A DNA stretch of 32,000 nucleotides from positions 960,001 through 992,000 of the forward strand of contig OY782392.1 in assembly GCA_963677765.1 (NCBI GenBank), given 5' to 3'. The notes beneath the pieces are model-generated. The model saw only the letters and a program-made list of their open reading frames with translations, was not told the DNA's origin and ran no database searches. A program made the translations under genes and the position numbers. This stretch comes from Candidatus Saccharimonadota bacterium. GTDB taxonomy: Bacteria; Patescibacteriota; Gracilibacteria; BD1-5; UBA6164. How positions within the stretch are numbered: position 1 is the first letter of the stretch; every line of letters begins with the position of its first letter. Below, piece by piece: positions 1 through 32,000 of the stretch.

Positions 1-1314
1 TTCTTCATTTAATGATTGTTCTTTTCTTTCTAGTATCTCTATTGTTTGGTTAAGGCTTGTTATTTGGTTGTGAAGAGTACTATTTCTTTGATTTAATTCA
101 TTATTTGATTGAGTTAACTCATCAATTTGATTTTTCAGAGTTATTATTTGAGCATTATTTATTTTTTTTATATTTTCTATTTCGTTTTTTAATACTTGAA
201 TTTCTGAATTATAATCATTTCTTTCTTTTTCAAATGCTTCTTGAAGTCTAACTATTCTTAGATTTGATTCATCCTCTATTCTTTTTACTTCAGCACTATG
301 AGTTGCTCTTAATCTTTCTAATTGTGAGTTATGCTCTTGATTTAGTTTTTGAATTTCTTCTTCTTTTTTTTCTATACTTTGTTCTAGGATTTGTATCTCA
401 CTTCTATGCTTTGTCTCCAGTTCTTGTATTCTTGAATTGAAGTTATTTTTTGATTCTTCTATTTTGTTTTCTTTATCTTGAATTATATCTTTTATTTGTT
501 GATTGTGATTGTTTATTAATACAACTTTTTCTTCTTCTATTTTTTGTAAATTGTATTCTAATATACCTATTTTTTGTCTTGCTTCTCTAAGTAGTTTTTG
601 TATTTTTAAGTATTGGTCGTTTATTTCAATTATCTTGTTCATTGATTGATCAATACTATCTGGTATATCTGATACAAAAACATTTAATAATTGTTTATTA
701 TCTATTTCTATTTGTGTTTCATTTTTACTAGATCAAAATAATGTCCATCATTTCTCTTCTATAACTATTTCTTTTCATTTTAATTCTCATTCAATTGTTA
801 TATTATTTGAAAATTCAGAATTTTCAGGCATAGATTCTCAAATACTTACAGTTATTTTTCATTCACTTAAATCATCTATTTTTTCTAGTAATTTATCTAG
901 TTCTTGATATCAACTTACCGTATATCATACTTTTAGTATTTTTATATATGATTCTAATAATATAGATCTAAGATATATTTTTGTATTTGGTCATATATTT
1001 AAGCTATTGTATTCATCATATAGTGAGTCCAATTGATTTTTATTTAATTCTACTTCATGCATAGAATAAAAATTTGATAATAAATCAATTAGTTCTTTAG
1101 AATTATTTATTTGAACTCCTGCTATCTCATTACTTACAATATTTCAATTGTTATTTTCAGTATTTGCTTTTGTATTAGTTCAAACTATTGCAGCAACTGA
1201 CAAACCTATTGCAAATATATATGTATTTATCTTGTTTTTAAACCATTTATTTTCAACTGAATTTTTAGGAGATTCTATATTAGTTTCAGAACTATTATGT
1301 TTTAATATTGACAT
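1..1314 (-). CDS. Membrane-anchored coiled-coil protein (C-terminus lies outside window)
   Basis: ATG at 1314-1312. Checked triplet by triplet: no TAA/TAG in this minus frame down to position 1. N-terminus MSILKHNSSETNIESPKNSVENKWFKNKINTYIFAIGLSVAAIVGTNT has one hydrophobic segment. The rest is E/K/Q/I/L-rich heptad-like sequence (e.g. IQELETKHRSEIQILEQSIEKKEEEIQKLNQEHNSQLERLRATH). No family recognised. Confidence 0.7.
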
Positions 1315-1352
1315 AAATTAATTGTATTTATTAATATAAAAATATTACAGTA

Positions 1353-1380
1353 TTTATACTACTTTTTTATATAATGTCAA
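1353..1380 (-). promoter_or_regulatory. Candidate sigma70-type promoter for the coiled-coil gene
   Basis: On the minus strand TTGACA (1380-1375), a 16-nt spacer, then TATAAA (1358-1353), about 40 nt upstream of the ATG. AT-rich background makes chance matches likely. Confidence 0.35.
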
Positions 1381-1383
1381 TAA

Positions 1384-1411
1384 AAAAATACTAATTTTTA
1401 TTAGTATTTTT
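1384..1411 (-). terminator. Hairpin terminator after the HD-domain gene
   Basis: Perfect 12-bp arms aaaaatactaat / attagtattttt with a tttt loop, abutting the stop codon at 1411-1413. Confidence 0.5.
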
Positions 1412-1884
1412 TATTTTCACATATCATCATATTTTAAGAATAGAGCAAGTTCTTTTTTGAAGCTATCATCCAAATTATCCCATACATATTTTTGTCTTGT
1501 GTATTCATTTTTCCAGTGTTGTCTATATTTTTCAGATTTTGTTTCATCTTTACTTTTTTCTAGTGCTTTTTTTGTTCATCTTATAAGATAGTGCCATCTT
1601 ACAAGTTTTTTTGTATAGTTTGAAATTAATGGCCAGTTTTTTATTATTTGATAGGATTTTTCTTCATGTCAGTGAAAAGAAAAATCTAGTTTTTTATTTT
1701 TATTTCTGGTTGCCATTAATGGTTTTCATATATCATGAAGCAATCATGCACTTATCATTCTATATTTTTTATTTTTTATAATATAGTATGTTACTTTTAG
1801 TGTATGAATTAATACTCAATGTCTATGCCGTTTATTTTGCTTCCAAAATATGGTAATTAATTTTTCCCAAATAGTAGTTTTCAT
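1411..1884 (-). CDS. HD-domain phosphohydrolase (157 aa)
   Basis: ATG 1884-1882, TAA 1413-1411, length 474 nt with TGA read as Gly. Motifs HRHGVLIHTL, LLHDIGKP (the G is TGA, 1720-1740) and FHGHEEKS fit the HD superfamily metal-binding pattern. Confidence 0.8.
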
Positions 1885-2016
1885 ATAAAAGAATATATTT
1901 ATCATTATAGGAATATATTTTAACTCAAAAATCTTATTTTTCAACTTATAGTTTTTTATTTGAAAAAAATAAATATTGTATAGAATTAAATTTATTATTT
2001 ATTAAGTATTTTAATA

Positions 2017-2208
2017 ATGTCTGAAAAACAAAAAAACTTTAAAGATTCTTATGAAAGATTATTAGAAATATCTGACTTATTGGATAGGGAAGAAATTATA
2101 GATGTTGATGAGTTAATTAATCTACAAGAAGAAGCAAAAAAATTATATAGTTTTTGTAATGAAAAACTTATGAAACTTGATAAAAAATTAGATAATAATG
2201 AAAAATAA
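2017..2208 (+). CDS. xseB: Exodeoxyribonuclease VII small subunit
   Basis: 63-aa acidic helical protein (NFKDSYERLLEISDLLDREEIIDVDELINLQEEAKKLYSFCNEKL) of XseB size and pattern. It lies 2 nt upstream of xseA. Confidence 0.8.
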   Translation: MSEKQKNFKDSYERLLEISDLLDREEIIDVDELINLQEEAKKLYSFCNEKLMKLDKKLDNNEK

Positions 2209-2210
2209 TA

Positions 2211-3440
2211 ATGTTAAATAACAAAAAGTTAAAATTATCTGAATTTCTTGATATTATAAAATGACAATTTGATGATATAATAGGCTATTATGAATACATA
2301 GTTGAAGCTGAAGTAAAGTCAATAAAACAAAATAGGCAATTTTATTATTTTGAATTAGTAGAGATAAAAAATTGAAAAATTATAGATTCTACTAGGGCTA
2401 ATATATTTAACCCTAGAGTTATGTTATCTTTTTTATGAGAAACATGAATTTCAGATATATCAGATTTAGTTTGAAAAAAAATATTATTTACTATTAAGCC
2501 AAGCTTTCATAGAACTTATAATTTTTCAGTCAATATATTAAAAATTCATAGTGATTATTTTATTGGTTGATTAGAGTTACAAAAAAAAGAAAATATAAAT
2601 AAATTATTAGATTTAGGTATTTTTGATAATAATTCAAAAACATCAATATGAACCCCTAGTTTTAAAATTGCAGTAATAACTTGAGATAAAAGTGAATGAT
2701 TTAGGGATTTTCAAACTATTTTGAATGAGTCTTGATATAATTTTGATATAGATATTTATACTTCTCTTGTTCATTGAGAAAAAGCAAGTAATGAAGTTTT
2801 ATGAAGACTAAAGGAAATATCATTAAAGGATGAATATAATTTAGTTGCTATTATTAGATGATGAGGTTGAAGTGAATGAATGAATTGGGCTAATGATTTT
2901 GATTTGTGTCATTATGTTTGTAATTTTGATACTCCAGTTATGTCTGCTGTTGGTCATACAGTTGATAAGAGTATACTAGATATGGTTTCATCTTATGATT
3001 GTAAAACTCCTAGTGAAGCTGCAAAAATACTTATTGATATTTATGATAATTATAAAAGGGAATTAGATATTAATTATGAATATATTAATAATTCTCTACT
3101 AAATTTTTCAAATCAATATAAAAGAGATCTTTCTTTTATATCAAAGAATTTACCTCTTCTAATATGAAATAAGGTAAAAAAATATGAACATGATTTAAAA
3201 CTTTTAAATATTGATAAAAAAATTGTTTATCAATTTAATATTTTAAAAAATAATCTTGTAAATACTTATAAAACAATACTTTATAATTCTCCTGATAAAG
3301 TAATATGAAAATGATATTCTTTAGTTCTTGATGAGAATTGAAGAATTCCAGATACATATAATATATGAAATGAATATATTATGAAAAGCTCTATTTATAA
3401 CTATAAAATAGAAATTAAATCAAAAGAAAAAAGAGACTAA
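2211..3440 (+). CDS. xseA: Exodeoxyribonuclease VII large subunit (409 aa)
   Basis: ATG 2211, TAA 3438-3440, in frame with track ORF 2880..3167. Contains the XseA core AIIRGGGGSEGMNWANDF...PVMSAVGHTVDKSILDMVSSYDCKTPSEAA. Three of the four glycines in RGGGG are TGA (2856-2873). By my count 21 TGA versus 5 GGN Gly codons. Confidence 0.9.
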
Positions 3441-3454
3441 TTAGTCTCTTTTTT
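3427..3454. terminator. Palindromic bidirectional terminator between convergent xseA and the AAA+ ATPase gene
   Basis: aaaaaagagactaa / ttagtctctttttt is a perfect 14+14 palindrome. It covers both stop codons (TAA 3438-3440 on plus, TAG 3439-3437 on minus). Confidence 0.5.
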
Positions 3455-5227
3455 TATAAATTTTTCAAATTCACTCATAAGTAATGATTTTTCTTCTATT
3501 TCTTCTTTTTCAAAGTTTTTTATTATATGAGCTACAAAGTCTTTAGCTAAATTAGAAAGTTCTCTTCAACTTTTTCATTCTAGTTTAGTTGTTATTTCTT
3601 CAGTTATTTGTCATAATCAACTAATATAATGATTTAATATTAGACTTATTTCATTTTTGTTTGGTCTTCTGAAATTTAAGTTTAAGTTAGAACGACTTAC
3701 TAAAGCTGGATCTAATTTATTTAATCTATTTGTAGAAGCTACTAGTAAAATATCATCTATTTTTTCAACTCAATCAAGTTTTTTTAGTAAAACTCATGTT
3801 ACTCTAGCTGTTGCTTCATGTGAATTATCTCTATTTGCTCATATTTCATCTATTTCATCTATCATTACAACAGCTCATCAATATTCTTCTCAAATTTTTC
3901 ATGATAATTCAAATATTTCATTTAATCTTGCTTCACTTTCTCAGTACCATTTTGAAGTTATAGAATTTATAGGTATATATATAAAAGGATATCATAAATA
4001 TCTACCTATTATTTTTCATTTTGTAGTTTTTCATGTTCATGGTTCTCATTCAAAAATGACATAATTAGGAATTATTGATTTTATATTTGGAAAAATTTCT
4101 TTAGAAATAGTTTGGTATTTATCTTTTTGTTTCCAAGGAGATATTATTTTTGTATCTACTTCTTCTTTTATATCTTCATATCATACAAATCATTCTTGTT
4201 CACAAATTTGATCTATACTTAGTTCTTCATTAGAATATATATTTACTTTTACTCATAGGTTTTCAAGTTTTTTTATACTATTTTCTCATGACTCTTGTAA
4301 TTTTAAGATTCTATATATTAATGGTTTTATAAACTTTGATACAATTTCTTCATTTATACTAGTAGTATGTGATGAGACTTTAATAAATAAATCATTATTT
4401 TTATTCTCTATTTCTACATTATAATATCATCAATCTCTATTATTTTGAGTTACATTTAAATTTATTGAATTTCAAAGAGAATAGTTATTTCATATTTGTA
4501 TAAAAAACTTATCTGTAAAGCTATTTTGTGTTACCATTATTTCACTTATAACTTTGTTATCTAGAGGAATTTTTCAATTAGTTCATAATGCTATTGTAAA
4601 AGAATTTCTTTCACTAAAAATTAAATTTTTTCTTTCTAATCATAATATATCAACTATATTATCTCAACTAAGAGTTTCATTTTTTGATAAAGAATTTTTT
4701 ATTAAATGATTTTGTAATATATTTTTTAGTAATTTTAAGTCACTATCTTTTATTTTTGATGCTTTAATTGTTATATTAATTTCTTGATAGTTATCTATAT
4801 TTAATTCTATATTTCATATTATTATAGATTTTCATTTTAGTTTAATTGAATCTTCTCATAGTATATCAAGGATTATAGATTCTAAACTTTTTTTATTTAA
4901 TAATAATCATGTATTTACTTGAACTGAACCATAACTATCTATTACAGATACCTCATTTCATGTTTCTTTTCTAAAAAAATCTTTTAAGAAATATCTTAAT
5001 TTATCTTTTTCACTAGCTACAAGAATTTGATCAATATTATTTTTTATATCTTCAGTTAATAATTGTGTAGTTGTTTCAGTACTTTCTATTGTATCATTTT
5101 TATTAGTTTCAGTTTTTTGTTCTTCTAAATTATTTTTTTCTTCTGTAATATCTTTTTTTTCTACTTGTTCTGCATCAATATCTTTATTATTTCAAAACCA
5201 ATTTCTTGGATTTAATTTGTCTAGCAT
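3437..5227 (-). CDS. AAA+ ATPase (classic clade) with a ~350-aa unrecognised N-terminal region (596 aa)
   Basis: ATG 5227-5225, TAG 3439-3437, 1791 nt. C-terminal module FEGEPGTGKTTKGKIIGRYLGYPFIYIPINSITSKWYGESEARLNEIFE (Walker A at 4025-4048, all three Gly are TGA), Walker B VVMIDEIDE, and second region of homology LLVASTNRLNKLDPALVSRS. Confidence 0.85.
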
Positions 5228-5233
5228 ATTTTT

Positions 5234-5818
5234 TTATCTTATATTATCTAAAAAATTTTTTGTCACTTCAAAACTTTCTTTTGTTGTTTCCAATCTAGCT
5301 ATATATCAATCTATAAGATATTCTAAAAAATTTAATGACTTCAGTCATTCTATTTTATTCATTATATCCATTTTTATAGCATGTATTTGTATATTACTAA
5401 GATTTTGTTCTTCTCTAATAGGTTTAGCTATTTCAAATATTTCATTTGTTATTGATAATAATACATTTAAGTAAATTATATTATATCATGAAGGATTTCT
5501 TTTTAATACATTAGTTTCAAAAAGTTCTGGTCATAATCAATTTTCTACATATTTAACTATATCTTTTTCTATAACGATTTTTCAAATTGATTCTTTAAAA
5601 TTATTAATAATACTATCTATTGCATCTAGATTTGTTTTATTTGCTAGTTTTTCATCAATAATTATTTTATATAGAATTACTCTAACTTGATTTTTTACTG
5701 TTTTTACAAAATTATCTCAATCAATTTCAGGTATATCTAAACTAGTTGATACCATTTCTAATAATTCGAAATTTCTATTTTGCTCATTTATAAAATTACT
5801 AGCTGGGTTATTTGTCAT
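5234..5818 (-). CDS. Hypothetical helical protein (194 aa), co-oriented 6 nt upstream of the AAA+ ATPase gene
   Basis: ATG 5818-5816, TAA 5236-5234, 585 nt open with TGA read as Gly. No family recognised (MTNNPASNFINEQNRNFELLEMVSTSLDIPEIDGDNF...). Confidence 0.6.
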
Positions 5819-5902
5819 AAATAATATTATTATATATTAATTCAATGTGATATATAATCTATAAAAAACATTAAATGTCAACTTTTATTTACAATAAAAA
5901 AT

Positions 5903-5927
5903 ACCCCTTACTTTTTTAGTAAGGGGT
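5903..5927 (-). terminator. Intrinsic terminator of the glucosaminidase gene
   Basis: 9-bp G/C-containing stem accccttac / gtaaggggt with a 7-nt loop, followed on the minus strand by a U-rich tract (tattttttattg). It is 6 nt after the stop at 5933-5935. Confidence 0.6.
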
Positions 5928-5932
5928 TTATA

Positions 5933-6427
5933 TTAGTTTTGAGCATATAGTATTTTATTTAAGTCATAAGAATTTAATTTACAACTTTTTATTACACTCA
6001 AAACTTTTCTAGAGTATTTAGGATCTTCAGCATAATAACCTGCATATGAATTTATTATTTTTGGCAGGTTATAACTTTCTGATTCCAGAGTTTCTCTTAG
6101 TTTTCTATATGCATTATGATTACTTAGATTGACGAAATATGCTTCTACATTTTCTTCAACTGAATCATAAGTCATTATTTTATTTTGAGAACTCATCCCA
6201 AAATGATTATTTTGTTTTCTTGCTGCACGACTTTTACCATAGCCAGTTTCTAATATCGCTTGCGCAATTATAATAGAGTTCGGCATATTATCTGCTACCA
6301 CTCCATCTATATTTTGTCTTGTATCTTCTATTATAGAGTTCATGTAGTCAATATATTCATCATTACATGAATATGCTGCACTTGAAAACATCATAATTAG
6401 AATAGCTATTATAGTTGTTTTTTTCAT
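5933..6427 (-). CDS. Secreted glucosaminidase-family (FlgJ C-terminal / Bax-like) peptidoglycan hydrolase, 164 aa
   Basis: Open under the standard code (track ORF). Signal peptide MKKTTIIAILIMMFSSAAYSC (possible lipoprotein Cys). Core IIIAQAILETGYGKSRAARKQNNHFGM matches the AQAxLESGWGxS...NNxFG glucosaminidase pattern. AGGAG SD at 6442-6438, 10 nt before the ATG. No TGA codons; all 5 Gly are GGN. Confidence 0.8.
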   Translation of the reverse strand: MKKTTIIAILIMMFSSAAYSCNDEYIDYMNSIIEDTRQNIDGVVADNMPNSIIIAQAILETGYGKSRAARKQNNHFGMSSQNKIMTYDSVEENVEAYFVNLSNHNAYRKLRETLESESYNLPKIINSYAGYYAEDPKYSRKVLSVIKSCKLNSYDLNKILYAQN

Positions 6428-6516
6428 AGCTAGGTTTCTCCTTTGTTTTGTTTTAACACATAGGTTAAAAGATTTCAGCGACGCGATTTTATAAAAAAAA
6501 AATTTAATTGCAAATA

Positions 6517-6547
6517 AAAAAGATATTTTTATTAAAAATATCTTTTT
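6517..6547 (-). terminator. Hairpin terminator after the dcd pair
   Basis: Perfect 14-bp arms aaaaagatattttt / aaaaatatcttttt with a 3-nt loop, 4 nt after the stop at 6551-6553. Confidence 0.55.
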
Positions 6548-6550
6548 ATA

Positions 6551-7066
6551 TTAAAAATCCATATGTGATTTTGAGGAAATTATACCATTTCATTCACTAT
6601 ATTTTCATTTGTAAATATCTATTTCTCATTTTGTTTCCCAGAAACTTACTTGTCATATTTTCATACCTGGATAAATTTTTACAGGAAGAGTGGCAAATAA
6701 TTGTAAAGTTGAGTTTCCATAGTATCATGTATCAATCAAATCAGCAGTTATATGTATAAATAATCATAATCTTGCTACTCATGATTTATTATGAATTAGG
6801 GGAGTATATTTCGTACTTCAAAATTTTTCTTTAGTAGAGGCTAATACAAATTCTCATCTTTCTAATAATAATCATTCTTCTGGTATGTTAATTATTTCAT
6901 ATTCATTATCCTTTTTACTGTCTAAAGTATTATTTTTATATTTTAAAACTTGATTTCATAACCTAACATCGTAAGAGTTTGTATTTATATTAGATTCATC
7001 AAAGTTTTCTATTTTTATATTTCAAGAATTAACTTCTTTTATTATTTCTTTTCAGGTTAATATCAT
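6551..7066 (-). CDS. dCTP deaminase/dUTPase-family paralogue B (171 aa) with Gln at the presumed catalytic Glu position
   Basis: ATG 7066-7064, TAA 6553-6551, 516 nt. MILTGKEIIKEV...NTNSYDVRLG...NKSGVARLGLFIHITADLIDTGYYGNSTLQLFATLPVKIYPGMKIGQVSFWE follows the Dcd pattern. The TLE motif reads TLQ (CAA at 6703-6701). Confidence 0.8.
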
Positions 7067-7072
7067 ATTTTT

Positions 7073-7573
7073 TTATTTAATAAGTAATGACTCTTGTGGT
7101 TTTGAGAAATTTTTATAATTTCATTGATATAATTCAGCATCTCATTTTTTATCCCAAAATGAAACTTTTCATGCTATCATTCATGGATATACAATTACAT
7201 CTTTTGTAGGGTATATTTCTAATGTCCAACTATGAGATGTTCATATATGTCACATATTTGCTGATAATTGCATAAATAGTCATAATCTTCACATGTCAGA
7301 ATTTCATATAAGAGAACTCATAAATTTTGTACTACCTATATTTTCTATTGTAACTCAGAGATACATATAACCCTTTTTTAGAGTATATCATGTTTCTGGT
7401 ATTTCAACATCTTTGAATATTGGTTTTTCTCAATCAAATCAATCATATACTTTTAGATGACTAGCTAATCTATAGTTATAACTATTGGTATTCAATTGTT
7501 TTATATCAAATGGTTCTATTGTTAGATTACCATTTTTTATTTCTTTAATAATTTGTTTTCAACTTAAAATCAT
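7073..7573 (-). CDS. dcd: dCTP deaminase-family paralogue A (166 aa)
   Basis: ATG 7573-7571, TAA 7075-7073, 501 nt. MILSGKQIIKEIKNGNLTIEPF...NTNSYNYRLA...GNSDMGRLGLFMQLSANMGHIGTSHSWTLEIYPTKDVIVYPGMIAGKVSFWD. The conserved Glu is retained (GAA at 7219-7217). Confidence 0.85.
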
Positions 7574-7595
7574 AATATATTTGATAAGTTTTAGG

Positions 7596-7655
7596 ATTGT
7601 TAATATAACAATTTTATTGTTAATATAACAATTTTATTGTTATTAGTCAATATTT
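7596..7655. promoter_or_regulatory. Tandem 20-bp units, each with a TTGTTA-N3-TAACAA inverted repeat (candidate operator) upstream of dcd
   Basis: attgttaatataacaatttt occurs perfectly twice (7596-7615, 7616-7635), followed by a degenerate third copy (attgttattagtcaatattt). Located 23-80 nt upstream of the dcd A start codon. Confidence 0.4.
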
Positions 7656-7666
7656 ATTGTATAAAA

Positions 7667-7691
7667 AAAGCCCATTATAAAAATGGACTTT
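7667..7691 (-). terminator. Possible terminator of the Dps-like gene
   Basis: Imperfect hairpin aaagcccatt / aatggacttt (one mismatch, 5-nt loop), 8 nt after the stop at 7699-7701. Confidence 0.35.
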
Positions 7692-7698
7692 TAAAATA

Positions 7699-8052
7699 TT
7701 ATTTTAAAAATGCTTTAGAGCTTCATTCTATATCTTCTAAATCATTAGCTAATGAACCAAGTAAATCTTCAGTTCATAATGTAATTTCATTATTTCTAGC
7801 ATAATTTTCTATTTCTTGTCTAAGCTCTTTTATAATATCATGAGCTCTTTGTTTTTTTTCTTCTAAGCTAGAACTTTCTAATTCACCACCTAAATCAGCA
7901 TGTTTTTCACCTATTTTATGAGCAACTTCAAACAATGTTTCATAGAAACCTTCATTTTCTTTATGAAAATCTGCGTCTTTAGTTTTTGTATCAATATGGA
8001 TTGTGAACATTTCAAGATATGCTTTTAAAGCTTTTTTATGTAATTCTTTCAT
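7699..8052 (-). CDS. Short ferritin-like / Dps-like four-helix-bundle protein (117 aa)
   Basis: Track ORF 7774..8052 continues through TGA to TAA at 7701-7699 (354 nt). HIDTKTKDADFHKENEGFYETLFEVAHKIGEKHADLGGE and the C-terminal GTEDLLGSLANDLEDIEGSSKAFLK resemble Dps helices (fHW..G..F..lHe.fe..y......D.iAERi..LGG ; D..t.dll...l.e.ek..W.l.a.L). Shorter than typical Dps, so the family call is tentative. Confidence 0.5.
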
Positions 8053-8080
8053 AATTATTTAAAATTATATGATAAATTTA

Positions 8081-8101
8081 TAATGAGAATTATTCTCATT
8101 A
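8081..8101. promoter_or_regulatory. Fur-family (Fur/PerR/Zur-type 7-1-7) box-like perfect palindrome upstream of the Dps-like gene
   Basis: taatgagaat-t-attctcatta is a perfect 10-1-10 palindrome. Its core TGAGAAT-T-ATTCTCA (8084-8098) differs from the Bacillus Fur 7-1-7 consensus TGATAAT-n-ATTATCA at one position per half-site. It lies 29-49 nt upstream of the ATG (8052), just upstream of a TATAAT (minus strand, 8069-8064). Confidence 0.45.
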
Positions 8102-8141
8102 AGTTTAGTATATTCTTTTTATTACTTAAGTCAAATTATTT

Positions 8142-9197
8142 TTAGTCAAAAAGATCTATTATATTTTTTATAGAGTATTCTATTTTTCAATGATCTTTTA
8201 ATTCTATAAGAATAACAGGAATTTTATATTTTTCATATATATATGTTTCCATAGTTCAAGTGTATTCTCATATTCATCATTCATCTATTTCATATAATTT
8301 TATTTTGTTTTGTTTTTGTTCTGAGTTTAAATAATTTGTATCAAAATCATATCATGGTAGTTTCTCTGCTATTTCATTTCAAAACTTAATAACATTATCA
8401 TCATCAAAAGAATTATCTGGTAAAAATAGTATATTTCATTTAGAATGAAGTGATATTATTTTTTTGAAGTTATAATTTTTTATTAGATCAGTTATTATTT
8501 TTGTTTCTATTTGATCATTACATCAATTTATTCAAGTAAGTACTGTATATCAGTTTTTTTCAAAACTTTTTAGTTCATAATTTCTAGTACAAAAATTTCT
8601 ATTTAGATCTACATTATTTTTATTTACTCTTCATTCAAGGTAGGCAGCATATTTTTTATCACTTTCTAAATAATACTCTAATCAATCAGGATTAATTGTA
8701 GGAATAATAAACCATCATGTTTTTTCACTATTATATAATTCTTTTAATAGATATCTTGCTGTATTATATGTTCAATACTCATATCATCCATGTATATTAG
8801 AAAAGACTCAAAAATAACCATTTTTTGGATCTCATTTATAATAGGCATATATATCTTGATTATTTTTTGATTCTCAAATCTTAATCTTTTGTATTTTTGA
8901 ATAAAACTCTTTTCTTTCTTCTCTTGTTTTTTCTAGTGAATATTCAAATAATTTTATTAGTTTATTTATTTTTTCTGACTTGTTATTTTTTTGATTTAAT
9001 TTTCTTTTTAGCTCTATATAAGCACTTTCTTTTTTATCAAAATCATTTCACCATTTTTTATTAAAGCTATTGTTTATTATATCATATGCTTGATTAAAAG
9101 AATAATCTTTTCAAGATATATTTATTGTTTCATTAGCAAATGAAACTCATGGAATTATTAGTAAAGTAATTATTATTATTTTTATTCTCTTAAACAT
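8142..9197 (-). CDS. Secreted M14-family zinc carboxypeptidase-like protein (351 aa)
   Basis: ATG 9197-9195, TAA 8144-8142, 1056 nt. Signal peptide MFKRIKIIIITLLIIPGVSFA. Motifs SNIHGGYEYGT, IIPTINPDGLEY, NNVDLNRNF and IISLHSKGN match M14 hallmarks (NPDG, VDLNRNF, third His). The HxxE spacing looks atypical (HGGYE). The start overlaps the rsuA-like stop by 8 nt. Confidence 0.75.
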
Positions 9198-9885
9198 TTT
9201 CTAAATAGTTAATTTCATTTTTATTTAAATATCTCCATTCTCATTCTTTTAAGTCTCAGATATTTATTTCTCATATACTTATTCTATGTAGATTTACAAC
9301 TTCATTTTTTACAGCAATTAACATTTTTTTTACTTGATGAAATTTTCATTCACTTATAGAAAGTTCTATTTTATAATCATTTATTTTTTTTACTTTTGCT
9401 GGTTTAGTTATATAGTCATCTATTTTTAGTCATTTTTCTAGTTTATCTATTGACTTTTGATCTATAACTTCTTTTGTATCAACTATATATTTTTTAAATA
9501 TATCTTTTTTTGAATTTATAACATTATGAATTACTTTTCATTTATTTGTCATTAATATTAATCAAGTTGTATCAACATCTAATCTTCACATAATTTCTAC
9601 TATTTCATCATATGGGCATCATTCTAATAATACCTTACATGATTTATATCAAGCTTCATCAATATTACTTGAAATATAGTTTTTTGGCTTATTTAAAATA
9701 ATATATATATCTTCTATATATTCTAGTTTATATTCTCATATTTGTATTTCATCTCAAATATTTATTTTATATTCTCATGATGTAATTAATTCTCAATTAA
9801 CAAAAACTATATCATTTTTTATATATTTTTTTAATTCTTTTCTACTTCAAAATCAAAGGTTTGATAAATACTTATCTATTCTCAT
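9190..9885 (-). CDS. rsuA: RsuA/RluB-family pseudouridine synthase with N-terminal S4 domain (231 aa)
   Basis: ATG 9885-9883, TAA 9192-9190, 696 nt. MRIDKYLSNLGFGSRKELKKYIKNDIVFVNGE (S4 domain), the catalytic motif GRLDVDTTGLILMTNKGKVIH, and KYIV...EGKFHQVKKM. Confidence 0.85.
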
Positions 9886-10026
9886 TACATTTTTTATTTA
9901 AAATCTATTTTGTTTTTTTATTATACTTAAAATAAAAACCTTATAAAAATATTTATTTAAAAATATTTGACTTTTTAAGAAAATATTTTATTATCTAATC
10001 TCATAAAAGGAGGAAAGGACTGTGAT

Positions 10027-10206
10027 ATGTTGATACTTACTAGAAAAATTGGCGAAACATTTTTCGTAGGAGATGATGTCACTGTAACAGTTTTGTCTGT
10101 AAAAGGTGACCAAGTTCGTATAGGTGTTAATGCACCTAAAGGTGTTACTATCAACAAAGAAGAAACTTATGTTGAAAGGATTAAACGTGCAGATAAAAAA
10201 AGTTAA
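10027..10206 (+). CDS. csrA: Carbon storage regulator CsrA/RsmA (59 aa)
   Basis: [59 protein letters not shown]. About 34 of the first 48 residues match E. coli CsrA as I recall it. The GGA-rich leader aaaAGGAGGAaAGGAc (10004-10019) contains an SD. No TGA; all 5 Gly are GGN. About 33% G+C by hand count. Confidence 0.9.
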
Positions 10207-10222
10207 CTCAGTTCTTATTTGA

Positions 10223-10260
10223 AAGAGAGATATGTAAAAATATCTCTCTTTTTTATTTTT
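10223..10260 (+). terminator. Intrinsic terminator of csrA
   Basis: 10-bp stem aagagagata / tatctctctt with an 8-nt loop, followed by ttttattttt. Confidence 0.7.
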
Positions 10261-10324
10261 CTTTTGAATAATAAATAAAAATATATAATATTATTTTACT
10301 TTTTAATTGTTATAATAATTATAT

Positions 10325-10618
10325 ATGGCAAAGACTTTTATAGATTGAGCTAGTTCAAAAGCAATAAATGGTCCTTATGGAGAATTTTTTAATATAAGTT
10401 TTAATCTTGAAAAATTACAAGAATATGCTAATGAAAAATGATATGTAAATCTTACTATGAGCAAAAGAAAAGAAGTATGACAATATTGAGATACTCATTA
10501 TTTTACTTTAAATGACTGGAATCCAGAAAATAGTAATAATAATCAAAACTCTTCTCAAGATCAAAATAATACTAATTCTTGAGCATGAGATATTTCAGTT
10601 GAAGATATTCCATTTTAA
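10325..10618 (+). CDS. Small protein with an SSB-like disordered linker and acidic C-terminal tip ..VEDIPF (97 aa)
   Basis: ATG 10325, TAA 10616-10618, 294 nt. MAKTFIDGASSKAINGPYGEFFNISFNLEKLQEYANEKGYVNLTMSKRKEVGQYGDTHYFTLNDWNP, then the N/Q/S-rich linker ENSNNNQNSSQDQNNTNSGAG, then DISVEDIPF. Uses TGA for several Gly. The core does not resemble the canonical SSB OB sequence to my eye. Confidence 0.6.
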
Positions 10619-10620
10619 TA

Positions 10621-10654
10621 AAAAGAGTATAATCATATATGATTATACTCTTTT
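10621..10654. terminator. Palindromic bidirectional terminator
   Basis: Perfect 16-bp arms aaaagagtataatcat / atgattatactctttt separated by 2 nt, between convergent genes. It touches the minus-gene stop at 10654-10656. Confidence 0.55.
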
Positions 10655-10998
10655 TATTTGATTATTTTTTCTACTTTATCTTTTACTTTTGATACTATTA
10701 AATTTGGATCTATTTCTTCTATAAATGTTTTTAAAAATACTCATCAACTCATATTTAAACTAATTTGTTTTCAGTTATCATTTGTTACTATATATTCAAC
10801 ATTATGAGTTTTATTTTGTGATTCATCTTTTAATTCTAGTTTTGTTATTGTAATTGTATCTCATTTTTCAAAAGTAGAGTTATCAACAGCCAATGCTTGT
10901 ATGTTTTTAGATAATCTAAAACTCATTGAATCAGATAATTTTATGTTTTCAAGAGTTTTTTTAGTTGAGTAGTCTGATTTATTTATATGTTGTTTCAT
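10654..10998 (-). CDS. Hypothetical protein (114 aa)
   Basis: ATG 10998-10996, TAA 10656-10654, 345 nt open with TGA read as Gly. MKQHINKSDYSTKKTLENIKLSDSMSFRLSKNIQALAVDNSTFEKGDTITITKLELKDESQNKTHNVEYIVTNDNGKQISLNMSGGVFLK... No family recognised. Confidence 0.55.
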
Positions 10999-11131
10999 TT
11001 TTTATATTTAATTTGTATTAATTATAAATATAAAATATTTAGTTGTTATGTCAATTTTTTATAACAATATCTTGATTATCTCTATATTTTTTTTATAATA
11101 ACGAAGCATTATTTACAAGTAATAATATATT

Positions 11132-11719
11132 ATGAAATCGAGAATTAATAAACTATTAGCAGAAATAGAACAAAAAAGAAAAGAATTATTAGAAGAATAT
11201 TCTAAACTAATGGAAAAGTATGATTTTTCATTTATAAAATGAAAAATTGTTTTTTCAAAAGAAGCTAGACTTAGAAACAAACAAAAAAGAAAATCATTTT
11301 TTAATAGTATATTTAACGCTAGGGTTAGAGATTTGTTATCTATTCCTTTTATTTACTCTATGATTATACCAGCAGTTATATTAGATATATTCTTATTTAT
11401 GTATCAACAAACTGCTATAAGATTATACTGAATACCTCTTGTAAAAAGATCTGATTATATAATTTTTGATAGAAGACATTTAGATTATTTGAACTGGATT
11501 CAAAAAATTAATTGTTTATACTGTTCTTATGTAAATTGATTGTTTTCTTATGCAGTTGAAGTAGCTTGAAGAACAGAAAAATATTGGTGTCCTATAAAAT
11601 CAGCACAAAAAATTAAATGATGACATTATTGGCAAAAACATTTTGCGGATTATTGAGATGCAGAATGATTTAGAGATTGTTTTACTTCTACTAAAGAATT
11701 TTACAATGAAAAAAAATAA
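11132..11719 (+). CDS. Membrane protein with CxxC...WCP...C motif (195 aa)
   Basis: ATG 11132, TAA 11717-11719, 588 nt. N-terminal coiled segment, hydrophobic hairpin LLSIPFIYSMIIPAVILDIFLFMY, then INCLYCSYVNGLFSYAVEVAGRTEKYWCPIKSAQKIKGGHYWQKHFADYGDAEGFRDCF. Looks like a conserved uncharacterised family, but I cannot name it. Confidence 0.65.
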
Positions 11720-11739
11720 AAGAAGACTTGTCTTCTTTT
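11718..11739. terminator. Bidirectional hairpin between convergent genes
   Basis: aaaagaaga-cttg-tcttctttt overlaps both stop codons (11717-11719 plus, 11740-11738 minus). Confidence 0.5.
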
Positions 11740-13234
11740 ATTTTTTTAATGCATAATCAAATAATTGAATTATAGCTTCTCTTGGTGATTCAGCATCTCT
11801 AACTATAGTTTTTCTATTTATTTTTATACTAACTAATCAGTTGTTTTTTATTACACTAAATATTTTATTCTCATTTCATCTTACTAATCTAGTTTCTTGA
11901 ATACTATTTAACATATTTGAGTATTTTCATTCTTTTAGAACTCTATCTCTAAGAGCTTTTATTATTTCTTTTTCTTCACTTAAAAGATATGTTCATATTA
12001 TCCACATCCAATCTCATCTTTTAGTTGAATTATTTATTGTATCAATAATTTCCTCTCTTATTTTTTCAGGTAGTTTTAATCATTTTTTTACACCTGTTTT
12101 TATATGATCTTTTATTTGATTTATACTTTCTTCTACTTCTTCGCAGTTTTCTTTTACTTTTGAATATCTTTTCATAACTTTTTCTTCAAAATGATATCAT
12201 TTTTCTAAAAAATATATCCTGTTTAATTGTTGATTTAGATATCTGTTAACTATTTTTCTTAAATCTTCATTTGTATATGGTTGTTCATCAGATCTTAAAA
12301 AAGCTTTTAATTGTCTATGTAGTATAAAATCTAGATATCTTCTCATAGGAGAAGTAAAATGAGTATAATTATCTTCTTTTAATCAAAAATGATATTCCAT
12401 TTTATTTGAATAATAAGCTCTTTCTAATTGTTTTGGTGTATAATCTTTTCATTTTAATCATACCATATGATTTCTATAAACTCATGTTTCTGGGTAGTTT
12501 ATCATTTGAAATTTTGCTGTTTCAACATTTGCGGCAACCATGAACTCTTCTATAAGTCTAGATGCTATATTTTTTCAGTTTAGATTATCTTTTTATATTC
12601 ATCTTTCTGCTTCATCAAATTCTATTATTCATTTTGATAATCTTTTTTCTCTTAGTTTTTTTGCTATTTCATCTTGAAGTCTAAGTTGCTCATGGAAAGG
12701 ACTTTCTTCATAAAAATATTGATCTCTAAATTCTTCATAATCAAATCTTTTTCTATTTATAAATTTTGATTCATAGAAACTTGAATTAATAACATTCATT
12801 TGATTATCATAATCTATTTGTACTGTTTGTGATAATCTACTTGTTTGATCATTTAGAGAAATTATATCTGTTGCAAGTTCTCTAGGTAGCATATAGATAG
12901 TTTTTTCCTCACCTAAATAAATACTAGTTCATTTGTTCATAGCATCTATATCTATAGGGGATAGTATTGGTATAAATTCTGTAGGGTCAGCTATTGATAT
13001 AAAAATAGTATATCATCAGTCTTTTCTTTTTTCTGCCCAAATTCAATCATCTAGGTCTTTACTTTCTCTTGCATCTATTGTTATTCATTCAATTAGTTTT
13101 CTAGAAGGAGCTTGATCATTTATTCCGTTTTTTAATATATCTCTAACTTGATTTTTAGTCTCATTTGTATATCAAAATGGTAGACCAGAATTAATTCTAG
13201 GTATCAGATTATCTGGAAAGTTTTCTAATCTCAT
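11738..13234 (-). pseudogene. RNase II/R-family (RNB domain) exoribonuclease interrupted by a single in-frame TAA at codon 214
   Basis: ATG 13234-13232, terminal TAA 11740-11738, 1497 nt in one frame. RNB motifs lie on both sides of the internal TAA (12595-12593). Upstream: ITIDARESKDLDDGIWAE, ISIADPTEF, TSIYLGEEKTIYMLPRELATDIISLND. Downstream: [47 protein letters not shown]. Local context is ..[25 protein letters not shown].. Lacks the CSD/S1 domains of full-length RNase R. Confidence 0.75.
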
Positions 13235-13277
13235 AAATAAATAGTTATAGTATTTTTCTTACTATAACTATTTATTT
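13235..13277 (-). terminator. Long hairpin terminator after tatD
   Basis: Perfect 18-bp arms aaataaatagttatagta / tactataactatttattt with a 7-nt loop. It exactly fills the gap between the tatD stop (13278) and the RNB gene start (13234). Confidence 0.5.
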
Positions 13278-14093
13278 TTATATGTCTAGGTTAAATACCT
13301 TTTTAGAGTTATTAAATATTTCTTCATATATATATTCTTTATTTTCTCATCTTAGATATGCTATATGTTCTATTACATATCTTGTAAATTTTGCTTCATT
13401 TTCTTCTTTACCTCTAAAAGGAGTTGGTGTTAAATAGGGTGCATCTGTTTCAGCTAGTATATGTTTTATATCTATATTTGAAGCAGTGTCTTGTATATCT
13501 TTTGCATTTTTGAATGTAACTATTCCTGAGAAACTTAAATAACATTCATCTGAAAACTCAGTTAATTTTTTTGCATATTCATAATCTTCACTATAACAAT
13601 GAAATATAAAATTTTTATATCATTCTTCTTTTATTATTTTTAGTACATCATCTTTAGAATCTCTATTGTGAATAACAAAAGGTATATTAAATTTTTTTGC
13701 TAAGTTTATTTGAGCTTTGAAGAATTTTTTTTGAGTTTCTTTTTTGTTTAATATTTCATCATCTGAATTATTATCTTTATATAACCAATAATAATCTAGT
13801 CATGTTTCTCAAATTCATACTATAAAATCTTTATTATTAGTATAGATTTCTTCTAATTTTGAAATAGTATTTTCTAAGTCCAATCAATATACATCACAAG
13901 GATGTATTCATATAGTACAATAAATATTTTTATTTTCTTTTGCTAATTTTAAAGCTTTTTCATTTGTTTCATTATCAGTTCATATAACAATCATTGCTTT
14001 TCATCAGTCTTCAAAAAAATTATCTATAGTTTTTTTTATATCTTTTGTCTTGTTTAAGTATGGATGACAGTGTGTATCAATATATTTGTACAT
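13278..14093 (-). CDS. tatD: TatD-family metal-dependent hydrolase/DNase (271 aa)
   Basis: ATG 14093-14091, TAA 13280-13278, 816 nt. MYKYIDTHCHPYL, IGIHPCD, GIGETGLDYYW, IPFVIHNRDS, IFHCYSED and LAETDAPYLTPTPFRGK match the TatD signature. Confidence 0.9.
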
Positions 14094-14113
14094 AATTATT
14101 ATTTATCAAATAA

Positions 14114-14137
14114 AAAACTCTATATGAATAGAGTTTT
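14114..14137 (-). terminator. Hairpin terminator
   Basis: aaaactcta-tatgaa-tagagtttt overlaps the stop codon at 14136-14138. Confidence 0.45.
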
Positions 14138-14666
14138 AGTAAGTAATTCATGAAGTAGTTAATTTAAAGTTTTCTCAATTAGAGTTTTTAAAATTTGCAT
14201 TAATTAAATTTATTTGTTCACTTAATTCAGCTTTTTTTCATATATTTATATCAATTATATTTTGGTTTTCTTTAATATTACTACCTTTACTATTTATTAT
14301 AAAATTTATACTTCATCAATTTGTATTTCACAGTTGAGTTATTTCATTAAATTCAGAAGATATATCTTTTATTTCAATATTTTCAGGATTAAAAATAACT
14401 GAAAAAGATATGTTTTCTATTGATTCTATTGATTTAGAAGAGTTTATTGAAATTATTCAGTTTTTATTATTTTCTATATATAAATCAGCTTTATTTTCTT
14501 TTCATATATTTTCAGAGTTTATAACTGAAGCTTTTAAATTATTTCATATTTCACTAGAGTCTATAATAAAAAAATTTATTCAAAAAGCCATAATTAAACT
14601 AGCAGCAACAACTCATATGTTTCAGATAACTTTTTTATTATGATATTTTTTTATAAAATCTTTCAT
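14136..14666 (-). CDS. Hypothetical N-terminally anchored protein (176 aa)
   Basis: ATG 14666-14664, TAA 14138-14136, 531 nt. TM segment IGNIGVVAASLIMAFGINFFII, then an N/S/I-rich domain. No family recognised. Confidence 0.55.
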
Positions 14667-14729
14667 TTTTGTTACTTATTTGTTAATTAAAATAATAATA
14701 TATAAAATGTAATCTTTGTAAAGATTTTA

Positions 14730-16592
14730 TTATATTATTGAATGATTTTCAAGTGTTTCTATTTGAGATTTATTTAGTATAAGTTTTAGTTCTTCTTTTT
14801 CAATCTCTCTTAGTTTTTCTATATTTCAGTATTTTTTTAATATTTTAGCTCTAGTTTTTGGTCAAAATCAAGGTAATTCATCAAGTATATTTTTTTTCAT
14901 TGATTTTATTCTTGAATCTCTATTAAATGTTATAGCAAATCTATGAGCTTCATCTCTTATTTTTTGTACCAATCTAAGTTCACTAGAGTTTCTTTCTAGC
15001 ATTATTAATTCAAAAATTCAATCTTTGAATATAAATAACTCTTCTTCTTTTTTAGCTAATCATACAAGCTGTAAGTCTTTTAATTTTCCCACTTTTTCTA
15101 TATTTTGATTAACTATTTCTAATACACTTGATAATTGTCATTTTCATCCATCAATTATTATTAAGTCTGGTATTTCTCAAGTTTTTTCTATCTCTTTTAT
15201 TCTTCTAGTCATTATTTCTCTCATAGAATCAAAGTCATTAATTTTTTGTTCTTCTAGAGTTTTTATTCTGAACTTTTTATATTTACTTGTATTACTTTTA
15301 CCATTTTCAATTATACTTCTACTCGCAACTGTATGATTTCATGATATATGACTAATATCATTACATTCAAATATTATATCTTTGTTTATTTGTTCGTATC
15401 AAAGTGAATCTAAAATATTTATCATAGTTTTTTTACTAAATCACTTAGTTGATAAAGAATTTATATGGTCTTTATAGGCATATTCATAAATATTTTTATA
15501 ACAAAGTGACAATAAATCACTTTTTACTCATATTTTTGGTGCTTGAGTTTTTATATCAATATTTCAAAAATTTATTTCAAAAGGTATAAGATATATTATT
15601 TTGTTATTAACTTCATTTGAATAAATTTTTTCTATAAAGCTTTTTATAACTTCTGTTTTATCTTCATCCAATGAATTTTTAATTTCATAATTATAAAATC
15701 AAACTATTTTAGAATCTTTAATTTCTATCATTCATATATAAAATTTATCAAATTTTTCTATATAATTTATAACATTATAGTCTCACTCTACTCAATCTCT
15801 TACTATTTGATTTTGTTCCAATGATTTTATAGATTCAAGATTTTCTTTTAGTTTTTGAGCTTCTTCGAATTTTAATTCTTTAGCTTTATTAAACATTTCA
15901 AGCTCAAGCTCTTGTTTTATTTTAGATGTATTTCATTTAAGAAAATCAGATATTTGTTCAATTTTTTGTTTGTATTCTTTTATTTTTGATAGAGATTTTA
16001 AACATGGTCAGCTACATCTTTTTATATAATAGTCCATGCAAGGAATTTTTGTTGTTCAAATATTTCATATTAATAAATTTTCATTTGAAATATTTTCAGA
16101 TTTATTTTTTAGATTAAAAGTTAAATTACAACTTCTGTATCAAAATACTTTTTTTACTAACTTTAATATATTATTAACATAGTTAGTTGATGTATATGGT
16201 CAAAAATAAATAGATCAATCATTTTTTTTGAATCTAGTTTTTATTATTTGTGGTATTAATTCTTTTGTTATTTTTATATATATATGATTTTTACCATCTT
16301 TCATCAATATATTATATTTTGGTTCATGTTTTTTTATTAGAGTTGTTTCCAGTATTAGACTTTCGGTTTCATTATTTGTTAAAATTGTTTTTATATCAAC
16401 AATCTTGTTTACCATTTTTTGTTTGGCAAAATTAAGTTTACTTTTTCAATTAAAATAAGAATTAACTCTAGATTTTAGATTGACTGATTTTCATATATAT
16501 ATAATATTTCAGTTTTTGTCTATAAACTGATATATTCAAGGATTGTTTGGTAAGTTTTTTAGTATAGATTTTAATTTATTATCTGTTGACAT
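14730..16592 (-). CDS. uvrC: Excinuclease ABC subunit C (620 aa)
   Basis: ATG 16592-16590, TAA 14732-14730, 1863 nt. GIY-YIG domain [30 protein letters not shown]...ESLILETTLIKKHEPKYNILMKD, a UVR-like helix ELEMFNKAKELKFEEAQKLKENLESI, the endonuclease region ECNDISHISGNHTVASRS and PDLIIIDGGKGQL, and a C-terminal HhH. Confidence 0.9.
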
Positions 16593-16644
16593 TTTTTTTA
16601 ATTCTTTATTATATTAATCCACAAAATTAGAAAAAGGAGTTTAT

Positions 16645-16764
16645 ATGTCAGAAAATCCATATGATTATTTAGCAGGATTTTTAGTTTTGATGTTTTTTAT
16701 CTTTGTGCTACCATCTAGTTATAATATAATATCAAAAGCTTACTCATATATAAAAAATAAATAA
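16645..16764 (+). CDS. Possible small membrane peptide (39 aa)
   Basis: MSENPYDYLAGFLVLMFFIFVLPSSYNIISKAYSYIKNK. AGGAG at 16635-16639, 5 nt before the ATG (one of only four SD sites in the window). Single TM segment, TAA stop. Short, so uncertain. Confidence 0.35.
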   Translation: MSENPYDYLAGFLVLMFFIFVLPSSYNIISKAYSYIKNK

Positions 16765-16792
16765 TGAATCTTTAAAAAGGTTCGTTATTTTT

Positions 16793-17461
16793 TTAGCTTA
16801 AATCTATTGTGTTTTTGGATTTTTTGATTTTTTCTAATTTATCATTTTTAGTTTCTTTTTCTATTTCTTTATGTTTAGAGTTTTCTAGATAGTTTCATAC
16901 TACACCAGATAAAGCATCCATTATCATATCGAATTTATCTTCTTCATCATCTTCTATTTCATTAGATTGTTCACTTACAGTTTCTAATATATCAACCGCT
17001 CTTAGAGGATGAACTGCATCTTTTAATACAAAAGAATCATCTCATATTTTATGTATCACTAAATCTCATTTCATGAATAATTTATCTATTATTCAATCTT
17101 GTTCTACTCATATTCATTCTATATTTTCATAGTTTATACTATTTGTATTTGATTTTAGGAATGACCGCTCTAGCCATATTACTCATTCATCAGTTACAAT
17201 CCATACATCATTATACCAATCAAAAATATCATATATATTGTTTATAAAAACAATTATCAAAAAAACTTCTAGGATAAAGAATGGTATTATTTCTTGTATT
17301 GATATTGAATTATAATAAAAAATAGCAGGTAAAATAGCCAATAATACTAATTTAACTATAAGCTTTTTAATTATAGTTAATGGATGAGTATGAATAACAG
17401 ATATCATTTCTTGTCATTCAGGTATATATTTTGAAAAAAAGCTTATATCGAATTTATTCAT
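16793..17461 (-). CDS. Membrane protein with bacterial PH (bPH_2/YdbT-like) domain (222 aa)
   Basis: ATG 17461-17459, TAA 16795-16793, 669 nt. Two TM segments, then DWYNDVWIVTDEGVIWLERSFLKSNTNSINYENIEGIGVEQDGIIDKLFMKGDLVI, typical of the bPH_2 family. Acidic C-terminal tail. Confidence 0.65.
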
Positions 17462-17509
17462 AAGTTTTTGTTATATTTATTTGTATTATTATATATATTT
17501 TACAAAAAA

Positions 17510-17533
17510 ATAAAGGATAATTATATCCTTTAT
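17510..17533 (-). terminator. Hairpin terminator after xth
   Basis: ataaaggata-atta-tatcctttat overlaps the stop at 17530-17532. Confidence 0.5.
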
Positions 17534-18336
17534 TTTAGTTTTATCATAACAGGGCAATGGTCTGATCACATTACATCAGTTAAATACTCAATATCTTCTA
17601 TGTCATCTATAAATTCTTTATTTACTACAAAATAATCTATTCTCCATCAAACATTTCTTGGTCTTGCTCATGCTCTATAACTCCACCAACTATAAACATC
17701 TAATTTTTCTGGATTAAAATATCTCCATACATCATAGTTTCAATCATTTATAAATTCTCAAATCTTTTCTCTTTCTATAGGTAAAAAACCAATACTATTT
17801 TGATTTTCTTTTGGTCTTGCTATATCTATTTCTGTATGACAAATATTATAATCTCAAGTTACTATTACTTGTTTTCATTCTTCTTTTAATTTTCTAGTAT
17901 AGCTTTTTAAATGTTCATAAAACTCTAACTTATAACTCACCATTTCAGTTCAATCAGCTCTAGTTCATCAATTAGGGAAGTATCAATTCAATAATACTAC
18001 ATGTTTTTTTTCTCAATCTTTTTTATAATAGAATTCTAATTCAGTTACTCTTCAATCTTCATGAAAGTGATCGATTTCACCAAAGTCATTTTTTGTATCA
18101 ATTATCTCTAAATCTTTTTTATAAAAAATAGCAGTTCAAGCATATCAAGCTCTAGTCCCTGAATGCCATATATAATTATAGTTTTCCATTTTTTCAATTT
18201 CTTTTTTTGCTTGATCTTCAAATGCTTTTGTTTCTTGTATACAAAAAATATCAGGATTGTACTCTTCTATGAATTCATGTAATCATTTTTTTGCAACCGC
18301 TCTTATTCAGTTTACATTCCAGCTTATTATTTTCAC
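17530..18336 (-). CDS. xth: Exodeoxyribonuclease III (AP endonuclease), 268 aa
   Basis: GTG 18336-18334 (no in-frame ATG between it and the upstream TAA), TAA 17532-17530, 807 nt. [74 protein letters not shown]. Confidence 0.9.
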
Positions 18337-18472
18337 TATATTAGATGGTTATAAAATATTATCTCATATATAATAATGTAAATAAATAAATGTAAAGAAA
18401 ATATTCTTGAAAAATATATTTTTTTTGTATAATTGCTTTGAACTTTTATTTTATAATTTATGTAAAAATAAT

Positions 18473-19021
18473 ATGTCTAACGAAGAAAAAAATATACAAG
18501 AAGAAAAAGATATTATAGAAGAGATGGAAAGCGAATTAGAGGAAATTGAAAATGATGAAGGTCAAATAGATGAAGATAAATTGAACTCAGCAGTTGAATG
18601 AGTACAAGACGAATCAGAAGATTCAAAATTATCTCGTGTTATGGCTGATTTTGAAAACTATAAAAAAAGAGTAGAAAGAGATAAACAAGAAATGATATTT
18701 TTTCTAAAAAAAGATATTCTTAAAAATGTATTACCAAGAATAGATGATATGGAAAGAATTATAAAAAATACTCCAGATGATCTAAAAGAAAATGCTTTAT
18801 ATGAATGAATAGTTTCAATGCATAAAAAACTTATTAGTGATTTAGAAAAAATGTGAGTTAAAGCTTTTGATTCTATATGAAATGAAGTAGATCCTGAAAA
18901 ACATGATGTTATGACTACTGTTCCTTGACAAAAAGAATGAATTATTTTTGATGAATTTGAAAAAGGTTATATTCTATGAGATAGTGTTTTAAGACATGCA
19001 AAAGTAGTAGTTTGAGCTTAA
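18473..19021 (+). CDS. grpE: Nucleotide exchange factor GrpE (182 aa)
   Basis: ATG 18473, TAA 19019-19021, 549 nt. RVMADFENYKKRVERDKQE, EKMGVKAFDSIGNEVDPEKHDVMT, EKGYILGDSVLRHAKVVVGA. TGA falls on the conserved Gly positions of GrpE. No dnaK/hrcA adjacent. Confidence 0.9.
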
Positions 19022-19220
19022 TATATTATAAATAATATTTTTATATAGTCTAGCTTATATTTTATAGTATCTTGATTTATACTAAAAAAATATATAATAA
19101 TTTAGCTTTTTTAAAAAAAATAACAATTATTTGAAAAATAATAATTGTTCTCTAATTATATTAAATCTATTTTAATTAGATTTGTATTATTTTAGAGTTT
19201 TTATCCTATAAAAAATATAA

Positions 19221-20510
19221 ATGAAGTACATACAGAGTATATTATTAATACTTTTATCCTACTTTGGTTTATTTGTTTTTTCAAATGTAGAGCTAGCAAA
19301 TAGCTCTTTTTCTGCGTATGAAAATCAAATATTTGAATGATCTAATGATGTTAAAGTCAGAAAATTACAAGAAGTTTTTAAATGATTGGATTTATATGAA
19401 TGAAATGTTGATTGAAATTTTAATTCTATAAAATATATCCTACTTGATTATCAAGTTAAGGCTTGAATAATATCAAATTATGAAGATTATGGTGCTTGAT
19501 ATTTTTGAAACAAAACTATCGAAGCTTTAGAAAGGGATTATTGAGAAAAGTTTTTATCTTTAAAAGAAACTTATCTAAAAATTGATGAACCATCTTTAGA
19601 TGAAAGATATTTTTATGTTACAGCTTATTATTCTCCTCTTCCAGGTCAATCAAGGTATACTACAGGTAGTTATTCTTGAGATGTTAGACTTAATTGAGAA
19701 TGAAAAATAACAGCTTCATGAAAATGAGTTTTTTCTTGATTAATGGCGGCTCCTAGAAATTATGCTTATGGTACAAAAATATATTTAGAATGAATTTGAG
19801 TATGAAGTGTAGAGGATAGATGATGAGCTATTGTTAATGCTTGAGAGAGATGACATGATTATGATAGAATTGATATATGGATGTGATATTGAGATGAATG
19901 ATTAGAAAGAGCTTTGAAATGGTGAACTAGAAAAGTAAAATGATATGTTGTAGATGATAATGCTGAAATAAGTATTGAATTCGATGAATCTCCAGTTGAA
20001 AAATATAAATGATTACAAGCTTGACCTAATGATGAAGAAGTTAATAATATAGTAGAATTACAAAAATTACTTAGAGATATATGATTGTATAATTGATCTA
20101 TAGATTGAGATTATAATAAAATAAAAAATATATTGATAAAATATCAATTAGAAGCAGGAATTATATCCAATGAATTAGATTCTGCTGCATGATATTTTTG
20201 ACCTAAAACATTTGCTGCTATGAGAGAAGATTATGGTTCTTGAAATTGATTTTTTAAGGAAAAATATTATGAATGATCTGTTGATGATTTTGATGATAAT
20301 AGTTTTGAAATAGCTCAATCTAAGGCCTTGAAACTTCAAAAATTAAAGGAACAATTAGATAAAGTATTAGAGAAAAAATACTCATGAGATGCTCTTAGTA
20401 TAAATAGATTTAAAAATAAATTAAAATATAGTTTGGAACAAATTATTGATTCTTGAATTAGTAATGAAAAAAAATTAGAATTAATGTATTTTAAAAATAT
20501 ATTATATTAA
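19221..20510 (+). CDS. Secreted 3D-domain (MltA/Rpf-like) protein with two PG_binding_1-type repeats (429 aa)
   Basis: ATG 19221, TAA 20508-20510. Signal peptide. PG-binding repeats VRKLQEVFKGLDLYEGNVDGNFNSI...AGYFGNKTIEAL and VELQKLLRDIGLYNGSIDGDYNKI...AGYFGPKTFAAM. 3D domain VTAYYSPLPGQ...NGEGKITASGK...AAPRNYAYGTKIYLEGIGVGSVEDRGGAIV...RIDIWMGYGDEGLERALKWGTRKVKGYVV. Confidence 0.8.
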
Positions 20511-20515
20511 TATAT

Positions 20516-20545
20516 AAAAAAGTAGATTGTAAAGTCTACTTTTTT
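20516..20545 (+). terminator. Intrinsic terminator
   Basis: aaaaaagtaga-ttgtaaag-tctactttttt directly after the stop codon. Confidence 0.55.
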
Positions 20546-20603
20546 TGATGCCTATTTTTTATATGATAAAATAATATAAGTAATATTTAAAAAATAAAAT
20601 TAG

Positions 20604-22295
20604 ATGAAAAAATTATTAAGTATAAATACTATTATATTATTTTTTATAAGTTTATTTCCTACAAATCATGTTTGAGCTGTTAGTGATACATGATATTTTG
20701 TTGTAACTGCTTATTATTCACCATTACCTAATCAAGATAAATATTTAACAGGTAATTATGAATCAGAAAAAAGACTTAACTGACAATGAATTGCTTGAGC
20801 AAGCTGAAAGTCTGTTTTTTCATGAATGTTAGCTGCTCCAAAATCTTATAGTTTTGGTACAAAAATTTATTTAGAATGATTATGAATTTGAAGCGTAGAA
20901 GATAGAGGATGAGCTATTGTTCCAGCATGACAAAGAGGTTATAAACATGATAGAATTGATGTTTGGATGTGATATTGAGATGAGTGATTACAAAGAGCTT
21001 TATATTGGTGAAAGAGAACTGTAAAAGGTTATGTTGTTAATTCTAATTCAGAAGTTACTATAAATTATAATAATGTATCTTCTCCTAAGTGGGCTACTTC
21101 ATGATTATCTTCACAAAATGATGTTTTTAATTACTCTTTATGAATATGATCTGATATATCAAGAGTTAAAAAATTACAACAATTTTTTAAAGACTTATCA
21201 TTATATAATTGAGATATAGATTGAGTTTATAATAAGGAACTTACGAATATTGTTTATAGCTTTCAAGTTTCAAATGATATATTATCTAGTCAATATGACT
21301 TATGAGCATGATATTGGTGAGTAAAAACAAGAGGTTTATTCAAGAAAATGTATCTTAATTGAGAGTTTGATGATTTAGAATCAAATAAAGATTTATTATT
21401 TTCATTAAATAATTATTCTGAAAATAAAAAAGAAGAAATAAAAGAAGATAAAGAAGAAATTGAGATAAAAAATATAGAAGAAACTATAATAATAGAACAA
21501 GAAATAAAAGATAATATTGAATTATTAGAAGAAAATGATACTTCAAATAATTTTGAGTATAAGGCTAATGAATATATTGAATCAATAAAAACTGATATGA
21601 ATTTATTTGATTCATTTACAGATAATATATCTCAGGTAAAACAATTACAAAACATAATGTTTGATATGTGATATTATGAATGAGATATTAGTTGAAATTA
21701 TGATGATTTAATAAGTCCAATTTATAATTATCAAATTGATAATTGAATTGTTATTAATGAATCTAGTCCAGGTGCTTGATATTTTTGACCTAAAACTAGA
21801 GCTTCTATAAAAAATAAATATTTATCTTATTTAGAAGATTTAAAAAATACTAAGTTAGAAGAACTAAAATTAGCATATGAAAAAGAGCAAAGAGAATTAG
21901 AAGAGCAAAAAAGAAGGGAAGAGTTAGAACAAAAATATAAAGAATTAGAAAAATATGCTTTGGATATTGCTTCTAAAAAAATAGAGTTAATTTGAAATTT
22001 AAGACAATGAGAAGTTTCAAACTCAGTTAGAGAATTACAATTAGTATTAAAAGATTTATGATATTTTGATTATCAAGATACTGCAATTTTTTGACAAATT
22101 ACAAGAGAAGCTGTTATTGATTATCAATTGGATAAAAATATTATATCTTCAAAAGATGATATAGCTTCTTGAATTGTTTGACCTAAAACTTTAGACTCTA
22201 TAAAAAATGATATAAAATTATTGGTTTTACAAGAAAAAATCGAAACTGAACATACTTACTTAAAAGAGGTTGCAAGTATAGATTTATCACTATAA
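20604..22295 (+). CDS. Secreted 3D-domain protein paralogue with three PG-binding repeats and an E/K-rich coiled linker (563 aa)
   Basis: ATG 20604, TAA 22293-22295. The N-terminal 3D domain is highly similar by eye at DNA level to the 19221 gene (VTAYYSPLPNQ...GTKIYLEGLGIGSVEDRGGAIV...RIDVWMGYGDEGLQRALYWGKRTVKGYVV). Three repeats of type VKKLQQFFKDLSLYNGDIDGVYN / VKQLQNIMFDMGYYEGDISGNYD / VRELQLVLKDLGYFDY. Confidence 0.8.
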
Positions 22296-22296
22296 A

Positions 22297-22334
22297 AAAA
22301 TGAGATTATTATTCAAATATAATAATCTCATTTT
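22297..22334. terminator. Bidirectional hairpin between convergent genes
   Basis: Perfect 16-bp arms aaaatgagattattat / ataataatctcatttt with a 6-nt loop. It overlaps the 3' end of tilS (stop 22309-22311). Confidence 0.55.
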
Positions 22335-23289
22335 CTTTTTTTAGTTTCATTTTTTTTATTTCTTTTACTGTTTTATTATTTTTTCAATTAATAAATTTCA
22401 AAACTTCTTCTATATTAGCTTCACTAAGTCAAATAGTAGATTTGTTATTACTTATATAAAAAATATGTCTTATGATTTCTTTTTTTAAAATATTTTCAAG
22501 TTTATTAAAGTCACTTATATAAAAATATCAATATATCTCTAAAGTATTGATTTTGTACTTTCATGAATTAAATATTTTTATTCATTGTTCTTCTAAGAAT
22601 CATTCTATTCTATTATCAATTAACTCTTTTACTTCTTCTAAATAATTTATTAAGTTATTAAAGTTATTTTTATAGTTACTATTAATATGCTCAAATTGTG
22701 GTACTATGTCATGTCTTATTTTGTTTCTTGTTATATTTGTATCAAAGTTTGTTTCATCTATATTGTATTTTAGATTATTTTTATCTAAATATTCCAGTAT
22801 TTCACTTTTAGTTTTATTTATCAAGGGTCTTATTATTACTCATGATTTTTCTTTCATATTGATTAATCATGTAAGTTTACTTCATCTAGCAGCATTAAAT
22901 AAAAATGTTTCTATTCTATCATCTAAGTGGTGACCTGTTATGACTTTATCAGCTTGATAAATATTTAGTATTGCATTAAGAAAAGCATATCTTTTTTCAC
23001 GAGCAAGCTCTTCTAATCATTTATTTGGATATAACTTATCTCTTATTTCTTTTATATTTCAGCTTGCAATCTCTACTTTGAATCACATTTCTTCTCATAG
23101 TTTCTCTATAAAAGTTTCTTCTTGATCTGATTCTGGTCTTAGTTTGTGATTAAAATAACAAGCTACCAAATTTTTAGCATATTTTGTTTTTAGTATTTCG
23201 TAAATCAAATACATTGAATCTGGTCATGTTGAGCATGCTACAATTATAGGTTCGTTTTCATTATAGTATTTATCTAGTATTTTCTCCAT
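22309..23289 (-). CDS. tilS: tRNA(Ile)-lysidine synthase (326 aa)
   Basis: ATG 23289-23287, TAA 22311-22309, 981 nt. PP-loop IIVACSTGPDSMYL (a variant of SGGxDS), VITGHHLDDRIETFLFN, IIRPLINKTKSEI, DETNFDTNITRNKIRHDIVP. Confidence 0.85.
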
Positions 23290-23347
23290 TTTATCTTTTT
23301 TAATTTTATTGTTTCTAATATTATAAAAATTAGCTATATAGTCAAAA

Positions 23348-23383
23348 AATATGAACATTATTTATGATAATAATGTTCATATT
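23348..23383 (-). terminator. Hairpin terminator
   Basis: Perfect 15-bp arms aatatgaacattatt / aataatgttcatatt with a 6-nt loop, overlapping the stop at 23362-23364. Confidence 0.5.
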
Positions 23384-24207
23384 CATATAAGTATAGTTAT
23401 AGATATTGTAATAAAAAGTTCTTTTTTTGTAGGTTTATTTTTAAAAACTATAAATGCTATTATCATACTAATAGCTAAATAAATCATTCATATTAGTACT
23501 GTTTGAACTATTCATAGCTCTTTTATTAGAAATAATGTTATAAATGTTACACTTATCCATACTATATTTTCTAATAATATAAAACTAGACATTTTCTTGT
23601 TTATTCTTTTATAGCTATATATTTCTTTTGCTAGTATTATTATGATTAATAATATAATTGTTTTTATAAAGCTAGAATAAAACATTATTGATAATTCACT
23701 TATACTAATTAGTACAAATCAATATATTATAAATTTTGTTGCTTGCATAAATGATGATATCATTAATGCTAAACAATATTTATTAAACTTTATATTTTTG
23801 AAATTAATAGAACCTACTACTAAAATACTTCATGCTATAATAGCAAGTATAAATGTTATTATAGATGATTCTCAAAAAATAAAAAATCATAGCAATATAG
23901 CAAAAATTGATTGAAATTCTCAATAGGGAATTAATATACTCATTTTTTCATTTTTGTAGGCATATTGTTCAAATAATTCAGCTATTATATTTATAGATGA
24001 AGTAATTATTAATAAAATAAGGATTTTTAAATTTATAATTTCAAAACTATAAAATATATATGATATAGGTAATATAAGTAACATAAAAAGATTTCAAATA
24101 AATTGATAGTATTTATCTGAAATTTTTCACTTTGAAAGCATAACTGATTTTTTGTATATATTATCTCATATAGCTGATAATATAGCACTAATTATTCAAT
24201 ATATCAT
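23362..24207 (-). CDS. Polytopic membrane protein, EamA/DMT-like transporter (281 aa)
   Basis: ATG 24207-24205, TAA 23364-23362, 846 nt. About 9-10 hydrophobic segments in two similar halves. The family assignment rests on architecture only. Confidence 0.55.
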
Positions 24208-24247
24208 TTTTTTTTAAATTATTTATATTATTTTATCATTTAATTAA

Positions 24248-24281
24248 AAAAGAAACAAGATTATTTAATCTTGTTTCTTTT
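24248..24281 (-). terminator. Hairpin terminator
   Basis: Perfect 15-bp arms aaaagaaacaagatt / aatcttgtttctttt with a 4-nt loop, overlapping the stop at 24261-24263. Confidence 0.5.
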
Positions 24282-24560
24282 GTTTACAAACTCTAAAAAA
24301 TTATCATCTGGAGCTATTTTGTTTAATATCTCTTTTTCGCATTTTTTGCATTTATGCTTTATCATCCATCATTTATTTTTTTTGTAATCAATATCTATAG
24401 GTTCCATTATTGATAAACATTCACTACTTCTATCTCAAGGATAATCTTTATCTAGATGTTTTGAATGTAAGCAATGAGGACAATGATTTCTAGCACTTCA
24501 TTCAGGATGTTTTTCAATTTGTTTTCAACAGTTTTCACATGTAAAACTATCATTTATCAT
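24261..24560 (-). CDS. RNHCP-domain zinc-ribbon protein (99 aa)
   Basis: ATG 24560-24558, TAA 24263-24261, 300 nt. FTCENCGKQI...GSARNHCPHCLHSKHLD...HKCKKCEK contains the name-giving RNHCP motif plus CxxC pairs. Confidence 0.7.
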
Positions 24561-24575
24561 TTTAAATCACATAAA

Positions 24576-25616
24576 TTATTTTTGTAATATATAAAACATA
24601 ACTCAAAAAATAGAAAAAATTATTCATATTAACCATAATCTGAATACTACATTTTCTTCAGACCAACCTATAGCTTCAAGGTGGTGATGAAATGGTGCGA
24701 TTTTAAAAACTTTTTTACCATTTCTAAGTTTTTTGCTAGTTAATTGAATTATAACTGATATAGTTTCAAATATAAATATTGCTCATACAATAAATAATAT
24801 GAATATTGTATTTGTTAGCATCGCCATAATTCATAAGTTAGCTCATAATGCAAGGCTTCATACATCTCACATATAGAATTTTGCTGGTTTAACATTAAAC
24901 CATAAAAATGCTACTAAAGCTCATATAATTGTTATACATAAAGTTGATAATAAAAACATTCATTGATCATATGTAATATAAGCATAAACACTATAAGCAA
25001 ACAATAACAATCATCATGCTAATCAGTCTAATCAATCTGTTATATTTACACTATTTGCAGATGCTATTATAACAAATATAAACAAAGGTATAAAAAATAA
25101 TCCTAGTGATATTCATTCTCAAATTCATAAATTTAATGCTACATTTCACCAATCTAGTTTAAAGTAAAACCATAATGATCATAATAAAGCAAATAGAAGT
25201 AACCATATCATTTTGAACTTTGCTGATATTCATTTTGTTCTTCATATTCATTTTATATTCATATAATCATCAATCATTCATAAGAATCATACTGATGCTA
25301 ATGTAAATAATGATAAATATGTTTCTTTTTGATTTAGTAGACTATTATTAATTAATCCTATTTTTTGAAATATAATACTTATAAGTACCATAAAAAAAGT
25401 TATTACTAGTATCATTACTCATCACATAGTAGGTGTTCAAACCTTTTTTTTATGTAATTTTAAGAATTCTACAGCTTTTCACATAGTGGCTTCTTCTCTA
25501 ATTTGTTTTCAAAGCTTAAAATTTATTAAAAAATTTATGAAATATGGCATTGTTATCATTCATATAACATATGTTATGATTCAGAATGAAAACATTAAAA
25601 CTAAATATGAACTCAT
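24576..25616 (-). CDS. mraY: Phospho-N-acetylmuramoyl-pentapeptide transferase (346 aa)
   Basis: ATG 25616-25614, TAA 24578-24576, 1041 nt. GTPTMGG, GMIDDY, ANSVNITDGLDGLAGG, FYMGDVGSLALG, APFHHHLEAIGWSE. Most conserved Gly are TGA, while the conserved Trp is TGG. Confidence 0.9.
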
Positions 25617-25741
25617 CTTTTCTTTTTTAAAAAATACTTGAATTAGTTTATAAAAAAGTCTTAGTTTTACAAGTTTACTTTACAAAAAAGAATTAAGGAC
25701 TAAACTATCTTTCATATTAATTTTTAAAAAATTATCTAAAA

Positions 25742-26428
25742 ATGGAATTAACAAAAGTTATAATTACCGCTATGAAGGAAGAAGCTGATTTAATAATAAA
25801 AAAGTTTGATTTAAAAGAAGAAAAAAAACTAAAAAATATATCTATATATGAATGATATAGGGATTTAGATTGAGAAAAAGAAAAAATAGTATTAGCTTTG
25901 TCTTGAATATGAAAAATCCAATCTTCTATTGCTACTACTTACCTTTTTGAAAATTATCAAATAGATAAATTAGTTAATATAGGTATTGCTTGAAGCCTTA
26001 ATAATATGGATGTAAAAGTAGGAGATGTATATTTACCAAATACTTTTGTTCAACATGATATGTATTTACCTTTTGAAGGGGAACATCTTGATTATGCTAA
26101 AAAACCTATATTTTTAAACTATGCTATATGAGAAAATATAGATTTAAATAAATTTGGTTTAGTTTTAAACTGAGTCTGTGCAACCTGAGATGAATTTGTT
26201 GATAACGAAGATAGAATTAATGACTTAAATAATTCATTTGCTGCTGATATATGTGAAATGGAAGCATTTTCTGTCTTATCTGTAGCAAGAGAGTATGATT
26301 CTTTGGATAAATGTGTTGTAATTAAAGCTGTATCTGATTGAGCTGATAATGATGCAAAAGATGATCATATGAATAATTTGGATTTTGCTATGAATAATAG
26401 TATTTGAGTTTTAGAAATTGTATTATAA
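25742..26428 (+). CDS. mtnN: MTA/SAH nucleosidase (PNP_UDP_1 family), 228 aa
   Basis: ATG 25742, TAA 26426-26428. VIITAMKEEADLI, IVLALSGIGKIQSSIATTYL, VNIGIAGSL, VGDVY, ICEMEAFSVLSVA, IKAVSDGAD. Confidence 0.8.
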
Positions 26429-26456
26429 AAGACTAGATAATTTTATCTAGTCTTTT
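26427..26456. terminator. Palindromic bidirectional terminator
   Basis: aaaagactagataa-tt-ttatctagtctttt overlaps both convergent stop codons (26426-26428 and 26458-26456). Confidence 0.55.
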
Positions 26457-27130
26457 TAGTATTTTTCAGTATATATTGATTCTTTATTAAATCATTTATT
26501 TATAAGTAATTTTTCTGCTGAGTCTATCATAGCAGGTATTCAACATATATAGAATTCTTCATAATTTTTTATAGTTTCTTTGTTTAGAAAATCTGTTACA
26601 TATCATTTATTATACTTATTTGATTCAGATGAAGTATATATATAAAAATCAAAATTATTATGTTTTTCTTTTAATTTTTTTAGTTGTTCTATATAAAATA
26701 GATCTTTTTCTTCTCTTGTTCAAAAAATAAGTGTAAAGTTGCATTCTAGATTATTCTCTAATCATCATATTATTTGATTATATAGTGGGACAAATCATGT
26801 TCATGTTCATAAAAATAATTTATTTTTATTTGAGTTGTTAAGAATAAAATGCCCTGCAGGTCAAACTCATCTTACTTTGTCTCAAGTATTTAGTTCACAT
26901 AAAAATTTACTACCTCATCTTCATCATTCGTTTAGTTCCCGTTTTTTTATAATAAGAGTTATTTCTTTTCAATTATTTTCTAATATGGAATAAGCTCTTC
27001 AACCAATATTTAATAAAAATGTTATAAATTGTCATGATTTAAAGCTAAACTCTTTTTCTCACTTAAATATTAATTCATATACATTATGAGTTAAGTTTGA
27101 TTTTTTTATTAATTCAAATTCTTGTATCAC
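26456..27130 (-). CDS. Ferredoxin-reductase-type FAD/NAD(P)-binding oxidoreductase (224 aa)
   Basis: GTG 27130-27128 (no in-frame ATG before the upstream TAA), TAA 26458-26456, 675 nt. SGQFITFLL..GGRAYSI (RxYS FAD motif), GGRGGSKFLCEL, VRGVGPAGHF, LFLGTGTGFVPL, ICGIPAM. Confidence 0.75.
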
Positions 27131-27192
27131 TTTTAATATTATTAATCATTATTAATTTATTTATAATTATTTTAGTATTAAAATCAAAAAAT

Positions 27193-27240
27193 AAAATATA
27201 AAAATACTTATAAATAAAACTATAAGTATTTTTATATTTT
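27193..27240. repeat. Perfect 20-bp inverted repeat in a divergent intergenic region
   Basis: aaaatataaaaatacttata (27193-27212), an 8-nt loop, then tataagtatttttatatttt (27221-27240). It lies between two divergently transcribed genes, so it terminates neither. Confidence 0.6.
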
Positions 27241-27360
27241 AAAATAATTATTTATGTAATATTAAATAAATAAGTCAAAGGTTTTTTCCTAAATAGTTTT
27301 TATTTATTTCTTAGTAGGATATACTTTTATTACTATTTTATTCTTTTTATATATTTTTTT

Positions 27361-30234
27361 ATGCAAAAAATTTATAAAATATTGGCAATATTAATGATAT
27401 TTTTTGTAGGTATTTTTCCTATAACGAATACATTTACTGCTGATTATACATGATACAATGTCTCTCCCGACATGGAAAATGTTCCATATCAAAATAAACT
27501 TGATTTATTTTTAAATAAAGTTTTAGAGTCTAGAAAAGATTTTACTAGTGAAAGAAATTATTTGGTTTTTGTTTCTAAAATAGAAACTAAATTAAATAAT
27601 CTTAATTCTAGTTATTCATGAAATGAAGAAATTAAACAAATGCTTGTTTATTTAGAAGAATGAATTAAAAATATTAGAAATATATCTAATCAAAATTGAG
27701 AATTAGATGACTTTTTTTGTGAATTATTCTGAGATTGTGATAATGTTAGTTGATCAACTATTGATAATTCATCTAGTACGGTTTCTACAGATACAAACAC
27801 AAATACAAGTAATAACAATAATTCTAATACAAATAATAATATAAATAGTTGTAAATGATATTGGGATAAACAATGAGGTGATATATTTTTAAGTGTAAAA
27901 AGTGACACTCCTGTTTTGGTTAAAAATAATATAAAAATAGATACTAGTAAACAATGTTTAGATTTATGTTTACAATCTTGATGAAGTAGTAATGAAAGAA
28001 AAGTTTGTGAGTTTAATTGACAAATAATTAAAAATGTAAGCACTAACACAAATACAAATACTAATACTAATACTAATACTAATACTAATACTAATACTAA
28101 TACTAATACTAATACTAATACTAATACTAATACTAATACTAATACTAATACTAATACTAATACTAATACTAATACTAATACTAATACTAATACTAATACT
28201 AATACTAATACTAATACTAATACTAATACTAATACTAATACTAATACTAATACTAATACTACAGAATATAATTATTTAAAATATTTATGAGTTAAATCAT
28301 ATAGTTGATGAGATTTTGATACTTTCAAGGTTAATATAAATTGATTTGAAGGTTGTAGTATATATAACTGTAGTTGATCAAGTGTTCCTACAAGAAATGA
28401 AAACTGAACTATAATAAGTTCATGTAATTGAACTACATCTACTAGTTGAGCAGAAAATAAATCTTTTGATAAGGAATTTATAGATACACAAAGAAGTAAT
28501 GATAATTATATTTCTATTCAATGTTACAGAGAATCATATATGAAGGATTGAAAAAAATATTATCAAACTAGCTCATGAGAATATATTTTAAATCCAACTA
28601 AAATTAGTGATATAAAAAGATCTCAAATTAACTTTAGTTGATTATCACAACCAACAAACACTTCAAATACTAATACAAATACAAACACAGATACAAATAC
28701 AAACACAGATACAAATACTAACACAGATACAAATACTAACACAAATACTAACACAAATACTAACACTAACACAAACTCTAATACTAATACTAATTCAACT
28801 GAAAGAGTTTTATCTTCATGATTTTGAAAAGTTGTTGAATATTATACTTGTTGAACTACTGAAACATGACCAAGTAAGAGAACTTATTTCTTTGATAAAG
28901 AAAAATGGGATTCTAGAAGTTCAGGTTCTATAGATGGTTCTAAATGACCTTGGATGAGTTGTGATTCTTGTTCATCTAGTTCTTCAGCTAATACACTTTG
29001 TTGAAATGATAAAATAACTGAATCAAGTAATGATTCATATACTAATATTTCTACTTCTCAAACATCAGTTAATATATCAAAAGAAACAGTTCCTAATTGA
29101 TGAGGTATAGTTACTTTGTATTGATATATTAAATCATGAGATAGTTGTAGATTATCATACTCTACTAAATGATCATGATGATCTAATTGATTAGTTGCAT
29201 GAAGAACTTTTTCTGCTACATACTTTGTTACTTCTAGTAGTTCTATAAGTGTAAATTGTAGTTCAAATAACTATAATTTTAAATTTATAGAAGAATGAGT
29301 TACAGGCGTTATGTGTGAATGATGAGAAAGTATTTGATGACATCAAATGACTGCATGAGAAAAATGATCTGTTGTAGAAAAAGTATTAGTTACATCAGAT
29401 TCTAAATGATATTATAGACAAACAACAAGCTTTAGATGTAATAATAACTTAACTTGGGAAATGGTTTCTTGAACTCAAGTTAAAAAATATACTAGTTGTA
29501 AAAGCTGATATACTTTATCTTGAACAAGCTGTATAATTTCAAGTTCTACTAGTACTCAATCTTCTTGATGAACAACTAATACTTCTAACACTGAAGAAAA
29601 ATTATGTTATATATATAAGTCTAATAATAATTGAACAACTTCAAGTATGGAAAGATGGTTGAGAACTAAATCTTACTGTGAAAATGAATGTAATAAAGCT
29701 GATACATCTTATACTTGTAAATGGGGTGATTCTGTAATCAGAAATTGAGTTAGTAGTTCTAAAACATTTTCACAAGCAGAAGTAAATACTTATGTTTACA
29801 ATGTATGATTGAGTAGTTATTATACTATTGCTACTGCTGTAAAAACTTTTGAATCACAATGATATACTTGAGTAAGATCACAAGTTGCTACCGCTATTTG
29901 ATTAAGTGAATCAGATGTAACTTGATATATTAATTGAATAAATTCAGGTACTATAAAAAAAGCAAATAATGATTTAAATTGTAGTATTGCAAAAGATCAA
30001 ATTTGAAGACTTTATTATAATGCATGAAGATGTCCTGATACATGATGATATAATTATTGGAAATGAGAACTATCAAAGTCTTCAATAACAGAAGTTACTA
30101 CACATTTTAACTGAGCTCTAGCTAGAGATTGCTTAGAGAAAACTTGAACAACTGATAAAACTATTTGTTTTAATAAAATGTTTTGTCCAACTTGATATAC
30201 TTATATTCCAAGAACTGACTCTTGTAGTAAATAA
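27361..30234 (+). CDS. Large secreted Cys-rich protein with three Thr/Asn(Asp) low-complexity linkers (957 aa)
   Basis: ATG 27361, TAA 30232-30234. The frame was checked codon by codon from 28261 to the end. Signal peptide MQKIYKILAILMIFFVGIFPITNTFTA. Dozens of Cys with recurring C-x2-GY-x6-C-like elements (SCKSGYTLSGTSC, FCPTGYTYIPRTDSC). Many N-x-S/T sites. No family recognised. Confidence 0.75.
28057..28260 (+). repeat. Perfect hexanucleotide microsatellite (AATACT)x34, in frame = (Asn-Thr)34
   Basis: 204 nt with no deviation from the 6-nt unit. Starts in phase with the ORF (28057-27361 = 696). Preceded by imperfect ACT AAC ACA AAT ACA units. Confidence 0.95.
28654..28800 (+). repeat. Imperfect Thr-Asn/Asp dipeptide repeat (degenerate ACN AAY/GAT units)
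   Basis: aca aac act tca aat act aat aca aat aca aac aca gat aca ... aat act aat tca act. 49 codons, same dipeptide theme as 28057-28260 but with many synonymous and N/D substitutions. Confidence 0.8.
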
Positions 30235-30259
30235 AAAAACACCTTTTATAGGTGTTTTT
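30235..30259 (+). terminator. Intrinsic terminator of the 957-aa gene
   Basis: aaaaacacct-tttat-aggtgttttt immediately after the stop. Confidence 0.65.
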
Positions 30260-30268
30260 TTGTAAAAT

Positions 30269-30297
30269 AAAAAGCCACTTATTATAAGTGGCTTTTT
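30269..30297 (-). terminator. Intrinsic terminator of the 63-aa gene
   Basis: Perfect 13-bp arms aaaaagccactta / taagtggcttttt with a 3-nt loop, 19 nt after the stop at 30316-30318. Confidence 0.65.
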
Positions 30298-30315
30298 AAG
30301 ATCAACGGATAAAAC

Positions 30316-30507
30316 TTATACTTTTATCCCTTGATCTCTTAGCTCTTGCTCATAGATTCTTTTTCTCTCTTCAGGATTTGGGATGTCTTGTTTGAAACTT
30401 CTACCTGTAGCTTCTTGGTATTTTTTGTTGTGACGATCCTTCCAGTGAGAGAATTTATTCCAGTTGCTTTGCAGACCTAGGTCCTCTTTTGTTTGCGAGT
30501 CGAGCAT
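30316..30507 (-). CDS. Hydrophilic 63-aa protein of unknown family in a self-contained expression cassette
   Basis: Track ORF MLDSQTKEDLGLQSNWNKFSHWKDRHNKKYQEATGRSFKQDIPNPEERKRIYEQELRDQGIKV. AGGAG at 30519-30515, 7 nt before the ATG. About 39% G+C (75 of 192 by hand count). No TGA; uses codons rare elsewhere in the window (CTC, GAC, TCG, CTG). Confidence 0.7.
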   Translation of the reverse strand: MLDSQTKEDLGLQSNWNKFSHWKDRHNKKYQEATGRSFKQDIPNPEERKRIYEQELRDQGIKV

Positions 30508-30555
30508 GATATTTCTCCTTTTTGATTGATGTTTACCCTCATGTGGGTATTATCT

Positions 30556-30585
30556 ATTATATATGAATTATCCTTGATTTGTCAA
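30556..30585 (-). promoter_or_regulatory. Near-consensus sigma70 promoter for the 63-aa gene
   Basis: Minus strand TTGACA (30585-30580), an 18-nt spacer, then TATAAT (30561-30556). Alternatively a 16-nt spacer to TATATA. Predicted 5' UTR of about 40 nt containing a short stem tacccacatgagggta. Confidence 0.55.
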
Positions 30586-30661
30586 TTTTTTATTAAAAAT
30601 TACTTCTTTACTTTTGAGTATTAATTTTTATTATTATTGTAATATTTAATAATCTAAGTAG

Positions 30662-31957
30662 ATGAAAAAAATTTATTTAATAGATTGAAATAGTTTTATA
30701 TATCGTATGTTTTTTGCTCTTCCAGAGTTTTCAACTACTGATTGAAAAATTGTTAATGCTTTATTTTGAATGGCTAAATTTTTTGTTTCAACATTGGTTA
30801 AAGAGAATCCAGATTATGTTGTTTTTGTTAAAGATGCAAAATGAGAAAATTTTCGTCATAAATTATATAGTGATTACAAAGCTACTAGAGATAGAATGCC
30901 AGATAACTTGAGATCTCAAATCATCGATATAGAGGAAATGATATCAAAAATGAATATTGATATTATTGAAATACCTTGATATGAAGCTGATGATGTTATA
31001 GGTACTCTTGCAACTGATCTTTGAAAAGATAAGGATAATGAAGTATATATATTATCAGGTGATAAAGATTTATATAGTTTAACAACTGATAATGTATTCA
31101 TTTATGATACAATGAAGAAGAAAACTTATAACTGAGAAAAAACTAGAGAAAAGTTTTGAATAGAATCAAAATTAATAATAGATTATTTAGCTATTGTTTG
31201 AGATAAGGCTGATAATATTCCAGGTATAGATTGATTTTGACCTAAAAAAGCTGTAGATTTAATCAATAATATTTGAACTGTAGAAAATATTTTAAAAGAG
31301 ATAGATTTAGTTGATTCATGAACTAAAACATTTAAAGATTATGATAAATCTATACAATCATGCTTTAAATGAAAAACATTTGAAAAATTAAATAATTCTA
31401 GGGAAGATGCTATATTAAGTAAAAAATTAGCAACTATTGAATTATGAGTTGAATTAGATAATTTTGAATTAGATAAATTTATTTTTAAATGAGATTCTAT
31501 ACTAAATACTGATGTAATTGAGTTTTTTAAAAAATATGAATTTAATTCTTTGTTATGAGATGACCATACAGAAAAATTACTTAACTTTGATGATTTAGGT
31601 CTAAAGGTTAATATAATTGATAACGATGATGAATTGAATAAATTATCAAGTTTAATACAAAAATATAATAGTATAACTCTAGATACTGAAACAACATCTT
31701 TGAATTATATAGAAGCTGAATTAGTATGAGTTTCTATATATCTAGATGATAATAATATTTATTATATAAATCGTTTACATGATTGAAAATCAGTTAGTGA
31801 TAATTCTTTATCTGATTTTTTAAAAAAACTATTAGAGTCTGATATATTGATTGTATGACATAATTTAAAATATGACTTACAAATATTGAATTTATATTTA
31901 GATTGAAACTATAAAAAATATAGTAATATTTCTTGACAAACTAGCTTAGATTTATAA
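30662..31957 (+). CDS. polA: DNA polymerase I N-terminal portion: 5'-nuclease domain plus the first half of the 3'-5' exonuclease domain (431 aa), ending at a TAA before any polymerase domain
   Basis: ATG 30662, TAA 31955-31957. IYLIDGNSFIYRMFFALP, VFVKDAKGENFRHKLYSDYKATRDRMPDNLRSQ, GYEADDVIGTLA, LSGDKDL, VGDKADNIPGIDGFGPKKA, then ExoI LDTETTSL and ExoII VGHNLKYDLQIL. No ExoIII or polymerase motifs before the stop. Only 43 nt of the window follow. Confidence 0.85.
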
Positions 31958-32000
31958 AATAAATATGATTTATTTAATATTAATTTATAGTAAAATATGA

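Follow-up and report, generated by a model that had tools for sequence, protein, structure and literature searches.

The Gracilibacteria (BD1-5) translate UGA as glycine, an assignment confirmed by proteomic data, and all BD1-5 genomes are reported to lack prfB (PMC6851277); a tRNA-Gly bearing a UCA anticodon is expected (PMC8629427). This usage is captured by translation table 25 and exemplified by the closed genome of Sieber et al. (2019, PMC6851277) and by Candidatus Gracilibacteria bacterium HOT-871 (CP017714.1). For the Absconditabacteria (SR1), Codetta predicts a further departure from the standard code, with UGA as glycine and both CGA and CGG as tryptophan (Shulgina and Eddy, 2021, PMC8629427). 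Some Gracilibacteria are likewise predicted to read CGG as tryptophan, while others are reported to keep it as arginine (PMC8629427). Finally, in code 4 (Mycoplasmatales, Hodgkinia, Zinderia, Nasuia) the UGA stop has also been captured in small AT-rich genomes, presumably with loss of release factor 2 (RF2), but there it encodes tryptophan, not glycine as in the DNA described here.

The stretch of DNA that we analysed, 32,000 nt in length and referred to as the window in the following, resembles the table 25 systems in its glycine UGA, its UAA and UAG stops, its low GC content and its gene density. It shares gene families and gene order with the Gracilibacteria, in which the homologues of its genes are 50-96% identical. 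It differs in being more AT-rich (22% GC versus 28.9% in the closed genome; PMC6851277), in its strong use of TGA, which accounts for 85% of all glycine codons in the window (47-86% in related Gracilibacteria loci), and in CGG, which appears not to encode arginine in its clade. With the Absconditabacteria code it shares the glycine UGA, a CGG that is tryptophan-like in its clade, the rarity of CGN codons and the dominance of AGA for arginine, whereas CGA has an Arg/Lys-like profile in the window's clade and does not occur in any real gene of the window. Taken together, we are confident that the window is best explained as a fragment of a Gracilibacteria (BD1-5) genome in which UGA encodes glycine, UAA and UAG are stops and CGG is probably read as tryptophan. 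The UGA variant itself is real but already documented, and the window therefore leaves our understanding of the code unchanged. In practice, what matters is correct annotation: read in code 11, the window resembles non-coding junk, and read in code 4, the fallback of many pipelines, it yields proteins that all have tryptophan at about 5% of their residues.

Coding structure and lineage of the window

The window has an overall GC content of 22.3%. Under code 11, 13.8% of it lies in open reading frames of at least 100 aa, versus 91.5% with TGA as a sense codon, and the longest frame grows from 244 to 986 aa; in shuffled controls (n = 50), coverage averaged 2.3% and the longest frame measured 185 aa. 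The original prediction, which had noted that only short frames exist under code 11, is thereby reproduced. So are its 35 contiguous genes at about 92% coding density, as a greedy, non-overlapping gene call with TAA and TAG as the only stops yielded 35 genes and 92.0%, but two of these frames are probably not genes. One (9975-10157, minus strand) lies antisense to csrA (10027-10206, plus strand) and is spurious; the other (30383-30649, plus strand) contains a CGA codon and is replaced by a minus-strand frame at 30316-30507. That all gene lengths are divisible by three, which had also been pointed out, is true by construction and has no evidential value. The genes contain 525 in-frame TGA codons, corresponding to 5.35% of all codons, compared to 0.91% for GGN and 0.59% for TGG. 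Of the 34 complete genes, 33 end at TAA, one at TAG and none at TGA. As a whole, the window (1-32000, no strand) thus presents itself as a gene-dense Gracilibacteria-type fragment with TGA as a sense codon.

The sole in-frame TAA or TAG in these genes is found in an RNB (RNase II/R family) gene (11738-13234, minus strand), which is split by a TAA at 12593-12595. In two relatives, L003 and L004, this codon is TGA, that is, glycine; the TAA therefore stands in place of an ancestral TGA and stems either from one G-to-A nonsense change or from an error in sequencing. Regarding non-coding elements, an Rfam search of the window gave no match at gathering thresholds. The only match at E-values up to 1, STnc370 (E = 0.5), falls on terminator hairpins and is attributed to chance. 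A structured RNA in the GC-richer segment at 30235-30660 is unsupported; two terminator hairpins and the small minus-strand frame explain this region better.

No rRNA or ribosomal protein genes are present in the 32 kb, and relatives were located with uvrC as the query. The best 120 named UvrC matches are all assigned to Candidatus Gracilibacteria, except for one assigned to Candidatus Altimarinota, which is the NCBI phylum name for the same group. Likewise, the best 37 PolA-like loci belong to Gracilibacteria-type metagenome-assembled genomes (MAGs) and also use TGA as a sense codon. The contigs of close homologues and syntenic regions, from Candidatus Gracilibacteria MAGs, have a GC content of 21-28%, and synteny with GCA_041694155.1 and GCA_041642635.1 extends over about 20 kb. 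The TGA-sense signature is common to about 35 related loci and missing from low-GC controls that use the standard code. The nearest GTDB representative shows approximately 72-81% protein identity, depending on gene and method. We conclude that the window is a chromosomal fragment from an uncultured, very AT-rich member of the Gracilibacteria (BD1-5) within the Patescibacteria (CPR), GTDB class JAEDAM01, and that it adds a new member at the level of species to the lineage, at its extreme in AT-richness. The Gracilibacteria/Absconditabacteria-type CPR genome proposed originally was thus the right lineage, which we can narrow down to its Gracilibacteria side, away from the Absconditabacteria.

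Glycine as the meaning of TGA

Four independent tests agree in supporting UGA as the ordinary and main glycine codon of the window organism, and in excluding tryptophan. In the first of these, Pfam scores were obtained for one set of genes in two translations, with TGA as glycine and as tryptophan. Glycine gave the better score in all 27 families whose match contains a TGA codon, and five families were lost with tryptophan; two TGA-free families scored equally in both translations. For the AAA domain, for instance, the score is 95.8 bits with glycine and 64.7 with tryptophan. In the next, TGA was masked as X in the queries before these were aligned to PDB proteins from standard-code organisms. 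Tabulating the partners of 95 TGA positions yielded 55 glycines and no tryptophan (background glycine frequency 7.7%, P = 7e-38). In the same alignments, TGG faced tryptophan at 8 of 13 positions and GGN faced glycine at 13 of 18. About 40% of TGA positions thus face residues other than glycine in distant homologues, which is similar to the GGN controls and would be expected at variable positions.

The third test compares codons at the DNA level with three relatives (L001, L003 and L004) and needs no translation table. TGA is kept as TGA at 545 orthologous codon pairs. Among its 229 non-identical partners, 122 are glycine codons, mainly GGT and GGA, followed by codons for Ser, Asn, Asp and Ala, with not a single TGG, TGT, TGC or TAA; conversely, TGA ranks first among the partners of GGT. 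The same exchange is seen between paralogues within the window, where TGA swaps with GGT or GGA. Two tandem dCTP-deaminase-like paralogues (6551-7573, minus strand) pair TGA with TGA seven times, with GGT four times and with TGG never, and two tandem 3D/peptidoglycan-binding paralogues (19221-22295, plus strand), with 38 and 37 TGA codons, pair TGA with TGA 18 times, with GGT three times and with GGA once. In addition, 41 standard-code PolA sequences define conserved columns in which TGA falls on glycine at 7 of 9 sites in the window and at 268 of 337 in other Gracilibacteria. The window's own PolA-like gene (30662-31957, plus strand) is short but complete, with 5'-3' and 3'-5' exonuclease domains, 432 codons including the TAA stop, and 22 TGA codons.

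The individual motifs quoted in the original prediction are all found at their positions, with TGA on glycines, and the conserved tryptophans quoted there do use TGG. Each of the three glycines in the Walker A motif GEPGTGKT (4025-4048, minus strand), which lies in an AAA ATPase gene at 3437-5227, is TGA. The gene for the exonuclease VII large subunit, xseA (2211-3440, plus strand), has 21 TGA and 5 GGN codons, exactly as had been counted, and its motif R-TGA-TGA-GGT-TGA-S (2856-2873, plus strand) places TGA on glycine positions, as do the HD motif at 1720-1740 and the RsuA motif GRLDVDTTG. Of the 30 TGA codons in mraY (24576-25616, minus strand), four encode all glycines of DGLDGLAGG (25011-25037, minus strand), and the 28 in uvrC (14730-16592, minus strand) include the GIY and YIG glycines. 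In xth, encoding exonuclease III (17530-18336, minus strand), 11 of 17 TGA codons align to glycine in PDB 3g91, and 4 of 6 TGG codons face tryptophan.

These results bear directly on two other readings of TGA. Tryptophan, as in the code 4 of Mycoplasmatales and several AT-rich insect endosymbionts, would fit both the 22% GC and the presence of sense TGA, and in public translations of the window's relatives, tryptophan indeed outnumbers glycine at the TGA columns of UvrC (1600 versus 824). These residues, however, are a product of gene-calling pipelines rather than evidence, and expose the code 4 error in current annotations. We therefore did not accept the amino acids that close homologues in the databases show at TGA as a guide to its meaning, because these depend on the pipeline, include both tryptophan and glycine, and would render the argument circular. 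Moreover, code 4 would raise tryptophan to 5.9% of residues and reduce glycine to 0.9%; it worsens the score of every informative Pfam family, finds no tryptophan partner in the PDB, and leaves the lack of TGA/TGG exchange between orthologues unaccounted for, although TGG is a single substitution away. We consider it extremely improbable. Even less credible is the standard code, under which TGA would be a true stop in a decayed, pseudogene-rich genome, in an error-ridden assembly or in a phage with local recoding. The in-frame stop in the RNB gene is of the kind that such a scenario predicts, but 525 in-frame TGA codons stand against this single TAA, TGA is conserved at the 545 codon pairs shared with the three relatives and sits on catalytic glycines, and the genes concerned are housekeeping genes (MraY, UvrC, TilS, GrpE, XseAB) in synteny with complete Gracilibacteria chromosomes.

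With glycine as the preferred reading, characterised relatives suggest how the codon might be decoded. UGA would be read by a dedicated tRNA-Gly whose anticodon is UCA, and RF2 would have been lost; AT mutation pressure might then favour TGA over GGN. Termination depends on UAA and UAG only, and the rare codon CGG is probably read as tryptophan in the clade. ARAGORN detected no tRNA gene in the window or in the loci L001, L003, L004 and L005, and none of the nine tRNAs that it found across all 85 fetched loci has a UCA anticodon.

CGG in the window's clade

While table 25, as named in the original prediction, holds for TGA as glycine and for TAA and TAG as stops, it is probably incomplete in this clade, as codon comparisons suggest that CGG is read there as tryptophan instead of arginine. 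Across 40 loci, the partners of CGG are TGG in 130 cases and AGA in one. These collapse into 13 independent column groups, 11 of them informative, with tryptophan as the top partner in five and arginine in none. For instance, four and three relatives carry CGG at invariant tryptophan sites of MraY; at 24657-24674 (minus strand), such a tryptophan is encoded by TGG in the window and by CGG in L013, L024, L033 and L034. In L003 and L004, the nearest relatives, CGG also stands opposite TGG of the window. By comparison, the partners of CGT, AGG and CGA in the clade are clearly of the Arg/Lys type (for CGA, AAA 45, AGA 33 and CGT 11).

The window contains three CGG codons, all on the minus strand. 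The one in the HD-domain gene (1828-1830) probably encodes tryptophan on the basis of the clade as a whole. The one in a bPH-like membrane protein (17165-17167; gene at 16793-17461) is kept as CGG in L001, L003 and L004. Finally, the one in an FNR-like oxidoreductase (26939-26941; gene at 26456-27130) faces Leu, Trp or Ile in relatives, never Arg or Lys, and falls in a column that is variable among PDB homologues (V, D, N). In standard-code homologues, none of these three sites is conserved, and the assignment of CGG to tryptophan in the window organism is therefore made by parsimony with its relatives.

These circumstances leave some room for plain table 25, in which CGG is arginine and its pairing with TGG arises from a few shared sites and chance: the independent column groups are few, tryptophan leads in fewer than half of them, the window's own CGG codons are uninformative in their positions, and CGG = Arg is kept by some Gracilibacteria (PMC8629427). 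We nevertheless think this rather unlikely, given the ratio of 130 to 1 between TGG and AGA partners next to the Arg/Lys profiles of CGT, AGG and CGA, the CGG codons on invariant MraY tryptophans, and the TGG/CGG correspondence with the two nearest relatives. A tryptophan CGG could also be taken to point to the Absconditabacteria, the lineage in which it is best documented (PMC8629427) and which shares the glycine UGA. However, no close match is so labelled, all named ones being Gracilibacteria, and CGA, which is tryptophan in the Absconditabacteria as well, is arginine-like here by its AAA, AGA and CGT partners; such a placement is very improbable. The tryptophan signal of CGG, seen directly in orthologues at the DNA level, lends independent support to the Codetta prediction made for some Gracilibacteria, and it would mean that in this clade a few residues in every 10,000 codons come out wrong even under table 25.

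Genes that avoid TGA

Some genes in the window make little or no use of TGA. All five glycines of csrA, which encodes 59 aa, are GGN. A glucosaminidase-domain gene (5933-6427, minus strand) has five GGN and no TGA codons (P = 6e-5 versus the window average), and a gene of 118 codons with a weak DUF5856 match (7699-8052, minus strand) has five GGN and two TGA codons, the same counts as its orthologue in L003. The probable 63-aa gene at 30316-30507 (minus strand), which has no family match and whose start, product and glycine codons were read by eye, has three GGN and no TGA codons. Recent horizontal transfer is disfavoured for csrA and the DUF5856-like gene, whose orthologues in L003 and L004 avoid TGA in the same way. 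For the glucosaminidase gene, we found no orthologue in the relatives, and transfer is therefore possible in this case. Glycyl-tRNA synthetase genes in relatives avoid TGA, too.

We lean slightly towards a broader reading, in which the clade, with the window organism, uses a code found in no NCBI table, intermediate between table 25 and that of the Absconditabacteria (UGA as glycine, CGG as tryptophan, and CGA nearly extinct but still arginine), together with a conserved set of UGA-avoiding genes that comprises csrA, the 63-aa frame, the DUF5856-like gene, the glucosaminidase gene and the glycyl-tRNA synthetase genes of relatives. If true, such avoidance would suggest that decoding UGA is still costly enough to be seen by selection. 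Those members of the set that reside in the window are small genes and one secreted enzyme.

TGA as a sense codon

Under the standard bacterial code (code 11), the window (32,000 bases, GC 22.3%) contains just 11 ORFs of at least 100 aa, which cover 13.8% of it and of which the longest has 244 aa. With TGA as sense, ORFs cover 91.5% and the longest has 986 aa; coverage is 20% when TAG is reassigned instead, and 60% when TAA is, in which case no ORF is longer than 330 aa. In 50 shuffles of the window under the TGA-sense rule, coverage averaged 2.3% and the longest ORF had 185 aa. A greedy, non-overlapping call with TAA and TAG as sole stops returned 35 genes and 92.0% coding, matching the 35 contiguous genes and about 92% coding of the original prediction. 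The motif coordinates quoted there are all correct, with TGA at the glycine positions, the quoted tryptophans are encoded by TGG at their sites, and the count of 21 TGA versus 5 standard glycine codons (GGN) in xseA is exact. The contrast between short code-11 ORFs and contiguous TGA-sense genes is thus confirmed.

Because a genome of 22% GC with sense TGA fits code 4 (TGA as tryptophan) equally well, the key question is whether TGA stands for glycine, as originally claimed, or for tryptophan. TGA makes up 5.35% of the 9,817 in-frame codons, GGN 0.91% and TGG 0.59%, so that reading TGA as tryptophan would give proteins with 5.9% Trp and 0.9% Gly, and reading it as glycine 6.3% Gly and 0.6% Trp. 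For a comparison by Pfam, as suggested in the original prediction, one gene set was scored twice, and glycine outscored tryptophan in all 27 families whose match includes a TGA (e.g. AAA, 95.8 vs 64.7; Glycos_transf_4, 99.7 vs 53.0; PG_binding_1, 72.1 vs 20.6). Five families (HD, Peptidase_M14, 3D, MraY_sig1 and FAD_binding_6) were lost under the tryptophan reading, and Exonuc_VII_S and Glucosaminidase, internal controls without TGA in the match, scored equally under both. In an amino-acid-blind test, TGA was masked as X and the queries were aligned to PDB proteins of standard-code organisms (MraY, UvrC, Taq PolI, exonuclease III, TatD and an FNR-family reductase). Here, 55 of 95 distinct TGA positions lie opposite glycine, against a background of 7.7% (binomial P = 7e-38), and none opposite tryptophan, the placement that had been named as speaking against glycine; as controls, TGG was found opposite Trp at 8 of 13 positions and GGN opposite Gly at 13 of 18.

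The same picture emerges from a table-free comparison of orthologous codons, one by one, between the window and three related contigs (L001 and the nearest MAGs, L003 and L004). TGA is kept at 545 codon pairs; at the 229 pairs that differ, its partner is a glycine codon in 122 (GGT 83, GGA 31), followed by codons for Ser (36), Asn (20), Asp (10) and Ala (9), which reads as the typical substitution profile of glycine, and in none of them is it TGG, TGT, TGC or TAA. Conversely, the most frequent partner of GGT is TGA (83), above GGA (10). In the PolA-like gene, seven of nine window TGA codons at columns conserved in 41 standard-code PolA sequences fall on a glycine-majority column, as do 268 of 337 in 36 other Gracilibacteria. 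Likewise, exchanges of TGA for GGT or GGA, but none for TGG, are seen between the window's tandem dCTP-deaminase paralogues and its tandem 3D/PG-binding paralogues. Taken together, the composition, Pfam, masked PDB, orthologue, PolA and paralogue tests uphold the original assignment and establish TGA as glycine in the window as firmly as sequence alone permits.

Relatives and the published code

The best UvrC homologues (BLASTP, TGA masked) are 51-92% identical, and the named ones all belong to Candidatus Gracilibacteria, except one labelled Candidatus Altimarinota, as NCBI calls this group at phylum level. In the public translations of the 120 best of these homologues, the residue at the columns of window TGA codons is W in 1,600 cases and G in 824; evidently, many pipelines used code 4 for these genomes and placed Trp where Gly belongs. 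Gene order is shared with two NCBI MAGs (GCA_041694155.1 and GCA_041642635.1) over about 20 kb, and contigs of ENA ERZ1673962 and JGI 3300031933 encode proteins about 89-98% identical to those of the window. Scanning the PolA-like protein against one genome per GTDB species retrieved 37 Gracilibacteria-type loci at 49-72% identity, the complete genome HOT-871 among them, with Bdellovibrio and other standard-code bacteria ranking next at no more than 43%. Named homologues, synteny and PolA-like loci hence agree on the Gracilibacteria-type lineage proposed initially.

In each of these Gracilibacteria loci that spans 9 kb or more, ORF coverage is 12-42% under code 11 versus 82-96% with TGA as sense, at 2.6-6.3% TGA among codons and 21-28% GC; the standard-code controls reach at least 90% under code 11, even those of low GC (25-29%). 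The TGA share of glycine codons is 0.85 in the window and 0.47-0.86 in related loci; as this value, at the top of the range, is equalled by two of them (L037 and L040), the window is an extreme but ordinary member of the group.

The PolA-like gene itself (30662-31957, + strand) is complete, with 432 codons including the stop, and comprises the 5'-3' and 3'-5' exonuclease domains and no others. Its orthologues in 36 of 36 Gracilibacteria (loci L006-L041) have 416-466 aa, and the full-length PolA proteins of standard-code bacteria that this search returned run to about 800-930 aa; the polymerase domain must either lie in another gene or be missing.

What the window shows is the decoding outcome, UGA to glycine. 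The rest is supplied by the literature: UGA would be decoded by a tRNA-Gly(UCA), and RF2 would have been lost. The 32-kb window yielded no tRNA gene, and the 85 fetched loci no tRNA with anticodon UCA. In BD1-5, glycine at UGA has been validated by proteomics, and prfB went undetected in every genome, prfA being detected (PMC6851277). Of 15 Gracilibacteria species, Codetta assigned UGA to glycine in 13, the other two, of a different order, having RF2 and no tRNA-Gly(UCA); for Absconditabacteria, it did so in all 6 species (PMC8629427). The table 25 (TGA as Gly) clade corresponds to GTDB class JAEDAM01 with the orders Absconditabacterales and BD1-5, and has hundreds of genomes in GTDB (bioRxiv 10.64898/2026.05.24.727570). 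All three sources agree with the original restriction of this reassignment to the SR1/Absconditabacteria and BD1-5/Gracilibacteria lineages. The original finding is accurate and was carefully observed; with these hundreds of genomes, and with close relatives of the locus public, the phenomenon is nonetheless already documented. Two features lift the case slightly above routine, a conserved, gene-specific avoidance of TGA and a clade-level signal for CGG as tryptophan.

Glycine codon choice and CGG

Against a window mean of 85% TGA among glycine codons, a few genes are TGA-poor (P down to 6e-5): csrA (10027-10206, +; 0 TGA, 5 GGN), a glucosaminidase gene (5933-6427, -; 0 and 5), a DUF5856-like gene (7699-8052, -; 2 and 5) and a 63-aa ORF (30316-30507, -; 0 and 3, counted by eye). 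The csrA and DUF5856-like orthologues are likewise TGA-poor (L003, 16416-16595 and 19903-20256; L004, 15963-16142), and this conservation points to selection rather than recent transfer. Strongly GGN-biased genes also occur in related loci (L035, 6195-7535 and 17018-18475; L028, 12253-13944; L025, 6189-7631; L017, 8542-9960), with, for instance, 1 TGA versus 35 GGN (P = 4e-17). In three loci they include genes that, by their N-terminal sequence, look like glycyl-tRNA synthetase genes. The GGN-biased genes may have been acquired recently or be highly expressed.

CGA and CGG have been predicted to encode tryptophan in Absconditabacteria, and CGG in some Gracilibacteria (PMC8629427). The in-frame AGR and CGN codons of the window are AGA (239), AGG (13), CGT (7) and CGG (3), with no CGC and, in real genes, no CGA. 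We compared orthologues all-against-all over 40 Gracilibacteria loci with 189,453 codons. There, CGG is matched by TGG (130), CGG (114), CTT (28), ATA (21), TTA (11) and, once, the arginine codon AGA; CGT lies opposite AGA in 1,262 pairs, and the partners of CGA are AAA (45), AGA (33) and CGT (11). After collapsing to 13 independent CGG column groups, the top partner is Trp in five and Arg in none. Two groups are MraY positions at which the E. coli-type protein has Trp (HLEAIG-W-SEENVV and FRL-W-LI), with TGG in the window and CGG in four and three relatives, respectively; L003 and L004 each have one CGG opposite a window TGG. The window's own three CGG sites are weak evidence for the codon's meaning: one is still CGG in L001, L003 and L004; the second is opposed by Leu, Trp or Ile and never by Arg or Lys, in a column that is variable in the PDB homologues; and the third had no orthologue in the fetched loci. 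On balance, we favour tryptophan over arginine for CGG in this organism with some confidence; if so, table 25 mistranslates the window's CGG codons.

Gene models and repeats

The ORF at 9975-10157 (-) was rejected as a gene, being antisense to the real csrA (Pfam CsrA, E = 5.9e-20), which has orthologues in the same place in both nearest MAGs. Probably spurious, too, is the ORF at 30383-30649 (+), which overlaps the 63-aa ORF and has one CGA codon out of just two in the entire window. The latter, translated by eye, is the more plausible gene; it matched no family and is preceded by two terminator-type hairpins. Both CGA codons of called ORFs lie in the two ORFs judged spurious on other grounds, and absence of CGA may serve as a gene-calling filter in the clade.

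Two RNase II/R-family (RNB) ORFs (12593-13234 and 11738-12541, -) are one gene, of good conservation apart from the in-frame TAA that splits it at 12593-12595; it is 85-87% identical to a single 497-aa ORF of L003. L003 and L004 both have TGA (Gly) opposite this TAA, so that the true stop arose from a glycine codon by one G-to-A substitution. It may be a nonsense mutation, of a kind specific to codes with UGA as sense, a polymorphism or a sequencing error.

The hairpins at 30235-30297 adjoin each other, are flanked by A and T runs, and lie between the convergent 63-aa ORF and a large gene (27361-30234, +); they look like bidirectional intrinsic terminators, and the sole permissive Rfam match of the window (STnc370, E = 0.5), which falls on them, was judged a chance hit. 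The large gene has 958 codons, and its Cys-rich and Ser/Thr/Asn-rich product, without any Pfam domain, has a hydrophobic N-terminal segment. At 28042-28261 and 28664-28798 it contains a near-perfect ACTAAT repeat (x36.7, Thr-Asn) and a degenerate repeat of TN type. It may encode a variable surface protein, akin to the repeat-rich hypervariable gene described previously (PMC6851277). Lastly, the stretch between a dCTP-deaminase-like gene and the DUF5856-like gene holds, at 7596-7642, a partly palindromic 20-nt unit, ATTGTTAATATAACAATTTT, in perfect tandem repetition (x2.3, 100% match), which may act as an operator or as a terminator.

Follow-up and report, generated by a model that had tools for sequence, protein, structure and literature searches.

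Shine-Dalgarno-led genes that avoid the recoded TGA codon form a small, possibly acquired class in Candidatus Gracilibacteria

The 32,000-nucleotide stretch of DNA analysed here (the window) is part of a Candidatus Gracilibacteria chromosome with 22% G+C and genetic code 25, in which TGA encodes glycine, and it contains four genes that combine a clear Shine-Dalgarno (SD) motif with complete avoidance of TGA. Genes of this kind represent a clade-wide minority, about 3% of all genes, and are small, fast-evolving and accessory. On balance, they probably arose under the standard code and were afterwards held in their present state by selection, in which case the set would be defined by its origin and its expression signals and not by CsrA, the product of one of the four.

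The recoded genome and its native translation starts

Reading TGA as sense raises the number of ORFs of at least 100 amino acids in the window from 10 (under code 11) to 53, and TGA accounts for 5.3% of codons there as against 0.9% for GGN. Its meaning was verified at universally conserved glycines of a Walker A motif (GEPGTGKT) and of a MraY motif; the related loci used for comparison are titled Candidatus Gracilibacteria. An earlier note on this DNA had proposed that glycine is encoded mostly by TGA and that GGA is scarce. The former is borne out by 500 TGA versus 73 GGN codons in the window genes other than the SD-led four, and the latter shrinks to a mild depletion (119 GGA observed versus 146 expected on the plus strand of the window).

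How, then, do the native genes begin? With genes called by a simple longest-ORF method, by which some starts may be wrong, 31 of the 35 window starts display no anti-SD complementarity; a 3-mer (GAG, the sole one) occurs at just one of these 31, and intermediates are absent. In terms of predicted duplex energy, calculated with a canonical 16S tail that may not be that of this organism, the SD-led four fall between -8.4 and -10.7 kcal/mol and the other 31 are all weaker than -2.5 kcal/mol. No rRNA was found in the window or in the related loci examined. Across 256 clade genes, -10-like hexamers peak 27-35 nt 5' of the ATG, which would give native leaders of roughly 20-28 nt; between -20 and -1 these contain just 2-8% G, and they prefer A at -3 and at -10/-11. 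Of the earlier proposal of short or leaderless mRNAs, the first half therefore stands and the second does not, the leader being short but not absent. The TATAAT singled out upstream of the Dps-like gene (8069-8064) is real, but no more plausible than a rival TATAAA 24 nt upstream of the ATG.

Four genes that stand apart

The division of the window into four SD-led genes and 31 others, first drawn in the earlier note, was reproduced: at 4 of 35 starts, belonging to a glucosaminidase gene, csrA, a 63-aa gene and an ORF of 39 aa, an AAAGGAG-type motif precedes the ATG by 5-13 nt. Counted over both strands of the window, the pentamer AGGAG is present 18 times, close to what composition predicts; the four copies that are intergenic all precede an ATG by 5-13 nt, when only about 0.2 would be expected in 35 upstream windows of 20 nt (Poisson P ~5e-5). 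The accompanying claim that these genes lack TGA is equally well founded, since they encode glycine with 14 GGN and 0 TGA codons where the background is 87% TGA (P ~3e-13). Their G+C content is 0.28 (glucosaminidase), 0.33 (csrA), 0.39 (63-aa gene) and 0.22 (39-aa ORF), that of the genome being 0.22, and in three cases (glucosaminidase, csrA and the 63-aa gene) the orthologues have conserved the motif.

The glucosaminidase gene (5933-6427, minus strand; PF01832, 77 bits) encodes a lipoprotein-type protein of 164 aa with an export signal and contains 0 TGA and 5 GGN codons. Its SD, AAAGGAG (6438-6444, minus), is separated by 10 nt from the ATG at 6427 (predicted duplex -8.9 kcal/mol), and related motifs precede the orthologues in L083 and L084 (AAAAAGGAG), L085 (AAAGGAA) and L087 (AAGGGTGAT). 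Further upstream on the same strand follow a palindrome, TTTTAACCTATGTGTTAAAA (6451-6470), whose TTTAAC...GTTAAA arrangement recurs with different loop sequences in the leaders of L083 and L084, and a promoter-like TTTGCA-N17-TAAAAT (6486-6514), proposed from its match to the consensus. An intrinsic-terminator hairpin with a 10-bp stem and a T-run is predicted 3' of the gene (5903-5927, minus), and the 4.6-kb region holds three terminator-like sites where 0.2 are expected. The orthologues, at 41-85% identity, are all TGA-free: the genes of the window, L017, L083-L085 and L087 together use 35 glycine codons, none of them TGA, whereas flanking ORFs on the orthologue contigs use 106 TGA and 42 GGN. 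At the conserved glycines 62, 64 and 77, GGA, GGC, GGT and GGG interchange. Because the gene is syntenic in L017, L083 and L084, it is not a recent gain.

The csrA gene (10027-10206, plus strand; 59 aa, 0 TGA, 5 GGN) is preceded by the promoter TTGACT-N16-TATTAT (9967-9994, plus) and by AAGGAGGAAAGGA (10007-10019, plus; duplex -10.7 kcal/mol), in which a canonical AAGGAGG (10007-10013, 13 nt from the ATG at 10027) is followed by a second AGGA (10016-10019, 7 nt from the ATG). The corresponding region reads AAGGAGAAGAGGA in L036 and AAAAAGGAG in L016; both of these cassettes retain the promoter, and compensatory changes in both hold the stem of the terminator hairpin (10221-10252, plus). The protein passes the CsrA family models PF02599 (71.4 bits, cut-off 27), TIGR00202 (77.6, cut-off 70.1) and NF002469 (87.3, cut-off 73), the last being a gammaproteobacterial equivalog model. 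Among the matches listed, one protein is 98% identical and the remainder are 66-77% identical, and all that are named are gammaproteobacterial (Pseudomonas, Methylococcales and others); CsrA is also encoded on viral contigs, one of which, at 33% G+C, has a AAAAGGAG leader. By hand alignment over 48 residues, identity between the L036 protein and E. coli CsrA is ~81%. The whole cassette, ~330 bp, is inserted between rluB and a conserved gene of 97 aa, and among the loci compared it occurs only in the window, L036 and L016: csrA is missing from the aligned syntenic gap in L017, L020, L043 and L047, and in L019 the flanking genes are adjacent, with no csrA match. csrA is thus a gammaproteobacterial or phage-type insertion into conserved synteny, and a fast-evolving one, the window protein sharing 61% and 37% identity with its syntenic copies.

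The 39-aa hydrophobic ORF (16645-16764, plus strand; 0 TGA, 1 GGA) is a putative gene. It follows a promoter-like TTGACA-N18-TATATT (16586-16615, plus; 11 of 12 consensus positions), which overlaps the uvrC start codon, and AAGGAG (16634-16639, plus; 5 nt before the ATG, duplex -8.4 kcal/mol). The ORF is not annotated in any public assembly and tblastn returned no match in relatives; its status as a gene is uncertain, promoter, SD and reading frame being what speaks for it. It fills the gap between uvrC and g16793, which measures about 10 bp in most relatives, and is likely to be a cassette inserted from the standard-code pool.

The 63-aa gene (30316-30507, minus strand; 0 TGA, 3 GGN) encodes a helical protein with no Pfam, NCBIfam or fold match, for which 3 homologues were found among 5.8e9 proteins and 10 among 1.8e9 cluster representatives. 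A consensus promoter, TTGACA-N18-TATAAT (30556-30585, minus), is kept in L011, L013 and L015, and the same orthologues keep AAGGAG-N7-ATG where the flanks differ (in the window, AAGGAG at 30515-30520, minus, 7 nt before the ATG at 30507). A hairpin, TACCC-N6-GGGTA (30534-30549, minus), would form at the predicted 5' end of the mRNA and is likewise kept in orthologues despite diverged flanks; the 62-nt leader as a whole is predicted to fold at -7.7 kcal/mol. A putative terminator hairpin, AAAAGCCACTT...AAGTGGCTTTT (30270-30296, minus), read from the sequence, is also kept in orthologues.

Recurrence across the clade

In 33 UvrC loci plus the window, 560 of 591 genes lack an SD and 19 have a strong one. 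That SD presence should go with TGA avoidance, as the earlier note supposed, holds in the 22 low-G+C loci, where 9/10 SD-led genes are TGA-free versus 10/357 others (odds ratio ~312, p = 3e-12) and TGA makes up a median 0.80 of the glycine codons of non-SD genes. An independent tuf-anchored set, biased because its search pattern demanded one TGA, agrees in that 216 of 226 genes are without an SD and in that an SD-led ORFan in L065 and L079 has 0 TGA and 7 GGN. Nor are SDs common on ribosomal-protein genes: in ten tuf loci, which represent other code-25 lineages of 28-39% G+C and not this genome, tuf, rpsJ, rplC and rplB all lack one, and among the other genes of the ribosomal-protein operons a strong motif appears in two, one of them lost in the L076 orthologue. 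An SD is therefore no mark of high expression.

The SD class also departs from other genes in composition, and does so in every codon family. It ends codons in C (0.25 versus 0.13) and in G (0.18 versus 0.11) more often than other genes do, takes 29% of its arginines from CGN (5% in other genes) and 18% of its glycines from GGC plus GGG (3%), and uses GGT as frequently as GGA. Divergence at synonymous sites (0.34-0.48) is at least as high as in native genes nearby (0.24-0.31), a point in favour of maintenance by selection. In the code-25 tuf loci, tuf has a reduced TGA share of glycine codons (26% versus 59% in the other genes of the same loci), and CGN makes up 4% of its arginine codons, below the 29% of neighbouring genes.

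Origin, maintenance and competing explanations

More likely than not, two kinds of gene coexist on this chromosome. Native genes would be initiated without SD pairing, from short A/U-rich leaders, whereas genes of the SD class would come with a kit of their own: a sigma-70-type promoter, AAAGGAG 5-13 nt before the ATG, GGN-only glycine, more CGN arginine, more G+C and, usually, a hairpin terminator. Their source is most likely standard-code bacteria or TGA-free phages and mobile elements, with cassettes entering intergenic gaps; most predicted phages of Gracilibacteria have no in-frame TGA (PMC10746230). The comparison for insertion into synteny covers csrA, the 39-aa ORF and the glucosaminidase gene, the 63-aa gene lying outside the compared flanks. 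For the glucosaminidase and 63-aa genes, it is composition that suggests a foreign origin, and if that is correct the acquisition would be old; their detectable homologues are confined to the clade and syntenic across it, and occur only on short metagenomic contigs, those examined being of low G+C and TGA-recoded. Old residents, however, should have ameliorated unless selection opposed it. Such selection is what the sequences firmly indicate: purifying selection keeps both the SD and the absence of TGA in resident genes, because orthologues hold the SD amid diverging flanks while their glycine codons swap among GGA, GGT, GGC and GGG but never become TGA. As the TGA-free, SD-led state persists down to 41% identity, selection explains it and incomplete amelioration does not.

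Why should selection preserve both features at once? Perhaps the ribosome still pairs with AAGGAG, which would make initiation on these mRNAs unusually efficient, and messages so strongly initiated may then be selected against UGA, as tuf is in code-25 bacteria. In sister lineages, the CCUCC core is missing from the 16S rRNAs of two Absconditabacteria and of Peribacter (PMC10783764), and if the lineage of the window lacked it as well, the motif could not act as an SD. Indirectly, the conservation of AAGGAG suggests that an anti-SD may have been retained.

The earlier note had offered the set as a small co-regulated, possibly co-acquired module under CsrA. Its distinctness and possible acquisition find support in the atypical composition and in the csrA insertion, but CsrA co-regulation does not. 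The regulon idea holds that the AAGGAG/GGA leaders are CsrA sites, that the four genes are co-regulated and that GGN codons are kept to supply GGA. In Csr/Rsm post-transcriptional regulation, CsrA binds GGA motifs overlapping the SD, and target leaders have at least two GGA sites, typically with one of them in a hairpin loop. Here the gene at 10027-10206 encodes a bona fide member of the CsrA family, A(N)GGA is present in all four leaders, and GGA clusters within the window are densest in the 5' part of the 63-aa gene, with 6 in 150 nt, and in the csrA leader, with 4 in 150 nt and three GGA inside 13 nt, the latter reminiscent of csrA autoregulation in E. coli. Every AAGGAG, however, includes A(N)GGA, so that a match between leader and CsrA motif is uninformative; the glucosaminidase, 39-aa and 63-aa leaders each have a single GGA upstream of the ATG and only that of csrA has several; predicted folds place the SDs in unpaired stretches and not in the hairpin loops of Csr/Rsm sites; and GGT is no rarer than GGA across the class. 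The protein itself has diverged rapidly and, by hand alignment, reads VTINKEETY where E. coli CsrA has VSVHREEIY (R44K, I47T). Arg44 is a key RNA-binding residue of the E. coli protein and is retained in the syntenic L036 and L016 copies. Of the antagonists that go with CsrA, neither a CsrB/RsmY-type decoy RNA with GGA repeats (Rfam) nor FliW (Pfam) was seen within the 32-kb window. SD-led, TGA-free genes extend to other code-25 lineages and to relatives that have no csrA at the site syntenic with this one; the L017 glucosaminidase gene is TGA-free and has a GGAG leader with no csrA in the gap, which makes these features independent of csrA at this locus. We regard the regulon as highly improbable.

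If the genes were native and very highly expressed, SD and TGA avoidance would both reflect translational selection and no foreign origin would be needed. The depletion of TGA in code-25 tuf fits this, as do a Dps-like gene with 2 TGA and 5 GGN, a cold-shock gene with 0 TGA and 8 GGN, the 63-aa gene with its perfect promoter, stabiliser-like 5' hairpin and strong terminator, all conserved, and proteomic evidence of occasional UGA misreading in a BD1-5 bacterium (PMC4032931). Yet the expected top expressers (tuf, ribosomal-protein, cold-shock and Dps-like genes) have no SD, the SD class differs from tuf in its use of CGN, GGC and GGG, csrA is demonstrably a proteobacterial-type insertion, and a lipoprotein cell-wall hydrolase and lineage-specific ORFans can hardly be expected to out-express EF-Tu; this explanation is unlikely. 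Decidedly unlikely, too, is selection for neutrality towards the code itself, by which genes that are SD-led, sigma-70-promoted, terminator-bounded and UGA-free stay translatable in standard-code and code-25 cells alike, possibly because they move between or act in standard-code partners (a host bacterium, broad-host phages), or possibly because their products have to be made when UGA=Gly decoding is compromised. In its favour, TGA absence outlasts synonymous turnover across deep divergence, the signals are exactly what a standard-code bacterium needs, TGA-free phages of Gracilibacteria have been described (PMC10746230), and host-directed functions would be plausible for a global regulator of proteobacterial type and for a cell-wall hydrolase. 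The genes are, however, scattered and syntenic and lie on no recognisable mobile element, no integrase, terminase, portal or similar phage or transfer gene adjoins them in the window, scans of viral contigs returned no homologue of the 63-aa or glucosaminidase gene, and the export signal of the latter fits secretion as a protein. To our knowledge, moreover, no nucleic-acid delivery mechanism is known for the Gracilibacteria clade. That motifs and TGA absence merely coincide in short ORFs, or reflect annotation, might be suspected from the length of three of the four (39-63 aa) and from the unannotated, unconserved 39-aa ORF, but it is barely credible given the probabilities of motif placement and glycine codon usage and the recurrence of the pattern in relatives with conserved motifs; for three of the four genes it is effectively refuted.

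Relation to known systems and significance

A close parallel is offered by the Bacteroidia, where nearly all genes likewise lack an SD, A at -3 and A-rich unstructured leaders are favoured, and a handful of genes with a very clear SD form a separately controlled set (PMC6847099, PMC9976891, PMC13000453). The SD gene of Flavobacterium johnsoniae is rpsU/bS21 (autoregulation), in contrast to the accessory, foreign-looking genes found here that avoid the recoded codon, and Bacteroidia do have an anti-SD, which bS21, bS18 and bS6 sequester. Gracilibacteria are reported to be frequently without bS21 (PMC9976891, PMC9297842). Nearer in phylogeny stand the SD-scarce Absconditabacteria (SR1) and Peribacter, sister lineages within the same radiation, with SDs on 2-7% of genes compared with roughly 3% to 11% here; that study draws no link between SD presence and TGA usage (PMC10783764). 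The phages of Gracilibacteria and Absconditabacteria described by Liu et al. 2023 are TGA-free elements in a code-25 host and thus a plausible source or vehicle, whereas the cassettes described here are single and chromosomal, lie in conserved synteny and are not accompanied by phage hallmark genes; prophages were reported to be TGA-rich, and SD usage lay outside the scope of that work (PMC10746230). With horizontally acquired genes in general the class shares higher G+C, non-native codons, lineage-specific presence and its own promoters and terminators, but its foreign signature, TGA-free and SD-led, is undecayed.

Recoding of a stop codon is commonly regarded as a firewall that hinders the exchange of genes, and the presence of an SD together with the absence of TGA marks genes that stand on the standard-code side of this firewall within a code-25 genome. 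In Gracilibacteria and Absconditabacteria the signature can serve to flag genes that are acquired or accessory. Models of start sites that have been trained on the majority will mis-handle such genes, and the public call of 152 aa for the 164-aa glucosaminidase suggests that this is already occurring. The class also provides a natural test of whether SD pairing still works in a lineage that is poor in SDs and reportedly without bS21, and it offers a way to ask whether the decoding of UGA as glycine is costly.

Genetic code and translation-initiation signals in the window

The window (G+C 22%) uses genetic code 25, in which TGA specifies glycine, because TGA encodes universally conserved glycines (in the Walker A motif GEPGTGKT and in the NITDGLDGLAGG motif of MraY), ORFs of at least 100 aa number 53 with TGA as sense vs 10 under code 11, and TGA accounts for 5.3% of codons, all GGN codons together for 0.9% and TGG for 0.6%. 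The contig from which it comes measures 1,048,296 bp. Gene calling that allowed no stops other than TAA and TAG gave 35 genes. Scans of the window for tRNAs and Rfam families gave no matches, and conserved-site patterns (up to two mismatches) detected neither 16S nor 23S rRNA in the loci scanned for them.

An earlier note on this stretch had divided its genes into four led by a Shine-Dalgarno (SD) motif and 31 without one, and had observed that all four lack TGA. Every one of the four motifs is where that note placed it, preceding the genes for a glucosaminidase (5933-6427, minus strand), CsrA (10027-10206, plus), a 39-aa ORF (16645-16764, plus) and a 63-aa protein (30316-30507, minus). Duplex energies calculated with the canonical 16S tail, which may not be that of the host, bear the split out: the four motifs pair at -8.4 to -10.7 kcal/mol and the remaining 31 starts more weakly than -2.5 kcal/mol, leaving an empty gap with no intermediates. 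The two strands together carry 18 copies of AGGAG, close to the number expected from composition; the four that are intergenic all precede an ATG by 5-13 nt, where ~0.2 would be expected (P ~5e-5). The absence of TGA holds as well, since glycine is encoded by 14 GGN and no TGA codons in the four SD genes vs 73 GGN and 500 TGA codons in the other window genes (P ~3e-13). In three of the four, G+C is raised (0.28, 0.33 and 0.39 vs 0.22 in the genome).

Two further window genes carry features of their own. In the RNase II/R-family (RNB) gene (11738-13234, minus strand), codon 214 (12593-12595) is an in-frame TAA that splits the gene; the corresponding codon of a 93%-identical strain (L004) is TGA, for glycine, and the product there is intact (498 aa). 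This TGA-to-TAA change, a single step, marks a pseudogene or else is a sequencing error, and is an example of the nonsense risk run by TGA glycine codons under A+T mutational pressure. The gene at 27361-30234, for a 957-aa Cys-rich secreted protein, contains repeat arrays at 28042-28261 and 28664-28798, the second of them degenerate; its ACTAAT hexanucleotide array (36.7 copies) encodes (Thr-Asn)n, which makes the region a candidate for hypervariability by strand slippage. Another Gracilibacterium has been reported to have a hypervariable gene (PMC6851277).

The SD/TGA link across the clade

A UvrC-based scan of reference genomes retrieved 33 related loci (47-79% identity) assigned to Candidatus Gracilibacteria, Candidatus Peribacteria or the Patescibacteria group. 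The 591 genes of these loci and the window, obtained as simple ORF calls, comprise 560 without an SD motif, 12 with a 4-mer and 19 with AGGAG or GGAGG. In a subset restricted by composition (22 low-G+C loci), gene length (55 aa or more) and glycine content (three or more glycine codons), 9/10 SD genes were TGA-free vs 10/357 non-SD genes (Fisher p = 3e-12; Mann-Whitney p = 2e-7), and TGA took a median share of 0.80 of the glycine codons of non-SD genes. Because several TGA-free genes outside the strict SD pattern have G-containing purine leaders (e.g. AAGGGAG, AAAGGGA, GAGAGGGA and AAAGGGG), the true link is probably tighter than these counts.

Other lineages possess small SD-led, TGA-free genes of their own, at different positions, and the majority have no Pfam match; a Pfam search of ten more SD-led or TGA-free genes of relatives returned only PyrF and a weak, sub-threshold EAD9. 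A pyrF gene (OMP decarboxylase, 20718-21521 of the related Gracilibacterium locus L025), with 15 GGN, no TGA and no SD, shows that the TGA-free state is possible without an SD. Its G+C is 36% vs 25% for its contig, and it is probably another standard-code acquisition.

Some of the elements of this picture are already known, namely the scarcity of SDs in sister lineages, the TGA-free phages of Gracilibacteria and Absconditabacteria hosts, and the rare strong-SD genes of SD-poor Bacteroidia. A literature search found no papers that connect the presence of an SD with avoidance of UGA in the chromosomal genes of code-25 bacteria.

SD motifs and expression level

Do SD motifs simply mark the most highly expressed genes? 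Metagenomes were searched for tuf with a DNA pattern for the P-loop in which one glycine had to be TGA; this yielded 34 contigs (L049-L082), 33 of them clearly code 25. The earlier note had named SDs on ribosomal protein genes as a point to check: gene-by-gene inspection of ten contigs showed no SD on tuf, rpsJ, rplC or rplB, and a strong motif on only two other genes of the ribosomal-protein operons; the L076 orthologue of one of these two has lost it. Across the whole contig set, 216/226 genes have no SD. A role of the SD as a marker of high expression was rejected on these grounds. At the same time, TGA makes up 26% of glycine codons in tuf vs 59% in the other genes of the same loci, in a sample biased by the pattern's demand for one TGA, and in some lineages tuf has just 3-5 TGA among 37 glycines. 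As tuf is TGA-depleted yet SD-free, these figures are evidence that UGA is selected against in a highly expressed code-25 gene, and that the SD is no hallmark of the most highly expressed native genes. Arginine in these tuf genes is nearly always AGA, and tRNA genes lie directly upstream of tuf.

An SD-led ORFan on tuf contigs L065 and L079 has 7 GGN and no TGA. TGA-poor genes without an SD also occur: the Dps-like gene of the window (7699-8052; 2 TGA, 5 GGN), a cold-shock protein gene (14997-15200 of L035; 0 TGA, 8 GGN) and, in some lineages, the 97-aa family flanking the csrA gap on the side opposite rluB, g10325 (15745-16029 of L019; 1 TGA, 5-6 GGN). All three are conserved native proteins and probably abundant.

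Native start sites

The starts of 360 genes, taken from the window and from 21 of the related low-G+C loci in the range L016-L047, show a context poor in G (2-8% over positions -20 to -1), with an excess of A at -3 (0.65) and at -10/-11 (0.63-0.66) and of T at -1. In 256 upstream regions, -10-like hexamers peak 27-35 nt 5' of the ATG; native leaders would therefore be short, roughly 20-28 nt, with promoters at a nearly fixed distance. Of the 'short or leaderless mRNAs' suggested previously, the short ones thus stand, and a mostly leaderless transcriptome is rejected. The native starts resemble the Kozak-like, SD-independent initiation of Flavobacterium johnsoniae (PMC6847099). In Absconditabacteria and Peribacter, SDs are likewise scarce (2-7% of genes) and the CCUCC core has been lost (PMC10783764).

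The csrA cassette and the question of a CsrA regulon

The identity of CsrA was confirmed (PF02599; NCBIfam NF002469, 87 bits against a cut-off of 73). Among the protein matches listed, one is 98% identical and the next are 66-77% identical, the named ones being CsrA of Pseudomonas, Methylococcales and other gammaproteobacteria. Viral contigs carry CsrA too, one of them with 33% G+C and a AAAAGGAG leader. Alignment of the gap between rluB and g10325 reveals a unit of ~330 bp in the window, L036 (csrA at 16416-16595) and L016 (15948-16127), arranged as promoter TTGAC(T/A)-N16-17-TATTAT, SD, csrA and hairpin terminator, the stems of which show compensatory changes between lineages. The unit is absent from this gap in L017, L020, L043 and L047, and in L019 the flanks are adjacent, with no csrA match; csrA has thus been inserted into the locus. 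The window protein is 61% and 37% identical to its two syntenic copies vs 77-79% for flanking genes, the inserted gene evolving far faster than its neighbours, and the L036 protein resembles that of E. coli (~81% identity over 48 residues in a hand alignment) more than it does the window protein.

The possibility raised earlier, that CsrA controls the four SD genes as a regulon, draws on the csrA leader, which has three GGA within 13 nt, and on the 5' part of the 63-aa gene, which is the most GGA-dense 150 nt of the window. Three of the four SD leaders, however, have one GGA each, and predicted folds leave the SDs in unpaired RNA. The window CsrA, besides its low identity to the syntenic copies, carries R44K (lysine at E. 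coli Arg44) and I47T. Moreover, the SD class exists where csrA is missing from the syntenic site: L017, with no csrA in its gap, already has a TGA-free glucosaminidase gene with a GGAG leader. The regulon is therefore best regarded as unsupported rather than refuted.

Conservation of the other SD-led genes

The glucosaminidase gene, its identity confirmed by PF01832, adjoins dcd in contigs L083 and L084 and is positionally conserved in L017. Its orthologues are 41-85% identical, and in six lineages none of their 35 glycine codons is TGA, vs 106 TGA and 42 GGN in the flanking ORFs; at conserved glycines 62, 64 and 77 the codon varies among GGA, GGC, GGT and GGG. Synonymous divergence is 0.39-0.41 vs 0.28-0.31 for the neighbouring dcd, and the orthologues keep SD-like leaders (AAAAAGGAG, AAAGGAA, AAGGGTGAT and GGAG). 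A simple, un-ameliorated recent transfer is rejected for a gene that is syntenic and deeply diverged yet TGA-free; a scan of viral contigs gave no match to it or to the 63-aa gene.

The orthologues are all 164 aa long, with a conserved Cys after a hydrophobic N-terminus (lipoprotein-like), and in the source genome the public call (P0124, 152 aa) begins at an internal Met and thereby loses the SD-led start codon together with some of the signal peptide. A palindrome, TTTAAC-N-GTTAAA (6451-6470, minus strand), is kept ~10-20 nt 5' of the SD in three lineages (window, L083, L084) with differing loops, and may serve as an operator or form a hairpin in the RNA. Nearby lie tandem DCD (dCTP deaminase) paralogues (6551-7066 and 7073-7573), a pair kept in L001, L036 and L084.

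The 63-aa protein is a conserved ORFan (3 homologues in 5.8e9 proteins; 10 matches in 1.8e9 cluster representatives). Pfam, NCBIfam and an exhaustive profile search gave no lead to its function, and its helical AlphaFold model (pLDDT 80) has no Foldseek match in the PDB. Its orthologues retain a TTGACA...TATAAT promoter, a 5' hairpin (TACCC...GGGTA) and AAGGAG-N7-ATG, while the flanks have diverged; their G+C is 39-43% and they have no TGA. The 39-aa ORF, with a near-consensus promoter and an SD, is unannotated and unconserved, and occupies in the window the gap between uvrC and g16793, which is ~10 bp in most relatives.

Origin and maintenance of the SD class

SD-class genes differ from the others in NNC share (0.25 vs 0.13), NNG share (0.18 vs 0.11), CGN share of Arg (29% vs 5%) and GGC+GGG share of Gly (18% vs 3%). 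In code-25 tuf loci of other lineages, the CGN share is 4% in tuf vs 29% in its neighbours, so that the signature of the SD class is one of foreign, standard-type genes and not of translational selection. The SD genes thus form a class apart: accessory cassettes of foreign composition, equipped with the signals of standard bacteria, that have conserved both the SD and the avoidance of TGA. According to Liu et al. (PMC10746230), in-frame TGA is missing from most phages predicted for Gracilibacteria, and TGA-free phages are a plausible reservoir for such genes. Of the 'possibly co-acquired module' proposed before, the distinct, foreign-looking class and the insertion of at least csrA hold up; the glucosaminidase does not fit a simple recent transfer.

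Recent transfer alone cannot explain the conserved SD and TGA absence. The persistence of SD-like leaders and of zero TGA in diverged orthologues argues instead that both are under purifying selection. What might this selection act upon? The ribosome may still recognise AAGGAG, consistent with the frequent absence from the clade of bS21, which hides the anti-SD in Bacteroidia (PMC9976891). If so, mRNAs of SD genes would initiate far more efficiently than native ones, and strongly initiated messages, like that of tuf, may be selected against UGA. It seems improbable that code-neutrality as such is what selection preserves, whether so that the genes can be exchanged with, or act in, partners that use the standard code, or so that they can still be expressed if the decoding of UGA fails. 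A 16S tail of the form CCUCCUUU would support a working SD in this organism, and an SR1-type CACCUUUG or CACCACCC would mean that the motif serves another factor.

Follow-up and report, generated by a model that had tools for sequence, protein, structure and literature searches.

The window analysed here, a stretch of 32,000 nucleotides from a Gracilibacteria genome that reads UGA as Gly (code 25), contains a short csrA gene with its own predicted signals, located between an rsuA-like gene and an SSB-like gene. In detail, the insertion site is made up of the following features.

9190..9885, minus strand: rsuA-like 16S pseudouridine synthase (Pfam S4 and PseudoU_synth_2), the divergent left flank of the insertion site
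9967..9994, plus strand: predicted sigma-70-type promoter of csrA, TTGACT-16 nt-TATTAT (sequence pattern; 10/12 positions of the consensus)
10008..10019, plus strand: Shine-Dalgarno (SD), GGA-rich leader AGGAGGAAAGGA, 7 nt 5' of the csrA ATG
10027..10206, plus strand: csrA, 59 aa, TGA-free, TAA stop; N43, K44 and T47 replace H43, R44 and I47
10221..10262, plus strand: intrinsic terminator of csrA (13-bp stem, 6-nt loop, T-run)
10325..10618, plus strand: SSB-like gene, 97 aa, with the C-terminus ...EDIPF, the right flank of the insertion site

The 59-aa product matches the Pfam CsrA family (PF02599) with 5.9e-20 and 71.4 bits against a cut-off of 27, and it exceeds the equivalog cut-offs of the NCBIfam CsrA profiles (NF002469, 87.3 versus 73 bits; TIGR00202, 77.6 versus 70.1 bits). 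In addition, CsrA/RsmA chains of the PDB align to it with E-values of about 1e-19 (8e-20 over residues 1-56). The scores above curated cut-offs confirm the 59-aa CsrA of the first-pass annotation, and the GGA-rich SD leader and terminator that it described were likewise found, the leader at 10008..10019 and the terminator with its stem and T-run at 10221..10252. The protein has no FliW-binding C-terminal extension and is more similar to gammaproteobacterial than to Firmicutes proteins; judged by its sequence, the ORF is a real csrA of the short gammaproteobacterial type. It is surrounded by housekeeping genes in conserved order (rsuA, an M14 peptidase gene, the SSB-like gene, an RNB-domain gene, tatD and uvrC), and no integrase, att site or phage genes were found around it, nor fliW or flagellar genes near it. 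A tRNA search of the window found none, and an Rfam search of the same 32 kb returned no family at the gathering threshold, with sub-threshold noise around 30150..30750.

Over the first 48 residues, the protein is identical to E. coli CsrA at 34 positions, exactly the figure that the first-pass annotation had given, and at 23 positions to B. subtilis CsrA. The claimed proximity to the E. coli rather than the Bacillus type is also borne out by scores of 70-72 bits against E. coli, Pseudomonas and Yersinia proteins compared with 46-54 bits against those of Bacillus and Geobacillus. The gammaproteobacterial proteins likewise outscore Bacillus and Geobacillus for the CsrA of two other loci, L025 and L027 (three Gracilibacteria CsrAs tested in all). 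Among 5.8 billion proteins, two copies from the same species reach 100% and 98% identity; beyond these, no match exceeds 77%, and all organism-named matches are from Gammaproteobacteria, save one 'Pseudomonadota bacterium'. The closest matches without an organism name (P0003 and P0008) were considered as CPR intermediates and rejected, as they lie on contigs of 41-46% G+C with standard neighbours. The CsrA of L025 shares 39/48 residues with that of E. coli, and L115 shares 44/53 with E. coli and 49/53 with its best database match, P0016, which has its match list in common with Gammaproteobacteria-named CsrAs. Indeed, each lineage's CsrA is equally near or nearer to the consensus of the 118 closest matches than to the CsrA of the other lineages, and the parsimony ancestor of the Gracilibacteria CsrAs agrees with this consensus at 46/48 positions, a result biased towards the consensus because it served as the outgroup. 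The phage CsrA family phrog_9500 also matches the window protein (4.7e-24, 85 bits), and copies from Providencia, Acinetobacter and Bacillus phages are 61-69% identical to it, which makes a phage a possible vector. The gene most likely entered by horizontal transfer, from a donor that a protein of only 59 residues does not allow to be narrowed down further than 'gammaproteobacterial type'.

All five Gly codons of the window csrA are GGN, as had been claimed (GGC, GGA and three times GGT), against a TGA share of 85% (493/580) for the 33 ORFs called in the window; the neighbours had rightly been described as TGA-rich, although the earlier figure of roughly 80% was too low. The rsuA-like gene uses TGA at 16/16 Gly positions. 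The binomial probability of no TGA among the five csrA codons is 7.6e-5, and over five lineages TGA occurs at 0/22 csrA Gly codons compared with 78-85% in the surrounding genes. The reported G+C excess is also real (0.328 for the ORF versus 0.223 for the window), with about half of it due to amino-acid composition: 0.267 (sd 0.012) is expected under host codon usage, and 0.333 is observed without the stop codon. In its codons, csrA shows CGN at 4/11, GGC/GGG at 5/12 and a GC3 of 0.169, which falls inside the native range of 0.055-0.177. Of its NNY codons, a fraction of 0.15 are NNC, compared with 0.11 in the background (P = 0.24), so that pyrimidine-ending usage is host-like and a classical signature of translational selection was rejected for csrA.

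With the rsuA-like gene as synteny anchor, csrA was found at one and the same site, between the rsuA-like and the SSB-like gene, in five Gracilibacteria lineages. The order UvrC, h176, TatD, RNB, h195, SSB-like, csrA, RsuA, M14 is shared by the window, L025/L030 and L027/L028, and the shorter contigs L114 and L115 also have csrA beside rsuA. RsuA of the four other csrA-bearing lineages is 66-73% identical to that of the window, and UvrC, measurable in two of them, about 78%. In the outgroups L029/L034, L048 and L116, rsuA adjoins the SSB-like gene with a spacer of about 126 bp of A+T-rich DNA and no csrA between them; altogether csrA is absent from four outgroup Gracilibacteria genomes, absence referring here to the syntenic site only, and L033 has neither gene. 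A scan of genome contigs based on the RsuA alignment gave at least nine usable code-25 loci; its patterns contained a Gly/Trp column, and it missed many Gracilibacteria including the window's own genome.

The local rise in G+C and the switches in GC skew could point to an assembly chimera or a contaminating proteobacterial fragment. However, the csrA junctions are the same in 11 independent contigs (at least 10 sequencing runs or assemblies) and in sister species, the flanks are code-25 DNA of 20-23% G+C, and GC3 and pyrimidine-ending codon usage of csrA are host-like. The chimera that the first-pass annotation had worried about is thereby ruled out, its probability being practically nil.

That annotation had proposed a recent acquisition from a standard-code donor, by which the TGA-free ORF, the SD and the G+C would be un-ameliorated donor features. 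The gammaproteobacterial type of the sequence, the outgroups without csrA at the syntenic site and codons that are G+C-richer than those of the host, with CGN, GGC and GGG, would all agree with this. Against it stand the same cassette at the same site in five lineages, for which the 22-34% divergence of UvrC and RsuA excludes one recently admixed population, and lineage-specific CsrA replacements, several of which are of the kind that A+T pressure drives (R to K, H to N, L/M to F), in addition to the host-like codon features and the persistence of 0/22 TGA described above. Conserved synteny with other Gracilibacteria, which that annotation had itself named as refuting its reading, is seen in four further lineages. 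Horizontal acquisition of a gammaproteobacterial-type gene thus stands, but a recent date is highly improbable.

The signals around csrA are conserved together with the gene. TTGAC(T/A)-16-TATTAT recurs 5' of csrA in L011, L025 and L027, and in L115 and L114 a TTGAC and a TATTAT-like box stand at the same place with other spacing. An AAGGAG-type motif is kept in the leader of four of the five lineages, L115 having GAGGGAG, and the AGGACTGT element downstream of the SD motif is conserved in window/L011, L025 and L115. The genes of L025, L027, L114 and L115 are followed by hairpin-plus-T-run terminators of differing sequence, and within 9000..11500 of the window two terminator-like sites were found compared with 0.2 expected from shuffles. 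In each of the five lineages, csrA is thus accompanied by two promoter-like boxes, a leader of the SD type and a terminator. The 3' end of the 16S rRNA with its anti-SD region lies in none of the loci retrieved.

At conserved Gly sites of the neighbouring orthologues, the persistence of GGN is 37-46% at any divergence. This flat course indicates saturation and site-specific preference rather than mutational memory, and because GGN persistence does not decay with distance, the model of csrA GGN codons as relics was rejected. The idea that TGA avoidance is left over from the donor thereby fails, as 0/22 is seen in five lineages although the Gly-codon turnover of the neighbours is saturated. TGA avoidance, SD, promoter and terminator that are conserved despite this turnover are maintained by selection and are not relics; selection keeps csrA TGA-free, SD-led and with G+C-richer codons.

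Taken together, we consider it probable (roughly 0.7) that csrA was captured long ago in a single gain and has been inherited vertically since, its own signals being kept by selection. The ancestor of one Gracilibacteria subclade would have taken up a complete monocistronic cassette, consisting of sigma-70 promoter, SD leader, csrA ORF and intrinsic terminator, from a gammaproteobacterium or from a phage or mobile element thereof. The cassette would have been inserted into the spacer that separates the rsuA-like from the SSB-like gene and been passed on vertically from there, with csrA kept intact and presumably expressed from the conserved, predicted signals. A promoter and terminator of its own but no prophage or mobile element around it fit an origin of csrA as an accessory cassette rather than its present state.

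The csrA gene is not the only one of its kind in the window, as three further ORFs have comparable leaders.

5933..6427, minus strand: secreted glucosaminidase, 164 aa, leader AAAGGAGAAACC, terminator 5903..5927, TGA-free
30316..30507, minus strand: 63-aa ORF, leader AAAAAGGAGAAATATC, 0 TGA and 3 GGN, GC3 0.40
16645..16764, plus strand: 39-aa hydrophobic ORF, a possible fourth member, leader AAAAAGGAGTTTAT, TTGACA-18-TATATT at 16586..16615

These four SD-led ORFs are exactly the TGA-free ones, and theirs are the sole SD-type (GGAG) leaders in the window. The glucosaminidase has TGA at 0/32 Gly codons in five lineages (window, L028, L113, L048 and L116), and as it is SD-led and TGA-free also where the site lacks csrA, the class is independent of CsrA. 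Its relatives form a graded family of secreted proteins of about 160 aa from which no donor can be named. The promoter at 30585..30556, upstream of the 63-aa ORF, agrees with the consensus at 12/12 positions, as no other in the window does; the ORF itself has no Pfam, PHROG, plasmid or phage match. The 39-aa ORF is a doubtful member, as it is missing from L025. CGN, GGC/GGG and CTG codons occur in csrA as well as in the glucosaminidase gene. Thus csrA, the secreted glucosaminidase and the 63-aa ORF form a small class of SD-led, TGA-free mini-genes with a codon usage that departs from both ordinary and ribosomal-protein genes.

The first-pass annotation had also offered a native, highly expressed gene as an explanation, and a naturalised, very highly expressed csrA, in which TGA avoidance and G+C reflect translational selection and the SD strong initiation, has to be weighed accordingly. 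CsrA is abundant in model bacteria. As the search for L7/L12 gave only relatives of L031, the ribosomal-protein control was taken from other Gracilibacteria lineages (L031, L110 and L112) and not from the window's genome. In L031, TGA occurs at 0/11 Gly codons of L7/L12 and 1/11 of L10; in L110 the share is about 40% versus 77%. Across 120 L7/L12 homologues, W (TGA read under code 4) accounts for 194 residues versus 1148 for G. The ribosomal-protein and EF-Ts genes of L110 and L112 have TGA at 25-59% of Gly codons compared with 72-77% in their loci (about 40-45% for ribosomal-protein genes of related code-25 genomes), and the ribosomal-protein genes reach a G+C of 0.30-0.33, similar to csrA. 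To this extent the claim stands. The depletion is however only partial, and at a rate of 0.4 the probability of 0/22 would be about 1e-5. Furthermore, no SD was found in any ribosomal-protein or EF-Ts gene of L110 and L112, and their pooled codon bias is opposite to that of csrA and the glucosaminidase, with a GC3 of 0.073, AGA for 42/43 Arg codons, hence almost no CGN, and no GGC. Partial depletion, lack of an SD and lower GC3 argue that csrA does not follow an ordinary high-expression bias, which makes this explanation unlikely.

Alternatively, the cassette could have been kept compatible with standard-code, SD-using cells, by exchange with or expression in a gammaproteobacterial host, either directly or via code-11-compatible phages. 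The signals would indeed suit a gammaproteobacterium, given the sigma-70 promoters (12/12 for the 63-aa ORF, 10/12 for csrA), AGGAGG, the lack of TGA, the TAA stop and the terminator, and the codon usage of the mini-genes has moved towards CGN, CTG and GGC. On the other hand, csrA stays at one chromosomal position and tracks the species tree, which argues against ongoing exchange, its surroundings are housekeeping genes without a mobile element, and CsrA diverges fast, including R44K, which is unexpected for a protein acting on conserved host targets. We also know of no mechanism for the transfer of nucleic acids from a CPR cell to its host, which weighs against the idea further. Published Gracilibacteria phages do shun in-frame TGA (PMC10746230), and an association with gene sharing has been proposed for Gracilibacteria and Colwellia (PMC6851277). 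On balance, such compatibility of the cassette is very unlikely. The broader proposal that the mini-genes are kept readable for a standard-code gammaproteobacterial host or, in a milder form, make up an SD-dependent, CsrA-controlled regulon in an otherwise SD-independent cell is hardly more than a long shot; if the host-readable form were true, a gammaproteobacterial-type CsrA would reprogramme the carbon metabolism of the host.

Proteins of the CsrA/RsmA family are intertwined homodimers with a five-stranded beta core and a C-terminal helix, which bind leaders or sRNAs at GGA motifs (A(N)GGAX) and repress translation. By homology, the window CsrA is most likely a small dimeric RNA-binding protein acting on GGA motifs at ribosome-binding sites. 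Of the residues which we take to contact RNA in beta1 and beta5 (L2, L4, R6, R7; V40, V42, R44, I47; E. coli numbering), L2, L4, R6 and V40 are retained, and R7K, V42I and I47T as well as H43N are substituted. The Lys at position 44 that had been pointed out is indeed present, whereas 115 of the 118 closest homologues have Arg and none has Lys. The RNA-contact set is thus incomplete in the window species, with R44 retained in L115, L025, L114 and L027, and the unusual H43N, R44K, I47T and R7K suggest that RNA affinity or specificity has probably changed. In L027 and L114, where R31 and further conserved residues have been lost, CsrA function may be weakened or changed. R44 has been described as a key RNA-contacting residue in RsmE/CsrA (PMC4005645).

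Three GGA motifs lie in the csrA leader, more than in any other leader of the window; besides it, only three other SD-led ORFs and four stray single sites have GGA in their leaders. As GGA-bearing leaders are nearly absent, candidate CsrA targets are few and would comprise the csrA leader itself and a handful of other SD-led genes. With three motifs in its leader, autoregulation of csrA, as the first-pass annotation suggested, would be plausible. When the leader was folded for four lineages, z-scores ranged from 0.1 to 1.0 and no conserved hairpin emerged, so that it is predicted to be unstructured. A presentation of GGA sites in hairpin loops was rejected, as no hairpin presents one on folding.

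With about 60 aa and no C-terminal extension, the protein resembles CsrA/RsmA of Gammaproteobacteria (E. coli 1y00; P. aeruginosa RsmA 1vpz/7yr6; Yersinia 2bti) and shares with them the N-terminal MLILTR, GDD, the VTVL strand and EE-Y. A GGA- and SD-containing leader is known for E. coli csrA as well. In contrast to the nearly invariant gammaproteobacterial proteins, Gracilibacteria CsrA evolves fast, the window species' protein carries the four unusual substitutions named above, and its genome is SD-poor, with 22% G+C and UGA as Gly; a CsrB/RsmZ-type antagonist sRNA was not detected in the window by Rfam at threshold, and the potential regulon is tiny. FliW-partnered CsrA of Firmicutes and others (B. 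subtilis 1t3o; Geobacillus 5dmb) belongs to the same Pfam family with the same core fold, but the Firmicutes proteins have a longer C-terminus. Short accessory CsrAs are also found in phages (phrog_9500; Providencia phage PSTCR8lys, Acinetobacter phage MD-2021a, Bacillus phage Dartukuta), and ICE-linked CsrA paralogues occur in Legionella. The 'moron'-like architecture of the window csrA recalls such genes, but unlike them it has conserved housekeeping flanks and is chromosomally fixed in a clade.

Code-25-associated genes without in-frame TGA are otherwise seen in code-11-compatible phages of Gracilibacteria and Absconditabacteria, with the difference that these are whole genomes, whereas the genes described here are single chromosomal ones that have done without TGA for long evolutionary periods. 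Rare SD-bearing genes of SD-poor bacteria, such as rpsU in Bacteroidota, are used for autoregulation. The mini-genes are comparable as a strong SD is kept by few genes where SD leaders are nearly absent, which implies a special mode of translational control, yet lineage and genes are different, and we know of no counterpart to the link between SD and TGA avoidance for genes of the rpsU type. Integrated prophages have been found to be TGA-dense (Liu et al. 2023, PMC10746230), and bS21 is often missing in Gracilibacteria (PMC9297842).

The history proposed here would mean that a regulator of a standard-code bacterium can be captured by a CPR lineage with UGA = Gly and become fixed in it, an event that synteny allows to be dated. 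In addition, a strong SD, no use at all of the reassigned codon and synonymous codons of higher G+C define a reproducible gene class, in which codon choice runs opposite to that in ribosomal-protein genes. This class may offer a handle on the cost or error-proneness of UGA = Gly decoding, and on whether part of the genes of recoded episymbionts is kept compatible with host translation. It also leads to the prediction of a very small and enumerable CsrA regulon, consisting of the few GGA-bearing leaders.

The window has a G+C content of 22.3% and translates sensibly only if UGA is read as an amino-acid codon. In the 33 ORFs called with TAA and TAG as stops, TGA makes up 493 of 580 glycine codons (85%). 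The csrA gene departs from this pattern, its glycine codons being, in order, GGC, GGA, GGT, GGT and GGT (P of 0/5 TGA = 7.6e-5). The gene and its signals are as follows.

9967..9994, upstream of csrA, promoter-like site TTGACT-16-TATTAT
10008..10019, upstream of csrA, leader AGGAGGAAAGGA
10027..10206, + strand, csrA, 59 aa, TAA stop
10221..10252, downstream of csrA, 13-bp hairpin and T-run

The product is assigned to Pfam CsrA (5.9e-20), scores above the two NCBIfam CsrA equivalog cut-offs and can be aligned over its full length with solved structures of CsrA/RsmA (E about 1e-19). Judged from its sequence, csrA is an intact, conserved ORF of the CsrA family with conserved expression signals. 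The first-pass annotation had described the ORF, its family, the lack of TGA, the leader, the terminator and a Lys at position 44, all of which were confirmed; the identity of about 34/48 to E. coli CsrA that it had given for the first 48 residues proved exact on measurement. An assembly chimera, which it had wanted checked, is ruled out. The identical protein was found on 15 contigs, ten of which were retrieved, from separate sequencing runs or assemblies, and an eleventh retrieved contig carries a 98% variant (T47I); all 11 independent contigs share the neighbours rsuA-like (-), csrA (+), 97-aa gene (+) and 114-aa gene (-), in flanking DNA of 20–23% G+C.

The rsuA-like neighbour has Gracilibacteria homologues in a smooth series (90, 73, 72, 68, 66, 61, 60 and 59% identity), whereas csrA has no such series. 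When these homologues were traced to their contigs, four further lineages proved to have a 59-aa csrA at exactly this site, with rsuA diverging from it on one side and the SSB-like gene following on the other.

Lineages compared at the csrA site, with RsuA identity to the window
L025/L026/L030 (GCA_041694155.1), csrA present, 73%
L115, csrA present, 72%
L114, csrA present, 68%
L027/L028 (GCA_041642635.1), csrA present, 66%
L029/L034 (GCA_028698305.1), L048 and L116 (GCA_028689115.1), next relatives, no csrA at the site, about 59–61%

The gene order at the site is UvrC, h176, TatD, RNB, h195, (h114), SSB-like, csrA, RsuA, M14. The next relatives (UvrC identity 69% in L029 and L048) keep this order, and at their syntenic sites no csrA was found between the SSB-like gene and rsuA, the gap being only an A+T-rich spacer of ~126 bp; L033 (GN02-872) has neither csrA nor the SSB-like gene at its syntenic site. 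The simplest history would be a single insertion of a ~0.3–0.4 kb cassette in the common ancestor of the lineages with csrA. UvrC of the window is about 78% identical to that of L025 or L027, and RsuA 66–73% to that of the four other csrA lineages. The recent acquisition proposed earlier is thus refuted by conserved synteny in sister genomes, the very finding that the proposal had named against itself. Among identical residues of neighbouring orthologues 29–31% have differing codons, in near and far comparisons alike, a constancy that speaks for saturation under the extreme bias to A+T. The Gracilibacteria CsrA proteins carry lineage-specific replacements, several of those in the window species (R7K, R44K, H43N, L12F, M13F) running in the A+T-driven direction. 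csrA uses pyrimidine-ending codons as the background does, its GC3 is 0.169 (native range 0.055–0.177), and amino-acid composition accounts for about half of its G+C excess over the window (0.267 expected with host codon usage, 0.333 observed).

As to the origin of the gene, a search of 5.8 billion proteins gave identities of at most 77% below the 100% and 98% copies. The organism-named hits were all gammaproteobacterial (Methylococcales, Pseudomonas, 'Gammaproteobacteria bacterium') except one 'Pseudomonadota bacterium', and two unnamed top hits that were checked lie on contigs of 41–46% G+C with ordinary neighbours. In the PDB comparison E. coli, Pseudomonas and Yersinia CsrA scored above Bacillus or Geobacillus CsrA for 3/3 proteins tested. 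None of the five Gracilibacteria CsrAs is closer to another of them than to gammaproteobacterial CsrA: the window protein shares 34/53 residues with that of L025 and 21/53 with that of L027, while L025 shares 43/53 with its best database hit, and L115 shares 49/53 (92%) with the database hit P0016 and 44/53 with E. coli CsrA. When the 118 closest hits are reduced to a consensus that serves as the outgroup, their parsimony ancestor agrees with this consensus at 46/48 positions. B. subtilis CsrA has only 22/48 residues in common with E. coli CsrA, and beside this an identity above 90% between CPR and Gammaproteobacteria makes vertical descent impossible. It is reasonable to infer that csrA came by horizontal transfer from a gammaproteobacterium or its mobile elements. 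The transfer proposed in the first-pass annotation is upheld by the L115 match and the named hits, but it would have been an ancient one. The window CsrA also matches PHROG phrog_9500 'CsrA-like regulator' at 85 bits, annotated copies exist in Providencia, Acinetobacter and Bacillus phages, and eight IMG/VR contigs encode relatives; since phage-borne csrA exists, a phage is a plausible carrier into Gracilibacteria. The gene is a gamma-type CsrA, a known family in an unexpected host.

Over the five lineages csrA has 0 TGA among 22 glycine codons. In native neighbours, 54–63% of the conserved glycines with GGN in the window have TGA in the sister genome, and GGN–GGN persistence is 37–46% without a fall with distance (L025 0.45, L027 0.38, L029 0.46, L048 0.37), which points to site-specific preference and not mutational memory. 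A passive relic of the donor was considered and rejected, as with such turnover TGA would have entered csrA by now. The csrA glycine codons themselves vary between lineages (Gly9 GGC/GGG; Gly15 GGA/GGC/GGG), and GGC or GGG make up 5/12 in three lineages against 1.6% of glycine codons elsewhere. Promoter boxes, SD-type leader and terminator hairpin flank csrA in all five lineages, the hairpin with differing sequence, and neutral motifs containing G+C would not be expected to last in spacers driven towards A+T. The avoidance of TGA in csrA is, on these comparisons, maintained and not passively inherited.

High expression of a native gene had been offered as the alternative. Neither the window nor the csrA-clade loci contain ribosomal-protein genes, and the control was taken from other Gracilibacteria code-25 lineages.

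TGA among glycine codons of highly expressed genes
L031 (locus average 49%): L7/L12 0/11, L10 1/11
L110 (23.3% G+C, locus average 77%): L10 5/13, L7/L12 5/12, S2 5/13, S1 19/32, EF-Ts 7/13
L112 (locus average 72%): L10 3/12, L7/L12 6/14

These genes avoid TGA partly and have a G+C of 0.30–0.33, like csrA, so that the alternative accounts for G+C and part of the avoidance; it fails on the SD, on completeness and on the codon spectrum. With TGA at a rate of 0.4, 0/22 would come up with a probability of about 1e-5, no SD was found on any ribosomal-protein or EF-Ts gene examined in L110 and L112, and the synonymous bias is opposite in direction, with GC3 0.073, AGA for 42/43 Arg and no GGC in the ribosomal-protein set of these other lineages against GC3 0.169, CGN 4/11 and GGC/GGG 5/12 in csrA. 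Taken together, ordinary translational selection does not explain csrA. Among 120 L7/L12 homologues, many translated with code 4 in the database and hence with W at TGA, W totals 194 against 1148 G. The same holds for many code-25 contig proteins (P0121-P0240, P0241-P0360), which show Trp at Gly positions; the W count is a usable proxy for TGA usage, and such translation will distort any alignment or homology search in these lineages. A 117-aa helical protein (7699..8052, -; weak DUF5856 match, possibly Dps/ferritin-like; orthologues in L025 and L028) resembles the ribosomal-protein pattern, with conserved partial avoidance (2/7, 2/7, 3/9) and no SD.

When the window was scanned for SDs under strict criteria, only four SD-led ORFs emerged, and these together have 0 TGA and 14 GGN codons.

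10027..10206, + strand, csrA
5933..6427, - strand, secreted 164-aa glucosaminidase
30316..30507, - strand, 63-aa ORF
16645..16764, + strand, 39-aa ORF, doubtful

Only these four have an SD-type GGAG in the leader, only csrA has three leader GGA motifs, and the other window genes have just four stray single GGAs within 45 nt upstream. No 16S rRNA 3' end, with its anti-SD, lay in the loci retrieved. The glucosaminidase (PF01832) has 0 TGA among 32 glycine codons in five lineages, including outgroups without csrA at this locus, with GGAG or AGGA leaders and use of CGN, CTG and GGC. It is a secreted protein of 154–164 aa with signal peptide and Cys and a G+C-rich terminator, related proteins of ~160 aa make up a graded family, and its orthologues lie at L028 6028..6522, L113 2376..2858, L048 15297..15770 and L116 17329..17805. 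The 63-aa ORF (MLDSQTKEDLGLQSNWNKFSHWKDRHNKKYQEATGRSFKQDIPNPEERKRIYEQELRDQGIKV; leader AAAAAGGAG) has no TGA, a GC3 of 0.40 and the sole 12/12 consensus sigma-70 match in the window (30585..30556, TTGACA-18-TATAAT); terminator hairpins follow it, a spurious 88-aa + strand ORF overlaps it, and no family, phage or plasmid match was found. A further member of the class lies in L033 between uvrC and h176 (6870..7133, -), an 87-aa ORF with an AGGGAGG leader, 0/8 TGA and 0.379 G+C, without a family match.

The window CsrA would act as a dimeric RNA-binding protein on GGA motifs at ribosome-binding sites. Since leaders in the window are almost without GGA, it probably has no direct targets beyond its own mRNA (autorepression) and the few SD-led genes. 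Three points argue against carrying the E. coli model over unchanged: the csrA leader is predicted to be unstructured, the window yielded no CsrB-like RNA, and Arg44 is replaced. In RsmE, Arg44 either makes a backbone contact or forms a stack with the adenine of A(N)GGAX (PMC4005645); a Lys could preserve the charge but not stack in this way. R44 is kept in the four other lineages, together with H43 or C43, so that the change at position 44 is peculiar to the window species and suggests that affinity has shifted or constraint has relaxed. The Arg44 codon of L025 is CGA, reported as reassigned to Trp in Absconditabacteria, with CGG possibly so in some Gracilibacteria (PMC8629427); if this held in L025, the key residue 44 would be read differently.

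Several neighbouring genes deserve mention. An RNase II/R-like (RNB domain) gene (11738..13234, -) is interrupted by TAA at codon 214, which is TGA (Gly) in L004 and L011, two other assemblies of the window species; one G-to-A change thus turns a recoded glycine codon into a true stop, and this means that the gene is split or a pseudogene in this strain, or else that the sequence contains an error. The gene lies between tatD and h195 only in csrA-bearing genomes (window, L025, L027) and was not found there in the four outgroups L029, L048, L116 and L033. Being TGA-rich it is native in style, and it may have been gained with csrA or lost in the outgroups. The 97-aa protein (10325..10618, +), conserved beside rsuA across Gracilibacteria, has a low-complexity tail rich in Asn, Ser and Gln whose last residues, ...SVEDIPF, resemble the acidic tip at the C-terminus of bacterial SSB. 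It has no match in Pfam, NCBIfam or PHROG and may be a diverged protein that binds single-stranded DNA. Tandem dCTP deaminase (DCD) paralogues (6551..7066 and 7073..7573, -) are conserved as a pair in L025. A secreted Cys-rich protein of 957 aa (27361..30234, +) with two Asn-Thr tracts, (NT)n of ~45 and ~25 units, recalls the hypervariable repeat surface protein of another gracilibacterium (PMC6851277).

The SD-led, TGA-free genes look like complete 'standard-bacterium' expression units that have long been kept so. One candidate reason is selection on the mRNA, favouring either its stability or a highly efficient SD-dependent initiation coupled to fast decoding of GGN; another is a distinct SD-dependent regulon. 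More speculatively, they may be kept compatible with a standard-code host or shared phages: many phages predicted for Gracilibacteria avoid TGA in frame (PMC10746230), and a Gracilibacteria–Colwellia association with gene sharing has been proposed (PMC6851277). What is of most interest here is the recurrent, selectively maintained coupling of an SD leader with total avoidance of the reassigned codon.
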